This document shows, one piece after another, positions 1 through 64,000 of a DNA stretch of 64,000 bases (position 1 is its first letter; every line of letters begins with the position of its first letter). The notes beneath the pieces were generated by a model that saw nothing but the letters and a program-made list of their open reading frames with translations, was not told the origin of the DNA and searched no databases. Source of the DNA: an uncultured virus (IMG/VR IMGVR_UViG_3300025483_001155) (Duplodnaviria > Heunggongvirae > Uroviricota > Caudoviricetes); the IMG/VR virus record IMGVR_UViG_3300025483_001155; one strand, given 5' to 3'. Both the position numbers and the translations under genes were made by a program.

Positions 1-603
1 TATTACTAAATTTAGTTTATTGTTAGGAACATGTTTTTTAATCTCTTGTATATAATGAAGTGTTTTAGGGTTATATGTTGGCTCGCCTCCTGAAAAGAAA
101 AACCAATAATAGTCATGTACATATTCTTTTTGTTTAAGATATTCAAATAATGTATACTCTACTGTATTACTCCAGTCTTCGTCAACACTGTTTGTATCTT
201 CGCCTAACTCTTTTGCCCAACTTGTACTATCTTTAGATCCACAGTATATACATTTTAAATCACATGCACTGCTTAACACAAACTCAAAAGTATGTAAGTT
301 GTCAGATTTGTATAATTCAAGCTTCTGTTCATCGGTAAATGTATCTTTCCATTTATTCCAAGTTCTAAATAAGCTATATGGTTCTGTCTTTATACAACTA
401 TTACATGCATTTTTTGGAAGTTTATTAAGAAATAGCATATCTGCTTTTTTAGCAAGATACCCCGGAGTTTCTATTAATCCATATTTTTTAATATCATGTA
501 GACTTGTAGATTCATCTTCAGTTTTACAACAGTTTTTTATCGAACTGTACGGAAAACGAATATTTATATCAGTAAACATTTTGCTGCATATATTCTGTGT
601 CAT
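1..603 (-). CDS. Radical SAM protein with N-terminal Cys-rich (SPASM/twitch-like) region, runs off the window edge
   Basis: Manual translation from ATG at 603: MTQNICSKMF...KNCC...CNSC...SSACDLKCIYCGSKDSTSW...FSGGEPTYN; CxxxCxxC and GGEP motifs; not in ORF track. Confidence 0.8.
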   Translation of the reverse strand, partial: MTQNICSKMFTDINIRFPYSSIKNCCKTEDESTSLHDIKKYGLIETPGYLAKKADMLFLNKLPKNACNSCIKTEPYSLFRTWNKWKDTFTDEQKLELYKSDNLHTFEFVLSSACDLKCIYCGSKDSTSWAKELGEDTNSVDEDWSNTVEYTLFEYLKQKEYVHDYYWFFFSGGEPTYNPKTLHYIQEIKKHVPNNKLNLVI

Positions 604-738
604 TTAATAAAATTCCAAATGTTAGATGGTTTCATTACCATTTCCTTTATCAAAGTCGTATACTAGTTTTTCCAAAAATCGTCTTCTAACATTTCATCGT
701 TTTTTGCTTTAACAATATCGCTGAAATTAATAATGTTA

Positions 739-915
739 TCAGTCATTGTATTCTACCACCTTAGTATTTTTTTGTTTCCATATAGATGCGAATTGTTTAG
801 CATCTTTTGCATTATCAAATGTCTTAACTATCAATTCCCAACAGTTATTACTATTATCCTCAGTTATATAGATCCAATCATCTTCCGCTAACTCTAATTT
901 AACTGCATATTTCAT
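739..915 (-). CDS. Small hypothetical protein (58 aa)
   Basis: Manual translation MKYAVKLELAEDDWIYITED...; ATGA overlap with stop of 912..1103. Confidence 0.55.
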   Translation of the reverse strand: MKYAVKLELAEDDWIYITEDNSNNCWELIVKTFDNAKDAKQFASIWKQKNTKVVEYND

Positions 916-1103
916 CGTTTATTCTTTGTTTCTTGATTAATTCTAAAGGCAGTATAACTAGTATTCCATAGATTTAGTATAAAGTATATACCCAATCCGC
1001 CTACCGCTGACATAAGAATATTCCCAGTAAGTAATAGTCTAATGTTCATAAAAATAAAATCAGCAGCAAGAAATGCTACTGGATAATCATACCATCTAAT
1101 CAT
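912..1103 (-). CDS. Small membrane protein
   Basis: 63 aa with two hydrophobic segments. Confidence 0.55.
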   Translation of the reverse strand: MIRWYDYPVAFLAADFIFMNIRLLLTGNILMSAVGGLGIYFILNLWNTSYTAFRINQETKNKR

Positions 1104-1263
1104 CTAAACTTCCTATCTATCCATTTCTTTCCGACATATAATATCGCAATTACAAAGACAATAACACCAAGTAAAATGCTTTCTAATATTATGTCACCCT
1201 GGCTACTATCTATTTCAATGCCGTCAGTTGTCACTGCTATTCTACAATCTTCGCACGTATTAT

Positions 1264-1656
1264 TCATCGGCGCATACTTGCAATATCTTTGGCATCTTCT
1301 TTTTTGTCTGCAAAGATAGGAACCATATTTGATTTGTGCATAGTAGCAATACCAAGCAACTGCCGTTCGCCACTATAGGTATGTGATTCTTTTGCAGGAC
1401 CGTGTGATGCAATCTCATTACTTAGTTTAATATTTGGTTTATTTGTTGTATAATCGGGAATATGATTTACATGCTTGCGCTTACCATACCTGTCATACAA
1501 TTTGCCTTCAAGTTGTTCCTTACTCACTCCCATTTTGCGCATAAACTTTTCGTGTTCTGCTTCTGCTTTCAATTGCGTTACAGTCTTCTTACGATTAGAT
1601 TTTTTGCTATTGTATTTTGTTGTGGTCATATAGGGACCAACTAAGTGCATAGACAT
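1264..1656 (-). CDS. Conserved phage hypothetical protein
   Basis: AGGAG SD; C-terminal LLGIATMHKSNMVPIF motif typical of T4-like phage hypotheticals. Confidence 0.7.
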   Translation of the reverse strand: MSMHLVGPYMTTTKYNSKKSNRKKTVTQLKAEAEHEKFMRKMGVSKEQLEGKLYDRYGKRKHVNHIPDYTTNKPNIKLSNEIASHGPAKESHTYSGERQLLGIATMHKSNMVPIFADKKEDAKDIASMRR

Positions 1657-1821
1657 TTTACGCTCCTAAGTAAATTTGATTATTGCCAATAATATAGCAT
1701 AACTAATTTTGATTGTCAATAGTTAATTTTTAAATAAGAGCAGTTAACTCAAATTAACTACTACTAAATACAATTGAGAGAATAATAATGAGAGAAACTA
1801 GTTAATTACTAGGAGAGGGTA

Positions 1822-2286
1822 ATGATTGATCCAGTAACTGCCATTGGTTTGGCAACTACTGCCTTTAATGGTATTAAAAAAGCCATTGAAACGGGTAAAG
1901 AAATATCTGATATGGGCACACAACTTGGGCAATGGGCCAAGGCCAAGTCAGACTTGGATTTTGCACACCAAAAAGCAAAAAATCCACCACTGTTTAAAAA
2001 AGTGTTTGCTTCTAATATCGAGCAAGATGCTTTGGAAGCATGGGCGCATAAAAAGAAGGCAGAGGAAATGCGTGAGGAATTACGGCAGTATATTTCTCTG
2101 TATTACGGGCCATCTGCTTGGGATGAAATAGTAACTATAGAATCTAAAATGCGCAAACAACGTAAAGAAATGGTTTATGCTGCTGAAGAACGTAAAGAAA
2201 TGATTTTTGCTTGGATCATAGGTGGTGGTATTTTTATATTCGCTGCTATTATTTTTGCTATCGGTGTATCATACTTTACTGGATGA
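1822..2286 (+). CDS. Hypothetical protein with C-terminal TM helix
   Basis: AGGAGAGG SD; MIDPVTAIGLATTAF start; hydrophobic C-terminus. Confidence 0.75.
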   Translation: MIDPVTAIGLATTAFNGIKKAIETGKEISDMGTQLGQWAKAKSDLDFAHQKAKNPPLFKKVFASNIEQDALEAWAHKKKAEEMREELRQYISLYYGPSAWDEIVTIESKMRKQRKEMVYAAEERKEMIFAWIIGGGIFIFAAIIFAIGVSYFTG

Positions 2287-2288
2287 AC

Positions 2289-2681
2289 TCAATTACAAAG
2301 TCCCGCTACCATTTGATAATGATTCCATGCTTGTTTGACTGATGGTAAGTTTTCTAAATCACTTACTGGTACTGCACAATCTAACCAAACATACGGGACT
2401 ATTGGGAAACTATCTATTGATCCCGAAGCACGTGGCATGTGCAACTTACCTAAATCATCTAATGTTATAACTAATTTTCTAAATTCATTTGATAATTTAT
2501 CATATTGACTGCTTGAACCTTCAACCCCATCCAAGAAGGATTTCCAAGCACGATCCCATTCACTTGTCTTTCTAGGATCAAATCTATATATTCTAACCAT
2601 AATAACTAATACTTCATTTGGGGTTACACGGCCTTCATATAAGTCAATTAGACATTTACTAAAATTCATCCCTATTTTCAT
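2289..2681 (-). CDS. Hypothetical protein, paralog of 2678..3085
   Basis: Shared N- and C-terminal motifs with neighbour. Confidence 0.7.
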   Translation of the reverse strand: MKIGMNFSKCLIDLYEGRVTPNEVLVIMVRIYRFDPRKTSEWDRAWKSFLDGVEGSSSQYDKLSNEFRKLVITLDDLGKLHMPRASGSIDSFPIVPYVWLDCAVPVSDLENLPSVKQAWNHYQMVAGLCN

Positions 2682-3085
2682 TTACATAATCCTGCTAGTA
2701 ACCTGTAATGATCCCAAGCCAGTTTAACTGCGGGTTCCATATCTTCTTCTCTTAAATTTATACGGTACCAATGAGATTTTGATGCCATAGTCTGAATTTC
2801 TATCGCTCTACTGGGATTAATTTTATCTCTTGTAACAATAGTTCCATTATCTTTTAACTCAATAATTAAATCATATACTGTATCATAATCAAATAGATAC
2901 AACAAATTTTTACCCTGGCTCCAGTGTATTGTCATTGGATCTAACTGATTATCCCACCAGTTGTCAACTGTATTAGTATCTAAGAAATTAATATTATTAA
3001 CTATGATAGAATATACGTCAGTAATATCTACTTTTTCAGAAAGTAAATCGCTCAAACAAAATTCAAGATTCGTACCTAACATCAT
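2678..3085 (-). CDS. Hypothetical protein, paralog of 2289..2681
   Basis: PAVKLAWDHYRLLAGLCK vs PSVKQAWNHYQMVAGLCN. Confidence 0.7.
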   Translation of the reverse strand: MMLGTNLEFCLSDLLSEKVDITDVYSIIVNNINFLDTNTVDNWWDNQLDPMTIHWSQGKNLLYLFDYDTVYDLIIELKDNGTIVTRDKINPSRAIEIQTMASKSHWYRINLREEDMEPAVKLAWDHYRLLAGLCK

Positions 3086-3618
3086 CGTGTCAATTGTAAC
3101 TCACTATAAACTTCTTGGATACACATACTTTGTACTCTACAATCTTCTAATGCATTATGTGCTGCAAATTTAAATTTTTTACGAGGGTCCTCAGGCATCA
3201 AACCAAATAAGGTTCTACTATCTCTTATATTCCAGAACACCCAATTAAAGTGTTTATCATATTGCCTATATAAGTTTTCTAATATACATATATCAAAGAC
3301 AGGGCCCTGACACCAAATCTTATCAGCCCCAACTAACCACTTATTCAAGTCTTTTAGTGTTGTTTCAACACTTGTACGATTGTGTTCTCCCAATGCCTCT
3401 TCGACAATTTCATCTGGCTGAGTGCCCCACCATTTTAAAGTATCATCTTCAATATCTCTACCTTTAGAACTTTGGTCATCTATTTCTAATCTGTAATAAA
3501 ACTCACTATGGGGATCTTCTTTTGTAAATGGATTAAATTTAATCCCACCGATAGTTAATACAACTGCATCTGGCTTTGTACTTAATGTTTCAATATCAAT
3601 CGTTGCGTGGGTCGTCAT
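3082..3618 (-). CDS. DEDDh 3'-5' exonuclease (Rv2179c/DexA-like)
   Basis: IDIETL, FDICIL and HNALEDC motifs. Confidence 0.85.
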   Translation of the reverse strand: MTTHATIDIETLSTKPDAVVLTIGGIKFNPFTKEDPHSEFYYRLEIDDQSSKGRDIEDDTLKWWGTQPDEIVEEALGEHNRTSVETTLKDLNKWLVGADKIWCQGPVFDICILENLYRQYDKHFNWVFWNIRDSRTLFGLMPEDPRKKFKFAAHNALEDCRVQSMCIQEVYSELQLTR

Positions 3619-4348
3619 CTTGGCCTCTTAACATGTTGTTCGTTTCAATTACTTGTCTAAGAATATCACTATTTGTATAATCAAGAAACGCTTCTGTATC
3701 TTTTGGGAAACAATGACCGCCAAATCCCAAGCCACCTTCACTATTTGGTGCACTCATATGTGATGGTCCAATGTTTTCGAATTTACTAAGGATATTTACC
3801 ATACTTGTGTGGTCATATACATCAGCTAAGTTACTATACATTTCGTGGAAGAATGCAACTTTTAAAGCAAGCCAATTATTGTGAACATATTTCACCATAC
3901 TAGCAGTTGTTCTATCAGTATAAATGAATTCAACATTGCGAAGATAATTGAAAACTTGCTCCCATTTATAGCATTCCATTTGCTGTCCGCCAAGAATAAA
4001 ATGTGTTTGATTATTGAAGTCTTCTAGTGCAAAACTTGCTCTCATAAATTCTGGATTGTATGTTACATTCTTGCCATATGCTTCTAACATTGTTGGTATC
4101 ACAGTAGACTTCAGAAGTACAGAGAGGTCCCCTAATTGCTCTAATACTGAACGTATTATACTGTCATCGCATTTACCGTCAACAGTGGGTGTTGGCAAAC
4201 ATACAATTGCACCTCTGGCTTGATCTACATAATCTTCTATTTTATTTGTATTATACTTGGGATCAATTCGTACAATTTCTTGTCCAGAATCTTCTAAGCT
4301 CCGTGCCACCGCGTTTCCTACAAAACCACAGCCTATAACTAATATCAT
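3596..4348 (-). CDS. UDP-glucose/GDP-mannose 6-dehydrogenase-like protein (short form)
   Basis: GCGFVG Rossmann motif, CLPTP, KSTV, NPEF, GFGGHCFPKD. Confidence 0.85.
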   Translation of the reverse strand: MILVIGCGFVGNAVARSLEDSGQEIVRIDPKYNTNKIEDYVDQARGAIVCLPTPTVDGKCDDSIIRSVLEQLGDLSVLLKSTVIPTMLEAYGKNVTYNPEFMRASFALEDFNNQTHFILGGQQMECYKWEQVFNYLRNVEFIYTDRTTASMVKYVHNNWLALKVAFFHEMYSNLADVYDHTSMVNILSKFENIGPSHMSAPNSEGGLGFGGHCFPKDTEAFLDYTNSDILRQVIETNNMLRGQDDDPRND

Positions 4349-4458
4349 TTATCATCCTCTTCTAGTTCATTTTTTCTTTCCACTTAGATATTGTATACTA
4401 TTATCTTTTTTGCCAAGTATCTTTGTTATCAAGCGGTTTAATAGTGCCTCTAAACGTT

Positions 4459-4749
4459 TCATTTTTTTAGATCCTTATCTGCTTTCAACTCTTGTAACGT
4501 TTTCTTTTCTCGGATAGCATTCTGCAAGTCAAGTACTTGTTCATTCTCTATCATCTTAATGATAGTATTTGTTGTCCCAATCTCTTGCTGAACCATGCCC
4601 AACTTGAACATTAATTTTTCTAATTCTAACTGATAAAATTCAAGTTCTTTTTCTTTTAGAGCACGTTTTTCATAAATGTCTGCTAAATTAATAATTAATT
4701 TTGGTGTGGGTATTTCTATTTCTGTTTCAAGTTGTATTATTTTCTTCAT
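4459..4749 (-). CDS. Hypothetical coiled-coil protein
   Basis: 96-aa ORF in operon, GAGG SD. Confidence 0.6.
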   Translation of the reverse strand: MKKIIQLETEIEIPTPKLIINLADIYEKRALKEKELEFYQLELEKLMFKLGMVQQEIGTTNTIIKMIENEQVLDLQNAIREKKTLQELKADKDLKK

Positions 4750-4780
4750 AATGAATTACTCCTATTACTATTAGTAATTA

Positions 4781-5011
4781 TCATTTTTTTAAAATAGCCC
4801 ACATCTCCTCAATTTTATGATTTTTAATATATTCATCTTCATTGGCATATGTGCTTGTTTGTTTTAATTTTTCTTCAACATACCATAGAATTTGATATAA
4901 TTCTTTTTTTGCATACCAACAATTATATCCATCCATAGCATGGTTACTTTCTTGAAATGCTATCTTATCTATTTCATTTTTAATAACCTGTAGATCCCAA
5001 TCTTTAATCAC
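4781..5011 (-). CDS. Hypothetical protein
   Basis: Overlaps DHFR stop, operonic. Confidence 0.6.
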   Translation of the reverse strand: MIKDWDLQVIKNEIDKIAFQESNHAMDGYNCWYAKKELYQILWYVEEKLKQTSTYANEDEYIKNHKIEEMWAILKK

Positions 5012-5490
5012 AGTCTAGACCACACATCAACATACACTCCATCGTTGCGGCCGCTTTCAGTCAATGTGAAATTCTCTTCAATTAATGTACTGGGTAAAAA
5101 TGTATCACAATTATATGTACCAGAAATTCTACTTAATCTAAATTCATCAATCAAGTCAATGCAATCTAATATTAACTTAGCACCGCCTATTACACATACA
5201 TCCTGTTCTGCACTTATTGTATATATTCTTGATTTATAAATATCTGGACGCACTACTTCAATTGAACTAGAATTATCAGGTATATTCATTTTACCAGATA
5301 CAATAATATTATGTCTCCCGGGTAGAGGTTTAATTGGTAAACTATCCCACGTATTTCTACCCATGACAATAGTTCTGTGTAATGTTGTCGCCTTAAACCA
5401 CTTCATATCAGACGGATTATGTGGCCACGGAAGTCTGCCATCTTTACCGATACCCCAAGATTCATCACATGCTAGTATTGCTTTAATCAA
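5008..5490 (-). CDS. folA: Dihydrofolate reductase
   Basis: GIGKDGRLPW, DMKWFK, VMGRNTWDSLP, PLPGRHNII, IGGA, CDTF. Confidence 0.95.
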   Translation of the reverse strand: MIKAILACDESWGIGKDGRLPWPHNPSDMKWFKATTLHRTIVMGRNTWDSLPIKPLPGRHNIIVSGKMNIPDNSSSIEVVRPDIYKSRIYTISAEQDVCVIGGAKLILDCIDLIDEFRLSRISGTYNCDTFLPSTLIEENFTLTESGRNDGVYVDVWSRL

Positions 5491-5729
5491 TGGTATGTTC
5501 TCCCTTTAATATTGTTAAATTGGTTCTGTCTTAAATCTGTTACCAATTTTAATACTGCATCAATCTGATTTGGTAATGAATCATTATCACCCAAATGATA
5601 TGGCAGTTGAATACATCTTATGTCACCATCAATATCAAATATAAATGCATAATCCGTATCATCTAATTTACTATCGTCTGTGGAGCGTGTAATTTTAAAT
5701 TCTTTTAAATCGGAATTGTTTTTACTCAT
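5487..5729 (-). CDS. Hypothetical protein
   Basis: Operonic 80-aa ORF. Confidence 0.55.
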   Translation of the reverse strand: MSKNNSDLKEFKITRSTDDSKLDDTDYAFIFDIDGDIRCIQLPYHLGDNDSLPNQIDAVLKLVTDLRQNQFNNIKGRTYH

Positions 5730-6003
5730 TAATTAAATTACTCCAGGCTTTTAATTTTTTTCTCTTAACTTCTATTCTATCACGTAAATCATTATCAGTC
5801 AATAGTCCATTTTCAATCAGTAATTCAATCATACAAAGAACATCACCAGTCTCTTCGATTAATTTTGATTTCCACTTATCATTGATCTCTTCTTTGTATC
5901 TATATTTGCGTAAGTGTTTCATACATACTTGTGTTAGTTCGCCACATTCTTCAGCAGTAATTGCCATTAGTTGTTGTAGTTCATTTATAGGATATTGTTT
6001 CAT
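5722..6003 (-). CDS. MazG-like nucleotide pyrophosphohydrolase
   Basis: EECGEL...EETGDV acidic motifs; likely start at ATG 6003. Confidence 0.8.
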   Translation of the reverse strand: MKQYPINELQQLMAITAEECGELTQVCMKHLRKYRYKEEINDKWKSKLIEETGDVLCMIELLIENGLLTDNDLRDRIEVKRKKLKAWSNLINE

Positions 6004-6157
6004 CCGAATATCGACATTATGATCATAATAAGCACAATCCAAGTAAGCCAATTAGTACTGCCACCAACGTGACCTTTGCGTTTTGCACATTCATAACAGT
6101 ATCTATATTTTGCATTTGTTTTATTTGAACATAAAAATGCAGCACATGTCTTTTTAC

Positions 6158-6592
6158 TCATTTATAAGCCTTTCCAAATCCTTCTACATAAAGTCTGTCT
6201 TTCTCTACAAATCGCCATATATTAAAGTCGCCAAATTTGCCATACATTTTAGCACCAGGATCCCTACGTTCAAATGCAGATAATATATCATCTGATTTGT
6301 CGTTGTATAGTTCTAACTTACCGAATAGGGTAACACGTGCATTATTCATTTCTGTATTATGTCTATTTTCTCCAGCAAAATAAAGTGCAACATTTTCACT
6401 GATAGTTTTAATGTTTTTGGTATGTTGACTCAAATCACTTAGCAACAAATATATATTATCATCATCTAGCAGTACCGGTGTAACTTTAGAAATCTCAGGA
6501 AATTTTTTGCCTGTTGTTCCAATAGCGGCCTGTTGATAGTTCACCAGTAGGTTTATCACCTCGTTCTTAACTGTTTCAATATCGTGATACAT
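6158..6592 (-). CDS. Pyridoxamine 5'-phosphate oxidase-like / HugZ-like split-barrel protein
   Basis: LLSDLSQHTKNI, RVTLFG, FGDF, LYVEGFGKAY. Confidence 0.75.
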   Translation of the reverse strand: MYHDIETVKNEVINLLVNYQQAAIGTTGKKFPEISKVTPVLLDDDNIYLLLSDLSQHTKNIKTISENVALYFAGENRHNTEMNNARVTLFGKLELYNDKSDDILSAFERRDPGAKMYGKFGDFNIWRFVEKDRLYVEGFGKAYK

Positions 6593-6595
6593 CTT

Positions 6596-6982
6596 CTAAT
6601 CCCATAAGTTCTCAAAATATTTTCCAAATAGTATAAATCCGTTTGTCATACGTTCTTGGTGTGCTTTAGCTTCTTCACTATCCCAGCTGTAGTCGTAGTC
6701 ATCCATCCAATCATCTCGGCACTTTTGATGGAACGCCCAAATCATTTCGTCCATAATGTAATCCCACTCTTGTTCTGTAAGTTCACTAGGATGGCTGTGT
6801 TTATTTTCTTTCAACTGTACAAGCATAGGTAGAATAATAGGAGCAAGTGTATGATCCATACTCCATGTGTCCCAGGGATCAACTGTTACTTTTACACGTT
6901 GCTTGGGACTATAACCAAACCAGTTGTATAACCAGTTGTGATAGAACCTATGATTAGGATAATTTCCAATCTTAACTTTCAT
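6596..6982 (-). CDS. Conserved phage hypothetical protein
   Basis: DPWDTWSMDHTLAPIILPML...LFGKYFENLWD motif common in myophages. Confidence 0.75.
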   Translation of the reverse strand: MKVKIGNYPNHRFYHNWLYNWFGYSPKQRVKVTVDPWDTWSMDHTLAPIILPMLVQLKENKHSHPSELTEQEWDYIMDEMIWAFHQKCRDDWMDDYDYSWDSEEAKAHQERMTNGFILFGKYFENLWD

Positions 6983-7136
6983 TGTATTTTTCTTCCATTA
7001 CTAACACTAGTACCTACTGCTTTCTTACTGCCACAATTCTTACAATAACATATTTTTATGACAAATTGAAATTCATTATCTTTTATAACTTGTCTGGTGG
7101 TTGCTAACTCTAAATTCATACAGCAATGCATAATAC

Positions 7137-7358
7137 TCATTTTGTTATAAACATTCCTTCACTTTTATTTAACGCAAGTAAAAATTCACTGAACATTTTT
7201 TCATTTATACAAATAGTCCAATGTCTATTTTCAGATTCTACCCATTGAGAAAAATATATACCATCGCTTGCAAATCTAACGATAAAATCATCTACATTAT
7301 TATTTTCATCCATAATAGTTACTTTTGATAGGTCAAACTCATGTTCCACTGTAAACAT
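7137..7358 (-). CDS. Hypothetical protein
   Basis: Coupled to UvdE stop. Confidence 0.6.
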   Translation of the reverse strand: MFTVEHEFDLSKVTIMDENNNVDDFIVRFASDGIYFSQWVESENRHWTICINEKMFSEFLLALNKSEGMFITK

Positions 7359-8371
7359 TATCGTGTTGCCTCCTCAAATGGAATACTTGCTAGATTTTTT
7401 GCTTTTGCTTCCACCATAATATCAAATTCATCACGAAAACTACCAGCCCACTCATTGACCGCTGAATTCCACATGTAATCACTATGCGCTCTAAGTTTAC
7501 CTTTCTTGTGGCCAGTTTCAATTAGTTGTTGCAAATCTGGGCGCACATTGGGTTTATGTGCAACAAGATAATCCTCACGACTGCAACTGTAATGCATTGC
7601 AGGACGAACACCACGCCAACTGTCAATGACACGTTTTACACGATCATCATATACTTCAATATACTCGCCCTCACGGCACCAATGATGATGAATGTCCAAG
7701 ACAAGAGCAACATCATTTGCAAGTTCTAAGCTATCACTGATACCCCATTTGTTTTCATCGTTTTCAATGGTAATACAGTTCCTTGCTTCTTGTGAGAGTT
7801 GGGGTAAGATGGCTTTGATACCGGCTGGACCTTGCCTGCCGCTGATGTGGACATTGATTTTGAAATCCTGAAATTGCTTACCATAGCCCATGTACCGTGC
7901 GATATCTGCATGATATTCAAACTCCTCTACTGAACGCTGAACAATATCAGGGTTGTCACTTGCTAGGACACAAAACTGTCCTGGGTGCATTGACATTCTA
8001 ACATTATTTGCACGTGCTTTATCACCAATACTACTTAGCCTACCTGCAATCATATCAGTGATATAGTTTGTTTTTGTAAGATGCCCAAAGGTTGCTTCTG
8101 TATAAGCAGGCAACATATCGCTACCAATACGAAGCATACGCTGTGATAGAGGAAGAGTTGAAACATAATCAATTAAACGCTCAGTAGCATTCAGATTATG
8201 TTGAACAATATCATATACACGTTCCTGTGCTTCGTCTTGATGTTCCCGCATCCATCGTATAGTAGTACCACGATAATTCAACGGGCCCTCGATTTCTTTG
8301 AGCATCTTGGGCTTTAGTGTTCTATCATTATGCATGAATTTACACGCAAAGCCAACTCTTTTAATAGTCAT
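7358..8371 (-). CDS. uvdE: UV damage endonuclease (UvdE/UvsE)
   Basis: GFAC, SMHPGQF, IENDE, LDIHHH, HYS, RAHSDY, MVEAKAK. Confidence 0.93.
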   Translation of the reverse strand: MTIKRVGFACKFMHNDRTLKPKMLKEIEGPLNYRGTTIRWMREHQDEAQERVYDIVQHNLNATERLIDYVSTLPLSQRMLRIGSDMLPAYTEATFGHLTKTNYITDMIAGRLSSIGDKARANNVRMSMHPGQFCVLASDNPDIVQRSVEEFEYHADIARYMGYGKQFQDFKINVHISGRQGPAGIKAILPQLSQEARNCITIENDENKWGISDSLELANDVALVLDIHHHWCREGEYIEVYDDRVKRVIDSWRGVRPAMHYSCSREDYLVAHKPNVRPDLQQLIETGHKKGKLRAHSDYMWNSAVNEWAGSFRDEFDIMVEAKAKNLASIPFEEATR

Positions 8372-8631
8372 AGTGAAGCCTTTTCATCTGAATGTATAAA
8401 ACGAATCATAGCTTCAACATACATCATTTCTGACGGAACTACAACCGTTTTATTTACAGGAGGGTTGAACCAATGGGTATGGTAAGATTGAAATCTTTCA
8501 TTACGCTTTAATCCTTTTAAAACTTTACCACGAATAGTCCATTTTCGCTTTCCACACTCTTGATTTAATAGTTTTACAATGCCGTAAAATTGTTCTCGAC
8601 TTGTAAAACCAAATTCAAATTCATATGTCAT
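8368..8631 (-). CDS. Hypothetical protein
   Basis: 87-aa ORF with AAGGT SD. Confidence 0.6.
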   Translation of the reverse strand: MTYEFEFGFTSREQFYGIVKLLNQECGKRKWTIRGKVLKGLKRNERFQSYHTHWFNPPVNKTVVVPSEMMYVEAMIRFIHSDEKASL

Positions 8632-8666
8632 ACTACACCTTTACGTTCTATATAAATATTATATAT

Positions 8667-8675
8667 GATAAATAC
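8667..8675 (+). promoter_or_regulatory. T4-like late promoter (GATAAATAC)
   Basis: GATAAATAC upstream of the + strand operon 8711-11223; TATAAATA also at 8651-8658. Confidence 0.65.
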
Positions 8676-8710
8676 TTTAAAGTCAAGAAAAATCTTAAAG
8701 GAATTTTAAA

Positions 8711-9634
8711 ATGTCAAATATGAAAATTTGGAAGAATATTGTGCAATCTGCTGGTATTAAAGAATCTGATGCAGAGGACGCAAATTACACAGACCACGAA
8801 GTGTCAATGGCTAAGTCACAACTACTAAGTGCGGTAAAAAGTTCAACACGTATTGCAAAGCAATTACAAGGCAAATCAGAAGATGAAGGTCTTGAAGGTT
8901 GGGTAGCGTCTAAACTAACAATGGCAGAAGATTATCTACAATCTGTTGCAGACCATATGGATGGACAAGAGATCACTGAAGGTTATAAAGTTATGCCTCC
9001 AATGAATCCTAAGTATGTAGCACGTGACGGGCTTGAAGGTCCATTCACAACACTAAGTGGAAAAGTTGTTTATTACGATCCAAAAGAAGGCAAGTACTAT
9101 GATCCAGATACTGACATTTATCTATCATATGACGAATTCCAAAACTATGACAAAGACTATTCTGACATGAAAGATGAACGGGATGAAGTTAAAGAAGCAG
9201 ACGAAACAAAATACGGTATCATTTATTATCCAGATACAGCAATCTCTTATATCAAGAATGATGGCAACGGTTGGGTACACATCTTTGATAAGTCATACGG
9301 CTTTGAAGGTCCTGTAGATAAAGCAGACTTAAAATATGCTAAAAAGATTGCAAAAGAAAAAATCCCATCACGTATGTTTGAAGCAACTGACACATGCGAG
9401 TGCGGATGTGATTGCGGCAAAGATGTATGCGAGTCATGCGGCAAGAAACATATTGTAAAAGAGTCAAAAGAAATGATGACAGAAGCACAGTTTGATGAAG
9501 CGGCAGGTGAAAAAGATGCTTGCTATCGTAAAGTAAAATCACGTTACAAAGTATGGCCTTCAGCGTATGCATCGGGCGCATTAGTTAAGTGTCGCAAAGT
9601 TGGTGCCGCCAATTGGGGAAATTCAAAGAAATGA
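8711..9634 (+). CDS. Multi-module phage protein, probable internal head protein
   Basis: Modules DHEVSMAKSQL..EGWVASKLTMAEDYL and KDACYRKVKSRYKVWPSAYASGALVKCRK separated by Glu-containing linkers. Confidence 0.7.
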   Translation: MSNMKIWKNIVQSAGIKESDAEDANYTDHEVSMAKSQLLSAVKSSTRIAKQLQGKSEDEGLEGWVASKLTMAEDYLQSVADHMDGQEITEGYKVMPPMNPKYVARDGLEGPFTTLSGKVVYYDPKEGKYYDPDTDIYLSYDEFQNYDKDYSDMKDERDEVKEADETKYGIIYYPDTAISYIKNDGNGWVHIFDKSYGFEGPVDKADLKYAKKIAKEKIPSRMFEATDTCECGCDCGKDVCESCGKKHIVKESKEMMTEAQFDEAAGEKDACYRKVKSRYKVWPSAYASGALVKCRKVGAANWGNSKK

Positions 9635-10284
9635 AGATCAATGAAATCATTGTAGAGTCTAAAGAGATTCGTACTCAAAAGCGTAACGATGGATTTACCA
9701 TTGATTTATATGACGGCGGCAAGCATGTTGGACAATATACACATGCACGTGAAGATGATATTGTTCGAAATCAAGCAGAGATTTTTCCCGAGTATCGTAA
9801 CAAAGGTTACGGCACAATGCTATTACTTGCCGCAATAAAAACAGCGGATGATTTAGGACTAGACTTTGAAGAAGATACACAAAGTCTAACACCTGCAATG
9901 AGTAGAATATATGACGAACTAGATGATAGTGGAATGATTTATGGCGGCAAAGGAGCATGGGCTATTAGTCCAAGTGGCGAAGTTGAACTTGAAGATTTTT
10001 TAAACGAAGACTTACGTGCTTGGTTCGGCAAAGGTAAAAAGGGCGGTGCAGGCGGAGGTGGCTGGGACCGTTACAATACCAAAGGCGACCGTATTGGCAA
10101 ATGTGGCGATGCAAAAGATGGCGAAGGTAAGCCCAAGTGTCTATCTAAATCACGTGCAGCATCTCTACGTTCAAGTGGTGGCAAAAAAGCAATTGCTAAT
10201 GCAGTGAAACGTAAAAAAGCAAATGATCCTAATCCTGATCGTAGGGGTAAGGCAAAAAATGTAAACAATAGTCCAAAGAAATAA
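9631..10284 (+). CDS. GNAT acetyltransferase domain fused to basic Gly/Lys-rich phage domain
   Basis: Start MKINEII at ATG 9631 (ATGA overlap); IFPEYRNKGYG acetyl-CoA motif; EDLRAWFGKG..KPKCLS module. Confidence 0.7.
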   Translation: MKINEIIVESKEIRTQKRNDGFTIDLYDGGKHVGQYTHAREDDIVRNQAEIFPEYRNKGYGTMLLLAAIKTADDLGLDFEEDTQSLTPAMSRIYDELDDSGMIYGGKGAWAISPSGEVELEDFLNEDLRAWFGKGKKGGAGGGGWDRYNTKGDRIGKCGDAKDGEGKPKCLSKSRAASLRSSGGKKAIANAVKRKKANDPNPDRRGKAKNVNNSPKK

Positions 10285-10293
10285 GGATTTAAA

Positions 10294-10491
10294 ATGGCAC
10301 ACTTGATAGTAACAACAGATTATTCAGTTACATACTGTAATAACTGTGGTGCTGGCTCACATTGTGGTACTAGCAAGTATACACAGTTTAAAGATTATAA
10401 GTGCGATGGTGGAGAATTAAGAGAAGTAATTACATGTAGTCATTGTAATTGTAAAAAGTGCAAAGGCAACCATATACGAAAAAAGGTATAA
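10294..10491 (+). CDS. Small Cys-rich zinc-binding protein
   Basis: CNNCG..HC..CSHCNCKKC; AAGGA SD. Confidence 0.65.
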   Translation: MAHLIVTTDYSVTYCNNCGAGSHCGTSKYTQFKDYKCDGGELREVITCSHCNCKKCKGNHIRKKV

Positions 10492-10613
10492 AATTATGTA
10501 TGATTCAAAGTTTGTAAACGATTATGTTTTTTATTTAAAATTACACGAACAATTACGAATGTCAACTAATGACAGAAATAAATTTTGGTCAACATATATG
10601 AAGGATAACGAAA

Positions 10614-11012
10614 ATGAAAATAAATGATATTTTGAATGAGCAACTAAGTGACATTATTGAAGAAATTACACTTGAAGAAACACAAGATTTTCATGAAGAA
10701 TTTGGATATCTTGGCTATAGTGAAGACGATAGTGATTTATTTGAAGCGGAATATCAAGGACGTACTGTTAAACTAAACAAACCTATGCGTGGGGATGTTA
10801 AAAAGTTTAAAGTATATGTTAAGAATGATAAAGGCAACGTAATCAAAGTTAACTTTGGACACGGTGGCACAAGTGCTAAGTCTAAAGGTGAAAAAACTAT
10901 GAAAATTCGTAAGTCTAATCCTAAAGCACGTAAGAGCTTCCGTGCAAGACATAATTGTGATAATCCGGGACCAAAGACTAAGGCTCGTTACTGGAGTTGC
11001 CGGGCCTGGTAA
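10614..11012 (+). CDS. Conserved basic phage protein (T4-like marine phage family)
   Basis: EAEYQGRTVKLNKP..KKFKVYV..RKSFRARHNC..ARYWSCRAW. Confidence 0.75.
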   Translation: MKINDILNEQLSDIIEEITLEETQDFHEEFGYLGYSEDDSDLFEAEYQGRTVKLNKPMRGDVKKFKVYVKNDKGNVIKVNFGHGGTSAKSKGEKTMKIRKSNPKARKSFRARHNCDNPGPKTKARYWSCRAW

Positions 11013-11034
11013 TACAAGGAAGTAGAGGAATAAC

Positions 11035-11223
11035 ATGTGGATTTTATTATGGATTGCGTTAATACCTAACTCACAAAAAATGGTAACATACCATATCGGC
11101 ACATTCGCTACCGAGAGCAATTGTGCCGAAGCATTCAGTGATGCAGTTGTGTTGGTATCTGATAAAAATCAAACACTAGATTGTATCTGGATAGATCCCA
11201 GTATTAAACCAAACAAGAACTAA
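11035..11223 (+). CDS. Small exported/membrane protein
   Basis: Hydrophobic N-terminus, two Cys; GAGGA SD. Confidence 0.55.
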   Translation: MWILLWIALIPNSQKMVTYHIGTFATESNCAEAFSDAVVLVSDKNQTLDCIWIDPSIKPNKN

Positions 11224-12044
11224 AGACCCATTGCTTTCTGTGTGTTTACACCAACAATACCATCTGCAACTAAACCGTTATTGCGTTGCCAGTCCATAAC
11301 TGTGCGTTCAGTTCCGGATCCAAAAATACCATCAGCACTTTGGCCCAGTACTTTTTGCATTGCAGCAACATCACTTCCGCGGTCACCTTTACGCAATGTT
11401 CGTTTCTTTGGTGTATAGTGTCCGCCTAGAACTTCCAATGCGTGTTCCCAATGTTTAGTTCTATCTTCTAGCCCAATGGTTCCACCATTAATACGCTTGG
11501 TCATTGTAAGAATATCTTGGTCATCACAATATCGATTAATTTTATTGGTATCCCAGAACCAACAAGCACTTGCTAAAGCACCAATTGGAGTACGAACAAA
11601 GTCAGTTGCATCGTCTGCACTCATATCTTCTGCTTTACCAAATTGTGTATAATTGTGTCGTCCAGTTAATTGTAGAATACCACCACCTCTAAAGCGCCAT
11701 CCATCACCACTTTCAATGTCACCATTATCCATACGGTTTGCATAGATTACATTTGCAATCTTTTCTGGCTGACGATGATAATCATCTGCATTTCTACCAG
11801 CGCGTTCAAAATACTTTGGGAAAATTGAATTTAATGCTTTTGCACTGTAGTTTAGATTTTCAGTCAACACTGTATAACCAGCACTTTCGTGTCCAGTTTG
11901 TGCGATAAACCCTGCTACTCTATTTTCTGTATCAATATCCCACCTGGGTAATACACGCTCCATTGCATCAAACCATTCACCCGCATCAATACGTGGTAAT
12001 AATTCAGCAACGTGGTCTACTGTGAAGTCAAACTTGAATCCCAT
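11220..12044 (-). CDS. Endolysin: GH19 catalytic domain plus C-terminal peptidoglycan-binding domain
   Basis: FIAQTGHES, ENLNYS, GDGWRFRGGGILQLTGR, RINGG; LRKGDRG..ADGIFG..ADGIVG. Confidence 0.92.
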   Translation of the reverse strand: MGFKFDFTVDHVAELLPRIDAGEWFDAMERVLPRWDIDTENRVAGFIAQTGHESAGYTVLTENLNYSAKALNSIFPKYFERAGRNADDYHRQPEKIANVIYANRMDNGDIESGDGWRFRGGGILQLTGRHNYTQFGKAEDMSADDATDFVRTPIGALASACWFWDTNKINRYCDDQDILTMTKRINGGTIGLEDRTKHWEHALEVLGGHYTPKKRTLRKGDRGSDVAAMQKVLGQSADGIFGSGTERTVMDWQRNNGLVADGIVGVNTQKAMGL

Positions 12045-12047
12045 AAT

Positions 12048-12470
12048 TTATTCCTCCAATTTTACGGATCCATTCTCAATGAGAATTTCTCTATTTGCTA
12101 GATGAGCCTCTGCTATGTCTTCTTTTGATTGTCCATGATATGGCACCGCATAATGACTATCAATCATTATTTTTGTAAACATTACACCATCAATATCAAA
12201 ATCACCTAAGATACGACCAAACTTACCAGTCTTATCTTTTGTTGTAATGATAATTTGTGTTGATCCCACTGGCATCAATTCTTTAACACGTTCTTTGGCA
12301 GCAAGCCCAAATTTTTTCTCTATTAGATCACGGGTTCGTGATTCAGGAGTATCCATTCCCATAATACGAACACGTTCTTTGTGTAACCATACACCGAAAC
12401 CTAGATCAATATCTACGTCAACTGTGTCACCATCTACGACACGAAGTATTTTACATCTGTATCTATACAT
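12048..12470 (-). CDS. Thermonuclease (SNase-like)
   Basis: RVVDGDTV, RIMGMDTPE, KFGRILG. Confidence 0.9.
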   Translation of the reverse strand: MYRYRCKILRVVDGDTVDVDIDLGFGVWLHKERVRIMGMDTPESRTRDLIEKKFGLAAKERVKELMPVGSTQIIITTKDKTGKFGRILGDFDIDGVMFTKIMIDSHYAVPYHGQSKEDIAEAHLANREILIENGSVKLEE

Positions 12471-12791
12471 CTACCAAAACTTCATTTTTTTAGCAATGTT
12501 CTTTGCTGAAGCAACAGTTTTATTATATGCAGGACCCAATGACCCAGGTGTATTTCCACCAATCTTGTGTGCTGCTTTTGTGGCTTCTTTTGCAATTGCT
12601 GTTGCTTGTTTTTTAGCATCTTTAACGCCAGCATCTGCGGCGACTTTAGCAGCGGAGGCCGCCTCTGTTGCAAGTTTTTCATTTAGTTTTGCCGATTTTT
12701 TTGCGGCTGATGCAGCTTCTGCCGCTGCCTTTTCAGCAGACTTCATTGCCGCATTCATTTTCTTATCCCAATCTTTTGGCATTTGTGACAT
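12471..12791 (-). CDS. Ala/Lys-rich helical protein
   Basis: Low-complexity AAK repeats, ends KKMKFW; GAGGAG SD. Confidence 0.7.
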   Translation of the reverse strand: MSQMPKDWDKKMNAAMKSAEKAAAEAASAAKKSAKLNEKLATEAASAAKVAADAGVKDAKKQATAIAKEATKAAHKIGGNTPGSLGPAYNKTVASAKNIAKKMKFW

Positions 12792-12793
12792 TA

Positions 12794-13378
12794 TTAATTC
12801 TCCTCTGGTTGTTTAATTTTAAAGTTCATACTAATAACAATCCTATTTTCATTAGTATGATTTTTAGTAACAAAATGACTCAATGTACTGTCAAACATTA
12901 CAAATTTATTTGGTTCAGCCTTAACTGTAGTTTGCTCAGTTATATACGGATTTTGTTTGTATTGAAATACTAAATCGCCACTCTTTGGTGGAACTTGCAC
13001 ATAATATGCTGCACTCACATGTGCACCGTTAATATAATTGTTTTCTGTTTCGTGTGTGTGCAAGTTAGTAGACTCATTCTTTCCATGAACTACTGCCCAA
13101 AATGCAGTATTCGGATCTTCTTTGCTACTCGTATTCCAACATAATTCAATCTCAGTTCCAAATGCATTAAACCATTCTTGTTCCAGACTCGCTGCAATTC
13201 TTTGTACTTGGGAATCAAATTTAATTCTAACATCTTCTTTACGAATATCATCATCTCCATCTGCCATGAATTTATTATTATAATAATTATTCATTATCAT
13301 AGCAGAAAGTCCTAGTAGGTCTTCATTAAGAAATCCTACTAGGTACTCTTGTTTGAAAAGGGTTATCTTTTCAGACAT
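12794..13378 (-). CDS. 2OG-Fe(II) oxygenase-like protein
   Basis: HTH(E), VSAAYYVQVP, FDSTLSHFV, RIVISMN. Confidence 0.8.
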   Translation of the reverse strand: MSEKITLFKQEYLVGFLNEDLLGLSAMIMNNYYNNKFMADGDDDIRKEDVRIKFDSQVQRIAASLEQEWFNAFGTEIELCWNTSSKEDPNTAFWAVVHGKNESTNLHTHETENNYINGAHVSAAYYVQVPPKSGDLVFQYKQNPYITEQTTVKAEPNKFVMFDSTLSHFVTKNHTNENRIVISMNFKIKQPEEN

Positions 13379-13384
13379 GATATA

Positions 13385-15142
13385 TTATCTAGTACCATTT
13401 GGCAATAAAGAATAGTCAACCTGATAGAAACCATTTTCATGTAATGTAACTGCATTGGCATACTTTGTTTCAAGTAATTCTTGTGCCATTACACCCTTTT
13501 GTTTTACACTATCGCCAACATAGTTGTAAGTATAAACACTCAACCCGTCAACTGTGTTAACTAATTTCACATTTTCTTTAAGACGAACATCACTAAAAAA
13601 TTTCTTAACTGCTTTTCCAGTATCTTTCGCGGCTTTCTTAGACCAATTCGCAGCATCATTCGCTGCTTTTTCTGCGGCCTTAGCTGCTGCATTCGCCGCA
13701 TCAGTAATTGCCTGTGATGCTGAATTGATTGCATCATTGCAACTATTAATTGCATCATTGCAACCTTTAATTGCTGTGTTCGCACCATTTAGCATATTTT
13801 GTGCACTGAATGTTTTTTCTGTCCAGTTAGCAACATCATTAGCGGTATCTGTAATGGCTTTGCCCGCATCTTCAATTGCTTGACCAGTTTGATTGACAGC
13901 GGTCTGTGCGCTTTTATATGTTTGTTCAGCCTGTTTTGCAACATCGTTTGCAACTTTTTCAGCATCTTTTGCTGCTTTAATTGCTTCGTCTTGTGCCTTG
14001 TCAATGCCGTCAGTAACATGATCTAGTGCATCGTCAATAGTTCCACCTGCGTCAAGTATCGCTTGTGCACCATCAACTAATGGACCAATATCAATATCAA
14101 CATCAACATCAACATCCAAACCAACTAGTAATGCGGCTTTGCCATCAATGCCAAAACTAATAGTATCATCTTCGTATGTTGCGTGTGCCGAACCTTGTAC
14201 TCCAATTTGAGCACCAATTGATACTTCTGTTTCGCCACTTACTGTAGCGCCACCAAGATGTGCTTCTCCGCTTGCACCAGCGCCTACACTTGCACCTGCG
14301 ATTGCACCTGCTTCAACTGATGCGCCATGTTCACCAATACTTGCACTCGCTCCAGCTTCTGCATATGCCTCTGCATGCACGTTAGCCTCACCAGAGGCGC
14401 CTGCATCAACCGAAATGTCACCCAATGGGGTATCTAAACCAACTTCGGCATCTACAGAACCAGAAGCACCTGCTTCCGCTCTTGCACTTGCTCCTACATT
14501 TGCGGCTGCAGATGCATCACTGCCATCCCATCCACCACTGGCATTTGCGTGTGCTTCTGCTTCAGCACTTGCGTGTGCCTCTGCTTCGCCTTCAGCGCCT
14601 GCGTGTGCTGTTCCAATTGGGCCCAAGTCCTGTTCTGCATGTGTTTCGCCACTTGCACTCGCACTGGCTTCTGCACTTGCATGTGCTTCTGCGCCCGCAG
14701 CAAAGGAACTCCCATCTGATTCAAAACCTGCACTTGCGCCTGCTTCTGCACTTGCACTTGCACCTGCTTTACCGCTGGCGCCTGCCTGTTCGTTTCCCAC
14801 AGAACCCTCAGTTTCAACTTCAACTCCTGCTGCCACCTTAACATGGTACTGTGGTTGTGAAACTTTCACAACTGCTGCTTGTGCAGTTGCAACTGCTGCC
14901 GCCGCTGCATTGTAATCTGCTTCTGCCTTTTCAGCCGCCGCTTCCGCTTCCGCGTGTTCCGCTTCCGCTTTGTCGTGTGCTGCTTGTGCATCAGCGTGAG
15001 CCTTTTCAGCCGCAGATTTTTGCGCTTCGGCCTCTGCTTTTTCTTTCTGGGCTCGGTCTTTATCTGCCTGTGCTTGTTGTTTCTTTTTTTGCTGTGCTGC
15101 TTTTTCTTGCTCTGCACGTTTTTTATCGTCTTCTGCACTCAT
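13385..15142 (-). CDS. Coiled-coil / Gly-Ala-rich protein with C-terminal peptidase S74 (intramolecular chaperone) domain
   Basis: SDVRLKENV..Y.YNY..GVMAQEL..VDYSLL at C-terminus. Confidence 0.8.
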   Translation of the reverse strand: MSAEDDKKRAEQEKAAQQKKKQQAQADKDRAQKEKAEAEAQKSAAEKAHADAQAAHDKAEAEHAEAEAAAEKAEADYNAAAAAVATAQAAVVKVSQPQYHVKVAAGVEVETEGSVGNEQAGASGKAGASASAEAGASAGFESDGSSFAAGAEAHASAEASASASGETHAEQDLGPIGTAHAGAEGEAEAHASAEAEAHANASGGWDGSDASAAANVGASARAEAGASGSVDAEVGLDTPLGDISVDAGASGEANVHAEAYAEAGASASIGEHGASVEAGAIAGASVGAGASGEAHLGGATVSGETEVSIGAQIGVQGSAHATYEDDTISFGIDGKAALLVGLDVDVDVDIDIGPLVDGAQAILDAGGTIDDALDHVTDGIDKAQDEAIKAAKDAEKVANDVAKQAEQTYKSAQTAVNQTGQAIEDAGKAITDTANDVANWTEKTFSAQNMLNGANTAIKGCNDAINSCNDAINSASQAITDAANAAAKAAEKAANDAANWSKKAAKDTGKAVKKFFSDVRLKENVKLVNTVDGLSVYTYNYVGDSVKQKGVMAQELLETKYANAVTLHENGFYQVDYSLLPNGTR

Positions 15143-15166
15143 TTTATTATTAGTCCTTACGTATTA

Positions 15167-15517
15167 TTAATACCTACTAGAAGTATCTTTACTATCTGTA
15201 GATTTTTGTTTAATTGTATTTCCTGAACTTGCAAATGCACTGCCGGTTAATAATGCACCGAACGCTAAATGAAACATCCCACCACCCATTAATGTAAAGG
15301 GTTCGTGTTCTGCCCATATAGACTGAAGTAGTTGTATTTGAACTTGTACATCCAAACTAGTAAAAGCAGTTGCACTTGTATCAATCATTATAGATTTTCG
15401 AGTTGTACCGATCCAAGTTGGAACAATAATAAAATCAAATATGCAAATCAATGCATAAATGATTGCTAGTAGGCTTTTCCACCCATCTTGATTATGTATA
15501 TAATTAAAAAATTTCAC
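15167..15517 (-). CDS. Putative holin-like membrane protein
   Basis: Two TM segments IYALICIFDFIIVP and PFTLMGGGMFHLAFGALL, resembling 3TM/GTA-type holins; heads operon ending in endolysin. Confidence 0.5.
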   Translation of the reverse strand: MKFFNYIHNQDGWKSLLAIIYALICIFDFIIVPTWIGTTRKSIMIDTSATAFTSLDVQVQIQLLQSIWAEHEPFTLMGGGMFHLAFGALLTGSAFASSGNTIKQKSTDSKDTSSRY

Positions 15518-15726
15518 TTATAACTTCCGTCTAGGTTATGTGTAGCAGAATTACAAATTGCCCACTCGACACAATTATGCCACATATATCCATTTTTTCT
15601 TAGTTTTCTATACCACAGTCTGTATAGTTTAATACGATTTTTTAATCTAATAAACACTTTATTTTCTATCTTTTAAATGTTAAAATATAATAAGATTATA
15701 TCACAATAAAAGGAACGTGTCAACCA

Positions 15727-16701
15727 CTATTTTTTCCATTCACCTAGTAAATTGTCGTCTTTTAAATATTGAAGTCTCTCATTCCATTTTACTTCTTCGC
15801 CATTCTTTATAATAGCATCAATATTTTCAATATAAGAATCCATAAAGTGATCCGGTAATTCTTTGCCCATTTCATAAAATGAGAAACTTTCTCTTGCAGC
15901 AAATAGCCAAAAACTATTCACACCAAAATTTAAACTATCAGGCTCTTCTAGGTAACAATACTTCCCATCTTCTAATAGTTTAATTAGTTCACCGGTATGT
16001 GCATATCTATTCATATGTGTACCTGCTGGTGGGACTAGAGGAACAACATCTGTTTCATTTACCACACGTGTAAGTTTAATCTTGCCGCGCATTTTGCGAA
16101 TACCGTGTGATGATGTGACTTTAGGTTGTCCAAAATTGATACATTCCGCTACATTGTGACCTGAGTAATCTAAATACCAACTAACAATTAATGCTTCCGC
16201 TGCACCCAAACTATGACCAGTTACATATGTTGTCCATGTTTTATCTAGTCGTGAAATTAAATCATCTGCAATCATTTCTGCAGTGTTATGAAATCCTTTA
16301 TGCAGTTCTATACCAAGTCTAAAACTTTTGCTACGTAAGAAATTTATGTCTTGCATGGCATTATGTGAATTGCACGTACCACGAATAGAAATGTATTGTT
16401 TTTTATTCAATTCATCAAGTAATACTATATATTTAATATCATTGATTTCATTTATATATATTTTATATCCAGCATATAAGTTTCTTATGACATCATTATC
16501 TTTTTTATATGAGGCTCTAGCAAAATTAGCAAACCAACGTATATTATTCCAATCAACTACATGAGATTTTGTAAAACTTTGTTTGAATTTATCCTCAAGT
16601 GAATAACGTTTAATCATCCACTTCCGAACTCTATTTGCAATTTTAGATATTATCCATCCTTGCACGACCCATCTAATCATATATGATATTATAAAACTCA
16701 T
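15727..16701 (-). CDS. Lipase class 3 family protein
   Basis: ISIRGT, HKGF, TGHSLGAA, FGQPKV, RVVNETDVVPLVPP. Confidence 0.88.
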   Translation of the reverse strand: MSFIISYMIRWVVQGWIISKIANRVRKWMIKRYSLEDKFKQSFTKSHVVDWNNIRWFANFARASYKKDNDVIRNLYAGYKIYINEINDIKYIVLLDELNKKQYISIRGTCNSHNAMQDINFLRSKSFRLGIELHKGFHNTAEMIADDLISRLDKTWTTYVTGHSLGAAEALIVSWYLDYSGHNVAECINFGQPKVTSSHGIRKMRGKIKLTRVVNETDVVPLVPPAGTHMNRYAHTGELIKLLEDGKYCYLEEPDSLNFGVNSFWLFAARESFSFYEMGKELPDHFMDSYIENIDAIIKNGEEVKWNERLQYLKDDNLLGEWKK

Positions 16702-16734
16702 TACATTCTCCTGTACTGAGTCTATTTATGAAGT

Positions 16735-18141
16735 TTAGTATTTCATATTTTCATCAATGGGTTTAGTTTCAGTTGAGGATTGAACCATTCCCAAAAGTGT
16801 TCTAACACCAAAACCTACTGCCCCAGAAGGTGTAATATCATTACCACTTTCAGTCCATGCCATACCAGCAATATCTAAATGTGCCCAATTACGATTATTG
16901 TCTACAAAACGATATAAAAACTCTGCTGCTGTGGTCGAGCCGCCGCCCTTACCGCCAATGTTTTTCATATCTGCAATTTTTGAATCAATCATTTTGTTCC
17001 AGTTTTTACCCATTGGCATCCTCCAAAAACCTTCACCTGATAACTCACCACGATCAATAATATCATTTCCGAACTCTGTAGAATTTGTGAATAGCCCTGC
17101 CATTTCGTGTCCCAGAGATACAATAATTGCACCAGTTAATGTTGCTAGATCAATGATACGGTTTGGATCATATTCGGATTGTACATAAGTCAAAATATCT
17201 GCTAAAACTAAACGACCTTCTGCATCCGTATTCAAGTTTTCTACAGTTTGACCACTTAATGATGTGACAATATCACCGGGCTTAATAGCATTACCATCGG
17301 GCATATTTTCAACCAATCCCACAATACCAACTACATTAGTTTGTACATTTTGTTCAGCAATTGCATGCATTGCACCTACAACCGCTGCACTGCCTCCCAT
17401 ATCAAACTTCATATCTCCCATTCCAGCACTTGGTTTAATGGAGATACCACCCGTATCGAATGTAACTCCCTTGCCCACTAATGCAATTGGTTGTTCATCT
17501 GTGCCATTCATCCACTCCATTACGACTACATATGAATCTCTACGTGATCCTTGCCCAACACTCAATAGCAAATCGAAGCCCATATTTTCTAATTGTGATT
17601 GATGAAACACTCTAACATTAACACCCAATGGCGTTAACACTTGATTTATACGATGTGCATATGTTGCAGGATATAAAACATTGCCCGGTTCAGATACAAG
17701 GTCACGTGCGAATGCAATACTGTTATGAATTGATACCTCACGAACTGCATCGATATGGACTGTTAATTTATTATCATCTTTCTTAGATTTATATTTCTCA
17801 AAATTGTATAATGCTAATTGAGATCCTTCAAAAATAGATTCATTAAAATCATTATTGATTTCAAAGTAAAGATTATCAACATTACCCTTATACTGTGTTG
17901 CTAGTTTGCCACCAAAGTTGCGCCATTCATTTGGGGTTTGTGCATTTGTTTTTATTACAGTAATCGAATCAACATTAATTTTAGATGGGAATGATATTGT
18001 GACTTCCCCAGTATCTTTTGTTGCTAAAGATTTTAGTCCGCACACGCTAGATACGGAGCCGCCCGATTTTTTATCAAGTGCTTTATATTCTTTGGAATCA
18101 TATAATACTACAATTGCGGAGTTAGGTTCGTAGGAACTCAT
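16735..18141 (-). CDS. pepA: Leucyl aminopeptidase (M17)
   Basis: GKGVTFDTGG, MKFDMGG, NTDAEGRL, DLATLTGA, AHLDIAG. Confidence 0.96.
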   Translation of the reverse strand: MSSYEPNSAIVVLYDSKEYKALDKKSGGSVSSVCGLKSLATKDTGEVTISFPSKINVDSITVIKTNAQTPNEWRNFGGKLATQYKGNVDNLYFEINNDFNESIFEGSQLALYNFEKYKSKKDDNKLTVHIDAVREVSIHNSIAFARDLVSEPGNVLYPATYAHRINQVLTPLGVNVRVFHQSQLENMGFDLLLSVGQGSRRDSYVVVMEWMNGTDEQPIALVGKGVTFDTGGISIKPSAGMGDMKFDMGGSAAVVGAMHAIAEQNVQTNVVGIVGLVENMPDGNAIKPGDIVTSLSGQTVENLNTDAEGRLVLADILTYVQSEYDPNRIIDLATLTGAIIVSLGHEMAGLFTNSTEFGNDIIDRGELSGEGFWRMPMGKNWNKMIDSKIADMKNIGGKGGGSTTAAEFLYRFVDNNRNWAHLDIAGMAWTESGNDITPSGAVGFGVRTLLGMVQSSTETKPIDENMKY

Positions 18142-18581
18142 TATTTAAATCCTCTTTCTTTCATTAATTCTTTGTGTTTTTCTATGTATTCATCTTTAAA
18201 TTTTGGATGTTGTGCATAATAATTTGCACCTTTGCCACCAGTATGTGCAAGTCTTACACTGCCAGGAAAACCATCAACATCATTCTTATGTCTCGGGATA
18301 AAATGAATATGAGGCCACATAACTGTTTGTCCTGCTTCTTCGCCCATATTCATACCAAAGTGGTAAGCATCAATCTCACCGTTACTTCTAAGTTTATTCC
18401 CATACTCTAGTGTTGCTTCTAATGTAAGTGTGATAAATTTTATATTATTTTGTTTAGGAATAAACAGTAAATGTCCATCACACACTGGCCATTTGTCTTC
18501 ATAAATTGCATAGTAATATCCATTATGAATTTTTAGATGTTCTGATTGTTCAAACGGGGTGTCTTCAAATTTTTTAATCAT
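18141..18581 (-). CDS. HIT family hydrolase
   Basis: GHLLFIPK, GEEAGQTVMWPHIHFIPR; likely start MIKKF at 18581. Confidence 0.85.
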   Translation of the reverse strand: MIKKFEDTPFEQSEHLKIHNGYYYAIYEDKWPVCDGHLLFIPKQNNIKFITLTLEATLEYGNKLRSNGEIDAYHFGMNMGEEAGQTVMWPHIHFIPRHKNDVDGFPGSVRLAHTGGKGANYYAQHPKFKDEYIEKHKELMKERGFK

Positions 18582-19290
18582 GCCAAGCATCCAATATTGG
18601 TAATAAATGTGAAACAACTGTCGCTGATTTTTTTGAACTTTCATCTACAAATGTATCAAAATCTGTGTGTGAATCGTTGCCTGCAAGATCACTTAATACT
18701 CTGACAACAATAAATGGCACATTACATTGACAACACACTTGTGCCAATGCAGCGCCTTCCATTTCTATAGCATCAGCATTAAATTGAATATGAAACATTT
18801 CTCTGGTCTGCGAACAACTAAGATATGTATCACCTGTGATTATTGTTCCAAATTTTACATCGTTGCCCAAATGAGATTGTAAATAGTTTTGCATTTCACT
18901 ACTCATTTCAAATGAGATTGGATCAGTTGTATCCTCTAGTGCTGGAAAACTTCCTGGCAAACTAGAGTATACTTCTCCGTTTACGATAGCACCATAATCA
19001 TGTTGAATCAGTTTGTCAGCAATTATAACATCGCCAATATTTAAGTTTGGATTTAAGCCGCCAGCAACTCCACTGAATACAATACCCAAACATCCAAAGT
19101 GTGAAATTAATATTGTTGTTGTGACTGCTGCATTTACTTTTCCAATACCACACTCCGCAGCAATAACATTGATCCCATTAATCTTACCAATTTGAAATTT
19201 CTTTTTCATAACTGTTTCAGTTATCGGAGCATCATCCCATTTAATTTTTGAATACTCTTCTGGAATAGCGGAAATCATTCCAACTGTCAT
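18574..19290 (-). CDS. mtnN: 5'-methylthioadenosine/S-adenosylhomocysteine nucleosidase
   Basis: GIGKVNAA, GVAGG, QHD, TGD, EMEGAA, RVLSD. Confidence 0.92.
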   Translation of the reverse strand: MTVGMISAIPEEYSKIKWDDAPITETVMKKKFQIGKINGINVIAAECGIGKVNAAVTTTILISHFGCLGIVFSGVAGGLNPNLNIGDVIIADKLIQHDYGAIVNGEVYSSLPGSFPALEDTTDPISFEMSSEMQNYLQSHLGNDVKFGTIITGDTYLSCSQTREMFHIQFNADAIEMEGAALAQVCCQCNVPFIVVRVLSDLAGNDSHTDFDTFVDESSKKSATVVSHLLPILDAWHD

Positions 19291-19293
19291 TAA

Positions 19294-20028
19294 TTAATCC
19301 TCTTCAACATTATATTCTAGTCTATAACTTATTGCTAAGTGACCTTGTATACTTCTATCTGTGTTTTTATTATATACTATTACATCAGAAATGTCAACAT
19401 CTATATTACTTACTAACTTATCCAAATTTGATGGTGGTTGGTCTGGTACAAACCAAGTATTATATTCATCTAAATACGATTCATAATTATACTTCCGTAG
19501 AATAAATGAAGTCGTTTCATCTTGTGGTGATCCAGGGATAGTATGAAAGTCACCAACAATAATAGTAGGCCTATCTTTATATAGATTTAATAAAAACTCA
19601 ATATCAGACTTTCTGTCTAAATCATTAATAAGTGTTGAATTAACATCACTAGTATCTTGTGGATAACAGGGCAAAAACGTAATGATATTTACACCGTCAA
19701 GTTGCGCTCTTAATGCAGTGCACCCTTGAGACTTATCATTTTCACCAATTTTTGTCACCTTTTCATAAGATGGTAATATAATACTTTTCATCTTTGAAAA
19801 TGGATGACCTGCATGATTTTTTCCCATTGCAACACATAAATTACCTACGCCAGGAGTAGATTCCAAAAAGAATAATCTGCATCCTATTATGGATTCTATC
19901 TCTTTTTTTGCTTCCATTGGTACACGTTGTAATAGGAATACGTCTACATCTTTGGCTGCATTTCGGAAATATTCTATTCCCCACTTCATGCCATCCATAT
20001 TATATTGCAATACTCTAATACTAGGCAT
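19294..20028 (-). CDS. Endonuclease/exonuclease/phosphatase-fold protein (divergent)
   Basis: RVLQYN, DVFLLQ, IIVGDF, LD, GHLAI; several catalytic residues atypical. Confidence 0.65.
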   Translation of the reverse strand: MPSIRVLQYNMDGMKWGIEYFRNAAKDVDVFLLQRVPMEAKKEIESIIGCRLFFLESTPGVGNLCVAMGKNHAGHPFSKMKSIILPSYEKVTKIGENDKSQGCTALRAQLDGVNIITFLPCYPQDTSDVNSTLINDLDRKSDIEFLLNLYKDRPTIIVGDFHTIPGSPQDETTSFILRKYNYESYLDEYNTWFVPDQPPSNLDKLVSNIDVDISDVIVYNKNTDRSIQGHLAISYRLEYNVEED

Positions 20029-20032
20029 TGAA

Positions 20033-20347
20033 TTACTCAGCAGGTTCTATACTAGTTGAAAGAGTAAATCCATTATTTCTAGCAGCACGTGTAGTTTCTT
20101 CAACTTTTTGTTCTGCTATTTCCATATAATACATTCCAACAATTGCTTGTCCTTCTTGATGAATTTTACCTGCTAGATCAGATGATGTTTCCATACTATG
20201 GCCAAATAGTTGCATTAATACTTCGACCACAAACTCAAACGGCGTTGTATCATCATTATGCATTATTACATAAAATCTTTTAGGCGCATCTAATCCTAAA
20301 TCCGTTGCATTAAGACTTGATGTTAATATTTTTTCATCTGCAATCAT
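20033..20347 (-). CDS. clpS: ATP-dependent Clp protease adaptor ClpS
   Basis: VIMHNDDTTPFEFVVEVL, IHQEG, IAEQK. Confidence 0.93.
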   Translation of the reverse strand: MIADEKILTSSLNATDLGLDAPKRFYVIMHNDDTTPFEFVVEVLMQLFGHSMETSSDLAGKIHQEGQAIVGMYYMEIAEQKVEETTRAARNNGFTLSTSIEPAE

Positions 20348-20384
20348 AATTTGTCATCCATTTTTTGACACTGTATATTTATCT

Positions 20385-20412
20385 AAAAAGAGGGACAATT
20401 TCTTGCCCCTCT
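20385..20412 (-). terminator. Rho-independent terminator after hsp20
   Basis: AGAGGG stem plus U tract on minus strand. Confidence 0.6.
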
Positions 20413-20430
20413 AGTATTATAACACAATCA

Positions 20431-20850
20431 TTATTTGATTGCAATAGTTTTTGGTAGTTTTTCTTCTGGAACTTGACGTTCAAGTAAAACAAACAATAAG
20501 CCATCTTTCATTGTTGCATCTACTACCTCAACATATTCTGCTAGTTTCCATTCACGTGAAAACGCACGATTTGCGATACCACGATGTAAGAATGTACGAC
20601 CATCGGCGTCATTATCATCTGACTTATTACCTGTTATAGTAAGAGTGCCGTCTTTTACCGTGATTTCTAAATCTTCACGGCAAAAACCTGCTAGTGCTAA
20701 TGTGATTTGATATTTTTCTTCACCTATTGTCTCTACGTTGTAGGGCGGATAACCTGAGTTATCTAGTCTCGTAAAGTCATTCATTAGTCTGTCAAAGCCC
20801 AATACCGAGCGGTGAAAATCTGGTAGGTTTAATGTTGTTACTCTTGTCAT
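20431..20850 (-). CDS. ibpA: Small heat shock protein Hsp20 (IbpA-like)
   Basis: GFDRL, YPPYNV, LALAGF, LHRGIANRAF, DGLL. Confidence 0.93.
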   Translation of the reverse strand: MTRVTTLNLPDFHRSVLGFDRLMNDFTRLDNSGYPPYNVETIGEEKYQITLALAGFCREDLEITVKDGTLTITGNKSDDNDADGRTFLHRGIANRAFSREWKLAEYVEVVDATMKDGLLFVLLERQVPEEKLPKTIAIK

Positions 20851-20902
20851 TTTATTTTCTCCTTTTAATAAGCAAGAATATAGGATCCCTATAGGCGATC
20901 CC
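20848..20902 (-). promoter_or_regulatory. ROSE-like RNA thermometer in hsp20 leader
   Basis: UCUUGCU opposite AGGAGA SD, plus upstream GGGAUC/GAUCCU hairpin. Confidence 0.6.
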
Positions 20903-20918
20903 AGTTAAACAGATGTTA

Positions 20919-21449
20919 CTACTTTTTAGCAACACCCGCAAGTTTTTGCAGACGACCGATGAAACCTATGTCATCACGCTCACCTTCAAAAACAAAAGTG
21001 TTCGACTTTTTGTTATTACGCAACTTGGTGTATATTTCACTAGCTTTGCCTGGTTTTAGTTCACCTACATCGAACATTACACCACCAGATTTATCATAGA
21101 CTTTTGCACCATCTTTATCTTTGACTAGTACTCCGTCTTGATTAAACTTGCCACCAAGTTCAATCATCTGTTGGCGAAACTTTTCATCACTGCCCTCTGG
21201 AGCAATAACGAATAGTGAATCTTCTGACACATGTAATTCTTCTGGGGTACCCTGATTTTCAATCCAGTAGCCATCCACAAAGAAGAAGCCATAGCCCAAC
21301 TTACGAATTGTTGCTGCTAATTGTTTATTACGTCTAACATTTTCTTCACGGTCATACTCACCACGAAACGCAGTCAATAGCGCAATAGGCCTATCTGACT
21401 GTGTGTGTTGCCAAACACGTGATAATGATGCTTCTTGTATTTGTGTCAT
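20919..21449 (-). CDS. Conserved phage protein (EASLSR N-terminus)
   Basis: MTQIQEASLSRVWQH..LTAFR..N..L..GY..GYWIE..EDSLFV; ATAAATA late-type motif upstream. Confidence 0.7.
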   Translation of the reverse strand: MTQIQEASLSRVWQHTQSDRPIALLTAFRGEYDREENVRRNKQLAATIRKLGYGFFFVDGYWIENQGTPEELHVSEDSLFVIAPEGSDEKFRQQMIELGGKFNQDGVLVKDKDGAKVYDKSGGVMFDVGELKPGKASEIYTKLRNNKKSNTFVFEGERDDIGFIGRLQKLAGVAKK

Positions 21450-21501
21450 TATAAGTCCTTCAATTCTAATAATATAGTATATTTATCACAGAATGTCAAT
21501 A

Positions 21502-21738
21502 TCAAACATCAATTTTTTCAGAAAAAAGTACAATATCTTTAGCAGGTCCAATATCACAAGGTAATCCACCGTGTTCATTAATGTAATATTTTAAAACTGC
21601 TTTGTACCATAAATGACTATTATGATGTGCTTGTTTGTTGAACTTTGCAATACCACCAGAAGAACCGTCCATAGTAAGTAACGCTCTGGATGATTCTTTC
21701 TGTAATGTTCTTAAATCAAAAGAATCTAAATCTATCAT
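21502..21738 (-). CDS. Hypothetical protein
   Basis: Likely start MIDLDSF, coupled to rpsU stop. Confidence 0.6.
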   Translation of the reverse strand: MIDLDSFDLRTLQKESSRALLTMDGSSGGIAKFNKQAHHNSHLWYKAVLKYYINEHGGLPCDIGPAKDIVLFSEKIDV

Positions 21739-21989
21739 GTATTTTCTTGTTGTCTCTTCATTTTTGTCCAACGCTTACGTCCTGCATCTTTTGCTTTACG
21801 TTTGATTTCACTTGGCTTTACAAATTCTTTCCTAGTTCTAATTTCTTGTACTAGTCCCTCTTCAGTACATTTCTTTTTAAATCTACGAAATGCCTTTTCA
21901 AAGTTTCCATTTTTTATTTCTACGGTCATGCCAGACTTTGCATATCTGTCACTGTCATTACCTTTTATATAGTGATTATTTTTAGTCAT
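21735..21989 (-). CDS. rpsU: Ribosomal protein bS21
   Basis: TVEIKNGNFEKAFRRFKKK..GLVQEIRTRKEFVKPSEIKRK. Confidence 0.9.
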   Translation of the reverse strand: MTKNNHYIKGNDSDRYAKSGMTVEIKNGNFEKAFRRFKKKCTEEGLVQEIRTRKEFVKPSEIKRKAKDAGRKRWTKMKRQQENT

Positions 21990-22506
21990 TTTTTTGTATT
22001 AAACCTGTAATTCTATTGCCATTTAATTTTAATGGCTGTTCATATTTCCAGTTGGCCAAACTGTTAGAAATCATTTCTATAAAATATACCAGTACATCTT
22101 GTGACTTGGCATTTTCGCGGCCGCGCATTTGTATTGTTATTTTAACTTTAGAACCATTATCGATGAACTTTTGTGCTTGACGCATTTTAATTTGTAAATC
22201 ATGTATACCGATGGTGGGTCTAAATTTAATTTCCTTAACTTCAATAGCGTTAGCCCTGGCAGATTTTGCTTGAGATTTTTGTCGCTTTTTAAGTTCGTAG
22301 TTATATTTATTAATACTTACAACACGTGCAACTGGAGGTTCGGCGTCTGGTACAATAAGAACCAAATCAAGATTTTCATTTCTTGCAATGTTTTGGGCAT
22401 CAGCAGTTGGCATAATGCCAAGTGCTTCGCCATCATTTCCAATGATGCGTAATTCTCTACTAGTAATACGCTCATTGATTATTAATGTGGATTTGTTTTT
22501 ATCCAT
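21982..22506 (-). CDS. infC: Translation initiation factor IF-3
   Basis: INERI..RIIG..LDLVLI.PDAEPPV..KEIKFRPTIGIHD..K..KVKITI..RGRE. Confidence 0.93.
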   Translation of the reverse strand: MDKNKSTLIINERITSRELRIIGNDGEALGIMPTADAQNIARNENLDLVLIVPDAEPPVARVVSINKYNYELKKRQKSQAKSARANAIEVKEIKFRPTIGIHDLQIKMRQAQKFIDNGSKVKITIQMRGRENAKSQDVLVYFIEMISNSLANWKYEQPLKLNGNRITGLIQKND

Positions 22507-23763
22507 TTATAAGTTTTGTTTAACCTTCGCTTGTTCATCGAATACCAATATTGGTTCTTCATTTCCTAAAATAAATTCATCTGTAATATGTACAGAACTT
22601 AGTCCCTGTTTTGCCAATTTTGGCAATTTGAATTGTATTTGCAAAAGTGATTTTTCAATTACACTTCTCAATCCTCGAGCGCCTGTTTCATCTGTCGCTG
22701 CTTTTTTTGCAATCTGATTTAATGCTGAATCTGAAATGATCAATTCTACACCATCAAGTCTAAACAATTTTTTAAATTGTGCAACAATACTATTTTTAGG
22801 CTCAGTCAATACTTGTACTAACTGATGTTCAGTGAGTGAATCAAGACCAACAATGATTGGAAATCTTCCCATAAATTCTGGGATGACACCGTATTTTATT
22901 ACATCTTGTGCTTCTACTTGCTCACGGATATTTATCTTATTAGTCGATTTATCATACACAACAGCACCAAAACCAATACCTGCGTTGGATGTTAATCGAC
23001 GTTCAATAACTTTATCAATGCCAACAAAGGCGCCGCCAACTACAAATAGAATTTTACTTGTATCAACTTCAATCATATCTGAGCCTGGATGCTTTCGTCC
23101 ACCGCCAGGTGGTACTCGCACTACCGAACCTTCAACAATTTTTAGTAGAGCCTGTTGCACACCTTCACCACTTACATCTTTTGTGATAGATACGTTTTCG
23201 CCTTTCTTGGCTTTCTTATCAATTTCGTCAATATATATAATACCACATTCGGCTTTTTTAACATCAAAATCCGCTGCTATAAGTAGTTTTTGTACTACGT
23301 TTTCCACATCGTCACCAACATAACCACTTTCAGTAAGTGATGTTGCATCAATTTGCGCAAATGGCACATCTAAAAATTTTGCAACTGTTTTAGCAAGTAA
23401 TGTTTTACCAGTACCAGATGGTCCCATAACCATTACATTGGATTTATCTAATTCAACACCATCCGAATCATCAGCATGTATACGTTTGTAATGATTATAA
23501 ACTGCAACACTAAGGACTTCTTTGGCCTCGTCTTGCCCAATAATGTGTGCGTCCAAGAATTCTTTAATGTCTTCCGGGCCAGGAACAGAACTAATATCAG
23601 TCCCGCTGTCACTAGTAAAGCTTTCTTTTGAGTCATGAATGATTTCATAGCACAAGTCAATACACTCATTGCAAATGAACTGATTAGGCCCTGCAATGAG
23701 TGTTTTAACTATATCTTTTTCTTTGTTACAAAATGAACAAGTATAATCTTTAGTATCAGTCAA
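22507..23763 (-). CDS. clpX: ATP-dependent Clp protease ATP-binding subunit ClpX
   Basis: CSFC..CNEC zinc finger, [30 protein letters not shown] loop; TTG start. Confidence 0.97.
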
Positions 23764-23775
23764 ATATCACCTATA

Positions 23776-25146
23776 TTATTTCTTGTCTAACCAGCCTTGA
23801 CGCTGTACCAGACTTGTGTTTTGTTTTCTAGTTATTTCGTCTTCAGTTAGTTCTTTAACATTTTCTTCCATAACAGTATCGTCTATATTAGGATAAATGT
23901 CAAGTTCTTTTTTGTCTTTTTTTGCAAATAATGCATCAAATATTTCTTCTTGGTGACCTTTATTTGTATGACGATTTTGAAAACTATAGTTTGCAGAAAT
24001 TAGTAACAATACTGCCAATGGATCAAATACAAAAATGAATACAATAATTAACCAGCGCACTGCATCGTCGATTGTATTTCTTTCTGTATTACCATAAACT
24101 AGTTCTGCAATATATTTAATTGGACCAATTTCTGCTTCCAACATACGAACTTCAGTTTCTAATTCAAATTTAGTAACTAGTAACCCAGATATGCCGTCTT
24201 CAGACACTTTAACTGTTTCTAATAATTTTGTAATTTTTGCAGTATTATCTATTTCTGCGACACGTTCTAATTGTGTACGCAGACTTGTAATAGTTTCTTG
24301 TGATTTTTGAACATCGCGGTCTGCAATAGAACGCAAACGTTTTATTTCAATTCTTGCTTGTTCAATAACTGATGTATCAATACTTGTACGAATATCTTCT
24401 ACAATGCTAACTAGACGTTGCTTTTCTGATTGCAGAAGTGAACGGAATTCATCAACTTTATTTGCTGTACGAGGCCCATAATTACCATCCGTCTTAACAC
24501 CAACCAATGCTTGTAATTTTTTAATTTCATCATTTACAATAAATGATTGTAGATTTTCGAGTGTAGTATCTATTTTTGAAATCTGTGCTAGGTATGATTC
24601 TACTTGGTCTTCGGAACCAGTTTGTTGGTTTGAGATGATAGCAAGTTGTTCATCAATTGCTGGCTGAACTCTTGCATATGCTTGGGCCATACGTTGTTGT
24701 TCAGTGTCAATCTGTGTTTGTATTTCATCTGTATTATTTGTATTTTGTGTTTCAAGTTTTTCAATCTTAATTTCAGACCGTGCAATATCATCTTCATACC
24801 GAAGAATATCATTGCTTATACGTTCTATACGTGCTTGCGATTGTAGACCTTCACTTGCTTGCTCTAAGTGAGCGCGTGATAGAAAGCCAAAAATGCCCAT
24901 CGAGGTGATGAACATTAATACAACTACTGCAAATGTAAGATACGATTTTAATAGAAACGGCGCACGTTTCCAATTACGATAAACCCAAGATGCGGCAACC
25001 AACTTGCCTATTTCTAAAGATCCAGCCATGATAGCAACTGGTATTGCAGATGCAGCAAAAATTGCCATAAGTCCTGCAACTGAAAACCAAGCTGCAACCG
25101 CAGCTATAGTTAGGGCGACTATGAAAACCACTAGTGGAAAAAACAT
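23776..25146 (-). CDS. Membrane-anchored coiled-coil protein with PG-binding-like insert
   Basis: Three N-terminal TMs, long coiled coil, LQALVGVKTDGNYGPRT, C-terminal TM FVFDPLAVLLL. Confidence 0.75.
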   Translation of the reverse strand: MFFPLVVFIVALTIAAVAAWFSVAGLMAIFAASAIPVAIMAGSLEIGKLVAASWVYRNWKRAPFLLKSYLTFAVVVLMFITSMGIFGFLSRAHLEQASEGLQSQARIERISNDILRYEDDIARSEIKIEKLETQNTNNTDEIQTQIDTEQQRMAQAYARVQPAIDEQLAIISNQQTGSEDQVESYLAQISKIDTTLENLQSFIVNDEIKKLQALVGVKTDGNYGPRTANKVDEFRSLLQSEKQRLVSIVEDIRTSIDTSVIEQARIEIKRLRSIADRDVQKSQETITSLRTQLERVAEIDNTAKITKLLETVKVSEDGISGLLVTKFELETEVRMLEAEIGPIKYIAELVYGNTERNTIDDAVRWLIIVFIFVFDPLAVLLLISANYSFQNRHTNKGHQEEIFDALFAKKDKKELDIYPNIDDTVMEENVKELTEDEITRKQNTSLVQRQGWLDKK

Positions 25147-25183
25147 TTTACTCTCCTAAGGATAATTACAGTCCTCTTCATCT

Positions 25184-25192
25184 GTATTTATC
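25184..25192 (-). promoter_or_regulatory. T4-like late promoter GATAAATAC
   Basis: Identical 9-mer recurs at 30771, 42490, 47915, 50589, 52589, 54448 and 57755 upstream of minus-strand genes. Confidence 0.7.
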
Positions 25193-25220
25193 ATTTTGGA
25201 GAGTAAAATTTATGTATATA

Positions 25221-25727
25221 TTACATATTTACATTTAAGTACACTGTAGTACCTTTTTTAAACCACTGTTGTGTATATAAACGAACTGTCTGTCCACCAA
25301 TATCAACAGTTACCATATTGTCGCCACGCACTTGTGATACTTTGTTTGTATATGTTGTACGACATTGACGTTCTTGGCGATAACCTACAATAACTTGTTG
25401 CTGTTGCCCACCTGTTTTGTTAGCACGGTCGGCACCGATAATTGCGCCTAGTACGGTTGCTGCGTCTTTGCCACTACCGTTGCCAAACTGATTGCCAATT
25501 ACACCACCAATGATTGCACCTGCAAGAGTATCACCTGTGCTTGCTTGTCCAGTTCGGCGTGTCTCATAGATGGGAACTTCTACATTATTACAGGTTTGAA
25601 TTGGAACTTCACGGACAACATCACGATATGTTTCCTTCATTCCGATTACAGTACCACGCACTTGTTCAGCATATGAAACAGATGCGGTCATTAAAAGTGC
25701 TGTAGCAATTGCCATTACATTTTTCAT
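25221..25727 (-). CDS. Glycine-zipper 2TM exported protein (YcfJ-like)
   Basis: Signal peptide; GAIIGGVIGNQFGNGSGKDAATVLGAIIG. Confidence 0.85.
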   Translation of the reverse strand: MKNVMAIATALLMTASVSYAEQVRGTVIGMKETYRDVVREVPIQTCNNVEVPIYETRRTGQASTGDTLAGAIIGGVIGNQFGNGSGKDAATVLGAIIGADRANKTGGQQQQVIVGYRQERQCRTTYTNKVSQVRGDNMVTVDIGGQTVRLYTQQWFKKGTTVYLNVNM

Positions 25728-25959
25728 TTTTTATTTCCTTTAATAATACTTTCAAGTTTTGCTACTCGTTCTTCAAGTAGAATAATTTTTCGTTCCATTA
25801 GTTGGTGATTACTCATATTGTTATTCCTTATTTTGTATACACACTGCGGTAATAGACCGTTTGCGTAATATCTCGGCTGATTCAACACAATCTGATTTAT
25901 TTTCAAACGCACCATATGTGCTTACTTGAGCGGAAACTATTAGAATTGCCCACATTATA

Positions 25960-26355
25960 TTAACTCCCAGTAACTAGTTCAAGTGTACCATCTTCGCCGA
26001 ATTCAAAATCTTCAATATAACGGTGATGTGTACCCGATTGTTTGATGCAAGATTCAGCAGCGAACCACAATGATTTGATTGAACCATCAATTGCTGTCAT
26101 GCTAACTTGTGTCACAGACCGCTTACCGCCATCACGTAAGTCTAACATCAATTCTTCTTGTGTTGCGTCAGGACGAATATATTCGTATGTGACTTTACGG
26201 ACCTTGTTAGTGAAAATTTCAAAGTCTAGACCTTTAATGCCCATGTCATGCATAGACCAGATTGATTCATAACCTAGTTCATTCTGTAGTGCTGTGAAGT
26301 GGTCACATACTGCGAGGAACTCAAGTGTTTCTGCATCATACTGAACGTTTTCCAT
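25960..26355 (-). CDS. Hypothetical early protein
   Basis: Likely start MENVQ downstream of promoter repeat; H.YIEDF...LVTGS end. Confidence 0.65.
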   Translation of the reverse strand: MENVQYDAETLEFLAVCDHFTALQNELGYESIWSMHDMGIKGLDFEIFTNKVRKVTYEYIRPDATQEELMLDLRDGGKRSVTQVSMTAIDGSIKSLWFAAESCIKQSGTHHRYIEDFEFGEDGTLELVTGS

Positions 26356-26370
26356 ATCTAGTACCTTTCT

Positions 26371-26417
26371 CTCTAACTTATACACTCTTTATATAGTGAT
26401 TCGTTACGAATGTCAAG
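26371..26417 (-). promoter_or_regulatory. Repeated early sigma70 promoter with GANTC site
   Basis: TTGACA-17 bp-TATAAA; TGATTCG at 26397-26403. Confidence 0.85.
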
Positions 26418-26423
26418 CAAAAT

Positions 26424-26918
26424 CTACAAAATAAGAATATCAAATGGAGATATTTCCATACTATTCATATCACTCAGAAATTTAGGTTCTTTTTGCGTAT
26501 CCAATGACCATTCTTTTTCTGCAATAAATTTACCTTGTCTTTTTGTATTGTATATAAATGCATTAAAATGTTTATTGATTGTGGACGAACTGTAATCTAA
26601 TTTTTTAATTCCCTGTAATGGATTACCAAACAATGGTCGCCAATTTCTTGGTTTGTTTTTTTCGGTTAATGTGAAGTTATTGTATTGATAATCTATCAAA
26701 TATAATTCACTATCATCACCAACCGAAGCATCACTCATTGTATGCAGACACATTTCCACAGTTTCATGTAACATATCTGTATCCGTGTAATTATATAATT
26801 CTGATAAGTACTCAGAATACTTATGTACAACAACTTCCAATGCCAAGTTACTAGAAAGATATCGTTGCAGCAAAGAAGCAGTTATTATTGAGTATACAAA
26901 TCTTGGAGCGTATGACAT
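26424..26918 (-). CDS. Hypothetical protein
   Basis: 164-aa ORF with AGGA SD. Confidence 0.55.
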   Translation of the reverse strand: MSYAPRFVYSIITASLLQRYLSSNLALEVVVHKYSEYLSELYNYTDTDMLHETVEMCLHTMSDASVGDDSELYLIDYQYNNFTLTEKNKPRNWRPLFGNPLQGIKKLDYSSSTINKHFNAFIYNTKRQGKFIAEKEWSLDTQKEPKFLSDMNSMEISPFDILIL

Positions 26919-27039
26919 TAAATTATCCTAAAAACATATGAACAATTCCCATAAGAGCAATTGCGCTCATAAGGTCAGAAGTAAAATCAATCATAAGGAG
27001 TTGCAAAGTATTAAATATATTCAACTCCTTGTTTGATTA

Positions 27040-27081
27040 ACTTATACACTCTTTATATGATGATTCGGATAAGATGTCAAG
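27040..27081 (-). promoter_or_regulatory. Repeated early sigma70 promoter with GANTC site
   Basis: TTGACA (27075-80), 17 bp, TATAAA (27052-57); TGATTCG 27061-67. Confidence 0.85.
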
Positions 27082-27087
27082 AACTTT

Positions 27088-27426
27088 TTAGTCATATGCG
27101 TCTAATAATTTAGTTTTATCATCAGTATATCCTTTAGCAGGATTAATATCATCTGCCCCAGGCAATGGTTCTTTTTGATCTACAATAACTTCCCATTGCT
27201 CAGACCACTTAGCGTTAATATCATATAAACGCTGTGTATATAATGGATCTGTATCTGCTATGATTGCATCAGCAGGACACTCAGGTTCACACACTCCACA
27301 ATCAATACATTCATCCGGGTTGATTACTAACATTTCTTCGCCTTCATAAAAGCAATCTACTGGGCAAACTTCTACACAATCAGTATACTTACATTTAATA
27401 CAATCTTGTGTTACTACATACGTCAT
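27088..27426 (-). CDS. fdxA: 7Fe ferredoxin (FdxA family)
   Basis: [43 protein letters not shown]. Confidence 0.95.
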
Positions 27427-27451
27427 TAAGGTTCTCCATTAATAATTAATA

Positions 27452-27479
27452 TGTTGGTCTGATATTTCACAGACCAACA
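27452..27479. terminator. Hairpin / possible terminator
   Basis: TGTTGGTCTG...CAGACCAACA inverted repeat. Confidence 0.5.
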
Positions 27480-27486
27480 ATTATTA

Positions 27487-27837
27487 TTATTTTCCTTTGT
27501 TTACAAAATTGTAAAACTGTTGCGCAGCTTCTAGAATTTGTTCTGTTCCTGGAACAGTTGGCATTTCTACTGTTGTCACAACTTCATCATGCTCTTTGCG
27601 AACTGATGTTTCAAACATACCATATTTTGCGTAGTAGTCTTGCCACATCTGATTTTGTGCCATTTCTAATACTTGTGTACGAATTTCATAACCATTTTTA
27701 TTGAAGGTTACTTTGGGAAGTGAAGGAGGTGTCATTTTTTGAAATGCTTCTGTAAATGCCTCTGGTTTCATTCCTGTGTTTTTATATAAATCGCTGAATT
27801 TTTCAGCCATTTCTGTCATTTGTTTAATATCGAACAT
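27487..27837 (-). CDS. Hypothetical protein (NKNGYEIR motif)
   Basis: AAGGAG SD; directly downstream of tmRNA. Confidence 0.7.
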   Translation of the reverse strand: MFDIKQMTEMAEKFSDLYKNTGMKPEAFTEAFQKMTPPSLPKVTFNKNGYEIRTQVLEMAQNQMWQDYYAKYGMFETSVRKEHDEVVTTVEMPTVPGTEQILEAAQQFYNFVNKGK

Positions 27838-27864
27838 TTTGTTCTCCTTTGTGTGTAAGTGTGT

Positions 27865-28178
27865 AATGTAACTATTCTGTTGCTAGGTCAGTTACCAACC
27901 CCCACATACCTAAACTAGGCTGCTAATGCCATTTCTGGCGCATAATTTGCGTTTGCAATTATAAAGTTTGTTCGCGGTAACGGCGCTTACATCCCGGTAA
28001 CTCCATTCATCTATCTTGTCAGTCGATCCTAGTTCAGCCCCATCAAAACTACACTCAAGTCTATTCTCTTTCGAGTCCTTACTTGCACTAGGCCAACCGC
28101 TCAAGTGTAGTTATGGTGGAGCTGCGCGGTACTGCCCCGCGGTCCTGTCCAATCGTCAAATCACTTCAACGTTACATT
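27865..28178 (-). ncRNA. ssrA: Circularly permuted two-piece tmRNA (alphaproteobacterial type)
   Basis: Acceptor piece ..GCGGGGCAGTACCGCGCAGCTCCACCA ends 28114; coding piece starts GGGGCTGAACTAGGATCGAC at 28041; G3.U70 pair; tag ANANYAPEMALAA* at 27956-27915. Confidence 0.93.
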
Positions 28179-28213
28179 CTATTTATAACATATTTTGAGA
28201 GTGATGTCAATAG

Positions 28214-28241
28214 AAAAGGCAGTGCGTCGATTCACTGCCTT
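28214..28241 (-). terminator. Rho-independent terminator
   Basis: AAGGCAGTG...CACTGCCTT stem with short U tract. Confidence 0.6.
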
Positions 28242-28247
28242 CCACTA

Positions 28248-29219
28248 TTAAAGTCCGTTAGGTACAATGATATAATGAATCATCAGTACTAGTGCTACTG
28301 AAGCACCAAGTCCTACCATCATCTTACCAAAGTCTTTTGCTACTAGCGGAAACACACTCTTTGTTTTCTTCTTGCCAAAGTATGTTGCCATAGCCAACTC
28401 ACGGCCTGCTAACAAGCCAACAAACACCCAAGTTGTACTCATTGGAATGTCGTTTAGTTCTTTAAAGAAGTACAAGCACAACCAATAAAACAAGTCAATC
28501 AGCGTTGCACTGCGCACATAACGTGTGTTATGTTTCTCTAATACAATCTGTTGTATCTTACCGCCACGTTCTCTAAACATAAAGAACAAGCCTACTACAA
28601 ACACCGCACTGATAAACACCATTAGATCAACTGGAATAACTCTTGGTAAGAACACTGCAATGTTTGCAATGTCGTGTGATAACCAAGTGTACCATAAGCC
28701 ACCTGTTGCTATCCATTGTGCTATACGCCAAAACTTTTTGTTGCTTTCTGCTACAGGTTTTGTTTCGTCATACCACTTACCAAAATACTTATGTATTGCA
28801 AACCATACTGCATATGCAAATGCGGCTGCGACACCATAACCCATGATTGATTTCATAAGCATCTTCTCTAGCACAAAAGTACTAGCAAATACTGACAACA
28901 CTAGAAATGATGTTGATACTGGCACGCCCATTCTAGTTAGTGCAACTAGAATAAGAGGTGCTGCTGCATGATACCATTGCACTTCTTGCCAGGGTATCTT
29001 GTTTAGTCTTCCGTAACTGATGTCTCCACCATTTACACTCCAGCCATACCATAGTGTGGCTAATAGGACAGCGGATGCGGCGATCCATAATGTTTTGTAG
29101 TTAAATCTCTCATTGTTTGATGCCATCCATGTACCGAGAGTTTGTACTGAATCATTTGCTATTACTGCATAGGCAGCAAGTAGAAACCCTATTAGGCTCC
29201 ATAAAGTGAGTGCGTCCAT
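28248..29219 (-). CDS. Multi-pass membrane protein, PiT/PHO4-like transporter
   Basis: IANDSVQT / SHDIAN and PVSTS / PMSTT duplicated signature-like motifs; about 9-10 TMs. Confidence 0.6.
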   Translation of the reverse strand: MDALTLWSLIGFLLAAYAVIANDSVQTLGTWMASNNERFNYKTLWIAASAVLLATLWYGWSVNGGDISYGRLNKIPWQEVQWYHAAAPLILVALTRMGVPVSTSFLVLSVFASTFVLEKMLMKSIMGYGVAAAFAYAVWFAIHKYFGKWYDETKPVAESNKKFWRIAQWIATGGLWYTWLSHDIANIAVFLPRVIPVDLMVFISAVFVVGLFFMFRERGGKIQQIVLEKHNTRYVRSATLIDLFYWLCLYFFKELNDIPMSTTWVFVGLLAGRELAMATYFGKKKTKSVFPLVAKDFGKMMVGLGASVALVLMIHYIIVPNGL

Positions 29220-29318
29220 ATTATTTCTCCTCTGCTTGATGGCTTTACCCCATCGCTCACGTTAAAGATAGGCTCGACGTTGCCTACAAACTATTTATAA
29301 CATATTTTAATTGCAATG

Positions 29319-29897
29319 TCAAGTATTGAATTTATTCTTAATAATTTCAACCACTCTGTCAGATAGAACTATCTCATAATGATTTCTATCTACTTCTGCA
29401 TATTCTATATCATCGCGGCAAGTCATACTTTTACGTGTGACAATACCATCGTTCTCACCTGATATCCATGGTACATCGCCAACTGTTGTGACTACCTGAA
29501 GCCAATTACACGAAATATCAATATTACGACTGCCTCTGATAAATCTACTATGTGTTGTAATGTCACTAAACATTTCATAGCCTGAAAAGAACTTCATAGA
29601 AGCACCCCACACAGCAATCTCGCTGCCATTAAAAGGTGTTGCCAAACTAACAACATTCTTTATTGTATCAAATTCACTTTGTAAATAAGTTGCATATACA
29701 CCGCCAAGACTATGTGCTATTACAAAAAATTCATCGTCTATATTATTTAAAGTTTCCACCATTGTAGCAAGATTATCAACTGCTGCATTATGTTTACTAT
29801 AATTTAAGTATATTGGATCTTTGGTTTCTAAAGATTTTTGAATAAAGGCAAAACTTCTTTCACTGGCGGTAGCACCATGTATATACACTATTCTCAT
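29319..29897 (-). CDS. Alpha/beta hydrolase
   Basis: YIHG, AHSLGG, LATPFNGS, NDGIV, NHY. Confidence 0.85.
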   Translation of the reverse strand: MRIVYIHGATASERSFAFIQKSLETKDPIYLNYSKHNAAVDNLATMVETLNNIDDEFFVIAHSLGGVYATYLQSEFDTIKNVVSLATPFNGSEIAVWGASMKFFSGYEMFSDITTHSRFIRGSRNIDISCNWLQVVTTVGDVPWISGENDGIVTRKSMTCRDDIEYAEVDRNHYEIVLSDRVVEIIKNKFNT

Positions 29898-29901
29898 TCA
29901 A

Positions 29902-30597
29902 TTAAGTCCCAGTGCTGTTATGTTTTCTAGCCATAAATTCTTTTGCTGTTTCAACCGCAACTGCAGCATCTCTGCAATAAGCATCTGCACCAATTGCATT
30001 GCCGAATTCTTCATTCAATGGAGCACCGCCTACTAATATAGTATAATCATCCCGTATGCCCTTTTCTACCATTGTATCAATTACAACTTTCATGTAAGGC
30101 ATCGTGGTTGTAAGTAACGCACTCATTCCTAGTATGTGTGGCTTATGTTCTTCCATTGCCTCCAAGTAACTTTCAACTGAATTATTAATCCCAATATCAA
30201 CTACCTCAAAGCCAGCACCTTCCATCATCATGCCCACTAGGTTCTTGCCTATATCGTGTATGTCGCCTTTAACAGTGCCAATCACCATTGTTCCAACTTG
30301 TGGCGCACCGGTTTCTGCTAGTAAAGGTTTCAGAATAGCCATTCCACCCTTCATCGCATTTGCTGCCAGCAAAACTTCAGGTACAAAAAGAATACCATCT
30401 CTGAAATCTATACCAACAATTGTCATACCTGCAACTAATGATTCTGTTAACACACGATATGGTTCCCAACCACGTTCTAAAAGAATATTAGTACCTTCTT
30501 CGACTTCCTCTTTGAGACCATCATACAGATCGTCTCCCATTTGAATCACAAGTTCATCGTCTGGCAACTCTGATAAAATGATTTCATCTTCACTCAT
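29902..30597 (-). CDS. Stand-alone cobalamin-binding corrinoid protein (MetH B12 domain/MtbC-like)
   Basis: Cap domain FVPEVLLAANAM; GTVKGDIHDIGKNLV (DxHxxG), SALLTTT, VGGAP. Confidence 0.92.
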   Translation of the reverse strand: MSEDEIILSELPDDELVIQMGDDLYDGLKEEVEEGTNILLERGWEPYRVLTESLVAGMTIVGIDFRDGILFVPEVLLAANAMKGGMAILKPLLAETGAPQVGTMVIGTVKGDIHDIGKNLVGMMMEGAGFEVVDIGINNSVESYLEAMEEHKPHILGMSALLTTTMPYMKVVIDTMVEKGIRDDYTILVGGAPLNEEFGNAIGADAYCRDAAVAVETAKEFMARKHNSTGT

Positions 30598-30783
30598 AAT
30601 ATAATACTCTTTCAATTGTCATATATTTATATAGTTTCATCCCATAATTTAAAATCATTAGAAATTTCTTCCGGCAATCTGCTGTCAAATTCGGTAATTA
30701 TGTCTGATACTGATATCGGACCATTTAACTGTAATGGCATATAAATTCTCCTAGAATAATAATGTTATCTGTATTTATCAATA

Positions 30784-30808
30784 AAAAAGGGGAGCCATAA
30801 GGCTCCCC
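30784..30808 (-). terminator. Rho-independent terminator
   Basis: GGGGAGCC-TTAT-GGCTCCCC followed by U tract. Confidence 0.75.
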
Positions 30809-30836
30809 AATTATACAATAAAGCGTTAAATTATTA

Positions 30837-31604
30837 TTAGAACGCAAAACTAAGTGTGACTGAAGGAGTAACTTCTTCGTCATCTACATCATAGTTAACG
30901 TCAGTTGATAATGTGACACCAGCAAAATCGGCGTCGTGGCCGATACCAATATTTTCTAGTGAATCATTTTCGTCGCCATTGATGTATGCTGTAAAACCTG
31001 ATACGGTTGTATCTAATTCATATGCTAATACATCGTCTTCATAAGATGTTGTGCCACCCAATGCAACACCAGAAACTTCAACAGTATCGAAACGTGCACC
31101 CCAGACATACTCTTCAGATGTGCGATTATAATCCATTGATGCAGTTACATCAACAACTTCCAAGTCAATTGAATATGCAAGTTGAACATTAGATACTTCA
31201 GTAACATCAGTTGTAATATCAGTAAATCCAACTGCAACCGCCGCTGGGCCGTATGATAATGTCAATGATTCATCAATTACTGGTTTTGAAATTGAAGAAA
31301 AATCAGATGTCGCTTCAACAAAAACACCATCCTGATCACCGTATGATACTGTTACATCTGCAACTTCTGTGCCGACATGCCATTTATCTAGTGTGATTGT
31401 ACCACCATCAACAGAGTCGAACTCTAGTCCAACATTCGCGGCGCCTTCGCCTGCAGCAACATCAACACCAATTGTAGTCGTGGCTTCATACTTATCAGTT
31501 GCATCATTTTCTGCAACTTTCATTTTTACAGAAGCATCAACCTCTGCAGCAAATGAATTTGTAGCCATTAAAATAGCGGCTACTGTTGTTAGTAATAATT
31601 TCAT
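30837..31604 (-). CDS. Outer-membrane beta-barrel/porin-like protein
   Basis: Signal peptide MKLLLTT..SFA; acidic alternating beta strands; terminal Phe (LSFAF). Confidence 0.7.
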   Translation of the reverse strand: MKLLLTTVAAILMATNSFAAEVDASVKMKVAENDATDKYEATTTIGVDVAAGEGAANVGLEFDSVDGGTITLDKWHVGTEVADVTVSYGDQDGVFVEATSDFSSISKPVIDESLTLSYGPAAVAVGFTDITTDVTEVSNVQLAYSIDLEVVDVTASMDYNRTSEEYVWGARFDTVEVSGVALGGTTSYEDDVLAYELDTTVSGFTAYINGDENDSLENIGIGHDADFAGVTLSTDVNYDVDDEEVTPSVTLSFAF

Positions 31605-31733
31605 TATAATATTTCCTTTTAAACAAAAAAATATGAGCAATGTAATTGCTCATACTACTATACTTATACTAATATAATACATTTTTGCTTTATTATCAAG
31701 GGGTTATAAAATTAATAATATTAACAGTGATAT

Positions 31734-31919
31734 TTATATCACATTGATAATATCATCCAATGCTTTAATTATTACAGTAAACGATCCCATGTCTGGTTGC
31801 CACATTTCCAATGCTTCTCTTCCAGCAGCATCTGCAAGTTCTTTAGAACTATACACCCCTACAATATTGCTATATTCAGAGTTATATTTATACAAGGTAG
31901 TGATATAAATATTTGTCAT
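31734..31919 (-). CDS. Small hypothetical protein
   Basis: IVGVYSSKELA motif common in phage small proteins. Confidence 0.55.
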   Translation of the reverse strand: MTNIYITTLYKYNSEYSNIVGVYSSKELADAAGREALEMWQPDMGSFTVIIKALDDIINVI

Positions 31920-32040
31920 TATTTTATACCTTTAATATGTTTAAAAAGTGTTACACAATGAGCAAAGCATTTTGGATAATGTTCAGGGTCGGGCAACGAG
32001 TCACCAAAGTATTCAATGAATTCTTTTATTAATTCATCAT

Positions 32041-32283
32041 TCATAATTTTTTAACCTTTGATTTGACAACTGTTTTTTTCTTCTTAGTGGGTTTCTTTTT
32101 AACTGAAATAACGTCATCTGTTTTGTTGTACCAATTCCATCTAGTTAGCAATGGTCCAACTGCATATTCAACTTGCGAGTCATTCCAGTTATATAGTTTT
32201 TTTATATCGCTGTATAACTTTTCTTTGTCAGTGTATATGCCCATCATACTAATGATGTTTTTGTCAATATCAATCCAATTCAT
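32041..32283 (-). CDS. Hypothetical protein
   Basis: 80 aa, basic tail. Confidence 0.55.
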   Translation of the reverse strand: MNWIDIDKNIISMMGIYTDKEKLYSDIKKLYNWNDSQVEYAVGPLLTRWNWYNKTDDVISVKKKPTKKKKTVVKSKVKKL

Positions 32284-32349
32284 TCAGTCTTCCAACCAGT
32301 CATACATTCAATTCTTTCCACATAATAGTTCTTACAATTATTTTTTTAT

Positions 32350-32697
32350 TCAGTCGCTTAACTTTTTGTCCAAATCAGAAATTTTATTTTCAATTAGTTG
32401 TCTTAGTCCTTCGATTTCAGCATCATAGTCTAAGTCTTCCCAGATTTCTGATGTTTCATCATCAACATAAGCATAAACTACGTTAAGTTTTTCGTCTAAC
32501 TTTGCTAGTGCAGACTTTAGTTCTTTTATATCACGTTTCATATTAACGTCATCTTCAACTGCCATACGGCTTGTTAGTTCTGCTACTTGTTGATTAAGTT
32601 GCGAAATAGTTTGTGCTTGTTGTGCTGTCCACCATACAAACGCACTTACTTGTAATACGATTGCAATAACAACACCTATGCTAAATTTGTTATTCAT
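32350..32697 (-). CDS. Membrane-anchored coiled-coil protein
   Basis: Likely start MNNKFSIG; N-terminal TM followed by heptads. Confidence 0.65.
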   Translation of the reverse strand: MNNKFSIGVVIAIVLQVSAFVWWTAQQAQTISQLNQQVAELTSRMAVEDDVNMKRDIKELKSALAKLDEKLNVVYAYVDDETSEIWEDLDYDAEIEGLRQLIENKISDLDKKLSD

Positions 32698-32857
32698 CGC
32701 TGTTCTCTGACTTCCAGATTGTCCATATACCATATGCAATTGCTGCATACGCAATTAAATCAACTGGTACGAGAAGCATTGCAATTCCAGTTGCGATTAA
32801 TGCAGCCCCATCAAGTGTTGTACGTTCTTTTAGTCTATTTTTAATCCAATTAATCAT
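32690..32857 (-). CDS. Small 2-TM membrane protein (55 aa)
   Basis: Manual translation MINWIKNRLKERTTLDGAALIATGIAMLLV...; GAGGAG SD. Confidence 0.65.
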   Translation of the reverse strand: MINWIKNRLKERTTLDGAALIATGIAMLLVPVDLIAYAAIAYGIWTIWKSENSDE

Positions 32858-33779
32858 TTTGTTTCTCCTCTGTTAATTTAGTATAAAACAATTCTTCATC
32901 TGGACAATTACTATGTTCAATCTGAATTGTAGTGTGAACTATTTTATATTTATCGATTAATAGTTTTTTGGTATTATATATTGTATCATCACATTCGCCA
33001 TCATCCAATATATTAATGTGCATAGCGGCTGAAATTTGCCCACTTGCTAATTCCCATATATGTATATGGTGAATATTATTAACATGATCTACATTTGTCA
33101 TAATATCTTTTACTATAACATCAATGTCGATATGATTTGGTTTACCTGTCATTAGTATTCTAAGACAATCTTTTAATAGTTCCCAACCACTTTTCAATAT
33201 CAAACTAGCAAGAATTACACTTATAATTGGATCAATATAATACCAATCAGTAAAGTATATAACAATACCACCAATAATGGCGCCGACACTTCCCAGAATA
33301 TCCAACAAGATATGTAGTATCACTCCTCGCATATTAATATTATGGCCATCATGATGATGATGCACAACTTTATATAATATTAAATTAACAAACAACCCAG
33401 TGATTGCGATTGGCAACATCCAATATATGTCAACAGGCTCAGGATTTAATATTCTATATATGGCTTCATATATTATATATGCAAATAGTAATATCCACAT
33501 TAACGCATTTAAAAAGGCAGCAATGACTTCGGCTCTCATAAATCCATACGAGTAAGTTTCAGTGGGAGGTTTTCGACCTATCCAAAATCCAAATACTGCG
33601 ATAATCATTGCCAATGCATCCGTCGAAAGATGCAATGCATCACTTAATAATGCTAAAGAATTACTTATGTATGCGCCAAATAATTCAATGCCCACAAATA
33701 AGACTAAGATAAAAATACTTATTTTTAATGCACGTTCTTCTTTGCCTGCTTTTCTTATATGATACTGATTATGTTTCAT
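32850..33779 (-). CDS. Cation diffusion facilitator (CzcD/ZitB-like Zn/Co/Cd transporter)
   Basis: SLALLSDALH..D, YGFMRAE, His-rich loop HHHHDGH, NMRGVILHILLD, HIHIW, HTTIQIE. Confidence 0.93.
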   Translation of the reverse strand: MKHNQYHIRKAGKEERALKISIFILVLFVGIELFGAYISNSLALLSDALHLSTDALAMIIAVFGFWIGRKPPTETYSYGFMRAEVIAAFLNALMWILLFAYIIYEAIYRILNPEPVDIYWMLPIAITGLFVNLILYKVVHHHHDGHNINMRGVILHILLDILGSVGAIIGGIVIYFTDWYYIDPIISVILASLILKSGWELLKDCLRILMTGKPNHIDIDVIVKDIMTNVDHVNNIHHIHIWELASGQISAAMHINILDDGECDDTIYNTKKLLIDKYKIVHTTIQIEHSNCPDEELFYTKLTEEKQND

Positions 33780-34692
33780 TAATTTTTTTCTTTGTACTAT
33801 AAAGTTCTCTAATACCATTTGAAATATCAACTGTCGGGTGCCATCCAAGAAGTTTTTTTGCTTTAACTATGTCAGCAAGTGTTTCACTTGCATAACCTTT
33901 AGGCTTCTCTTGGTTCTCTACTTTTAAATTAGGAAAAAACTCTCGTAATATTTCAACAACTTGATTTACTGAAACGTTTTCACCTGTGCCTACATTAAAA
34001 ATTTCACTCTTTACTTTAGACTCCATACTCGCAATACAAGCACGTGCTACATCACTAACGTGTATGTAATCTCTTCTATACTCACCATCACCATGAACTG
34101 TCAATGGAATGTTTTCATTTGCCATACGATAAAATCTACTAATCATTAATCCATTATGATCATCAGATGGTTGTTCATCTCCATATACTGTGAAAAATCT
34201 CAATACATTATAATTCAATCCAAAAACATTTTTATATTGTCTACATAATTGCTCACCGAATAACTTGGTCATTGCATAATAATTTAGTGGATCTGGTTTA
34301 TGAAATGGTTTATGTGGAATTGGATTATTTCCATATATACTTGATGAACTTGCAAACACAAATTTACGAATACCTACTGCGTGTGCTGCGGTCAACATAT
34401 TACGTGTACCAGTAACATTTATATCAAAATATAAGTCAGGATCAATAAAACTGTCTGGTATTCGTGTCTTTGCTGCAAGATGAATAACAAAATCTTTTCC
34501 AGCAGTCGCCATTATACACTTAGCAGCTTTTTGTACATCACCCTTAATATAATTAACCATTTTAAAGTCATCAGGCTTTTCAGCGATATCCAAAACAGTT
34601 ACATCATAGCCTTTTCTTAATAATTGCCGGACAACTTCTCTACCCACAAAACCTGCGCCGCCCGTTACCAGAACTTTACCTTTTACTAACAT
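33769..34692 (-). CDS. NAD-dependent nucleotide-sugar epimerase/dehydratase
   Basis: TGGAGFVG, HLAA, ASSSSIYG, YAMTK, RFFTVYG, RDYIHV. Confidence 0.92.
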   Translation of the reverse strand: MLVKGKVLVTGGAGFVGREVVRQLLRKGYDVTVLDIAEKPDDFKMVNYIKGDVQKAAKCIMATAGKDFVIHLAAKTRIPDSFIDPDLYFDINVTGTRNMLTAAHAVGIRKFVFASSSSIYGNNPIPHKPFHKPDPLNYYAMTKLFGEQLCRQYKNVFGLNYNVLRFFTVYGDEQPSDDHNGLMISRFYRMANENIPLTVHGDGEYRRDYIHVSDVARACIASMESKVKSEIFNVGTGENVSVNQVVEILREFFPNLKVENQEKPKGYASETLADIVKAKKLLGWHPTVDISNGIRELYSTKKKINET

Positions 34693-34982
34693 ATAAATTC
34701 TTTCTTAATTTCTTTATTCAATATATTTAGTCTATTAATGTTTTTACAATTATAACAGAATAATAACCAAATAGCAAGCATTATTTAACTTGACGGAGTG
34801 TCACAGTTGCACTACACGCATACCGAGTCTTCGCAAAATGCAGTTGTTTTTAGTGTTTTTTAGTGTTATATTACTATAAATAAAAGTGTAAGATAAGCGA
34901 CCTCAGCTTATAAAAAATGAGTGGCACTGGGAAAGACTAGGGTATTGCTTCCCTCAAGCATCAAAAAATTTGGAGAAACTGA

Positions 34983-35177
34983 ATGACACTAAACCTATTT
35001 AGTGCCCTAGCAAATCTTTTTGGAGGATTTCCTAATAGGGCAACAAAACGCTCAGACTTAATGACTTGGGCAAAAACAGAGTATGCACGTGATTGGGAAT
35101 TTGCTTACCAATACATGCTTGATAACCGTGGCAAAGCGCCATCACACAGACACACACAAGGAATAACACATGATTAA
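34983..35177 (+). CDS. Small hypothetical protein
   Basis: GGAG SD; WAKTEY.RDW.FAY motif. Confidence 0.65.
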   Translation: MTLNLFSALANLFGGFPNRATKRSDLMTWAKTEYARDWEFAYQYMLDNRGKAPSHRHTQGITHD

Positions 35178-35403
35178 TAAACTAGTAGTAGCATACAAAA
35201 ATTTTAGAACTGAAATGGATTATAGAAATAAAGTTCGTACAACAATCAAAGAACTGTCCGCACTTTCAAATTATGAACTAAATGATATCGGAATCTCACG
35301 TGGTGAAATTTATGATGTTGCACACAATTCATATAAAAGGCCAGTAACGGTTTTGGCTAATGATAATGTAAGAGTAAACGAAAATTTGAGAGGATTTGTA
35401 TAA
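35170..35403 (+). CDS. DUF1127 (YjiS-like) small protein
   Basis: R.TIKELSALSNYELNDIGISRGEI. Confidence 0.88.
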   Translation: MINKLVVAYKNFRTEMDYRNKVRTTIKELSALSNYELNDIGISRGEIYDVAHNSYKRPVTVLANDNVRVNENLRGFV

Positions 35404-35576
35404 TGACTACACTTGTAATGAACTACACGGTTAATCCTTTTTGGAATGCTCTTAAAGTATTCGGTCGCGGAGCATGGAACTTTTGCGAGTCGATGGGCAA
35501 AGCAAGAGCGGCCGCTGAACTATCACGTCAAGGCTACACCGAAGCTGCAAAAAACCTAATGTTGGAGAACAAATAA
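35403..35576 (+). CDS. Small protein (57 aa)
   Basis: Manual translation MTTLVMNY..ESMGKARAAAELSRQGYTEAAKNLMLENK; TAATG coupling. Confidence 0.65.
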   Translation: MTTLVMNYTVNPFWNALKVFGRGAWNFCESMGKARAAAELSRQGYTEAAKNLMLENK

Positions 35577-35710
35577 TGTTTAAACGTTTTATCAAAGCAA
35601 TGGAATACCGTTCATACTGTATGGCAATTCGTGAATTACGCAACAAAGGCTTATATAAAGAAGCACAACGTGTCAGTGAATATAAGCACAATATGTATCC
35701 TACTACTTAG
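35576..35710 (+). CDS. Small protein (44 aa)
   Basis: Manual translation MFKRFIKAMEYRSYCMAIRELRNKGLYKEAQRV..; TAATG coupling, GGAG SD. Confidence 0.6.
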   Translation: MFKRFIKAMEYRSYCMAIRELRNKGLYKEAQRVSEYKHNMYPTT

Positions 35711-35724
35711 TAGTATGATCGAAG

Positions 35725-35976
35725 TTAATTAGGACCAGCAATGAAATGTAGTTTGAGCATTATGCCTTCTACATCTGCTGGTTCAAGATAAGGTATAACA
35801 TCATCTCCTGTATGTATACCAGGTAGTTGAACAAAATTATTATTCTTGAACACCGCAATTTCATAAAGTTTTTTGCCTGGTTCTTGTATTACACTTAACT
35901 CATACTTACCAAAATATTTTTTGGCTTGAAAGTGTTGTGGTCGTATTTCATTAAATTTTAAATCACAAAAATTCAT
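35725..35976 (-). CDS. Hypothetical protein
   Basis: YELSVI..LYEIAVF motif; likely start MNFCD. Confidence 0.6.
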   Translation of the reverse strand: MNFCDLKFNEIRPQHFQAKKYFGKYELSVIQEPGKKLYEIAVFKNNNFVQLPGIHTGDDVIPYLEPADVEGIMLKLHFIAGPN

Positions 35977-36184
35977 TGTTTGTATCCTCAAATTTTTCTT
36001 CTATTGATTTAATATGTTTGCATTTTTTAAATGCTGGACAATCACATGTAAATCCCTTGTCAGACATTTTAATTGTGTATATATTATCTTTGCTGCCTGA
36101 CACATTCCATTCGGTGTCAACTGCCCAATGGTCTTTAGTATTAATCAGGTCACTGGGAAATATACGTGGCCCATACTTTGCCAT
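35963..36184 (-). CDS. SWIM zinc-finger protein
   Basis: GS..YT..CDCPAFKKCKH. Confidence 0.75.
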   Translation of the reverse strand: MAKYGPRIFPSDLINTKDHWAVDTEWNVSGSKDNIYTIKMSDKGFTCDCPAFKKCKHIKSIEEKFEDTNNEFL

Positions 36185-36525
36185 TATACAGTTTCAAATC
36201 CAAAATTTGCTACAACTGAACGATTGCCATCAGCATCTTCGATAATATTTCCAACTGAAATACTAGACATTTTTCCAAATCGCTCAATACGATCTTCTGG
36301 TCCAATATTTCCTACTTCAAAAACATGATCAAGACTATCAGCAACAATGTTGGCAACGTGAGTATAACATTCATCGAATTTCATAGCAGCCGCTTTAAAA
36401 TTTCCAAATGTTGCATCTGCATATGCAGTTGCTTTTTCATGACAATTCCAGCCCTCTTTATTAACCAGTTCTACTAGTTTTTCATCTAATTGAATTTGAT
36501 AAACTTTAAAAACTTGAACTGACAT
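36184..36525 (-). CDS. Hypothetical early protein
   Basis: VFEVGN..SISVGNII..FGF; downstream of promoter repeat. Confidence 0.7.
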   Translation of the reverse strand: MSVQVFKVYQIQLDEKLVELVNKEGWNCHEKATAYADATFGNFKAAAMKFDECYTHVANIVADSLDHVFEVGNIGPEDRIERFGKMSSISVGNIIEDADGNRSVVANFGFETV

Positions 36526-36547
36526 ATGAGATTTCCTTGTTGCTATC

Positions 36548-36585
36548 TATACATTCTTTATAGACTGATTCGTTTTTTATACAGG
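36548..36585 (-). promoter_or_regulatory. Promoter repeat copy with GANTC, degenerate -35
   Basis: TATAAA 36557-62; TGATTCG 36566-72. Confidence 0.65.
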
Positions 36586-36792
36586 TCTATATACAGCCCT
36601 ATCTACAAATGTATGTGTGTGCATTGGATTGTAATAAGGCATTGGTTCTTCGAACGTTTCAATGCTTTTTGTAAGTACATCTGCCTTAACCATTTTTTCC
36701 AAATGATACCTAGCAGTAGGATTTTTAATACCATTCTCTTTAGCATATTCATTAATAGTAACACTAATAGTTGGAACTGCAAATTTAAACAT
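36577..36792 (-). CDS. Small putative winged-helix DNA-binding protein
   Basis: TINEYAKENGIKNPTARYHLEKMVK; AAGGAG SD. Confidence 0.6.
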   Translation of the reverse strand: MFKFAVPTISVTINEYAKENGIKNPTARYHLEKMVKADVLTKSIETFEEPMPYYNPMHTHTFVDRAVYRPV

Positions 36793-36814
36793 CTATTAAC
36801 TCCTTATTTCTAAC

Positions 36815-36855
36815 TTTATACATTCTTTATAGACTGATTCGTTTGAATTGTCAAG
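36815..36855 (-). promoter_or_regulatory. Repeated early sigma70 promoter with GANTC site
   Basis: TTGACA 36849-54, 17 bp, TATAAA 36826-31; TGATTCG 36835-41. Confidence 0.85.
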
Positions 36856-36877
36856 TATTATTTCACACTTTTAGAGA

Positions 36878-37063
36878 TTAAACCTCGTCAATTAGAACAC
36901 AATCTTCCTCTTCATCTTTACTCAGGTAAATCGCATCAAAAAGAGTTTTTGGTACAACGCCCAGACCAACTGCACGACGAGTTTGACAATAATGTGCATA
37001 ATCTTCACACTCTTTAATTTCTGGTAGATATAAGTGTGATGAAACGATAATTTCTTGTGTCAT
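36878..37063 (-). CDS. Small hypothetical early protein
   Basis: Own promoter at 37095-37123. Confidence 0.6.
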   Translation of the reverse strand: MTQEIIVSSHLYLPEIKECEDYAHYCQTRRAVGLGVVPKTLFDAIYLSKDEEEDCVLIDEV

Positions 37064-37080
37064 GTGATTCTCTTTCTTGT

Positions 37081-37124
37081 TAACTTATACATACTTTATA
37101 GAGTATTTTGTTCTTGATGTCAAG
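37081..37124 (-). promoter_or_regulatory. Promoter repeat copy lacking the spacer GANTC
   Basis: TTGACA 37118-23, 17 bp, TATAAA 37095-100. Confidence 0.75.
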
Positions 37125-37142
37125 TAAAAAAATAATGTTTAT

Positions 37143-37340
37143 TCAACTAAATTTTTCTACGTGGACAACAAACCCAACTTGGCGCTTAGGATCATTAACG
37201 TCATGCCCGCTATCGTGCGTAAATGGTCCACGAATGTGAGTGTCACGGTCAGGGCGGCCTGTTTCTTTTGTATTAAAACGTTTGATATAAGTTTCGGCTT
37301 CTTCTTTTGTTTTGAAGAAATAACTGTTTTTCTTATGCAT
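37143..37340 (-). CDS. Small hypothetical early protein
   Basis: FKTKEEAETY motif; own promoter. Confidence 0.6.
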   Translation of the reverse strand: MHKKNSYFFKTKEEAETYIKRFNTKETGRPDRDTHIRGPFTHDSGHDVNDPKRQVGFVVHVEKFS

Positions 37341-37354
37341 GACGAATCCCTTTT

Positions 37355-37401
37355 CTCTAACTTATACATTCTTTATAAAGTGATTCGGTTAGAATGTCAA
37401 G
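37355..37401 (-). promoter_or_regulatory. Repeated early sigma70 promoter with GANTC site
   Basis: TTGACA 37395-400, 17 bp, TATAAA 37372-77; TGATTCG 37381-87; near-identical to 26371-26417. Confidence 0.85.
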
Positions 37402-37508
37402 TGAAAAACGCAAGAAAGAATCCTGCGTTTTCAATGACTTATAAATTAATTTGTATATATCTTACGATATGCTTAGGTGTCTACTCCATACATTACAATG
37501 CTATTATA

Positions 37509-39218
37509 TCACACTGCCAGTTCATAATCAAGTCCTAAATCTTCTGCATCTACAATAGACATTTCACGCTGGCCAGACTTGGTCTTTACGAATACCATTT
37601 GTGGAGATACCATTTGTGGAGTTTCATCTTCTTCGACATCGTATGATACAAACTTATCTATGTAGAACATAACAAAATTGCGAAAAGTAGTATGCCATGC
37701 ACTATTTGTCGGCATGAAAGGATGATCAGAATAGGCCATTGACAGATCCATAATAGCCTTAAATCTTTCATCATAATCATCACGCAATTTCAAATCATCA
37801 AATGATTGCCACTTCCGTTCATAGTACAGATTATCGATAATTTCCTCTACTGTGATATTTGATCCAAATAATTTGTTTGTTTCGTCACCAAATGAAGCGA
37901 ACAAGAACGCACACACATAATTTGCAAAATACTTATCGTGATTACTGCTAACTTTAGTAATAGGCATTGTACCTTCATAATAGTCCATTGCCTTTTTCAG
38001 GTTACCAATCGGTGTTGCGACTGTACGAGCATCCCTTGCACGATTTGCAAGCATACCAGATGCAACAACTGCTACATTGTTAATAAGTGCATTGTAATTT
38101 ACTATACCCAATGATGATTTTGTTACTTGAAAACCGGTTAACTGATACAAACGAATTGGAATTTCAATGAGTGGATTAATTTCATTGATATCTAGTTTTT
38201 GTGGAAACGCCCCCCGGGTGTCCAAGTCTTCATAAATTTTACGCTTGATATCTGCACCAATATCAATCCATTGCGGATCATAACGACCGATAACTTTCAT
38301 GTTAAACTCACGGTCTTCCATGTTTTTCATGTTGCCTTTACCAAGAATATCGTTTTCACCTAAGTTTTGCATGTTCCATTTTTTATAGACTTCGTTGTTC
38401 TCAATCGCAATAGGATCTCCTACTGCCAACTTAGAACGGTGACTTAATGCAGCTTCAATGATAGACCCACCTTTATTAAGCTGTCTAAAGTCGTTTGCTT
38501 GTAAGTTGATTACAGTTTCATCACCTGGATTATCCAGAATACCGTTACGAGTTTCTGCTTCTACAACCATTTTACTCATGAAGTCGTACACGTTTTTAAA
38601 CTCACCAGAGTAAATACGACCAAATGCAAGAACAACTCGCATACTGATACTTTGTAAACCATCTGAAACAGTCAAAAACATATTGTCGTCTTTTTTCCAA
38701 CCAACAACTTTTACGTTTTTAGTTTCCATGTAATTCCAAACACAGCGTGGGTCACGTGTTTCATCTTCAATGCATGGAAGAAAATCAAACATAGTTACAA
38801 TGTTAGCAGAAACTTGAGGACCACGTTGATAATAGCATAGACGCAATGCAGATGCCATCAACTTGCCTACAATCTTACTCTTTCCAGTATTCTTGAATTC
38901 TGGTGTGTTTTCGTTTTCAGTAACTATCAATGATTCTATCTTACGTGATTGATCCTTCACGTATTCGGATGTCATAATGAAGTTGACAAGCTCAATATCG
39001 TTGACCTGAGGAATAGAAATGATATTTGTGCTTTTCTTTCCCATTTCCTTAACGAAACAATCATACAGTTCTTGCAAAATAACATGAATAGTCTCACCAT
39101 ATGCATCATCTTTTGATGGCATTTTTGATGCTACAAAACTGTGAAAATACCCAGGACTAGATATAACCGCATCCATGTAGTTTAGCATTTGAATTTTATT
39201 GTTAGTATTTACCTTCAT
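37509..39218 (-). CDS. Large hypothetical protein, possible ParB/DUF262-like domain
   Basis: YYQRG ... VSDGLQS resemble YQR and DGQQR/DGQHR motifs. Confidence 0.45.
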   Translation of the reverse strand: MKVNTNNKIQMLNYMDAVISSPGYFHSFVASKMPSKDDAYGETIHVILQELYDCFVKEMGKKSTNIISIPQVNDIELVNFIMTSEYVKDQSRKIESLIVTENENTPEFKNTGKSKIVGKLMASALRLCYYQRGPQVSANIVTMFDFLPCIEDETRDPRCVWNYMETKNVKVVGWKKDDNMFLTVSDGLQSISMRVVLAFGRIYSGEFKNVYDFMSKMVVEAETRNGILDNPGDETVINLQANDFRQLNKGGSIIEAALSHRSKLAVGDPIAIENNEVYKKWNMQNLGENDILGKGNMKNMEDREFNMKVIGRYDPQWIDIGADIKRKIYEDLDTRGAFPQKLDINEINPLIEIPIRLYQLTGFQVTKSSLGIVNYNALINNVAVVASGMLANRARDARTVATPIGNLKKAMDYYEGTMPITKVSSNHDKYFANYVCAFLFASFGDETNKLFGSNITVEEIIDNLYYERKWQSFDDLKLRDDYDERFKAIMDLSMAYSDHPFMPTNSAWHTTFRNFVMFYIDKFVSYDVEEDETPQMVSPQMVFVKTKSGQREMSIVDAEDLGLDYELAV

Positions 39219-39918
39219 TCACTCTTTCCTTATATTCAACGATTGCTTCGTTAATATTCCAGTCATACACTTCTAGTTCATTCTTCATATATGAATCAGT
39301 AATACCAATTATATATCCCAATGGATTATTTGTCAACCTCTTTTGCAGGTTTGTACGATAATCTTCTAATGCACGTGTTTTCGCATTTCCATTATTATGG
39401 TCAACCGTAACAGTGTACATCTTACCAAAATCTTTCTGTCCAACATGTTCGTTCATAAACTTACTATCGTGGTTTTCTGCTTTAGATTTTGCATCCTCTA
39501 TTGCTCCTATATCTATTAACTTTTTAATAGTTTTTAGAAGTTTCTCATAGTAATCTTTAGTAAACAGACTTTGGTAATCCTCAGGATTCAGACCGTATAT
39601 AGGTGCAAGTAAACTCATACGACACCATAAGCCTTGTCTGCGTCTATTGTATGTCCACGGATCTGATCCTCTTGGTTCCCAATCATGTGTATAAGAATGT
39701 ACATCACAATAGGGCTTACAAAGTTTGGATCCAGGTCGCATAGGATCAGGTGTTAACATTTCATCTGTGTATCTACCGCAGCCCATTACGCTGCAAACAA
39801 TCTTACCAGTTTTGATTTCTCGCAGTCTATCTATTTTTATATGTGGAATCCGATTAGGACTCCACATATAATGAGTACTGTCTTCATATTCGATATAATT
39901 AGGCAGATATTGTTTCAT
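39202..39918 (-). CDS. Hypothetical protein with Zn-binding and HNH-like motifs
   Basis: CSVMGC..C..YCDVH; TVDHNNGN. Confidence 0.45.
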   Translation of the reverse strand: MKQYLPNYIEYEDSTHYMWSPNRIPHIKIDRLREIKTGKIVCSVMGCGRYTDEMLTPDPMRPGSKLCKPYCDVHSYTHDWEPRGSDPWTYNRRRQGLWCRMSLLAPIYGLNPEDYQSLFTKDYYEKLLKTIKKLIDIGAIEDAKSKAENHDSKFMNEHVGQKDFGKMYTVTVDHNNGNAKTRALEDYRTNLQKRLTNNPLGYIIGITDSYMKNELEVYDWNINEAIVEYKERVNEGKY

Positions 39919-39922
39919 TTCA

Positions 39923-40447
39923 TTATGCTACATTGAAGAATCGAAGTTCAAATTCGTTTACTGTTAGTGTCTTACGTGCTTGCAGGACAACTTCACGTGA
40001 GAAGTTCTTAGCAAGAGAATCAACATCATGCTTGTTGCGCAGTTCTGCGAACACGGAATCTGCTGCACGTTCATCTGTTATCTTCTGATATACTTTCTTG
40101 TAACGATTAAACATGCGCTTCACAGAAGAAGATTCGTGAAAACCTCCTGACATTGAGAAGTTTACGTTAGCGAGAGTGTAAGAAGATGCTGCTAGTTTTG
40201 TCATTTCAGATGCTTTAACTGCTTCAGATTCTTCTTGTACATCGGTATCGACAGAGATTACTTCTTGTGTCAAATCATTGTAATTATCAGTGATGAATGA
40301 AGTTAGCGTGTTGTTCTCAAGGCGCTTTTGAGTTGACAAGTACTTGGTTTTCAAATACTCAAGTTCATTTAGCGACATAGGTTTCTTGTTTGTACGAACA
40401 TACGCAGTCTTTGTTTTCTCATTCTTTAAGATCATTACGTTATACAT
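39923..40447 (-). CDS. Hypothetical early protein
   Basis: 174 aa, GAGG SD, directly under promoter repeat; weak GIY-YIG-like N-terminus. Confidence 0.6.
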   Translation of the reverse strand: MYNVMILKNEKTKTAYVRTNKKPMSLNELEYLKTKYLSTQKRLENNTLTSFITDNYNDLTQEVISVDTDVQEESEAVKASEMTKLAASSYTLANVNFSMSGGFHESSSVKRMFNRYKKVYQKITDERAADSVFAELRNKHDVDSLAKNFSREVVLQARKTLTVNEFELRFFNVA

Positions 40448-40475
40448 GATAGTACCTCTCTCTGATTACTTAATT

Positions 40476-40505
40476 AATATAGAGTGATTCGTTTAGAATG
40501 TCAAG
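40476..40505 (-). promoter_or_regulatory. Early sigma70 promoter with GANTC site
   Basis: TTGACA 40499-504, 17 bp, TATATT 40476-81; TGATTCG 40485-91. Confidence 0.8.
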
Positions 40506-40809
40506 CAATTTCGTACCAATTATCTTCACGTTGTATCATTTGTTCGTAGAATTTTTTGTGTGCTTTGATATAGTCAGGTTTGTTTAAACGCTCAATTATA
40601 AAGTCACGTTTTTTGAATTCATCGCTCATTACATATTCACTAAACAATTTTGAATACAGTTCTTCATTGTATCTATCGTAAGCGAATGCATACTCTCCCC
40701 ACACACACTGCGCTTCGTCGAATTCTTCTAATGTTAAAATTTGTGATGTATGAAGTGATGTAAGAGCAGGTTGAGTTACGATGTAAGCAGGTTTTTGATT
40801 GCGTAGCAT
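40501..40809 (-). CDS. Hypothetical protein
   Basis: Likely start MLRNQK at 40809 with AAGGA SD; promoter at 40840-40868 contains TGATTC. Confidence 0.6.
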   Translation of the reverse strand: MLRNQKPAYIVTQPALTSLHTSQILTLEEFDEAQCVWGEYAFAYDRYNEELYSKLFSEYVMSDEFKKRDFIIERLNKPDYIKAHKKFYEQMIQREDNWYEIA

Positions 40810-40875
40810 TTTAGTATCCTTATTATTGATTACATAATAAAGATAGCAGTGATTCAAAGATTTGTCAAGTAAAAA

Positions 40876-41700
40876 CTAAGAAAACATATTATTTAAATTA
40901 CCGTCGAATACAAAATGACCTGTGTGGTCTAATTTAACTAATGGGTCAAGTAATATTTCACCGCCAATATTTTGCCAACGACGACAAAATGCATAATCTT
41001 CTGATAGGTATCTCTTAGTATCAGGTTCCAAGTAAGTATCAAAAAATAGATAAGTCCATTTAGCAAACTCAGGATCTAAATTCAAATCATTGTTAAAGTA
41101 AAGATCCGGATATTCTTCGATCATTTTCATAATAACTTCACGCTTGATTAACATAAAGCCTGTTGCAGCATCTTTAAGTAATGCTAATCCATCAGTCATT
41201 TGTATTTTTGGCGTATCGTCATCCAAATTATATTTAAAATTAAGTGCATAGTTTGAACCAACTGAGTTTAATAAGTTTGCATCAATTGATGTATTATTTA
41301 CTACATTTTGTTTTATATTATTCCAGTTCAAATCTTTTTTAGGATATGCACCCACAATAATATCTTTATCGTGTTGCAGCATATGTAAGATATCTAGTGC
41401 ATCAAAATTTATATCAGCATCAATAAACATCATATGTGTTGCATCTGGATTAGCCATGAAATATGCTACCATGTGACATCTAGCACGTGATATTAAACTT
41501 TCGTTAGCACTAGTAGTCAGGGAGTATGGTATTTCATGTTTCGTGAACATCATATGTGCACGGGACCACGACCTAAAGAAAGGTTCAGTTAATTGTCCGC
41601 CATAGCAGGGAGTACAGTAATGCACATGTGTTTTTCTTATAAAATCTAAATCGATTTCTTTTCTAAATTGCAGGCAATGCTCTAATGCGTTATTATTCAA
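40876..41700 (-). CDS. Glycosyltransferase (GT-A/GT2-like)
   Basis: TPCYGG, ESLISRAR, FIDADI, GAYPKK, TGFMLI, LSEDYAFC. Confidence 0.8.
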   Translation of the reverse strand: MNNNALEHCLQFRKEIDLDFIRKTHVHYCTPCYGGQLTEPFFRSWSRAHMMFTKHEIPYSLTTSANESLISRARCHMVAYFMANPDATHMMFIDADINFDALDILHMLQHDKDIIVGAYPKKDLNWNNIKQNVVNNTSIDANLLNSVGSNYALNFKYNLDDDTPKIQMTDGLALLKDAATGFMLIKREVIMKMIEEYPDLYFNNDLNLDPEFAKWTYLFFDTYLEPDTKRYLSEDYAFCRRWQNIGGEILLDPLVKLDHTGHFVFDGNLNNMFS

Positions 41701-41760
41701 TTTTTATCCGCTTCATTAATTTATTGTTAGATTATATTCTACACGATTCTAAAGTATTTG

Positions 41761-42462
41761 TCAACTTCTTTGATCTTTAATCCAGTTCTTAGCCTGTGGC
41801 ATAGATGGCGCCTTATTTAAAAATTTATCAATTGCTCTATCAACTTCTAAGAAATTTGCTTTACGTTCTGGATCTTCTAGGCCACCAGAGTTATCAACAA
41901 CATGAAAGTTTGCTGCACCAAATACTTGTTGGAATTTCATAAGATTGTTTTGAACTTGCTTCCACATTTTAGACACCATTTCAGATGGAATGCTTCTAGG
42001 ACGGTTTTTGTTGCGATCTTGTGCCACGTCTTCACTTGTGTTAACGAATAGCATCATTGTATCGTATCCTAATGCTTTTAGTTGTTCACTTGCTTTAGAA
42101 ACTTTGGCAACATCTTTACCAGTTCCGTCAATGATAAGACCCAAACGACCTTCTAGATAACCGCCCTTGCCTGTTGTAATATCGCCTTGACGTTTATTAG
42201 TTAAGTCTTTTGCTTTGTTACGTGTTCCTTGTCCGTCTGGGCTTGCGATAACTAGGGGGTCTGACATGTCCATATCTTTTTTCTTCATTAGATATTCATA
42301 GATGTCATCGCTGTTAACAGTTTTCAAACCTGTACCCGAAAGCATTTTACCAGCGACAAATGATTTGCCACTACCAGGTCCGCCTGCTAGAAATACTGCT
42401 TTAAAAATGTGAGGATCATTAACGCCCTCTTCAACTGGTTTGATGATTTCATTTACATGCAT
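41761..42462 (-). CDS. P-loop kinase (zeta-toxin/AAA_33-like)
   Basis: AGGPGSGKS, VNSDD, IIDGT, RN..R.R. Confidence 0.8.
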   Translation of the reverse strand: MHVNEIIKPVEEGVNDPHIFKAVFLAGGPGSGKSFVAGKMLSGTGLKTVNSDDIYEYLMKKKDMDMSDPLVIASPDGQGTRNKAKDLTNKRQGDITTGKGGYLEGRLGLIIDGTGKDVAKVSKASEQLKALGYDTMMLFVNTSEDVAQDRNKNRPRSIPSEMVSKMWKQVQNNLMKFQQVFGAANFHVVDNSGGLEDPERKANFLEVDRAIDKFLNKAPSMPQAKNWIKDQRS

Positions 42463-42493
42463 TGATATTTTCTCCTAGTAATGTATATTGTAT

Positions 42494-44587
42494 TTATCTA
42501 GGACCCAAAACTGTTTGTTCTTTTATTGATTCCCAAGATGCAATACTACTTGCTATTTTAGGAGAAACATTATTAACGATTCTAGTATGTCGTGGTTTTA
42601 TACTATTATTAAATAATACACGCTTCTCTTCTTCCTTTACTACGTTAAAATCAGCACCTGGTGATTCATATGTCAGTTCCTTTTTTACATTATGTAGATC
42701 ACGTAAAATGTTCTTGTATCCAGAAAGTTCTTCGATTATTATTAATGCTTGCTTTTTTTGTCCAGTTTTAAATATAACAGAATTAGATTCAGTATATGTC
42801 CTAATATCACTAATTGTATTTCGAATTAATGTCTGTTGTGAGGTTACATCTTTCCCTATAGTAGGTCTCCACAGTGTTTTAAATACTTCTGCAAGAACAG
42901 ACATTAGTGGCAATGCATTTCCTTTATTGTCAGTAGTTATATTATTACCAGCAGTATCTATAATATCTGCATCCGATGCTGCGGATGTAATTTGTGGATT
43001 TGATGCATCGCCCCTTGTGTTTGATGTAACATCATTGGTCACTGTGCCGCCTTGTGTAATACCATCCACATCTTGAATACTAGGAAGCGTCTCCAACTCA
43101 GGAATAGGCAATTGAGGTGTTCCCCTAGAAGTAGATATAATATCAGATAATGTTGCTGATAATGAATTGCTACCAGTTAATGGTTTTTTAACAACACGTG
43201 TTGATCCGTCGGATGATGTAATAGTTTCAAATTCAGAACTTAATCCATTATTACTATCATACAAGTCAAATAAGTATGCGTCTATTGGTTGATATATACT
43301 TGCTGCTAAACTAAATGGCGACTGTGGGACTCCCGGCTGTGAGGATGCTGCATCCTTTGCTGTACTAATAATTGAATCAACATCACCAGGAAACGCCCGA
43401 GAGTCAACCGTAGTAGGGATATTAAATCCAGCATTGCCTGTTGGTAACGGAGCATTTAATAATCCAGCAGCAGTTTTTAATTCAGGTGATCCAGTATTCA
43501 TCAAGACTGCCAATTTGCACGGATCTAACATCGCACCTGCCATCGCCATTGCTGCTAGTTTGTCTGCTATCTGGGATGCCATATTTGAAATATTTGCAAT
43601 TTCTCCAAATATTTGATTTGCTACGCTTGACACGGCATTCATCGCACTTGATGCCATACTCCCCAAATCGCCTAGCATGCTTTTAATATTTGGCAATGAT
43701 CCCATTATTGAATTCAATGCATTATTAACTACCCCAGATATATTACTTATTAGTGAATTAATATTATCAGATATTGGACCGACCAATCCTGAAATTATAT
43801 TTGAAATATCACTGGAAATTCCATCAAAGAAATCCATAATGCCAGTCTGATTTAGTATATTCATAAGTGAGGATTTTGCACTATCTAATAGACTAAACGC
43901 ACTATCGAAACTACCAGACATAATACCCATTAATTCGTTAAATAGGCTACAACTATTATCTTGTTCACCAAAAGATTTATTAAGTCCCGATAAGGTATCA
44001 GCATCTTGTAATGTCTGTGGCAAATCTTGAATTTGGCTATCAGTATGTAATTTTAAATTATTAAACATAGTAATAGCAACTGTTCCCAACGTTGCACCAA
44101 GCAATATTTTATCAAAATCTAATCCTGTTGCCGCTAACACACCTACAATAATTGTACTTTGTGCAAGGATACTACCACCATTGTTAGTATTAGATAGCAA
44201 GTTAAAAGAATTATTTGCATTATTTAATGATAAAACTCCTTGACTTGAATTGTATTCTGCATAGTTTGTAATACCATCTGTAGAAATTGTATTATATGGA
44301 TTTGAAAAATTATTACTTGCTAGTTCACTTGATATAATAGATAATGCTTGCTTTCTATTATATTGTTCTTCCGCAGCGTTTAACTCTGCTAACTGTGAGG
44401 GAGTCAATTCAATTTTATTTTTTTCATCATAGTATTCTACTGGTGTATTAACTGTTTCTCCCAGAGTCTCAAATATAATATTGCTTGCGGTAGGATTATT
44501 TGATCCAGTTAGGCTTCCGCCACCTTTACGAATAAATTCTTGATATAATCTTTCAAATTCTGCTTCACTCATTGCCATATCATTCAT
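42494..44587 (-). CDS. Large Ser/Asn-rich hypothetical protein, probable virion/baseplate component
   Basis: Directly downstream of PAAR gene. Confidence 0.55.
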   Translation of the reverse strand: MNDMAMSEAEFERLYQEFIRKGGGSLTGSNNPTASNIIFETLGETVNTPVEYYDEKNKIELTPSQLAELNAAEEQYNRKQALSIISSELASNNFSNPYNTISTDGITNYAEYNSSQGVLSLNNANNSFNLLSNTNNGGSILAQSTIIVGVLAATGLDFDKILLGATLGTVAITMFNNLKLHTDSQIQDLPQTLQDADTLSGLNKSFGEQDNSCSLFNELMGIMSGSFDSAFSLLDSAKSSLMNILNQTGIMDFFDGISSDISNIISGLVGPISDNINSLISNISGVVNNALNSIMGSLPNIKSMLGDLGSMASSAMNAVSSVANQIFGEIANISNMASQIADKLAAMAMAGAMLDPCKLAVLMNTGSPELKTAAGLLNAPLPTGNAGFNIPTTVDSRAFPGDVDSIISTAKDAASSQPGVPQSPFSLAASIYQPIDAYLFDLYDSNNGLSSEFETITSSDGSTRVVKKPLTGSNSLSATLSDIISTSRGTPQLPIPELETLPSIQDVDGITQGGTVTNDVTSNTRGDASNPQITSAASDADIIDTAGNNITTDNKGNALPLMSVLAEVFKTLWRPTIGKDVTSQQTLIRNTISDIRTYTESNSVIFKTGQKKQALIIIEELSGYKNILRDLHNVKKELTYESPGADFNVVKEEEKRVLFNNSIKPRHTRIVNNVSPKIASSIASWESIKEQTVLGPR

Positions 44588-44889
44588 CCATTAATATATG
44601 TTTTGCTTGCACCTGACGTAACTTTAACACCGCACGAATGCGAATCATTAACTCTGCCGGCTGGTCTGCCATTAACATAAACATTAGACGCACCTTGGGC
44701 CAGTGGCGTGGTATGTGGAACACATGATGGTGGTGAACCTTGTGGAATACCATGTGGAAATGTTCTATCACCCACACGATACGCAAGCTTCCCTTCAATA
44801 ATAACATTCTCACTGCCCATGCCACATTTTCCCGGAGCACACGGCGAGTGAGGTGTAAGTAAATCAGTTGTTCTTGCTGCCTGTGGCAT
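44584..44889 (-). CDS. PAAR-repeat spike tip protein (gp5.4-like)
   Basis: MPQAARTTD..H..GSENVIIEG..RVGD..H..GASNVYVNGRPAGRVND. Confidence 0.88.
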   Translation of the reverse strand: MPQAARTTDLLTPHSPCAPGKCGMGSENVIIEGKLAYRVGDRTFPHGIPQGSPPSCVPHTTPLAQGASNVYVNGRPAGRVNDSHSCGVKVTSGASKTYING

Positions 44890-45200
44890 TATGTAATTAA
44901 TCCTGGGGTATCTGGTACTACCAAGCCACTTGTAGCGGCACGGTATGCATCGGTTGTTTCTTTGTTTGTTTTTAACACTGCTACTACTTTATCTGCTTTA
45001 AATGATACTTCGCCTTCTGCATCACCAGTAATGGTGAATGGCTGAAATGCTGCGCCTTGCGGGCCAATTGCAATAGTCAATGGTCTAGCAAGAACAATTG
45101 TTTCAGCATCTTCACTTATCAATTTTCCCAATGCCTCTTGCCCACTCATTAGAGAAATGGTAACAATATCATTTACTTTGTGTTTTACTTGTACTAACAT
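44889..45200 (-). CDS. Small beta-rich protein (Sm-like fold possible)
   Basis: DIVTISLMSGQEALGKL..AY..ATSGLVVP. Confidence 0.6.
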   Translation of the reverse strand: MLVQVKHKVNDIVTISLMSGQEALGKLISEDAETIVLARPLTIAIGPQGAAFQPFTITGDAEGEVSFKADKVVAVLKTNKETTDAYRAATSGLVVPDTPGLIT

Positions 45201-45251
45201 TTTATCCTCATTCTATTATGTTGTATTTATTCTTTTAATTAACGTATACTA

Positions 45252-45695
45252 TTATACATCTCTAAATTTTAACTTATCCAATATAAGTTCTTTAGAAAAA
45301 CGTTTTAAGATATCGAAGTCCGCATGTACATCATCTACTCTCTCAAGTATTCCACTACTCCGGTTTAATAACCATCCATCTACAATACATATAAGGTATA
45401 TATCACCGTACAGTAAATCATGTATTAGTAAAAGTTCCGGATCTTTATCTGGGTGAGCGTGGTGTACTGTATAGAAACAACCTAAACCGTTTCCACTATT
45501 AGTATAAAATTCTTCACTAATATATTCCCACACATCTGGCCAAGTAGTAAGATTATCATAGTTAAATCCTTGACTATGATAATCTAAACTTTTCCACCAA
45601 TCTACCACTTTTTGTAAGTTAGTTTCTGTGAAATTATTTTTAAGTTCTAATCTTCGTTGACGCCACTCATATAGAAGTGTCGATTTATCTTTCAT
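45252..45695 (-). CDS. Hypothetical protein
   Basis: W..WPDVWE motif; operonic. Confidence 0.65.
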   Translation of the reverse strand: MKDKSTLLYEWRQRRLELKNNFTETNLQKVVDWWKSLDYHSQGFNYDNLTTWPDVWEYISEEFYTNSGNGLGCFYTVHHAHPDKDPELLLIHDLLYGDIYLICIVDGWLLNRSSGILERVDDVHADFDILKRFSKELILDKLKFRDV

Positions 45696-47891
45696 TTACA
45701 TTGACCATCTTCTTAACGTATAACTAATTTCTGTATTATAATTTGCATCTTGCGTAAAGTAAATTTGTAAATCGTCGCCCTTTTCTACAGTAGCAGTTTG
45801 TGCTGAATTTACCAAATCGTTTACTACGGTAGTATAATCCCATAGAGGATCTTGGCTTGTAATTATTACATCATCCCCATCTTGCTTCGTTTTTCCTACA
45901 AATCCGCTTGAGTTCAGTGGCGTTTCAAACCAATTATTAATTGCTAACTCTGTTTGATTTGTAACACGTATTATATCTTCACGTTTTACATCAAATTGAA
46001 TATTAGAAAATTCTACTTCCGGTGCCACTGGTGGCGCAGGTACCGCTGGCGGTTCAGGATACAATGGGTTAGGATACATCTCTGCGATATTATCTGTATT
46101 AAAATCTTGCCAAATTTCAGTATGTTCATCTGTTAATTTTACTTGTGGAATACCATGAGGATGACCGTTTATAATTTTTATTTGTCCAGCACGAACAAAT
46201 ACCTTGTTATCTCCGCGCTGTATTAAAGAATAATCAATAAAGAATGTAGTGCATATATCAAAATGATATCGTAAGAATATGTCGTTTGGAATTTCAAATG
46301 TTTTCTTAAACAAACTAGAACGTTTTCCACTGTGGTGAGAGTATGATGATAGATGCTGATCTGCAAATATTTGATTATATGTGTTTTCTGTTAATACTTC
46401 TACATTTTTACGTGATCTTGCATAAAATGGTGCAGTAAATTCTGGAACCTCGATAAAACCAACATCAGTAGTATCAGCATAGTCAACATCCGATGGACTG
46501 CCAACTAATGACTTTGTATAATAATATGCTCTATGTGTATTACTATAATCATATAGAGTAAAATCATTTGAGCCTGGTTGATCTTTTTCTTTAATATAAA
46601 TTGTAGCAAGTCCAACTTCGGATGTTTCCGGTTCTGCGTATACTAACTGATAGTCTAATGTATTTAGAACTGCGATTGCCTCAGTTCTATAAGTTGGTAA
46701 GGTAGTATCATCATATCTATAATAGTTATTAATTTCTTCTATTGTCATCGAAGACAAATCAGAACCAAGCGGAACAGTTGCAACTCTAGGAGATAGTAAA
46801 TCAAACTCTGATAACACAAGTGATAACCCATTCTGTATATCTCGGCTATAATCTATATAGTAATCACCATTTACAAGTGGCGATCCATCACTTCGTAGTG
46901 ATGGGGTTGAAAGTGGAGTTATATCTAAGTCCTGCGTTTCAATATCAGTTGTATGAAATTGAAAATCTTGGACACCACTGCCAAGTTGCTGCCAAGCAGT
47001 ATCTTGTTTATACCAATATGTAACTCTATCTGGGCCAGTAATAACTGCTGTATCACTATTTGCACCAAGACCAGAAATTGGCTGAGGAGGAATTGTTGTA
47101 TAATTTATATTTGAATTCAACGGGTGATAATCAAGGACATGATCTATAACTTCAGGGACCCATTCGGTAGAAACCCACTTGAATAATCCAAAGTTAGACT
47201 TATTCATATAGGTCGAATTATCATTAGGGGCAATATCTTGTGATGGCATGGCATCATTATGTTTCATATACAATGAAGTTACAGTTACATCTCTTACTGA
47301 ATCATATGTTACTGACGTTACAATGCCGTGTGTATAATCTTCAACGCCGATTACCTCTAATACTTCGCCATTTCCATTTAGTGGACCAACTGCAATTGAT
47401 GTAAACTGCAAATTAATATCATTTGATGATGCACCCATAGTTCTGTATTCAGTGTTACCAATCTTTTTTATAATATATGTTTTTCCAGGATCAATCTCAG
47501 ATGATGGTATTCTATTTTGAGCATATTTGTATTCTTTTAGATATAATGTTTCGCCAACTGTGAATTGCACATTGCCTTTCCATTCTACATTTTGTAAATA
47601 AAAATGCATTGCTTCAATTAACGCATCAATGTCTTGTACATTTCTTATTACTAAATCTTCATCAATTTTTAAACCAGGCTCAGGATTGTCATCGCTATCT
47701 AACCAAGTTTGTATAACTGCGTGTGCATTTGCAAAAGCATCAAATTGAATTTCATCAATTGCATCATCGATGCCAACGAACAATTGGTTAGTATCAGTAG
47801 TGAAGCCCATTTCACCGGTTTCTAGTGTATCGACGCCTATTTCCTCACGGAGGCCGCGCCTTAGTAGAATTTTTACGTTTGTTATTGCCAT
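45696..47891 (-). CDS. Virion structural/fibre-associated protein
   Basis: N-terminal KILLRRG..LETGEMGFTTDTNQLFVG (Mtd_N-like); late promoter at 47915. Confidence 0.7.
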   Translation of the reverse strand: MAITNVKILLRRGLREEIGVDTLETGEMGFTTDTNQLFVGIDDAIDEIQFDAFANAHAVIQTWLDSDDNPEPGLKIDEDLVIRNVQDIDALIEAMHFYLQNVEWKGNVQFTVGETLYLKEYKYAQNRIPSSEIDPGKTYIIKKIGNTEYRTMGASSNDINLQFTSIAVGPLNGNGEVLEVIGVEDYTHGIVTSVTYDSVRDVTVTSLYMKHNDAMPSQDIAPNDNSTYMNKSNFGLFKWVSTEWVPEVIDHVLDYHPLNSNINYTTIPPQPISGLGANSDTAVITGPDRVTYWYKQDTAWQQLGSGVQDFQFHTTDIETQDLDITPLSTPSLRSDGSPLVNGDYYIDYSRDIQNGLSLVLSEFDLLSPRVATVPLGSDLSSMTIEEINNYYRYDDTTLPTYRTEAIAVLNTLDYQLVYAEPETSEVGLATIYIKEKDQPGSNDFTLYDYSNTHRAYYYTKSLVGSPSDVDYADTTDVGFIEVPEFTAPFYARSRKNVEVLTENTYNQIFADQHLSSYSHHSGKRSSLFKKTFEIPNDIFLRYHFDICTTFFIDYSLIQRGDNKVFVRAGQIKIINGHPHGIPQVKLTDEHTEIWQDFNTDNIAEMYPNPLYPEPPAVPAPPVAPEVEFSNIQFDVKREDIIRVTNQTELAINNWFETPLNSSGFVGKTKQDGDDVIITSQDPLWDYTTVVNDLVNSAQTATVEKGDDLQIYFTQDANYNTEISYTLRRWSM

Positions 47892-47908
47892 TTCGTGTAA
47901 CTCCTAGA

Positions 47909-48598
47909 TTACATGTATTTATCAAAATACTCTTGAACCTTAGTAGCCCATAACAATGAATACTTATCGAATTCTTCCCCTTCTACAACAAATTCTTGAT
48001 AATTACCGAGATTATCTGCCTCAGCGTCCCACCCAATCATCATAATAACAATAGTGCGAATATCAGTGCCATATAATTCATTATGTGCTGCTGCATATGC
48101 TGCGCCTTGTAAGAAATAATCATCTATCCATGCACGTTTTTTAGGTTTACGTGTTGTTTTGAAGTCAATAATTGCTTGCTGTCCTTTATATACGCCAATG
48201 CAATCTGCGGTACCAGCATATAACCCAGGGTAATATAGAGGTACTTCTGTCCCCCATACTTCACTAATCTTACTAAGACCATCTTTGATAACAATGTCTG
48301 AAAGCTCTTTAGCCATCTGATGGATGAGATTTGATCCACTTGGTCTATCTTCTTCCAGAATAAACTTTTCTAAATGCAAGTGTACTTGTGTGCCAATTCC
48401 AGTAGCAAGGTTCATAATACGATTTGCTTCTTCATTGCCAACACGGCGGCGCCATTCATGTAACGCTGTTTTATCTGCAAGTGCACTCAAAACTGTTGTA
48501 ACACTTGGTAAGGGCTTACCTTCAGGTGTTTGATAGTGACGGGATCCGTCTACATTCACACGTGATAGGGGAGCATAGGTATAAGTTTCTTTTAACAT
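47909..48598 (-). CDS. PD-(D/E)XK exonuclease (Cas4/RecB-like phage exonuclease)
   Basis: PSVTTVL, GTQVH, YAGTAD, IIDFKT, QGAAY. Confidence 0.88.
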   Translation of the reverse strand: MLKETYTYAPLSRVNVDGSRHYQTPEGKPLPSVTTVLSALADKTALHEWRRRVGNEEANRIMNLATGIGTQVHLHLEKFILEEDRPSGSNLIHQMAKELSDIVIKDGLSKISEVWGTEVPLYYPGLYAGTADCIGVYKGQQAIIDFKTTRKPKKRAWIDDYFLQGAAYAAAHNELYGTDIRTIVIMMIGWDAEADNLGNYQEFVVEGEEFDKYSLLWATKVQEYFDKYM

Positions 48599-48681
48599 AT
48601 TTCTATTATACTATACTTTTATATAAATTACAAGTCTTTATTTACTATAATATAGTTATATAGCAATTATTATATGCCAAG

Positions 48682-48710
48682 AAAAAAGCGTAAGATTAAT
48701 CTTACGCTTT
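48682..48710. terminator. Terminator-like hairpin
   Basis: AAAGCGTAAGAT-TA-ATCTTACGCTTT palindrome with flanking A tract. Confidence 0.7.
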
Positions 48711-48735
48711 AATAGATTATAATTTTTTAAATTAA

Positions 48736-49224
48736 TTACAAATGTTTTTTTAATTCTTCAATCATAGTTGCTTTTGTATTTCTACGATCCAATTGCACAC
48801 CTAGATTTTCATCTGCCCAAATATCAATTTCTTTTTTAGTCATAGTTTCAAAATCAGGATTAGTTTCTACTTTTTTATTATTTTTAGTGTCGATGATTAA
48901 ACTAGTTTCAGTCTTTTCTACTGTAATTGGAGTGACAGTTTCTACTACTGCATCTTTTACTTTTTCTTCAACTGCAATTTGAATTCGTTCTTTTTCTGCT
49001 TCAAGATTTTTTGCTAAGGATTCAGTCTGTGTATCTGCAATTCTTGCAGCATTCTCTCTTGCTGCTTTATTTTCTAATGTTGCCTTACGTTTTTCTGCAA
49101 CCTCTGGTGATAACGATGCCAACACTGCTTCAGTTGTATTGTTTTCAATAGATTTTAGTAAATTCTGCATTTCTTTTTTAGAAACTATTTTCGGTTGGTT
49201 ACCGCCTTTTATGATAAGTGGCAT
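48736..49224 (-). CDS. Hypothetical protein with C-terminal helix-extension-helix motif
   Basis: MTKKEID.WA..LGVQLDRR.TK..MI. Confidence 0.6.
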   Translation of the reverse strand: MPLIIKGGNQPKIVSKKEMQNLLKSIENNTTEAVLASLSPEVAEKRKATLENKAARENAARIADTQTESLAKNLEAEKERIQIAVEEKVKDAVVETVTPITVEKTETSLIIDTKNNKKVETNPDFETMTKKEIDIWADENLGVQLDRRNTKATMIEELKKHL

Positions 49225-49544
49225 TATTTCATTCTCCTCGATGTTGCTTTAGAAGCAAGTTTTTTAACTGTATCTCTAGAATCATCATCTTTATTTGATG
49301 TGGGGGCAAATTCTAAGTCAATACTATTTAAACTTACATTACTAACATATTTACTATTTGATAACATATTAATCAAACTTTCTGGGGTAATAGGATGACC
49401 CAAATCATTTAATTCACGTACCATTATATCCGTTCCGATGGTATTAATATCATTCGCCTTTAAGCGAACAAGATATACATTTATATCATTAATAAGTTGC
49501 GACTTATAATTGTCATTTTCGCTTAAAAGTGTTGAAATTTTCAT
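49224..49544 (-). CDS. Hypothetical late protein
   Basis: MKISTLLSE N-terminus. Confidence 0.65.
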   Translation of the reverse strand: MKISTLLSENDNYKSQLINDINVYLVRLKANDINTIGTDIMVRELNDLGHPITPESLINMLSNSKYVSNVSLNSIDLEFAPTSNKDDDSRDTVKKLASKATSRRMK

Positions 49545-49545
49545 A

Positions 49546-50556
49546 TTATGATCTCTTTGCTCTGCCTAGAGGTTCGTCATTAGGACCAGATGCTGCTTCA
49601 TCGCCGCTTGCAAAATCTACTTCTACATCATCTTCGAAATCATCTTGCATATCACCGCCGATTACGTCACCTGCAGACATATCATCTGCTGGAGCTTCAC
49701 CATTCAGAACCAAAACTGCGTCATTCACAGTATCTTTTGTTGCACGTGCTTGTCCCAATAATCCTGCTACTGCATCATTTACTGCATCTTTAAATGATGC
49801 TGCTCTTTCTGGACCGTGTGAATATGCCATTTCATCTGTCAGTGGGCCAAGTTGATCGTTTTGTAGTTTGCCTAGTTTTTCAATCATGTCTTGTAGTTCA
49901 TCTACTATACCACGAGCCGCCATCATAACTTCTGCTTCTGCAGCATCACTTTCAAGTAATTTGTTAAGTTGTGCTAGTAGGCCTTCTTCTAACTTTTCTT
50001 TTTTCATTTTATATTCCTTTGGTGCTTCGTAAGTATTGCTATACTTTGTCATTGTATCAAACTTTGGTGCATCACCTTCGTTTGTTTTTTCTGCTTTTGA
50101 CGCATGTACTGCTTTACGCTGTGCATCTGATTTGTATTTACCCTCAGTTGCTACTGATTCATTCTTTAAGAATGCCGGTTTATCATCTGACTTATCGTCT
50201 GGTGTGCCATTGTCATCCATTGGCATCTTACCGTCGCCTTTGGCTTTCTTCTTAGCCGGCGCTTTGCCTTTTTTCTTTGCATCTTGATATGCTTTTAAAC
50301 CTGCTGGTAATTCACCTTCCGCAACGTGTGCTTTCAATAGTGATTTGATTGTTTCAATCATAAGCATGTTTTCAACATATGCACGATCCTGATAGTTCGA
50401 AGTCATTTCACGCTTTTGTGCTTCCAATTGAACTTTCGCTTCTCTTAGTGATTCTAGATCACCTTCTATTTCATAACCGAAATTGCTTTTCATATACTCA
50501 TTCATTTTTGAAGAGATAGCAACTGGGTTAGAGTTGTAAAAAATTGTTTTATTCAT
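49546..50556 (-). CDS. Acidic helical late protein, possible prohead scaffold/core
   Basis: Late promoter at 50589; multiple xxE motifs; acidic C-terminus. Confidence 0.55.
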   Translation of the reverse strand: MNKTIFYNSNPVAISSKMNEYMKSNFGYEIEGDLESLREAKVQLEAQKREMTSNYQDRAYVENMLMIETIKSLLKAHVAEGELPAGLKAYQDAKKKGKAPAKKKAKGDGKMPMDDNGTPDDKSDDKPAFLKNESVATEGKYKSDAQRKAVHASKAEKTNEGDAPKFDTMTKYSNTYEAPKEYKMKKEKLEEGLLAQLNKLLESDAAEAEVMMAARGIVDELQDMIEKLGKLQNDQLGPLTDEMAYSHGPERAASFKDAVNDAVAGLLGQARATKDTVNDAVLVLNGEAPADDMSAGDVIGGDMQDDFEDDVEVDFASGDEAASGPNDEPLGRAKRS

Positions 50557-50618
50557 GATATTTGCCCCAATACATAAAGTTATATTATGTATTTATCTTT
50601 TTAGTTTCATTTTATAAT

Positions 50619-51245
50619 CTATTTAATCGATTCATATATAGATTTAATACTACGTTTGGCACTTCCTGCTTCTGATTTTGCTCTAGTAAATCTTGCTTCG
50701 GCAACATTCATTTTACTAATATCTTTACGCTTTTTCGCTTTTGCATATGTATCTTTATATTGTATCGCATCAAAATAAAATTGTTCAAATACTGCATTAC
50801 TCGCCATTATTTTTGTTAATTCTGGCGAGTTCATTTTCTTCCCAGAATTCAAGTGTTTTGTAATAACATATGCAGTTTCGTATAAACAAATATTCTCAAA
50901 TAGTGTATCATTTGAACGATTGTCTCTAATATCATAGTAACCATCATCAGTCTTCTCAACTGAAAACATTCCTACTTTTACACCATTTGGTGTCTTTGTA
51001 GACTCATTCATCGTTGTTGCAACTTTTTTAGAAACATTTGAACTGGCACTGTTGAACGCATTCAAAATATTTTCCATTGCTTTAATATCTGCTGTCTTTA
51101 CTCCGATAGATGTATCTATATGTCCAGATTGCTCTGCTGCTTGTTTTTCATGGGCAACTTGCTCTTTCAATGCTGATTTGTCACCGTTAAGTGCTTTCAT
51201 CAGATTTGACATTGCATTTACATCTTTTTGGCTAGGTGCTGTCAT
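50619..51245 (-). CDS. Hypothetical protein
   Basis: GGAGG SD; operonic. Confidence 0.7.
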   Translation of the reverse strand: MTAPSQKDVNAMSNLMKALNGDKSALKEQVAHEKQAAEQSGHIDTSIGVKTADIKAMENILNAFNSASSNVSKKVATTMNESTKTPNGVKVGMFSVEKTDDGYYDIRDNRSNDTLFENICLYETAYVITKHLNSGKKMNSPELTKIMASNAVFEQFYFDAIQYKDTYAKAKKRKDISKMNVAEARFTRAKSEAGSAKRSIKSIYESIK

Positions 51246-51256
51246 TTTGTCCTCCG

Positions 51257-51451
51257 TTAGTTGACACGATACCCTTTTAGTGTTGGTATTAATACGCCTT
51301 TATGCACTAGTTTATCAGCGATTAAGGCATTTCTATCACTTAGTTGCGATTCATTAACATATTCATTTTCAGAAAAAAATTCTACCAAAAGATCATTTTC
51401 TTCTTCGGTGACCATAACATATATGCCACCTAAAATTTCCTGTAATTTCAT
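51257..51451 (-). CDS. Small hypothetical protein
   Basis: MKLQEIL start; AGGAG SD. Confidence 0.65.
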   Translation of the reverse strand: MKLQEILGGIYVMVTEEENDLLVEFFSENEYVNESQLSDRNALIADKLVHKGVLIPTLKGYRVN

Positions 51452-51462
51452 ATTAAACTCCT

Positions 51463-52023
51463 TTACTTATTGAGTTTATTTAATAGACTTCTAAATTGTA
51501 TTGCTGTTTTAGGATCATTTGCAAGAGCGCCCAATGATTTTGCTTGCTGCGCCATCGCAAAACGTTGCACAGGCGTTAATGCTTTTCCTTGCTCGGCTCT
51601 ATCTAATGCTTTTGCTGCCTGTTGGCCGCTAATACCGCCCAAGGCCTTCTTGCCCAATCGTTGCATTGCCTGTGACTTCTTGGACATTGTAGCAGGATCA
51701 GAATCGCCATCTGACTGTTGCTGTGCTTGCTGCGCTTGAGCCTGTTGTACGCCCTTCATTTCACCCGGTGTTAATGAAGTACGTGTACCTTGAGAGCCTG
51801 TAGAATATGCTTCATCGACACTAAACCCCAAAACTTCTTTGGCTGCATTTTCATTTCTATCACGTAATGCCCGCATCAATTCAACATATTTACCGAAATC
51901 AAGAGTTTTCATTCGGTTACGTACATCATCATCACTGGAACCAACTAAATCTGCGATACCAGTCAATCTTGTATTATAAGTTTCAGTGACCATTGCGTTT
52001 TCTATACTATCTTTTAATCCCAT
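51463..52023 (-). CDS. Hypothetical Gln-rich protein
   Basis: Operonic ORF. Confidence 0.65.
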   Translation of the reverse strand: MGLKDSIENAMVTETYNTRLTGIADLVGSSDDDVRNRMKTLDFGKYVELMRALRDRNENAAKEVLGFSVDEAYSTGSQGTRTSLTPGEMKGVQQAQAQQAQQQSDGDSDPATMSKKSQAMQRLGKKALGGISGQQAAKALDRAEQGKALTPVQRFAMAQQAKSLGALANDPKTAIQFRSLLNKLNK

Positions 52024-52030
52024 TATTTCT

Positions 52031-52315
52031 CTACCTATTCAGCATTTTTAAGCGTTTACTTGCTGGATTCATTCTCTTAGTCATTTTTGATTTTCGTGCC
52101 ATACGAGAACCCATTTTTGCTTTAGTTTTTGCTAATGTAAATCGTTTCTTAACATTAACTGGCCTAAAGCATGCAGTGGGGTTAGCAACTGTTTTACCTT
52201 TTAATCTACCTGACGAACAACGATATTTACGTACTACTTTTTTGCCACTACGAGCATAAACAAGTTTTGCTTCATAAAATTCTTCATCAGGTGTTACAAT
52301 TTCTTCTATAAGCAT
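52031..52315 (-). CDS. Small basic protein
   Basis: KVVRKYRCSSGRLKG..C; Lys/Arg-rich. Confidence 0.7.
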   Translation of the reverse strand: MLIEEIVTPDEEFYEAKLVYARSGKKVVRKYRCSSGRLKGKTVANPTACFRPVNVKKRFTLAKTKAKMGSRMARKSKMTKRMNPASKRLKMLNR

Positions 52316-52563
52316 TATATCACCTTAAACACAGAAGTCAATAGTGCAATTAGCAATGTACCAAATAATGTTGAACTTGCCCAAACAACTATCTTTTTTA
52401 ACTCCGTAAATTGTTCCTTTGTATCCAATGTCTGTCTTTCTACTAATGTTTCTAACCGCCTGATTGAATCATCTAGTTTCCTAAATCGTTCATGATTAAC
52501 TGCCACATGAGTTTCTAAACTCTGCATCTCTAGTGCTGCTAATTGCGGTTCATTTATAGACAT
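52315..52563 (-). CDS. Coiled-coil protein with C-terminal TM
   Basis: Likely start MSINEP (GGAG SD); SLETHV; late promoter 52589. Confidence 0.65.
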   Translation of the reverse strand: MSINEPQLAALEMQSLETHVAVNHERFRKLDDSIRRLETLVERQTLDTKEQFTELKKIVVWASSTLFGTLLIALLTSVFKVI

Positions 52564-52626
52564 CGTTCTTCTCCACGAATTGTTATATGTATTTATCATT
52601 TTAGTTTAGAAGGATTATCCACATAT

Positions 52627-52656
52627 AAAAAACCCAGTATTAATACTGGGTTTTTT
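52627..52656. terminator. Bidirectional Rho-independent terminator
   Basis: Perfect palindrome AAAAAACCCAGTATTAATACTGGGTTTTTT. Confidence 0.8.
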
Positions 52657-52756
52657 CTTTACATTCACTGCTTAATGGGGGATCTCCACATTCTATTTCA
52701 TTATGCGAATGATTCCAAGACCATACTAGGTAGTGGGCGCTCAATAGAATGTAGAT

Positions 52757-53146
52757 TTATAGTAGATCTGACATCTCAAATTCCATCGTGATAGGATCCA
52801 TTGGTACACCATTAATATCTACACCGTAGAATATTTCTTTAAGTAGTGCAACATTGTCGCCAGCACGTTCAAACGCTTGTCCGTGTTCTACTGCAAATTT
52901 AAAAATCATACCATTTCCAGTTAATGTTGGAGCAAGACCAGTAAGTGTTACTGGAATGGGACTATTCATTATTACTGGTTGTGCAACTAGATTAATTAAG
53001 TTACATACGTCATCAAAATTTTGCTGTGACTGGTCTAATATATCACCAGTTGAAGTGATATCCAATGTCTTTACATATATTGTATAAAAATTCAAGTTGC
53101 CTGATATATTTTCACTTGAACCCGCAGAACCGTGTATTCTTGCCAT
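52757..53146 (-). CDS. Probable virion protein, paralog of 54534..54797
   Basis: MARIHG..GNLNFYT..FAVEH. Confidence 0.6.
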   Translation of the reverse strand: MARIHGSAGSSENISGNLNFYTIYVKTLDITSTGDILDQSQQNFDDVCNLINLVAQPVIMNSPIPVTLTGLAPTLTGNGMIFKFAVEHGQAFERAGDNVALLKEIFYGVDINGVPMDPITMEFEMSDLL

Positions 53147-53189
53147 ATTATTTCTCCATATTATATTATATTATATTGTATTAGTATTA

Positions 53190-54419
53190 TTAATGTGCAG
53201 TGAACCCAGATGGCGGAGTGTAAACGACATCATTTCCAACGTTGAAATATCCACCGAAACTTATGACATTAGAGCTTCTGGAACCAGCAAAAATGACTGG
53301 CGGCACGCTATTTGTAGAATAAACCGCCCCTGACCCAGATGCTGGATCACTGGGCCACCAGGTAGTATTATTCTTATTAATCCAAAGTTCTCCAGTTGCA
53401 CTATCATATGCAAATTGTATTACATCCGATTCTCGAACTGGTGCCCCAAGACCCATGTCTGTAACTGTTACTACGCCATTTGTCTTCGTGATTATTTTCC
53501 CAGTATCAAGCGTATAGGTATGCGATCCGTCTTCCATGCCAAAGCCGAACTGTGTTTGATCTGATCCTGACACTCCTATCATACCTGACGTTGATTCAGC
53601 CCATGCTGCAGAATAGTGCGTCCATATAAACTCAAAGTATTTTTTCCCTGCACTAAGAGTGTTACTTGGAACAGCATTAGTCCAATTATATCCAGTAGTA
53701 TCACCTGTAAAAATGAATCCGTCCTTATATGTGGTCGGGTTGCTGCCAAACGATAAGGTGGTCTCGTTCATTCGAGAATCTGTAGTAAATGTAATAGGAG
53801 TAGTAAAACTCAGTGCTGCGGTAGTAGTAGTAGATATAACGTGTATTCCATCAGTTGCTTTTGCACGGAATGTAAAGCTTCCAGCATCTGTCTCTGTAAT
53901 ACTAGGAGTTAACGTAAATGTTCCATCATTATTATTTACAATTGTTGCTTGTGCTTGATTGCTTGGACTTGTATCATATGTATATGTTATATCAAATCCT
54001 TCTGGATCTGTTGCTGCAACAGTTAGTGTGTTTGCAGTGCCGTCTGAATTTAATGCTACTGAACTTGGTAATTCTGTTGTCCATGTAGGCGTTTCATCTG
54101 GGCCTGCCCAAACTTTGATCCATTCACTGCCATTGTTTATATGTAGTGTGTCAGAATCACTAAGAAATGCTAAATCGCCCTCATTTGCTGCAGCCGCATC
54201 ACGTGCAGCAATACTAGCATATATTGTAACACCACCGCCAGATGATGTTGCGCCGCCGCCCGAACTGCCGCCTGAACCAACTGTATGTCCACCAACAGTT
54301 GCACCATCGTGTACTACTAATTGATTTGTAGTTGTATTCACCGTGACTTCACCTGCTGCGCCAGTAAACGATGCATGTTCTGCAGTTGTTCCACGTCTGA
54401 ATTTTACTGAGTATGCCAT
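53190..54419 (-). CDS. Fibre-like protein: Mtd_N-like N-terminus, Ig-like domain, C-terminal SPRY/ConA-like domain
   Basis: FRRGTTAEHASFTGAAGEV..HDG; ATDPEG..YT; GKKYFEF..IQFAYD..GELWINKN. Confidence 0.75.
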   Translation of the reverse strand: MAYSVKFRRGTTAEHASFTGAAGEVTVNTTTNQLVVHDGATVGGHTVGSGGSSGGGATSSGGGVTIYASIAARDAAAANEGDLAFLSDSDTLHINNGSEWIKVWAGPDETPTWTTELPSSVALNSDGTANTLTVAATDPEGFDITYTYDTSPSNQAQATIVNNNDGTFTLTPSITETDAGSFTFRAKATDGIHVISTTTTAALSFTTPITFTTDSRMNETTLSFGSNPTTYKDGFIFTGDTTGYNWTNAVPSNTLSAGKKYFEFIWTHYSAAWAESTSGMIGVSGSDQTQFGFGMEDGSHTYTLDTGKIITKTNGVVTVTDMGLGAPVRESDVIQFAYDSATGELWINKNNTTWWPSDPASGSGAVYSTNSVPPVIFAGSRSSNVISFGGYFNVGNDVVYTPPSGFTAH

Positions 54420-54479
54420 ATTATTTTCTCCATAATGGTATATGTGAGTATTTATCAATATCTGATGATAATTAAAAAC

Positions 54480-54510
54480 AAAAAAAGACCCAGCATAGCC
54501 GGGTCTTTTT
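54480..54510. terminator. Rho-independent terminator
   Basis: AAAAGACCC...GGGTCTTTT with A tract. Confidence 0.7.
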
Positions 54511-54533
54511 ACTCTATAGATAGAGTTTATGTA

Positions 54534-54797
54534 TTAGTAATCAAAGTCTGTTACTGTGTAACCAGTTGCTGTACTTAGTGATGCTGCATCCCATGCGCCG
54601 TTGTTTTCAACTGCGAAACGAACATCTGTGCCTGCGCCGCCGTTAACACCTAGGATAACTACTGTTGCACGTGTGCCTACTGCTTCAACAAGAACTTTGT
54701 TGTCAACTGCGCCCGCGCCTGCGTCTGCTGTGAAATGTACTAGTGAGCCTGTTAGGAACTGACCTGCATCATATGATTCATGTACTTTTGCTACCAT
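54534..54797 (-). CDS. Small probable virion protein
   Basis: GGAG SD, ATAAATA upstream, own terminator. Confidence 0.65.
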   Translation of the reverse strand: MVAKVHESYDAGQFLTGSLVHFTADAGAGAVDNKVLVEAVGTRATVVILGVNGGAGTDVRFAVENNGAWDAASLSTATGYTVTDFDY

Positions 54798-54875
54798 TTT
54801 ATTTTCTCCATTAAATGTTTTGGGACTCTATTGTCCTATACTTTTATTTATCTTTTTTGTACCAGAAATTATATA

Positions 54876-55724
54876 TTACTTTCTTCTGGATTGAAATTTT
54901 GTTAGACCAGATTTTGTTGGTCTATCATACGTTGTTTTTGCCAATCGTTTGCCTAGTTCTTCAGCGCCCTTACTAATAGCATAAATGCCACCAATTGCTG
55001 CTGCCCCTTTAACAATAGGTTTATCCCAAATCTTTTTCTTTTTATCGTTTCTATCATTTACCATATAATTGCCACGCTTTTGAAAAGATAGTAATGGTTT
55101 CATAAACTCACTGCGGAGTGCTTTGGAACGCATATATTGAACACAGCGTGTTACTACTAGTGCACGTTGATTTTGATTCAAATTATCCCAATCACCAATC
55201 AATCGGCGCATTGATTTCATCATACTATCTTGTATATTCAATTGGTTTTGGAATCTAAGTAACATTTTTTGCTCAAACGCTGAATTAGTTTTGTTATTTC
55301 CAATGTGAGTTAGATATTGTACTAAATCTGCTTTTTTAGGTGATAATCTTTTCTTAGCAATTACATCTTTTTCATTACTATCATCTTGGTCTTTGCCCAT
55401 CAAACGGTTTAAAGAAATGTATAGATCCGTTCCACTTGTTCTAAATGTATCAAAATTTCTAAAGGCTACTGTACGTTTTGCATATTCACTTGCCAATGGC
55501 GCATAATCATAATCTTTATTAAAAATATTTAATAGCATTAAATACATGAATGAAACATTGGCGGCATCATCTAAATTAACCTCACTTGCTATCTTTTTAT
55601 TTCTAAACAAGCGGCTTTCAGTTAGTTCGTGTACTAATTGTAAACTTTTATCATCATTGTCATCAATTTCGTGGCCACCATATATTGTTGCCCATTGGCT
55701 TGCTGTATATTTTTTTTCACTCAT
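54876..55724 (-). CDS. Hypothetical protein
   Basis: ELTESRLFR..FRTSGTDLY motifs. Confidence 0.7.
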   Translation of the reverse strand: MSEKKYTASQWATIYGGHEIDDNDDKSLQLVHELTESRLFRNKKIASEVNLDDAANVSFMYLMLLNIFNKDYDYAPLASEYAKRTVAFRNFDTFRTSGTDLYISLNRLMGKDQDDSNEKDVIAKKRLSPKKADLVQYLTHIGNNKTNSAFEQKMLLRFQNQLNIQDSMMKSMRRLIGDWDNLNQNQRALVVTRCVQYMRSKALRSEFMKPLLSFQKRGNYMVNDRNDKKKKIWDKPIVKGAAAIGGIYAISKGAEELGKRLAKTTYDRPTKSGLTKFQSRRK

Positions 55725-55926
55725 GTGTCATCCCCTTAAATAGGTTTGCAAGATTAATAATTTTATTACTTGCATATGTTTTGCAGCATCTAGGTATGAT
55801 TGAATGTATAATAATTGCAAATACGGCAATCTGAAGTTGTAGAGCAATACCAAGTGCAAATTTTGCATGTTGTAACGGCCCCATATTCGCTTCTTCCAAG
55901 TGTTCTTTACATTCTTTACTAAACAT
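55717..55926 (-). CDS. Small hypothetical protein
   Basis: HL......H..FA....IIHSIIP motif. Confidence 0.6.
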   Translation of the reverse strand: MFSKECKEHLEEANMGPLQHAKFALGIALQLQIAVFAIIIHSIIPRCCKTYASNKIINLANLFKGMTHE

Positions 55927-55938
55927 ATTATTTCCTAA

Positions 55939-57285
55939 TTACTTTGCGAAATTCGCAGCACTAAATTCTAATCTATCAACAATTTTCATGGCGCGGCCAA
56001 CATGGTCTACGATAACAAAACCCTCAGGATCAGTTACGTTAAAAGAGCCATCTGGCTGTTCAATAAAACTATCAATCGCTTTAATGTCTCGCATTTTGCG
56101 CTGAAACATCATTTTTACTGCTTCGGTTTTTAAATACGCTCTATACATATTAGCAATATTTTGCGCATTCTCTTCAATAAACTCAACAACTTGTTTCTTT
56201 TTATCTAATTTTGCTAGTCCTGCTTTTCCTTCTGGCCCAGTTTTTAATTTAGTCATATCAGTATCAAACTTGTCTTTTAATTTATTAATAAAATCTGATA
56301 CGAATTTATCTGCATCTTGTTCTAATGCATTACCTGAACGAATAGGTGTGTTTGCGTGTGCCTTAAGTGCAGCAACTATATCTATTCCACCAATACTATT
56401 ATTAATTTTCTTAAATACTTCTGGGCTAGGGATATCAAAACTTGCAAGTTCGTTAATTGCAGTTTTAATTGCACTAATTTCCTTCTTATTAAGATTTACT
56501 TGCCCCGATACATCTTTAATACGTGCATCTGTGTACCAAACATTAGATGATTTATTCAAGTTACTTGCATCATAGCCAAATCTAGCACTCATATCTGCTA
56601 ATGTATCGCCCTCATAAATGGTATGAAATACTACACCAAGATCAGATGATAACATTTCACGTGCAGTATTACTATCGGCAGGAACAACGTATGTTATAGT
56701 ATTAGGCTTGAACGCTATATACTTTTCACCCTCAATCTGTACTTCTTTTAAATCATCACGTGTAAAAAGAAGATCACCTTGCACTACTCCAGAAATGCCC
56801 AAGTTTTTAAGGTGTTCAAGTGATGCATATAATTTATCACGCAATCCTTTTTTACTTATTGCTTCGCCGTTTTTGGTGACATCTGCATGGTTTTTTTCAA
56901 TGTCTTCCGGCTTTTTATTTAATTTAGGGCTTTTTGCAAATACGCCTTTGGTTCCAACAAAGAATTCTCCATCTTCTGGATCAACGCCGGCAAATATCGC
57001 AGGGGCGCCGTCCCATTTTGTTGTAATCGCATCGCCGCCGCCGTCTCCATCCAATGAAGATAATAATTTGGAGTAAGTGCTAACAACACGTTTTAATCCC
57101 TCTTGCCCATACATGAAGATTAATTCCTCAGCATGATCCAAGTGCGTATTTTTTGCTTCACTCAAATCTTTATCAAACAGACCCTTTAGTTTTGAGTGAA
57201 ATCCTATTTGCTTTTGGCGAGGTTTACGAGGCCCTCTAAATCTGCGCTCAAGGCCCTGACTTAAAATAATCTCACTGATTTTCAT
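55939..57285 (-). CDS. Conserved phage protein with ligase-like nucleotidyltransferase motifs
   Basis: KNTHLDHAEE, TTKWDGAPA (KxDG), QGDLLF, PEGFV, MKIVDR. Confidence 0.6.
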   Translation of the reverse strand: MKISEIILSQGLERRFRGPRKPRQKQIGFHSKLKGLFDKDLSEAKNTHLDHAEELIFMYGQEGLKRVVSTYSKLLSSLDGDGGGDAITTKWDGAPAIFAGVDPEDGEFFVGTKGVFAKSPKLNKKPEDIEKNHADVTKNGEAISKKGLRDKLYASLEHLKNLGISGVVQGDLLFTRDDLKEVQIEGEKYIAFKPNTITYVVPADSNTAREMLSSDLGVVFHTIYEGDTLADMSARFGYDASNLNKSSNVWYTDARIKDVSGQVNLNKKEISAIKTAINELASFDIPSPEVFKKINNSIGGIDIVAALKAHANTPIRSGNALEQDADKFVSDFINKLKDKFDTDMTKLKTGPEGKAGLAKLDKKKQVVEFIEENAQNIANMYRAYLKTEAVKMMFQRKMRDIKAIDSFIEQPDGSFNVTDPEGFVIVDHVGRAMKIVDRLEFSAANFAK

Positions 57286-57500
57286 TTCTTATCTCCAAAT
57301 GGATTTTCACCAGTTAATTGCGGTCTTGCAAACCACAACTTAAACCACTCATCCGTTCCAGGCTGTATATTATTCTTTTTCTGATACTCGCCTTTTTCTT
57401 GGCCAGTATGTGAAATATTCTCCTGATGTTGAGATACATCATAGGGCTTATATATACCTGCTAGAACCTTTAGTTGGTGCAACTGCTGTTCAAAATCCAT
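57282..57500 (-). CDS. Small hypothetical protein
   Basis: LKVLAGI..IQPGTDEWFKLWF. Confidence 0.65.
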   Translation of the reverse strand: MDFEQQLHQLKVLAGIYKPYDVSQHQENISHTGQEKGEYQKKNNIQPGTDEWFKLWFARPQLTGENPFGDKK

Positions 57501-57736
57501 TATTTGTCTACACTATTCATGCCTCGCTTAAACTTCCGCGGGTCTTTTGTACGGATACTGTTAACTAAACGTTTTTGTAAATCATTTGAGGTTTCTTCAT
57601 CAAAATTATTTTCAATGAATTCCATCAAATGTATCGCACCTGCAATAAGGTGTTCACCCTTTTGTTCAACTAGCCGCTTATTATCTTTATCATAAGATAT
57701 GCTGTTTAGTTCTTCAAATAGACTTTTACGTTTCAT
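57500..57736 (-). CDS. Small hypothetical protein
   Basis: GGAG SD; late promoter 57755. Confidence 0.65.
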   Translation of the reverse strand: MKRKSLFEELNSISYDKDNKRLVEQKGEHLIAGAIHLMEFIENNFDEETSNDLQKRLVNSIRTKDPRKFKRGMNSVDK

Positions 57737-57761
57737 AACAATTCTCCGTTAAGTGTATTTA

Positions 57762-59183
57762 TCAAGTTTCGTCAAAAGCAGATCGACTTTTAGTTTTAAG
57801 CATCGATCTGAGTGAACTTGCTGCCTGCGTCTTTTCAAATACCGGAGTATCATCTTCATCTGATTTGTTTAGAGTAGTTTTCTTTCTAAGTTGGTCAACC
57901 ACACTAGAAGAAACGTTTGTTGATGATGGTGTGCCGGCGCCATTACTATTTTGGTCTGGATCATCTGTAATGCGCAAACTATCTCTATCAAATAATAAAC
58001 TTACTTTACTACCAACACCAGAAGATGATCGTGTTTTTAACAATTGAAGTTGGTATTGACCTCTCTCACGCATTGCATTAGATGTAAAGATACCTATAAC
58101 GTTATCTGCAGTTTGAATTTTACTAATGCCACCAGCAATATGAGAGTGATCAAATTCAATTTCTTCAACTGCACTACGATTTAATTGTGATGCTGTCACT
58201 GTAACAGTCTGTGTTTCCATAGAAAAGTTGCGCATTTCTTCGGTAACATATTTGTCTTTGGTGAATGTATCACCTGCTTGGACCTTTTTAGTTGCTGGCA
58301 TTAACAAATCTAGATAGTCAATACACATACAATCAACTGTTTTGCCAGTTTGTATCTGAAGTTCTTTCAAGTAAGACCTTAGATCATTGATTGTTGAACC
58401 ACTCGGAAGATACTTTATACGTAGCATACCGGACTGTTTGCCTTTCGCTTTGACTTGTAGTTCAACATCATCTAGGTCTTTAAAAATGCGTCTAGTACTG
58501 CGGTCCGTCTGCATTGCATACATACGCATACTTGAAAGTTCCTCGGATAACTCCAATGTGAAGTAGACACAATTCAACCCAGCCTCCGCCCAATTCAGGC
58601 TCATATTTTGCATAAAAAGGGATTTACCTGCCCCGGAGCCGCCTGCAAAAATCGTAATCTCCCCACGATTAATGCCACCATATAACTTATCATCAAGAGA
58701 TTTCCAACCAGTCGTAATCTGACCATTATTGTCTTTCATCCGTTCAAGCACACCTCTAGGATCAGCAAAATAATCTGTTCCTAAACTACGTGCCAGTCCA
58801 ATTTGAACAGCCTCTTTAATTCTAAGTTCTACTTCACCGTATTTGCCAGTCTCAAGTAAATCTGTGCTATCGATAATAGCCTTCTCAATAGCCTTGTGCC
58901 GGCAAAATGTCTCAAACTCATCCACAAACCATTCTTCGTGCTGGGTTATGTTGTCCAACTTCTCAATGTCTTGCCCCGTTTCTGCCTTAATAATTGCAGT
59001 ATCTGGCAGTGTAGAATAATCTTCACTATAATCAATAAGTTGTTTGACCACAGGACGAACACTGCGGTCAAAATATTCAGGCTTAATAATCCCTCTGATC
59101 CTAGTATATAGTTCAGGATTAGTCACCATGAATTGAATGAATAATTTCTGTAAGTCTGTGCTATAATTTTTTACTTCTGACAT
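57762..59183 (-). CDS. Replicative DNA helicase (T4 gp41/DnaB-like)
   Basis: AGGSGAGKS, TLELSE, IDYLDL, TASQLNR, LKTR. Confidence 0.93.
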   Translation of the reverse strand: MSEVKNYSTDLQKLFIQFMVTNPELYTRIRGIIKPEYFDRSVRPVVKQLIDYSEDYSTLPDTAIIKAETGQDIEKLDNITQHEEWFVDEFETFCRHKAIEKAIIDSTDLLETGKYGEVELRIKEAVQIGLARSLGTDYFADPRGVLERMKDNNGQITTGWKSLDDKLYGGINRGEITIFAGGSGAGKSLFMQNMSLNWAEAGLNCVYFTLELSEELSSMRMYAMQTDRSTRRIFKDLDDVELQVKAKGKQSGMLRIKYLPSGSTINDLRSYLKELQIQTGKTVDCMCIDYLDLLMPATKKVQAGDTFTKDKYVTEEMRNFSMETQTVTVTASQLNRSAVEEIEFDHSHIAGGISKIQTADNVIGIFTSNAMRERGQYQLQLLKTRSSSGVGSKVSLLFDRDSLRITDDPDQNSNGAGTPSSTNVSSSVVDQLRKKTTLNKSDEDDTPVFEKTQAASSLRSMLKTKSRSAFDET

Positions 59184-59189
59184 TTGTAT

Positions 59190-59288
59190 ATTATATCATT
59201 TCTATGTATAAAGGTCAACACTTTTAATCAAAAAGTGCCGAGTTTAAATTAGTTTCTTCTTTATATAGTGATTCGTATTATTTGTCAA
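59190..59288 (-). promoter_or_regulatory. Tandem sigma70 promoters for helicase (distal one with GANTC)
   Basis: TTGACC 59213-18 with TATAAT 59190-95; TTGACA 59283-88 with TATAAA 59260-65 and TGATTCG 59269-75. Confidence 0.75.
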
Positions 59289-59290
59289 GT

Positions 59291-59314
59291 AAAAAGGGCA
59301 CCGAAGCGCCCTTT
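59291..59314 (-). terminator. Rho-independent terminator
   Basis: AAAGGGCGC-TTCG-GTGCCCTTTTT. Confidence 0.75.
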
Positions 59315-59532
59315 TATTTTCCACTACCAAATCTGTCTTTTGGTCTATAAAAAATCTTTTGATTGTGAAATCTTCCTAACAAATCTCGAATTTCTTTCAA
59401 CTCTGCTGCCAAGCCATCATCATATTCTTCCATTAAACGCTGTGCTCTCCTTGAAACCTTTGCACTTAATGCATTTTCTATGATTTCTAGATCCCTAACT
59501 GATAACTTAAAATTTTCATTTGGTTTTATCAT
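59314..59532 (-). CDS. Small hypothetical protein
   Basis: 72-aa ORF after clpP. Confidence 0.6.
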   Translation of the reverse strand: MIKPNENFKLSVRDLEIIENALSAKVSRRAQRLMEEYDDGLAAELKEIRDLLGRFHNQKIFYRPKDRFGSGK

Positions 59533-59545
59533 GATATTATATACT

Positions 59546-60232
59546 CTAGTATGTAGTAATAATTTTATCAGCGATGCCGTGCCTAACTGCCTCCTCGGGC
59601 GTTAACCATACATCACTCTCTGGCAAAAGATTCTTACGAATATATGTTTCATTTTTGCCAGTGCATTTCTTATAATGGTCAAGCATACGTTCAGTTGATA
59701 ATTCAAACTCTTTAACAATCGACATTAGTTCGTGTTCTTTACCTTTTGAACCCCAACTATATTGATGTGACATTATACTTGTGTTCTGAGTAAGATAACG
59801 ATGTCCTTTTTCGCCAGACATCATTAGTAGTACCCCACAACTTGCAATCATGCCCATGCCATACGTATGTACTGGGATTTCACTTTGTTTAATTGTATCG
59901 ATTAAATGCATTGCACTTGCAACTGAACCACCCGGAGAATTAATATAAAGATGAATAGCAGAAGGACGTTGTTCTGCAGGCATCATATTATATTCCATAA
60001 TCATTTTTACCAATGGCATACAATTTTCTTGATTGAATTCCTTATCCATGAATAATACACCGTTATCATACAGAATTTCACCTGGCTTTTTAGGCTGCGT
60101 AGGTGGCGGTGGCATCTGCATCTGTGGGGGGACAGGTTGCTCTTTGGGTGACGGGATTACTTTTGTCTCTACAACTGGTTTCTTCCCTACCGTCTTTTTG
60201 GTTGTTTTCTTTTTAACTGGATTCTTTGCCAT
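59546..60232 (-). CDS. clpP: ATP-dependent Clp protease proteolytic subunit
   Basis: LYINSPGG, GMIASCG (catalytic Ser), MSHQ (His), DVWLTPEEA..GIAD; Lys/Pro-rich N-terminal extension. Confidence 0.92.
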   Translation of the reverse strand: MAKNPVKKKTTKKTVGKKPVVETKVIPSPKEQPVPPQMQMPPPPTQPKKPGEILYDNGVLFMDKEFNQENCMPLVKMIMEYNMMPAEQRPSAIHLYINSPGGSVASAMHLIDTIKQSEIPVHTYGMGMIASCGVLLMMSGEKGHRYLTQNTSIMSHQYSWGSKGKEHELMSIVKEFELSTERMLDHYKKCTGKNETYIRKNLLPESDVWLTPEEAVRHGIADKIITTY

Positions 60233-60251
60233 ATATTTGTATTTCCTATTA

Positions 60252-61253
60252 TTATCCCAAACGCATCTTTACGTTTATTTTAGTACTATTACTTATCTTA
60301 CTATCAATTATACTTTTTAAAGTATATAACTTACCATATTTATTAACTGCATCCGCTGCATCTTTTATTTCATTTTCCCATCTTGGAAAACTAACACTCC
60401 AACCATTTTCAATAGCCTGTTTAATTAATTTTTCACCTGCTTTATCTCTGTCAGGACTTAATATGATTTCGCCTTTAAATAAATTAATATAGTCTATTTG
60501 TTCTTTACTTGCTTCGTTACTCATTACAGCAACACAATCTAATGCCGCTGCATCAAATACACCTTCAGTTACTATTAAATACTGTCGATGACTCTTAATA
60601 ACATCAATATTATATATGAAGTCCTTGGGAGTCTTCATCATATATTTTGAATCTGCTTTTCCTGTATAGTCCCTGCCCGTGTAACCTACTATGCGGCTGC
60701 CCTGGTAGTATGGAATAATGACTCTGTTTCTAAATACTGGATGTGGACTCCAATATATATTACTTACATGGTCATATAGTCCACGATCTATTAGGTATTT
60801 AGCACCTAAAATTGCTCTTTTATCAGGTGAGTCAATTTGTAGTAAATCATCCAATAATACACTTCCTTCGGGTAATTCACAATCTTTAAATTTGGGTATA
60901 ATAGTACTAGATTTTTCACTAGTAAATATCATTGGACCGTCTGCTAATTCTTTATCTCGTATTGCTTGTAATTGAATACGTTTAATATCACCATCTGGAA
61001 TGCCCAAATTACGCATTAGTAAAATCATTTTTTTGTTAATGACCCTACCTGATTTATGTGATGCAGTGAACCCGCAGTTAAAACAATGATACGAAATACT
61101 TTCATCATCTGTACGAATACCACCACGTAATCTAGTATCGTTACGTGCTTCGCCGTTTTCTATACAACAAGGACAGTTAAAAGACAACCAACCACCCGAT
61201 GATTGCCGTCTCTTGTGCGGTAAATGTGAATATAATACTTGTTGTATTTCCAT
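60252..61253 (-). CDS. DNA primase (T4 gp61-like)
   Basis: CPCC..HCFNC zinc finger; RVIIP, GR, TEGVFDA, PDRD, KDA TOPRIM motifs. Confidence 0.9.
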   Translation of the reverse strand: MEIQQVLYSHLPHKRRQSSGGWLSFNCPCCIENGEARNDTRLRGGIRTDDESISYHCFNCGFTASHKSGRVINKKMILLMRNLGIPDGDIKRIQLQAIRDKELADGPMIFTSEKSSTIIPKFKDCELPEGSVLLDDLLQIDSPDKRAILGAKYLIDRGLYDHVSNIYWSPHPVFRNRVIIPYYQGSRIVGYTGRDYTGKADSKYMMKTPKDFIYNIDVIKSHRQYLIVTEGVFDAAALDCVAVMSNEASKEQIDYINLFKGEIILSPDRDKAGEKLIKQAIENGWSVSFPRWENEIKDAADAVNKYGKLYTLKSIIDSKISNSTKINVKMRLG

Positions 61254-61300
61254 AGTTAAATTATAACATTAATTTAGTTCATAGTCAAGGCGTTTTTAAA

Positions 61301-62227
61301 TTAGTCAAATAAATTTGAGTTGTTAAATCGTTCTGCCATTTTTTTATACATCTCTGGATCACGCTCAATTAATATTGCATTTCGGTTAATCAATCTTGCT
61401 GCTGAACCTGTACTACCACTACCGGCAAAAGTATCTAGAACTGTATCATTGGGATTACTACATAATGTAATAAAATATTCTAAGATTTCTTCTGGCTTTT
61501 GAGTTGGATGTATTTTATTTTTACCCAAACCGCCACTATATGATATTGTATTTGGAACAACACAATGAACTATATCATTAGTTTTTTTCAAATTACTATA
61601 AACTTTTTTGGCATCATCTAATGCATCATTAAAGCATTTATCCAAGTTACCGTAGATATCATCTTTAATATGCTTATACAAAATACTACTTACTTTGTCG
61701 GCAAGACTATAGCGTTCAACTATTGTACCTTTAACTGCATCACTATTAAATGTACGTTTACCACCGGGTTTAATACCAAATATAATATATTCACACCCAC
61801 TTACTGGATTTACATTCCTATTGAACGGTACTGCGGCTGGCTTTTTCCAAGTGAATACACGCTTGGGTTCAAATCCAACTGATTCCATTGCTTCCCAAAG
61901 ATGACTAATATATACATCACTGATGAAAACACAAAATGTCCCACCCTTGCGCATCTTATTAAACCATACCTCAGACCATTCTATAAGTTGCAGTTTGAAA
62001 TCAGTATTGCCTAGACTATCCCAATTTTCTGCAAAAGTCTTGTCAAATTTTTGACTATGTATTGCATTTTTATTTTCGCCAGTAACTGGATCAACCCATT
62101 TAACTTCCTGAGCACCTCTATCACTTATATTATAAGGTGGGTCAGTTAACAACAAATCAATTGAGTTATTATCAATTTGATTCGCAGCCGTTCGCATATC
62201 GCCGTTTATAGTAATAATTTTATTCAT
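61301..62227 (-). CDS. DNA N6-adenine/N4-cytosine methyltransferase, beta class
   Basis: TDPPYN precedes HPTQKPE and LDTFAGSGSTG. Confidence 0.9.
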   Translation of the reverse strand: MNKIITINGDMRTAANQIDNNSIDLLLTDPPYNISDRGAQEVKWVDPVTGENKNAIHSQKFDKTFAENWDSLGNTDFKLQLIEWSEVWFNKMRKGGTFCVFISDVYISHLWEAMESVGFEPKRVFTWKKPAAVPFNRNVNPVSGCEYIIFGIKPGGKRTFNSDAVKGTIVERYSLADKVSSILYKHIKDDIYGNLDKCFNDALDDAKKVYSNLKKTNDIVHCVVPNTISYSGGLGKNKIHPTQKPEEILEYFITLCSNPNDTVLDTFAGSGSTGSAARLINRNAILIERDPEMYKKMAERFNNSNLFD

Positions 62228-62266
62228 GCGTTTATTATATACGCAAAGTTAATAAATGTCAATAGA

Positions 62267-63556
62267 TTATTTTAAACTCATTTTGAAGCCAAGTTTATTT
62301 CCTGCTGCATAGCCTGCCCAGCCAAATTCAAAGTTTGCCTTTTTAAAAGATGTTTTCTGAAATAACATTGCTCTATTTTTAACATCAATATTTACTTGGA
62401 TTACACTCAATTTTCGTGCTAAATCTTGCAACGATTGCTGTATCTCTTCGTTCATATTTAGATACTTCCAAATCCATTCACCCAATGGGGAAACTATGTA
62501 ACGTACTCTATCATCTCTTTCCCATATAGCATCAGTGAGTTTTGTTTTCATAGTTGCATGAAATGGCTCTAGTATTTGCTTCAAATCTTCTTTGTTTTCA
62601 AAACTATTGAGCCAGTCTGATATTGTAGTCAGGGACATATCTTCTCTTTTTATCCCAGAAATTTCACTTAATGATTGCAATGGCGTAGTGCCAAAATAAC
62701 TATGTAATTTAATGATACCATCTTTTGCACTATTTTCATTAACAGTTTTAAATACAATATAACTCTTCTGTTCTGCAGGATTTACTTTGCCTTCTCTGAT
62801 CTTATCAGAAAGAGCATCAATAATATTCTGAATAGTAACTTTGCCGCCGCCGCCAGATTTGACACTGATAGGATAATCGATATTTAATCTTTCGCCGTAA
62901 AAATCAATTAATGCAGCATTACTTAGTTTTGGGAAATAAGCATTAGCAAATCCCATATTCGAATGGCTCCAAATTGCAGAAAGTATTTCCCCATAATTTT
63001 TAGAAATAGTTGCCAAATCACTGGGAGTAAATGCAGATAAATCTATATTAGCAAGTGATATAGTATTACTCTTTGTAGTAGATAGTTTTGCTATATTAAA
63101 CAATACTTCTGCATGATCAGGATATTTTTCTTGTAAACTATTTTGTAATGTAGATAATATTTCGCTTGCGTTTGCTCTACTTCCTGCAAATCCCAAATCT
63201 TCCGGTGTTAATTCTTTGCCGCCGAACTTTTTATCAGATGATGTATTTGTGCCTGTGATATTATTAACCCAAAGAAGTTCCGTTCCTGGATCAACAAATT
63301 CGTTGCCATCACGCATTTTTAACTGGTAAGTTTCAAATGAGCCACTAATACTTTTAGTAGTATCAAAAACATCAACCCCATAATTATTAAAAAAACGCTT
63401 AAAATCTTGTAAGTTACCATCTAATCCAAAACGTATATGTGTGCCGCCTCTACTTCCGGATGTTAATTTAACATCTGCATCTTTCAACTGCGCACCTAAC
63501 CATTTTTTAAAATCAGTTGCAAGCCCACTTTCTAATAATTCTCTAGTAATTTTCAT
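62267..63556 (-). CDS. Hypothetical protein, possible PD-(D/E)XK-type nuclease
   Basis: NYGEI..FP..SN..LIDF..ISVKSGGG. Confidence 0.5.
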   Translation of the reverse strand: MKITRELLESGLATDFKKWLGAQLKDADVKLTSGSRGGTHIRFGLDGNLQDFKRFFNNYGVDVFDTTKSISGSFETYQLKMRDGNEFVDPGTELLWVNNITGTNTSSDKKFGGKELTPEDLGFAGSRANASEILSTLQNSLQEKYPDHAEVLFNIAKLSTTKSNTISLANIDLSAFTPSDLATISKNYGEILSAIWSHSNMGFANAYFPKLSNAALIDFYGERLNIDYPISVKSGGGGKVTIQNIIDALSDKIREGKVNPAEQKSYIVFKTVNENSAKDGIIKLHSYFGTTPLQSLSEISGIKREDMSLTTISDWLNSFENKEDLKQILEPFHATMKTKLTDAIWERDDRVRYIVSPLGEWIWKYLNMNEEIQQSLQDLARKLSVIQVNIDVKNRAMLFQKTSFKKANFEFGWAGYAAGNKLGFKMSLK

Positions 63557-64000
63557 TTAATTTCTCAACATTACTTTTGTTATTGAACCGCTAGTTGCAG
63601 TATAACTTATTCTTATCCAATTTACATTAGCATTTACCATATATGCTTGCACACCAGTTTCATTATTAACTATAATATTTTTATCATAGAATAGATTAGG
63701 GGTAAGATCAAACCAATCAGTATCATTTAATGATGGTTGCACACTGAGATCCCCTTGAATATTCACATTACCGGAAAATCCATCAAAATACAATGCAATT
63801 GTATGTAATGACTTAGACTTAATAGTATTACCACTACCATCAAATGTAGTAGTTGTAAAGGTTGTAATTTCTTCACCATTTACAACATTAGTAACAGGAA
63901 AAAATGTAGTCGTTTCCTGTGAATCTTCAAACTGTGGATAAATGTCATCAATTACTTCAATTGTGCCCTTGGCGTTATCATATGTATCAGTATATATAAT
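63557..64000 (-). CDS. Probable structural protein, 5' end outside window
   Basis: Frame is open from 64000 to 63557; beta-rich C-terminus. Confidence 0.6.
   Translation of the reverse strand: MIYTDTYDNAKGTIEVIDDIYPQFEDSQETTTFFPVTNVVNGEEITTFTTTTFDGSGNTIKSKSLHTIALYFDGFSGNVNIQGDLSVQPSLNDTDWFDLTPNLFYDKNIIVNNETGVQAYMVNANVNWIRISYTATSGSITKVMLRN

Follow-up and report, generated by a model that had tools for sequence, protein, structure and literature searches.

GcrA and CcrM are the textbook bacterial example of an epigenetic reader-writer pair driving a cell cycle: the alphaproteobacterial protein GcrA rides on region 2 of sigma70 and recognizes the N6-methyladenine of GANTC, the CcrM site, with TGATTCG as its best-ranked binding site. 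To our knowledge, the only ties so far between phages and this pair are gcrA or ccrM-like genes that the phages themselves carry. GcrA promoters of the upstream-box type have the box centered at either -20 +/- 1 or -30 +/- 2. Caulobacter ChIP data analyzed with MEME gave the consensus TGATTCG, or more broadly YGAKTCK, and the GcrA sites of activated promoters were clustered at -20 +/- 1 in the spacer (PMC4647560). In the PcsM-derived scaffold used for cryo-EM, the non-template strand reads TTGACA-CCCGGG-CG(m6A)ATC-CCTGC-TATAAT, which places GAATC at spacer positions 8-12 (PMC9976885), and Agrobacterium tumefaciens GcrA bound its probes only if they were methylated (PMC13687562). In the literature, we found no published description of phage promoters with a GcrA-type box.

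The window (the whole stretch of DNA analyzed here, 64 kb) is a piece of a large (jumbo-type) marine phage, and all counts given for this phage refer to these 64 kb of a larger genome. Nearly all of its ORFs are on the minus strand, and hence its promoters are read there. Six promoters share the minus-strand layout TTGACA-N7-CGAATCA-N3-TATAAA, in which the spacer is 17 bp long and the box lies 3 bp from the -10 hexamer, with the first T of TTGACA at 26416, 27080, 36854, 37400, 40504 and 59288; the -10 hexamer is TATATT at 40504 and TATAAA at the other five. These promoters are located upstream of ORF 25960-26385 (26388-26416, box 26397-26403, with CTA between box and TATAAA), ORF 26424-26918 (27052-27080, box 27061-27067), the 71-aa ORF 36577-36792 (36826-36854, box 36835-36841), the small ORF 37143-37340 (37372-37400, box 37381-37387, with a second GATTC in the 5' leader at about +24), ORFs 39923-40447, 39202-39918 and 37509-39218 (40476-40504, box 40485-40491), and the DnaB-like helicase 57762-59183 (59260-59288, box 59269-59275, immediately preceded by a hairpin terminator). 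On the plus strand, the box appears as TGATTCG at 26397, 27061, 36566, 36835, 37381, 40485, 59269 and 62178, the last of which lies inside the methyltransferase gene, ~40 nt past its likely start, and is no spacer site. Over both strands, the window holds 12 matches to TGATTCG versus 6.6 +/- 2.6 expected.

Several other minus-strand promoters deviate from this layout. A box at 36566-36572, followed by GTC, TATAAA and the leader of the family (36557-36572, upstream of ORF 36184-36525), has no recognizable -35, while relatives carry TTGACA at the equivalent site. The promoter at 40840-40868 has TGAATCA at 40850-40856, 1 bp further from a -10 of the form TGc-TATCTT, and this is the only box in the window outside YGAKTCK (TGATTCA on the template strand). 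Upstream of ORF 40876-41700, the promoter at 41736-41764 combines AGAATCG with a -10 of TAGAAT, the box being 1 bp nearer to the -10 (GATTC at 41745-41749 on the plus strand). One member of the family (37095-37123) shares the -35, TATAAA and leader without any box in its spacer; its leader has a GAATC at about +25. The first-pass annotation had listed six spacer boxes 3 bp from the -10, a seventh upstream of the helicase and an eighth at 40850 displaced by 1 bp. All of these boxes were recovered, the seventh in the full layout with its 17-bp spacer and the eighth with its displacement; the tally nevertheless missed the member at 41764 and included 36566, which lacks the -35. Its statement that the other spacer bases vary is accurate for the seven upstream bases, but the conserved block continues downstream of the -10 as the leader GAnTGTATAAGTTAGAGA, which it did not mention.

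The pattern TTGACA-N17-TAnAWW had 44 sites in the window and the related record G002 (16 and 28, respectively), of which 44/44 were on the coding strand and 27/44 had GAATC in the spacer, beyond what chance would give. Read on the template strand, all 27 boxes of this regex-defined set, outside which the 40850 box (TGATTCA) falls, conform to YGAKTCK, with TGATTCG itself in 22 cases, in agreement with the earlier claim that the box matches the word preferred by GcrA, as given by the consensus in PMC4647560. When related promoters were searched for blind to the heptamer, 46 of the 60 unique ones had CGAATCA and 53 had GANTC. Across 44 unique spacers with the heptamer left unconstrained, spacer positions 1-7 held 0.04-0.51 bits and positions 8-14 held 0.78-1.75 bits, and 29 distinct upstream N7 sequences occurred among 32 box spacers. 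The heptamer is thus selected, as first proposed, and duplication of whole promoters is insufficient as an explanation, the box being fixed while the upstream N7 is nearly free. Box and TGn extended -10 were mutually exclusive (TGn in 1/27 boxed and 8/17 unboxed promoters; Fisher p ~0.001), and one or the other was present in 25 of the 28 promoters of the window and G002 whose -10 ends in A; related genomes share ancestry, and the counts and p-values given here are therefore not independent. In the same two genomes, the association between the box and a -10 without the final T was not significant (p = 0.34), and GANTC in 5' leaders showed no clear excess (7/44, with roughly 4 expected). A generic sigma70 scan was uninformative (86 sites versus 78.9 expected); it also skips TATAAA promoters, since it demands T at the last -10 position.

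The box is also conserved beyond this phage. In this orientation, the box occurs in at least 135 IMG/VR stretches, whereas the flipped word occurs in 2, the reversed pattern in 0 and GASTC in 5. The box position takes only GAATC, with GAGTC or GACTC found almost never in IMG/VR, which would suit GcrA and any other sequence-specific reader equally well. In the relative G003, variants whose spacer is 16 bp long still have the box 3 bp from the -10, as expected if sigma region 2 holds the factor in place. G416, a complete 46-kb siphovirus-like phage that has only a few genes in common with the jumbo family, carries three box promoters in its small-ORF region with the box at the same place and the leader absent; its nearest cultured relative, Roseobacter phage CRP-6 (Rhodobacteraceae host), has one such site. 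The same layout in an unrelated phage suggests that the factor belongs to the host and not to one phage lineage. Among cultured phages, the spaced box pattern had 0 matches in Atu_ph07, Phosso and PA5oct (for Atu_ph07, a short pattern gave 2 matches versus 1 in the control), and neither an 8-kb megablast query nor a single promoter run with blastn gave a match; Atu_ph07 and Phosso, Agrobacterium/Sinorhizobium phages related by their helicase, are without the box architecture. The strict layout was not enriched in 301 alphaproteobacterial genomes (22 matches versus ~29 for the reversed control); it is therefore a phage design rather than one taken over from a widespread host promoter.

The first-pass annotation had also associated the boxes with a CcrM-like methyltransferase encoded at 61301-62227 (minus strand). 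The likeness holds for the class: the 308-aa product, encoded by a variable accessory gene, is a beta-class N6/N4 DNA methyltransferase (127.9 bits versus PF01555). It is not a CcrM orthologue, with 74.3 bits versus a cut-off of 830 for the NCBIfam CcrM model NF050803, over residues 236-302 only. The structure of CcrM (M.CcrMI, GANTC-specific; 6pbd) likewise aligns only at residues 234-295, the SAM-binding motif; the two enzymes have this motif and the PF01555 beta-class fold in common, while the window enzyme differs in its middle region and lacks the C-terminal domain. Its best PDB match is 5hfj, a DpnA-named enzyme, its best cultured-phage matches are ~30% identical, and no close characterized homologue was found. 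The gene is absent from G002, G003 and G005, i.e., from three of the four large box-keeping relatives searched. A 288-aa methyltransferase in G001, G002 and G005 aligns to CcrM over the whole catalytic domain (98 bits versus the NF050803 cut-off of 830), and this CcrM-like enzyme of the relatives lies behind a box promoter. A phage source of GcrA, also considered in the annotation, found no counterpart: neither the window nor any of six related records (one 92% complete) yielded a gcrA homologue, and therefore a host factor alone remains as reader. The window also encodes an S-adenosylmethionine (SAM) lyase family protein (20919-21449, minus strand) that would work against methylation of replicated phage DNA, which complicates the idea of a switch that would distinguish incoming DNA from newly replicated copies. 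Finally, the suggested count of GANTC and its positions revealed 127 sites in the window versus 161 expected, with coding DNA at 0.72 of expectation and intergenic DNA at 1.9 times expectation; the same bias between coding and intergenic DNA was reported for CcrM-bearing bacteria (PMC3973325).

The host is probably an alphaproteobacterium, as judged from a phage-borne tmRNA gene (27865-28214, minus strand). This gene matches RF01849 (alpha_tmRNA) at 118 bits, above the gathering score of 50 and over the full length of the model (positions 1-355); ARAGORN found a permuted gene order and the tag peptide ANANYAPEMALAA. It has its own promoter at 28210 (TGt-TATAAA, without a box). The alpha-type tmRNA is retained in 3/5 related records, and this conservation points to an alphaproteobacterial host. 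The tmRNA could not name the host: none of 401 sampled alphaproteobacteria had a closely matching DNA sequence (8 of them gave short, weak matches), and five chosen genomes gave only short, weak matches. The M17 peptidase of the phage has its top genome matches in alphaproteobacteria; it could not name the host either, with best identities of 49-53% and a long, unresolved branch among alphaproteobacteria in the tree. GcrA was found in all five genomes giving the best M17 matches and, more widely, in 197 of 301 sampled alphaproteobacteria, with no match in the other 104 (about a third). Separately, four marine metatranscriptome runs cover parts of 35900-41900 as contigs, some identical to the window, and these contigs carry neither transcription start nor strand.

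Taken as a promoter design, these features suggest that the phage probably borrows host GcrA to switch on its first genes. We consider it reasonably likely that GcrA-carrying host RNA polymerase uses these box promoters and that the genes served are of early type, a class that we infer from the sigma70-type core and the small downstream ORFs. The host RNA polymerase holoenzyme, with GcrA already bound, would dock on the box promoters, and the DNA-binding domain of GcrA would sit in the major groove at about -19/-20 from the predicted transcription start, on the face opposite the polymerase. There, GcrA may aid binding and opening where the -10 lacks its usual final T. The genes served would be small early-type ORFs, the helicase and, in relatives, the CcrM-like methyltransferase. 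A consensus -35 is already present, and the box promoters may therefore fire unaided. The motif with its fixed position, strand and orientation, its conservation in diverged and in unrelated phages and its identity to the published GcrA site are observations, whereas the transcription start, the host, GcrA binding, any methylation requirement and the timing are predictions.

The same box could be read by something else. The heptamer may be an operator for another sequence-specific protein, either a small early phage protein or a host factor, that activates or shuts off the promoters, with the GcrA match a coincidence; we regard this as unlikely. It would account for the strict use of the single word CGAATCA rather than any GANTC, and for a slight bias towards TTC in the first three spacer positions that gives many copies a partial ATTC-N5-GAAT symmetry. 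A candidate is the product of the 71-aa ORF 36577-36792, which lies directly behind a box promoter; its helix-turn-helix match (HTH_20) is weak, at 24.4 bits below the Pfam cut-off of 27. G004, a record of the jumbo family, and the unrelated G416 have two small, uncharacterized early proteins in common, yet the few small proteins shared between box-bearing phages match no DNA-binding family, and a shared phage protein was rejected as the box reader on this ground. Coincidence would also need a conserved 7-mer to equal TGATTCG or its complement (a chance of ~1 in 8000), whereas GcrA promoters agree in position and orientation as well, the variant boxes of the 27-site set all stay within YGAKTCK, and the site is single and asymmetric, as for the monomeric GcrA.

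Two further explanations dispense with such a reader or place the function of the sites elsewhere. The promoters share ~50 bp including GAnTGTATAAGTTAGAGA, often with the upstream terminator, and precede non-orthologous genes (the promoter at 26416 matches two G002 promoters and no other G002 sequence), as would be expected if terminator, promoter and leader formed a mobile cassette that duplication and recombination had spread, in which the heptamer tunes spacer shape for RNA polymerase without any trans-acting reader. We find this quite improbable given that the box is fixed next to a nearly free N7, that G416 has it at an equal place without the leader, and that its orientation across IMG/VR is absolute. 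It is more improbable still, and hardly credible to us, that the sites are mainly methylation targets for defence or counter-defence (HinfI-type protection or self-marking) whose place in promoters is incidental. Overall depletion of GANTC, as under restriction avoidance, and the occurrence of phage methyltransferases in the family are in its favor, but it does not predict a fixed position, orientation and flanks 3 bp from the -10, and GANTC between genes is enriched rather than avoided.

The reading preferred here, use of the box promoters by GcrA-carrying host polymerase, can be extended to an epigenetic timer linking infection to the cell cycle of the host, although we consider this extension doubtful. 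Virion DNA would arrive with GANTC already methylated, either by CcrM of the host or by the CcrM-like enzyme that relatives have behind a box promoter, and GcrA-loaded polymerase, limited to replicating host cells, would fire the early genes. Daughter DNA would then be left hemi- or unmethylated by replication and the phage SAM lyase, and this loss of methylation would shut off the early class with no phage repressor needed. Unrelated marine alphaproteobacterial phages would have converged on the same device. If phage promoters do carry the GcrA box, abundant marine phages make the expression of their first genes depend on how their own DNA is methylated and on a host protein that only replicating cells produce, which would affect the start of infections in slow-growing ocean bacteria. 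The box could also serve as a sequence signature predicting alphaproteobacterial hosts of uncultured phages, and as a source of compact, strong GcrA-responsive promoters for alphaproteobacterial genetics.

Compared with known systems, the window promoters most closely resemble the GcrA/CcrM promoters of Caulobacter crescentus (PMC5887438, PMC9976885 and PMC4647560) in having a sigma70 core with a single asymmetric YGAKTCK box. Counted from the -10 hexamer, the phage GAATC lies at -21 to -17, with its center near -19/-20, which gives the spacer box a predicted location near -20, similar to that in PcsM; CGAATC is carried by the non-template strand in both. The phage GAATC occupies spacer positions 9-13 in the orientation of the PcsM scaffold, 1 bp nearer to the -10. 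Unlike the Caulobacter promoters, those described here are on phage DNA rather than in a cell-cycle regulon, their -35 is fully consensus in an AT-rich genome, and their dependence on GcrA and methylation is putative. CtrA sites in the promoters of alphaproteobacterial phages likewise tie phages to a host cell-cycle regulator, and according to that study (Mascolo 2022, PMC9437464) this wiring arose independently in several phage groups; there the regulator differs, the site is TTAA-N7-TTAA, and EMSA and reporters back the claim. A GcrA-matrix scan of phage genomes in the same study found no positional asymmetry, and the present pattern is thus not described there. The phiCbK-like Caulobacter phages (Gill 2012, PMC3556154) also engage the host GcrA pathway, and do so by encoding a GcrA homologue, whereas the window phage brings the DNA site instead.

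Because the genes of the window sit on the minus strand, its promoters are read on that strand, where we found a recurring layout of TTGACA-N7-CGAATCA-N3-TATAAA. The heptamer CGAATCA (the box; TGATTCG on the template strand) occupies the -35/-10 spacer, 3 bp from the -10. Box promoters start at 26416, 27080, 36854, 37400, 40504 and 59288 (all minus strand), together with a variant at 40850 (-; TGAATCA, one base farther from the -10), a site at 36566 (-) with box, TATAAA and leader and no -35, and one more, the ninth, at 41764 (-; AGAATCG, shifted one base towards the -10); a copy at 62178 falls inside the coding sequence of the methyltransferase and does not count as a spacer site. The first-pass annotation, which had proposed early promoters with a GcrA/CcrM motif, placed every heptamer correctly and its sites are real, but it overlooked 41764, counted 36566 among the promoters although it has no -35, and drew the conserved block too short, since GAnTGTATAAGTTAGAGA follows the -10. 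This leader (26360-26393, 27025-27057, 36800-36831 and 37345-37377, all minus strand) contains a second -10-like TATAAG ~11 bp downstream, is family-specific and absent from G416 (an unrelated complete phage), and may serve as a pause element or represent a conserved 5' leader.

The box is almost certainly a real, position- and orientation-specific promoter element under selection. TTGACA-N17-TAnAWW sites lie on the coding strand in 44 of 44 cases (16 in the window, 28 in its relative G002), and 27 of the 44 have GAATC in the spacer, counts that are not independent because the two genomes are related. When IMG/VR was scanned with the -35, -10 and leader fixed and the spacer unconstrained, 91 instances (60 unique) were recovered, with CGAATCA at spacer positions 8–14 in 46 of the 60 unique promoters and GANTC there or within 2 bp in 53. 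Information across 44 unique spacers was 0.04–0.51 bits at positions 1–7 and 0.78–1.75 bits at positions 8–14, and the 32 box-bearing spacers carried 29 different upstream heptamers, so that the annotation's view of a selected heptamer holds, and neither chance nor duplication alone accounts for it. At least 135 IMG/VR stretches contain the full pattern, versus 2 for a flipped heptamer and none for the reversed pattern. A relaxed pattern (TTGAC-N7-9-CGAATC-N4-TA) gave 24, 23, 13 and 5 sites, on a single strand, in the related records G003, G004, G005 and G006, with none in the reversed control. Other viral promoters in IMG/VR (loci L143, L151, L159, L165 and L201) share TATAAAGAATGTATAGCAAGGAGA and have CCCATTT or CCAAAAC plus TGc where the box would sit.

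The window (G+C 35%, almost all ORFs on the minus strand) encodes a DnaB-like helicase, primase, ClpP, ClpX, ClpS, IF3, ribosomal protein bS21, Hsp20, an M17 aminopeptidase, a SAM lyase, Mtd_N-domain tail-fibre proteins and a beta-class DNA methyltransferase. M17 aminopeptidase, ClpS, Hsp20, bS21, IF3 and ClpX form a proteostasis cluster (16735-25146 and 59546-60232, minus strand), with ClpP encoded elsewhere in the window; this translation and protein-quality set is unusually full for a phage. Two tail-fibre-like proteins (45696-47891 and 53190-54458, -) open with an Mtd_N domain, which is familiar from the tropism determinant of Bordetella phage, and no reverse transcriptase was seen within the window. 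Also encoded, at 35170-35403 (+), 55717-55926 (-) and 29902-30615 (-), are small proteins of the DUF1127 and DUF6356 families and one with a B12-binding domain. Jumbo phages PA5oct and Atu_ph07 have helicases with 51% identity to that of the window, and cultured phages gave no match to 8 kb of the window (megablast) or to one promoter (blastn). The IMG/VR record G002 (155 kb) is syntenic with the window at 80–91% nucleotide identity, G003 (342 kb, CheckV completeness 92%) has a helicase 78% identical, and G004 has many proteins in common at 40–80% identity; from these relatives and the helicase kinship, the window is a portion of a several-hundred-kb phage of an uncultured family. Contigs of marine metatranscriptome libraries contain parts of it, some letter for letter.

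The host class is likely alphaproteobacteria. A full-length permuted alpha-type tmRNA (27865-28214, -; 118 bits) recurs in G002, G003 and G005, and none of 401 sampled genomes has a close DNA relative of it; its tag peptide is ANANYAPEMALAA, and its promoter at 28210 is TGt-TATAAA without a box. Among genomes, the M17 peptidase finds its best matches (~50% identity) in Emcibacteraceae, Kordiimonadaceae and Erythrobacteraceae, its tree leaving the phage protein's place unsettled. All 5 genomes that gave the best M17 matches encode GcrA, the sigma70 cofactor of this class, as do 197 of 301 sampled alphaproteobacteria (a tally in which two genomes, G051 and G251, are flagged as unpublished). GANTC, the site of the methyltransferase CcrM, is rarer in coding DNA (109 observed versus 152 expected) and commoner between genes (18 versus 9.4), as reported for CcrM-bearing bacteria (Gonzalez 2014, PMC3973325).

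On balance, we consider it somewhat probable that GcrA reads the box. Haakonsen 2015 (PMC4647560) describes the motif bound by GcrA as 'TGATTCG or, more broadly, YGAKTCK', of which the phage box is the complement, and all 27 boxes in the window and G002 fit YGAKTCK. Sites of the GcrA regulon are described there as narrow around -20 and broad from +2 to +30, and upstream boxes are placed at -20 +/- 1 and -30 +/- 2 by Wu 2023 (PMC9976885); counted from the -10 hexamer, the phage box spans -21 to -17. Where G003 promoters have a 16-bp spacer, the box stays 3 bp from the -10 and the distance to the -35 is not kept, as would fit a protein tethered to sigma region 2. A TGn extended -10 occurs in 1 of 27 boxed versus 8 of 17 unboxed promoters (p about 0.001), and box or TGn is found in 25 of the 28 promoters that have an A as the last base of the -10 (window and G002, related genomes); the box thus looks like an activator element compensating a weak -10. 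Against GcrA, the perfect -35 may mean that box promoters need no help, 301 alphaproteobacterial genomes show no enrichment of the strict layout (22 matches versus ~29 in the reversed control), and Atu_ph07 and Phosso, phages of alphaproteobacteria, are without this layout. The box word is also GAATC, other GANTC forms being almost never found at that position in IMG/VR (GAGTC or GACTC in 5 stretches). Some box-less family promoters (window 37123, -; G002 104711 and 27550) have GAATC at about +24/+25, inside the range for downstream GcrA boxes and directly before the start codon (GAGAATCAC-ATG); overall, 7 of 44 leaders hold GANTC, without clear enrichment.

A phage-borne GcrA, which the annotation had allowed for, was not found: no ORF of the window or of G001-G006 matches the family. 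G416 (46 kb, terminal repeats) encodes a T7-type primase-helicase, PolA, ribonucleotide reductase and tape measure and has only a handful of genes in common with the jumbo family, yet carries three TTGACA-N7-CGAATCA-N3-TA promoters before a small-ORF block, without the jumbo-family leader. Two of them (L313, 15300-19900) have poor -10 hexamers (TAAGTA, TAAACA), which fits activator dependence. The few small proteins common to both phage types match no DNA-binding family, and a host factor used by both is more parsimonious. The nearest cultured relative of G416, Roseobacter phage CRP-6 (Rhodobacteraceae host; capsid 57.6% identical), has one box-layout site within an annotated small ORF, in itself weak support.

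The annotation's interpretation is partly supported: the box matches the GcrA consensus and the window's methyltransferase is beta-class, but it is kin to CcrM only at that level. The METHYLTRANSFERASE (61301-62227, 308 aa) is a PF01555 enzyme, reaches 74 bits with NCBIfam's CcrM model (cut-off 830), aligns with CcrM over the SAM motif only, has a DpnA-named enzyme as best PDB match and about 30% identity to its best cultured-phage matches; it is unlikely to methylate GANTC. G001 has a 99% identical copy and G002, G003 and G005 none, its neighbour ORF also missing from G002. A different 288-aa methyltransferase, absent from the window, is found in G001, G002 and G005; it aligns with CcrM over the entire catalytic domain (E 2.9e-21), scores 98 bits, far under the cut-off, and belongs to an operon headed by a box promoter, immediately ahead of the helicase. 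In G002 (C1:123232-124877; L298) it and a 243-aa ORF form a two-gene insert between ClpP and helicase, and the promoter ahead of this insert in relatives is the one driving the helicase directly in the window. A SAM lyase family gene of the window (20919-21449, -), whose own promoter at 21499 has no box, shares 77% identity with its counterpart in the distant relative G004. The window's phage thus encodes both this lyase and a DNA methyltransferase, and the lyase would oppose methylation after infection. GcrA senses methyl groups on both strands but makes identical base contacts on unmethylated DNA, and Agrobacterium GcrA bound probes only when methylated (PMC13687562). An epigenetic switch acting through the box promoters, as the annotation envisaged, may exist; we consider the methylation timer rather improbable.

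Supplements aside, we found no description of GcrA boxes in phage promoters in the literature: the text of Mascolo 2022 (PMC9437464) reports no positional asymmetry from a GcrA-matrix scan of alphaproteobacterial phage genomes, and that of Gill 2012 (PMC3556154) covers phage-borne GcrA homologues only. Judged by its sequence, the class described here is a known type of GcrA-box promoter, newly seen in phage genomes, where it appears widespread and convergent. The cryo-EM scaffold of Wu 2023 reads TTGACA-CCCGGG-CG(m6A)ATC-CCTGC-TATAAT on the non-template strand; the phage box likewise has CGAATC on that strand, but lies one base closer to the -10.

Follow-up and report, generated by a model that had tools for sequence, protein, structure and literature searches.

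Promoter–start codon fusions and predicted leaderless early genes in a clade of uncultured marine jumbo phages

In the 64,000-nucleotide stretch of DNA analysed here from an uncultured virus (IMGVR_UViG_3300025483_001155; hereafter the window), the promoters of several replication genes run directly into the start codon, and the same genome encodes IF3 and bS21. The locus therefore raises the question of how these genes are transcribed and translated, and of whether the phage IF3 and bS21 have any part in it, as the initial annotation had proposed. The phage is a member of an uncultured clade of marine jumbo phages with genomes of ~342 kb. The explanation we consider probable is that host RNA polymerase would produce leaderless early mRNAs from these promoters, and that the fusion is a design of a subset of early genes that looks independent of IF3 and bS21.

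Four promoter–ATG fusions in the window

The arrangement TTGnnn-N17-TATAAT-N6-ATG leads into four genes on the minus strand, those for the exonuclease, the DnaB helicase, the primase and the DNA methylase, with the following positions read from the sequence.

47909..48598, minus strand: exonuclease gene, 229 aa, predicted leaderless (phrog_298, E 6e-57; first start of its ORF, without SD)
48605..48633, minus strand: predicted exonuclease sigma70-type promoter, TTGTAA-N17-TATAAT (TTGTAA 48633-48628, TATAAT 48610-48605, ATG 48598-48596)
57762..59183, minus strand: DnaB-like replicative helicase gene, 473 aa, predicted leaderless (PF03796, phrog_19)
59190..59218, minus strand: predicted helicase sigma70-type promoter, TTGACC-N17-TGaTATAAT, extended -10 (TTGACC 59218-59213, TATAAT 59195-59190, ATG 59183-59181)
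60252..61253, minus strand: DNA primase gene, 333 aa, predicted leaderless (phrog_47, Toprim_2)
61260..61288, minus strand: predicted primase sigma70-type promoter, TTGACT-N17-TGtTATAAT (TTGACT 61288-61283, TATAAT 61265-61260, ATG 61253-61251)
61301..62227, minus strand: N6/N4 DNA methyltransferase gene, 308 aa, predicted leaderless (PF01555, E 7e-37)
62234..62262, minus strand: predicted methylase sigma70-type promoter, TTGACA-N17-TATAAT, 12/12 match (TTGACA 62262-62257, TATAAT 62239-62234, ATG 62227-62225)

The initial annotation had described TATAAT 6 nt before the ATG, a 17-bp spacer and the lack of a Shine–Dalgarno (SD) sequence at these four genes, and all four sites were borne out, as were the gene identities (DnaB, primase and N6/N4 methylase by Pfam, exonuclease by phrog_298). 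The four elements are predicted sigma70-type promoters, matching 10-12 of 12 positions with a 17-bp spacer. Each of the four ATGs is the earliest ATG, GTG or TTG of its ORF, with an in-frame stop 4-7 codons upstream, and a 4-nt SD core was absent between -20 and -4 from all four genes; within the window as a whole, such a core precedes 57 of 108 ORFs and is missing from the other 51. No SD was found before the alternative downstream starts of the four genes, except at a TTG at primase codon 23, and the folding energy of their 5' ends did not distinguish them from the remaining genes, the genome as a whole being AT-rich.

The complete composite is in clear excess over chance, with four matches to TTG-N20-TATAAT-N6-ATG in the window against 0.05 expected and none of 100 shuffles reaching four. 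By itself, TATAAT-N6-ATG was not enriched (5 matches against 3.13 expected; 24 of 100 shuffles reached 5), while TTG-N20-TATAAT occurred 14 times against 3.15 expected. When region 47800-63800 was scanned, three of the four fused sites were among the top four promoter-like sites, scoring 12, 11 and 11 of 12, two of these three with an extended -10 TG; the remaining one of the top four, also at 11 of 12, is at 52341 and overlaps a start that is SD-led. Promoter-like matches of at least 9 of 12 were not enriched overall in this region (72 against 64.9 +/- 8.4). Across the window, 13 sites had at least 11 of 12 promoter matches, and a 6-nt gap was seen at only 3 of them, while 8 of the 13 lie 21-89 nt from a start, so that the early promoters of the window are mostly leadered. 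The exonuclease promoter, at 10 of 12, falls outside this 13-site set.

Conservation of the fused geometry among relatives

Orthologues of the four genes were collected from uncultured relatives at 60-100% protein identity and counted as distinct upstream sequences. For the helicase, the 6-nt gap geometry recurred in 25 of the 33 distinct upstreams (64 of the 77 loci that were usable); it was kept in 24 of 25 for primase (the remaining one having 7 nt), in 19 of 23 for exonuclease (the other four having 9 nt) and in all three for methylase. Pooled over the four families, the exact 6-nt gap was thus found in 71 of 84 distinct orthologue upstreams, a count that includes two rows set by eye. The spacer of the orthologue promoters is constant in length, at 17 bp, and diverged in sequence; the sequence of the 6-nt gap is likewise variable, and the -10 element occurs as TATAAT, TATAGT, TAGAAT, TAAAAT, TATTAT or TATACT. 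The orthologues differ in their N-terminal codons by synonymous or conservative changes, as in ATGTCAGAAGTA, ATGTCCGATATA and ATGGCTGATGTA. The leaderless reading of the initial annotation is well supported by this sequence comparison, in which the 17-bp spacer, the 6-nt gap, the ATG and the lack of an SD are kept down to 60% identity across the marine jumbo clade.

We infer from this geometry that host RNA polymerase would start at the A of the ATG at the exonuclease, helicase, primase and methylase promoters, that the resulting mRNAs would carry neither a 5' leader nor an SD, and that the 70S ribosome with initiator tRNA would bind the 5'-terminal AUG and begin translation. The tmRNA of the phage scores 118 bits with the alpha_tmRNA model against a gathering score of 50, and its alpha type points to a host that is probably an alphaproteobacterium. 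The 5'-AUG (70S) initiation route is efficient in Alphaproteobacteria. For Caulobacter crescentus, in which 385 leaderless mRNAs are described in the available text of the sources (PMC8459731, PMC9031893, PMC10491246), passages of one of them report that each extra leader nucleotide approximately halves leaderless translation and that AUG starts 368 of the 385 leaderless mRNAs (PMC8459731); this leader penalty and AUG preference, as given there, would be consistent with selection that holds the gap at exactly 6 nt.

A different reading accepts the promoters as real and holds that the messages actually translated have leaders: the genes would be carried on readthrough transcripts or on transcripts begun at promoters further upstream, with SD-independent translation on an AT-rich unstructured leader and a 6-nt gap of transcriptional significance only. 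Two further elements were identified in the surroundings of the fused genes.

48685..48710, minus strand: terminator-like hairpin and T run, just 5' of the exonuclease promoter
59260..59288, minus strand: second promoter-like element, 76 nt 5' of the helicase ATG (TTGACA-N17-TATAAA, the spacer containing GAATC)

The second element would, as judged from its sequence, yield a leadered helicase transcript without an SD; in a near-identical record (G001), a copy of it drives an inserted cassette, and elements resembling it were found at 26389-26416 and 37372-37400. No terminator was found between the methylase gene and the primase promoter, nor between the upstream ORF and the methylase promoter, and polycistronic transcripts are therefore also likely at these two genes. 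The public RNA runs that match parts of the stretch are available as contigs, which cannot show transcript starts, and no pile-up of contig ends is reported for them. One RNA-library contig, from a relative that is 94% alike, spans the interior of the helicase gene and its promoter up to 59262; because it bridges the helicase promoter, either readthrough or upstream-started transcripts, or library DNA, must exist. The many window ORFs that lack an SD core anyway would also accommodate leadered, SD-independent messages. On the other hand, a promoter that only serves transcription needs no exact 6-nt gap, yet most of the pooled upstreams keep it. The fused starts are, moreover, all ATG, and the sole GTG start belongs to a lineage having a leader with AAGGAG. 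Among the helicase lineages without the fused form, 6 of 33 distinct upstreams have a 22-24 nt leader and 2 of 33 have an SD and no nearby promoter, and the lineages that acquired a leader also gained a purine-rich SD-like sequence (GAGAG, AAGGAG or AGGA). Taken against leadered messages, these observations make that reading distinctly unlikely. The predicted leaderless design is nevertheless dispensable, since some helicase lineages have replaced it.

Relation to known systems and to late-type boxes

The fusion of a promoter to an ATG is an already known kind of gene design. With lambda cI transcribed from PRM, and with bacterial leaderless genes, the genes described here share a -10 element ~6-7 nt before the ATG, the absence of an SD, a strong AUG preference and selection that, in this clade, would likewise favour a leader of zero length. 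They differ from those examples in being predicted from sequence alone, in belonging to the presumably early replication genes of a lytic programme in a marine jumbo phage that is uncultured, and in a design kept across the clade for at least three gene families. Their early timing is presumed by analogy with T4-like phages. In the T4 family, early transcription uses host sigma70 promoters and late transcription uses TATAAATA promoters, and the early and late messages of T4 are, as far as is known, leadered. The phage studied here resembles that family in having TTGACA-N17-TATAAT, in some cases with TG, before replication genes and GATAAATA(C/T) before structural genes, and would differ from it in its fused, predicted leaderless genes. 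The closest cultured helicase relatives, at ~49-52% identity, belong to the jumbo phages PA5oct, Atu_ph07 and Phosso, and no promoter fusion is present at the helicase genes of these three. Like this clade, phiKZ and AR9 are large phages with promoter classes of their own, as far as the available text of the two studies goes; it reports no leaderless transcript among the mapped phiKZ transcription starts (PMC8244752) and 5' UTRs of 26-491 nt for AR9 (PMC5312081), so that the clade is predicted to differ from both in having leaderless messages.

The initial annotation had further held that most late genes are SD-led. This stands in the window, where all nine late-type boxes GATAAATA(C/T) lie 19-47 nt before a gene start, mostly with GGAG or AGGA, and fails in the complete relative G006, where such boxes are fused to ATGs. 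In G006, the distance from 143 strict promoter-like sites to the next ORF-opening ATG spikes at 6 nt (6 sites), with a second, leadered rise at 19-40 nt that comprises 37 sites, and 6 ATGs have a late-type box 5 nt in front of them. The box-fused genes of G006 include a true ClpP and, at 7 nt, a virion protein, and the kinase gene that is SD-led in the window has an orthologue there that is box-fused as well. The fused design of G006 is not specific to replication genes and covers unrelated genes too. Because the early promoters of the window are mostly leadered and the late boxes of G006 are fused to ATGs, the distinction between leaderless and SD-led genes does not track that between early and late genes.

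A further suggestion is that leaderless starts evade a shut-off of SD-led messages, exerted for instance by a GGAG-cutting endonuclease or by modification of 30S initiation. RegB of T4 is an endonuclease that cuts GGAG. Escape of this kind would suit four products that are needed throughout replication when many other early genes are SD-led. Against it, the fused genes of G006 include ones unrelated to replication, and REGB_T4 (PF10715) had no match in any of four records, two of them 92-100% complete, in a search run without a positive control; we consider it highly improbable.

If the starts map as predicted, the promoter-fused leaderless genes would constitute a conserved lytic set, serving replication as well as DNA modification, in a marine clade of jumbo phages that is abundant and uncultured, and phages of Alphaproteobacteria would be exploiting the efficient 5'-AUG initiation of their hosts. 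For annotation, the consequence is that leaderless starts will be wrongly placed by gene callers that rely on an SD. The clade also supplies natural fused and leadered pairs, in the helicase and the late kinase gene, which are suited to comparing costs and gains.

The clpX-infC-rpsU unit and the proposed initiation switch

The IF3 and bS21 genes lie in a conserved clpX-infC-rpsU unit near ClpS, Hsp20 and the tmRNA.

21735..21989, minus strand: phage bS21 gene (rpsU), 84 aa, with an N-terminal extension of ~21 aa (PF01165 over residues 22-73)
21982..22506, minus strand: phage IF3 gene (infC), 174 aa, both domains (PF05198, PF00707)
22507..23763, minus strand: clpX, first gene of the unit (profile match)
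23875..23903, minus strand: sigma70-like promoter TTGACA-N17-GATACT, 111 nt 5' of the clpX start and within the 3' end of the gene upstream
25185..25192, minus strand: late-type box GATAAATA before the gene for a 456-aa membrane protein that precedes clpX (7/7 genomes)

Both IF3 domains exceed their cut-offs (PF05198 at 88 bits, PF00707 at 73 bits), and the protein aligns with solved IF3 structures over residues 8-153 (E 9e-31); bS21 scores 54.5 bits with PF01165 against a cut-off of 27. The infC ATG comes straight after the clpX stop codon, and the last 8 nt of infC are shared with the start of rpsU.

The initial annotation had proposed that phage IF3, a factor unfavourable to leaderless initiation, and phage bS21, which favours SD pairing, move ribosomes away from leaderless replication mRNAs and onto structural mRNAs that are SD-led; the two would accumulate in the course of infection. 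Several features are compatible with such a switch. The phage has an intact copy of each gene, and the two are coupled in translation. The infC of cells is autoregulated through its AUU start codon, a control that a phage infC with an ATG start would escape. A late-type box lies ~1.4-1.6 kb 5' of clpX in all seven genomes compared, so that late transcription through the operon is possible, and the nine boxes of the window all stand at leadered, mostly SD-led starts. In the available passages, higher IF3 levels are inhibitory to model leaderless mRNAs in E. coli (PMC9031893), and phage bS21 is expressed late in phages of Bacteroidetes (PMC9723584).

The switch as proposed is without support, however, and some results count against it. 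The caveat raised with it, that a possible sigma70 promoter at 23875-23903 may drive clpX-infC-rpsU early, was strengthened by comparison, since TTGACA-N17-GATA(A/C)T with diverged spacers occurs 140-310 nt before clpX in 7/7 genomes, and IF3 and bS21 would thus probably be produced alongside the leaderless genes. The switch is also hard to reconcile with the predominance of leadered sites among the best window promoters, and with the late-type boxes that G006 carries directly before ATGs, that of the kinase orthologue included. Of 10 large contigs from relatives, 8 encode both IF3 and bS21, and because the two without them are fragments estimated to be 24-37% complete, the clade offers no contrast for co-variation; the lineage with a leadered helicase keeps both genes, together with fused primase and exonuclease genes. 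The effect of IF3 on leaderless mRNAs is, in the portion of the source available, dual and sequence-dependent (PMC9031893). We therefore regard the switch as unlikely. It is similarly doubtful that an ATG-start infC and an extended bS21 could retune the balance of 5'-AUG and SD-led initiation during infection, a reading that includes the alternation of orthologous genes in the clade between promoter-fused and SD-led forms; if true, the retuned ribosomes would represent virus-encoded control over the choice of initiation pathway.

A full-text literature search found no paper linking phage IF3 or bS21 to leaderless mRNAs, and the link remains an idea. Huge phages are described as encoding IF1, IF3 and N-terminally extended bS21 (Al-Shayeb et al. 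2020, PMC7162821; Chen et al. 2022, PMC9723584); in the available text of these two papers the word 'leaderless' occurs 0 times, and their translation genes are not linked to leaderless mRNAs. The phage studied here resembles the phages of that text in combining IF3 with an N-terminally extended bS21 in a genome of >200 kb, and differs from them in the conserved arrangement of clpX, infC and rpsU with its neighbouring ClpS, Hsp20 and tmRNA.

Promoters fused to start codons

Four genes of the window, on the minus strand like the other genes of the finding, open directly behind a sigma70-type promoter whose -10 hexamer ends just before the ATG, a geometry that we call fused:

47909-48598, minus strand, exonuclease (phrog_298)
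57762-59183, minus strand, DnaB-like helicase (Pfam)
60252-61253, minus strand, primase (Pfam)
61301-62227, minus strand, N6/N4 DNA methylase (Pfam)

The initial annotation had placed a promoter at each of these genes, and direct reading of the sites on the minus strand bore out all four positions: TTGTAA, TTGACC, TTGACT and TTGACA, in the order listed, are each followed by 17 bp, TATAAT, 6 nt and the ATG. Each ATG is the earliest ATG, GTG or TTG of its ORF and is preceded in frame by a stop 4-7 codons away, and none of the four genes carries a Shine-Dalgarno (SD) core, compared with 57 of the 108 ORFs in the window. Their downstream in-frame starts also have no SD, the sole exception being a TTG at codon 23 of the primase. 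The folding energy of the first 25 nt at the 5' end is 0 in three of the four genes and does not discriminate them, since the other genes too have a median near 0 (-0.2 kcal/mol). The four genes are best read as sources of predicted leaderless early mRNAs, a known type of layout: a sigma70 promoter fused to the ATG, which the window's promoters share, is the classical leaderless arrangement, as described for lambda cI from PRM (PMC10491246).

Chance was ruled out as the origin of the composite pattern, as the full pattern was observed 4 times against 0.05 expected and at least four occurrences were reached in 0 of 100 shuffles. TATAAT-N6-ATG by itself was not enriched (5 observed, 3.13 expected), while TTG-N20-TATAAT was (14 observed, 3.15 expected), all but one of the 14 lying on the coding strand. 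When 47800-63800 was scanned independently against the consensus, three fused sites ranked within the top four (scores of 12, 11 and 11 of 12), two of these three having the TG of an extended -10; the remaining site (11 of 12), at 52341, overlaps an SD-led start. Weaker promoter-like matches in the same interval showed no excess (72, against 64.9 +/- 8.4 in shuffles). Over the whole minus strand of the window, 13 sites score at least 11 of 12. The 6-nt gap is present at three of them, and at eight a start follows after 21-89 nt; of the other two, one overlaps an SD-led start and the second falls inside a gene. The exonuclease promoter scores 10 and so falls outside this set.

No further fused gene was found among the SD-less ORFs of the window. 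Two ORF starts abutting TATAAA boxes, at 26385 and 37369, were rejected as mis-calls, the true ATGs at 26355 and 37340 each standing behind a conserved leader about 25-30 nt long. A promoter-like element, cTTGACA-N8-GAATC-N4-TATAAAGA, is repeated at 26389-26416, 37372-37400 and 59260-59288 (minus strand), and its first two copies are followed by the conserved leader (gtataagttagaga..aagg) and then by small ORFs.

Fused geometry among relatives and probable leadered transcripts

A helicase search of IMG/VR returned 176 relatives, of which the best 80 loci, with 73-100% protein identity, were kept. Conservation was counted over distinct 60-nt sequences upstream of the orthologues.

Promoter-to-ATG geometry upstream of orthologues of the four fused genes
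Gene; matched loci; usable; distinct upstreams; 6-nt gap; other forms
Helicase; 80 (best 80 of 176); 77; 33; 25; 6 with a purine-rich leader behind a promoter 22-24 nt away, 2 with an SD and without a nearby promoter
Primase; 58; 49; 25; 24; 1 at 7 nt
Exonuclease; 33; 33; 23; 19; 4 at 9 nt
Methylase; 4; 3; 3; 3; none

The 6-nt helicase count combines 23 sequences found by script with two more (seven loci) added by eye, which had been scored 9 since their alignment began at residue 3 and which read TAGAAT-N6-ATG. One exonuclease sequence scored 19 by script reads TTGCAT-N17-TATACT-N6 and was similarly corrected by eye. The sole GTG start belongs to one of the two SD-led helicase forms, with AAGGAG. 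The spacer is 17 bp in all cases compared, the -10 hexamer and the 6-nt gap sequence differ among lineages, and changes in the first codons are synonymous or conservative between orthologues. The four-promoter arrangement is confirmed and evolutionarily conserved, and such fixed geometry with varying sequence is the pattern expected if selection kept the leader at zero length. Caulobacter commonly makes leaderless mRNAs. Reporters in this bacterium are described as losing about half of their leaderless initiation with every extra leader nucleotide, and AUG starts 368 of its 385 natural leaderless mRNAs (PMC8459731). The conserved geometry of the putative leaderless genes fits these reporter data.

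The relatives include a complete genome, G006 (342,607 bp, with terminal repeats and rated 100% complete by CheckV), which places the window in a jumbo phage genome. No close DNA match to the window was found among deposited phages; among cultured phages, the closest helicases are those of the jumbo phages PA5oct, Atu_ph07 and Phosso (about 49-52% identity), and the genes for the first two were examined and are not promoter-fused. The jumbo phages phiKZ (PMC8244752) and AR9 (PMC5312081), whose transcripts have been mapped, are reported to show no leaderless mRNAs, in contrast to the fused genes of this clade, which are predicted from sequence to be leaderless. Full-text literature searches found no description of the clade's fused promoter design.

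In G006, the distances from 143 strict promoter-like sites to the next ORF-opening ATG peak sharply at 6 nt (6 sites), with another 4 sites at 9 nt, and cluster again at the leadered distances of 19-40 nt (37 sites). About 12 are strong cases with a gap of 5-9 nt. The genes behind these strong cases include AAA ATPases, a VWA/metallopeptidase protein, an AMP-binding enzyme, the primase, the helicase and a small protein of a 'DNA polymerase' PHROG, so that the design marks an early-gene subset and not replication genes per se. A class related to the repeated element, aacTTGACA-N7-GAATC, lies 6-9 nt before ATGs in the same genome.

The fused genes are probably also carried on leadered or polycistronic transcripts, alongside the predicted leaderless mRNAs. 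Among 19 runs returned for the window, eight RNA runs, available as contigs only, contained 5-15% of the sampled words; in the four examined, the contigs were fragmentary with no pile-up of ends reported and do not show transcription starts. Neither RNA coverage nor its absence was counted as evidence. Marine metatranscriptome contigs cover the helicase gene of the phage or of close relatives (58127-59262), and one RNA-library contig, from a relative 94% alike, passes the helicase promoter and reaches 59262. The copy of the repeated element at 59260-59288, TTGACA-N17-TATAAA, forms a further promoter-like element 76 nt upstream of the helicase ATG. The near-identical record G001 carries a 1.5-kb insertion here (window 59259-59263; 3845-5344 in its locus, L001), between the terminator of a 72-aa gene and the helicase promoter, which encodes a 207-aa ORF and a second N6/N4 DNA methylase, both leadered with GGAG; the 207-aa ORF lies downstream of a TTGACA...GAATC...TATAAA promoter, the same element. 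A terminator is also present before the exonuclease promoter, and none was found before the primase or methylase promoters.

Phage IF3, bS21 and the proposed switch

Two phage genes are central to the early-to-late switch put forward in the initial annotation:

21982-22506, minus strand, IF3 (Pfam), aligning with solved IF3 structures over both domains
21735-21989, minus strand, bS21 (Pfam)

With clpX they form a tight unit, in which the ATG of infC (IF3) abuts the clpX stop and rpsU (bS21) overlaps infC by 8 nt. The bS21 has an N-terminal extension of ~21 aa (21925-21989, minus strand) that is conserved in relatives, tblastn alignments beginning at residues 1-11, and that resembles those reported for bS21 of huge phages, from which IF3 is also known (PMC7162821). 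Initiation at an internal ATG, codon 21, would yield a product of canonical bS21 length.

According to the switch hypothesis, the phage factors move ribosomes from leaderless to SD-led mRNAs. Its literature premise is sound: raised IF3 is reported to inhibit model leaderless mRNAs in E. coli, with a dual, sequence-dependent effect (PMC9031893), and phage bS21 is described as expressed late in phages of Bacteroidetes (PMC9723584). Full-text searches found no paper tying phage IF3 or bS21 to leaderless mRNAs. The assertion that late genes are SD-led also held in the window, which favors the hypothesis: a late-type box, GATAAATA(C/T), likened to T4-family late promoters, lies 19-47 nt before structural and other genes of the window, mostly led by GGAG or AGGA. 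However, a sigma70-like promoter, TTGACA-N17-GATA(A/C)T, is found 140-310 nt before clpX in 7 of 7 genomes compared, with diverged spacer sequence and a late-type box about 1.4-1.6 kb further upstream. The clpX-infC-rpsU unit is therefore likely to be expressed early, together with the predicted leaderless genes. Nor is the leaderless-type design limited to early genes in the clade, since in G006 six ORF-opening ATGs, including those of a true ClpP and a kinase-like orthologue, follow the late-type box at a distance of exactly 5 nt, and the start of a virion protein follows it at 7 nt. The kinase-like gene thus occurs naturally in both designs: in the window (41761-42462, minus strand; phrog_12810, Zeta_toxin/AAA_33) it is SD-led with a late-type box 28 nt upstream, whereas in G006 (270170-270856) the box is only 5 nt before the ATG. 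IF3 and bS21 occur together in 8 of 10 large relative contigs, the two without them being fragments rated 24-37% complete, so there is nothing to correlate between promoter design and presence of the factors; the lineage with the leadered, SD-led helicase has both factors as well as a fused primase and exonuclease. Some evidence thus counts against the simple form of this hypothetical switch. A search of four records for a RegB-like nuclease, run without a positive control, gave no PF10715 match.

Host and accessory genes

The phage carries a full-length tmRNA of the alpha-type, two-piece form at 27865-28214 (minus strand; Rfam RF01849, 118 bits), with which ARAGORN agrees, predicting the tag peptide ANANYAPEMALAA. 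Based on this tmRNA type, the host is probably an alphaproteobacterium. Comparison of ClpX with bacterial genomes did not narrow the host (~50% identity to many phyla), and BLAST of the tmRNA against 401 genomes from the class of one alphaproteobacterial MAG gave short conserved matches only. The tmRNA, ClpX, a ClpP-like protease, ClpS and Hsp20 are all found in one phage genome, a combination that points to a tagging and proteolysis module carried by the phage. A host-like cluster at 16735-23763 (minus strand) encodes PepA (M17 aminopeptidase), a HIT protein, a nucleoside phosphorylase, ClpS, Hsp20 and an S-adenosylmethionine lyase-like protein, in addition to bS21, IF3 and ClpX. Further auxiliary genes encode a ferredoxin (27088-27426), a B12-binding domain protein (29902-30615), a cation-efflux transporter (32850-33848) and a DUF1127 protein (35170-35403).
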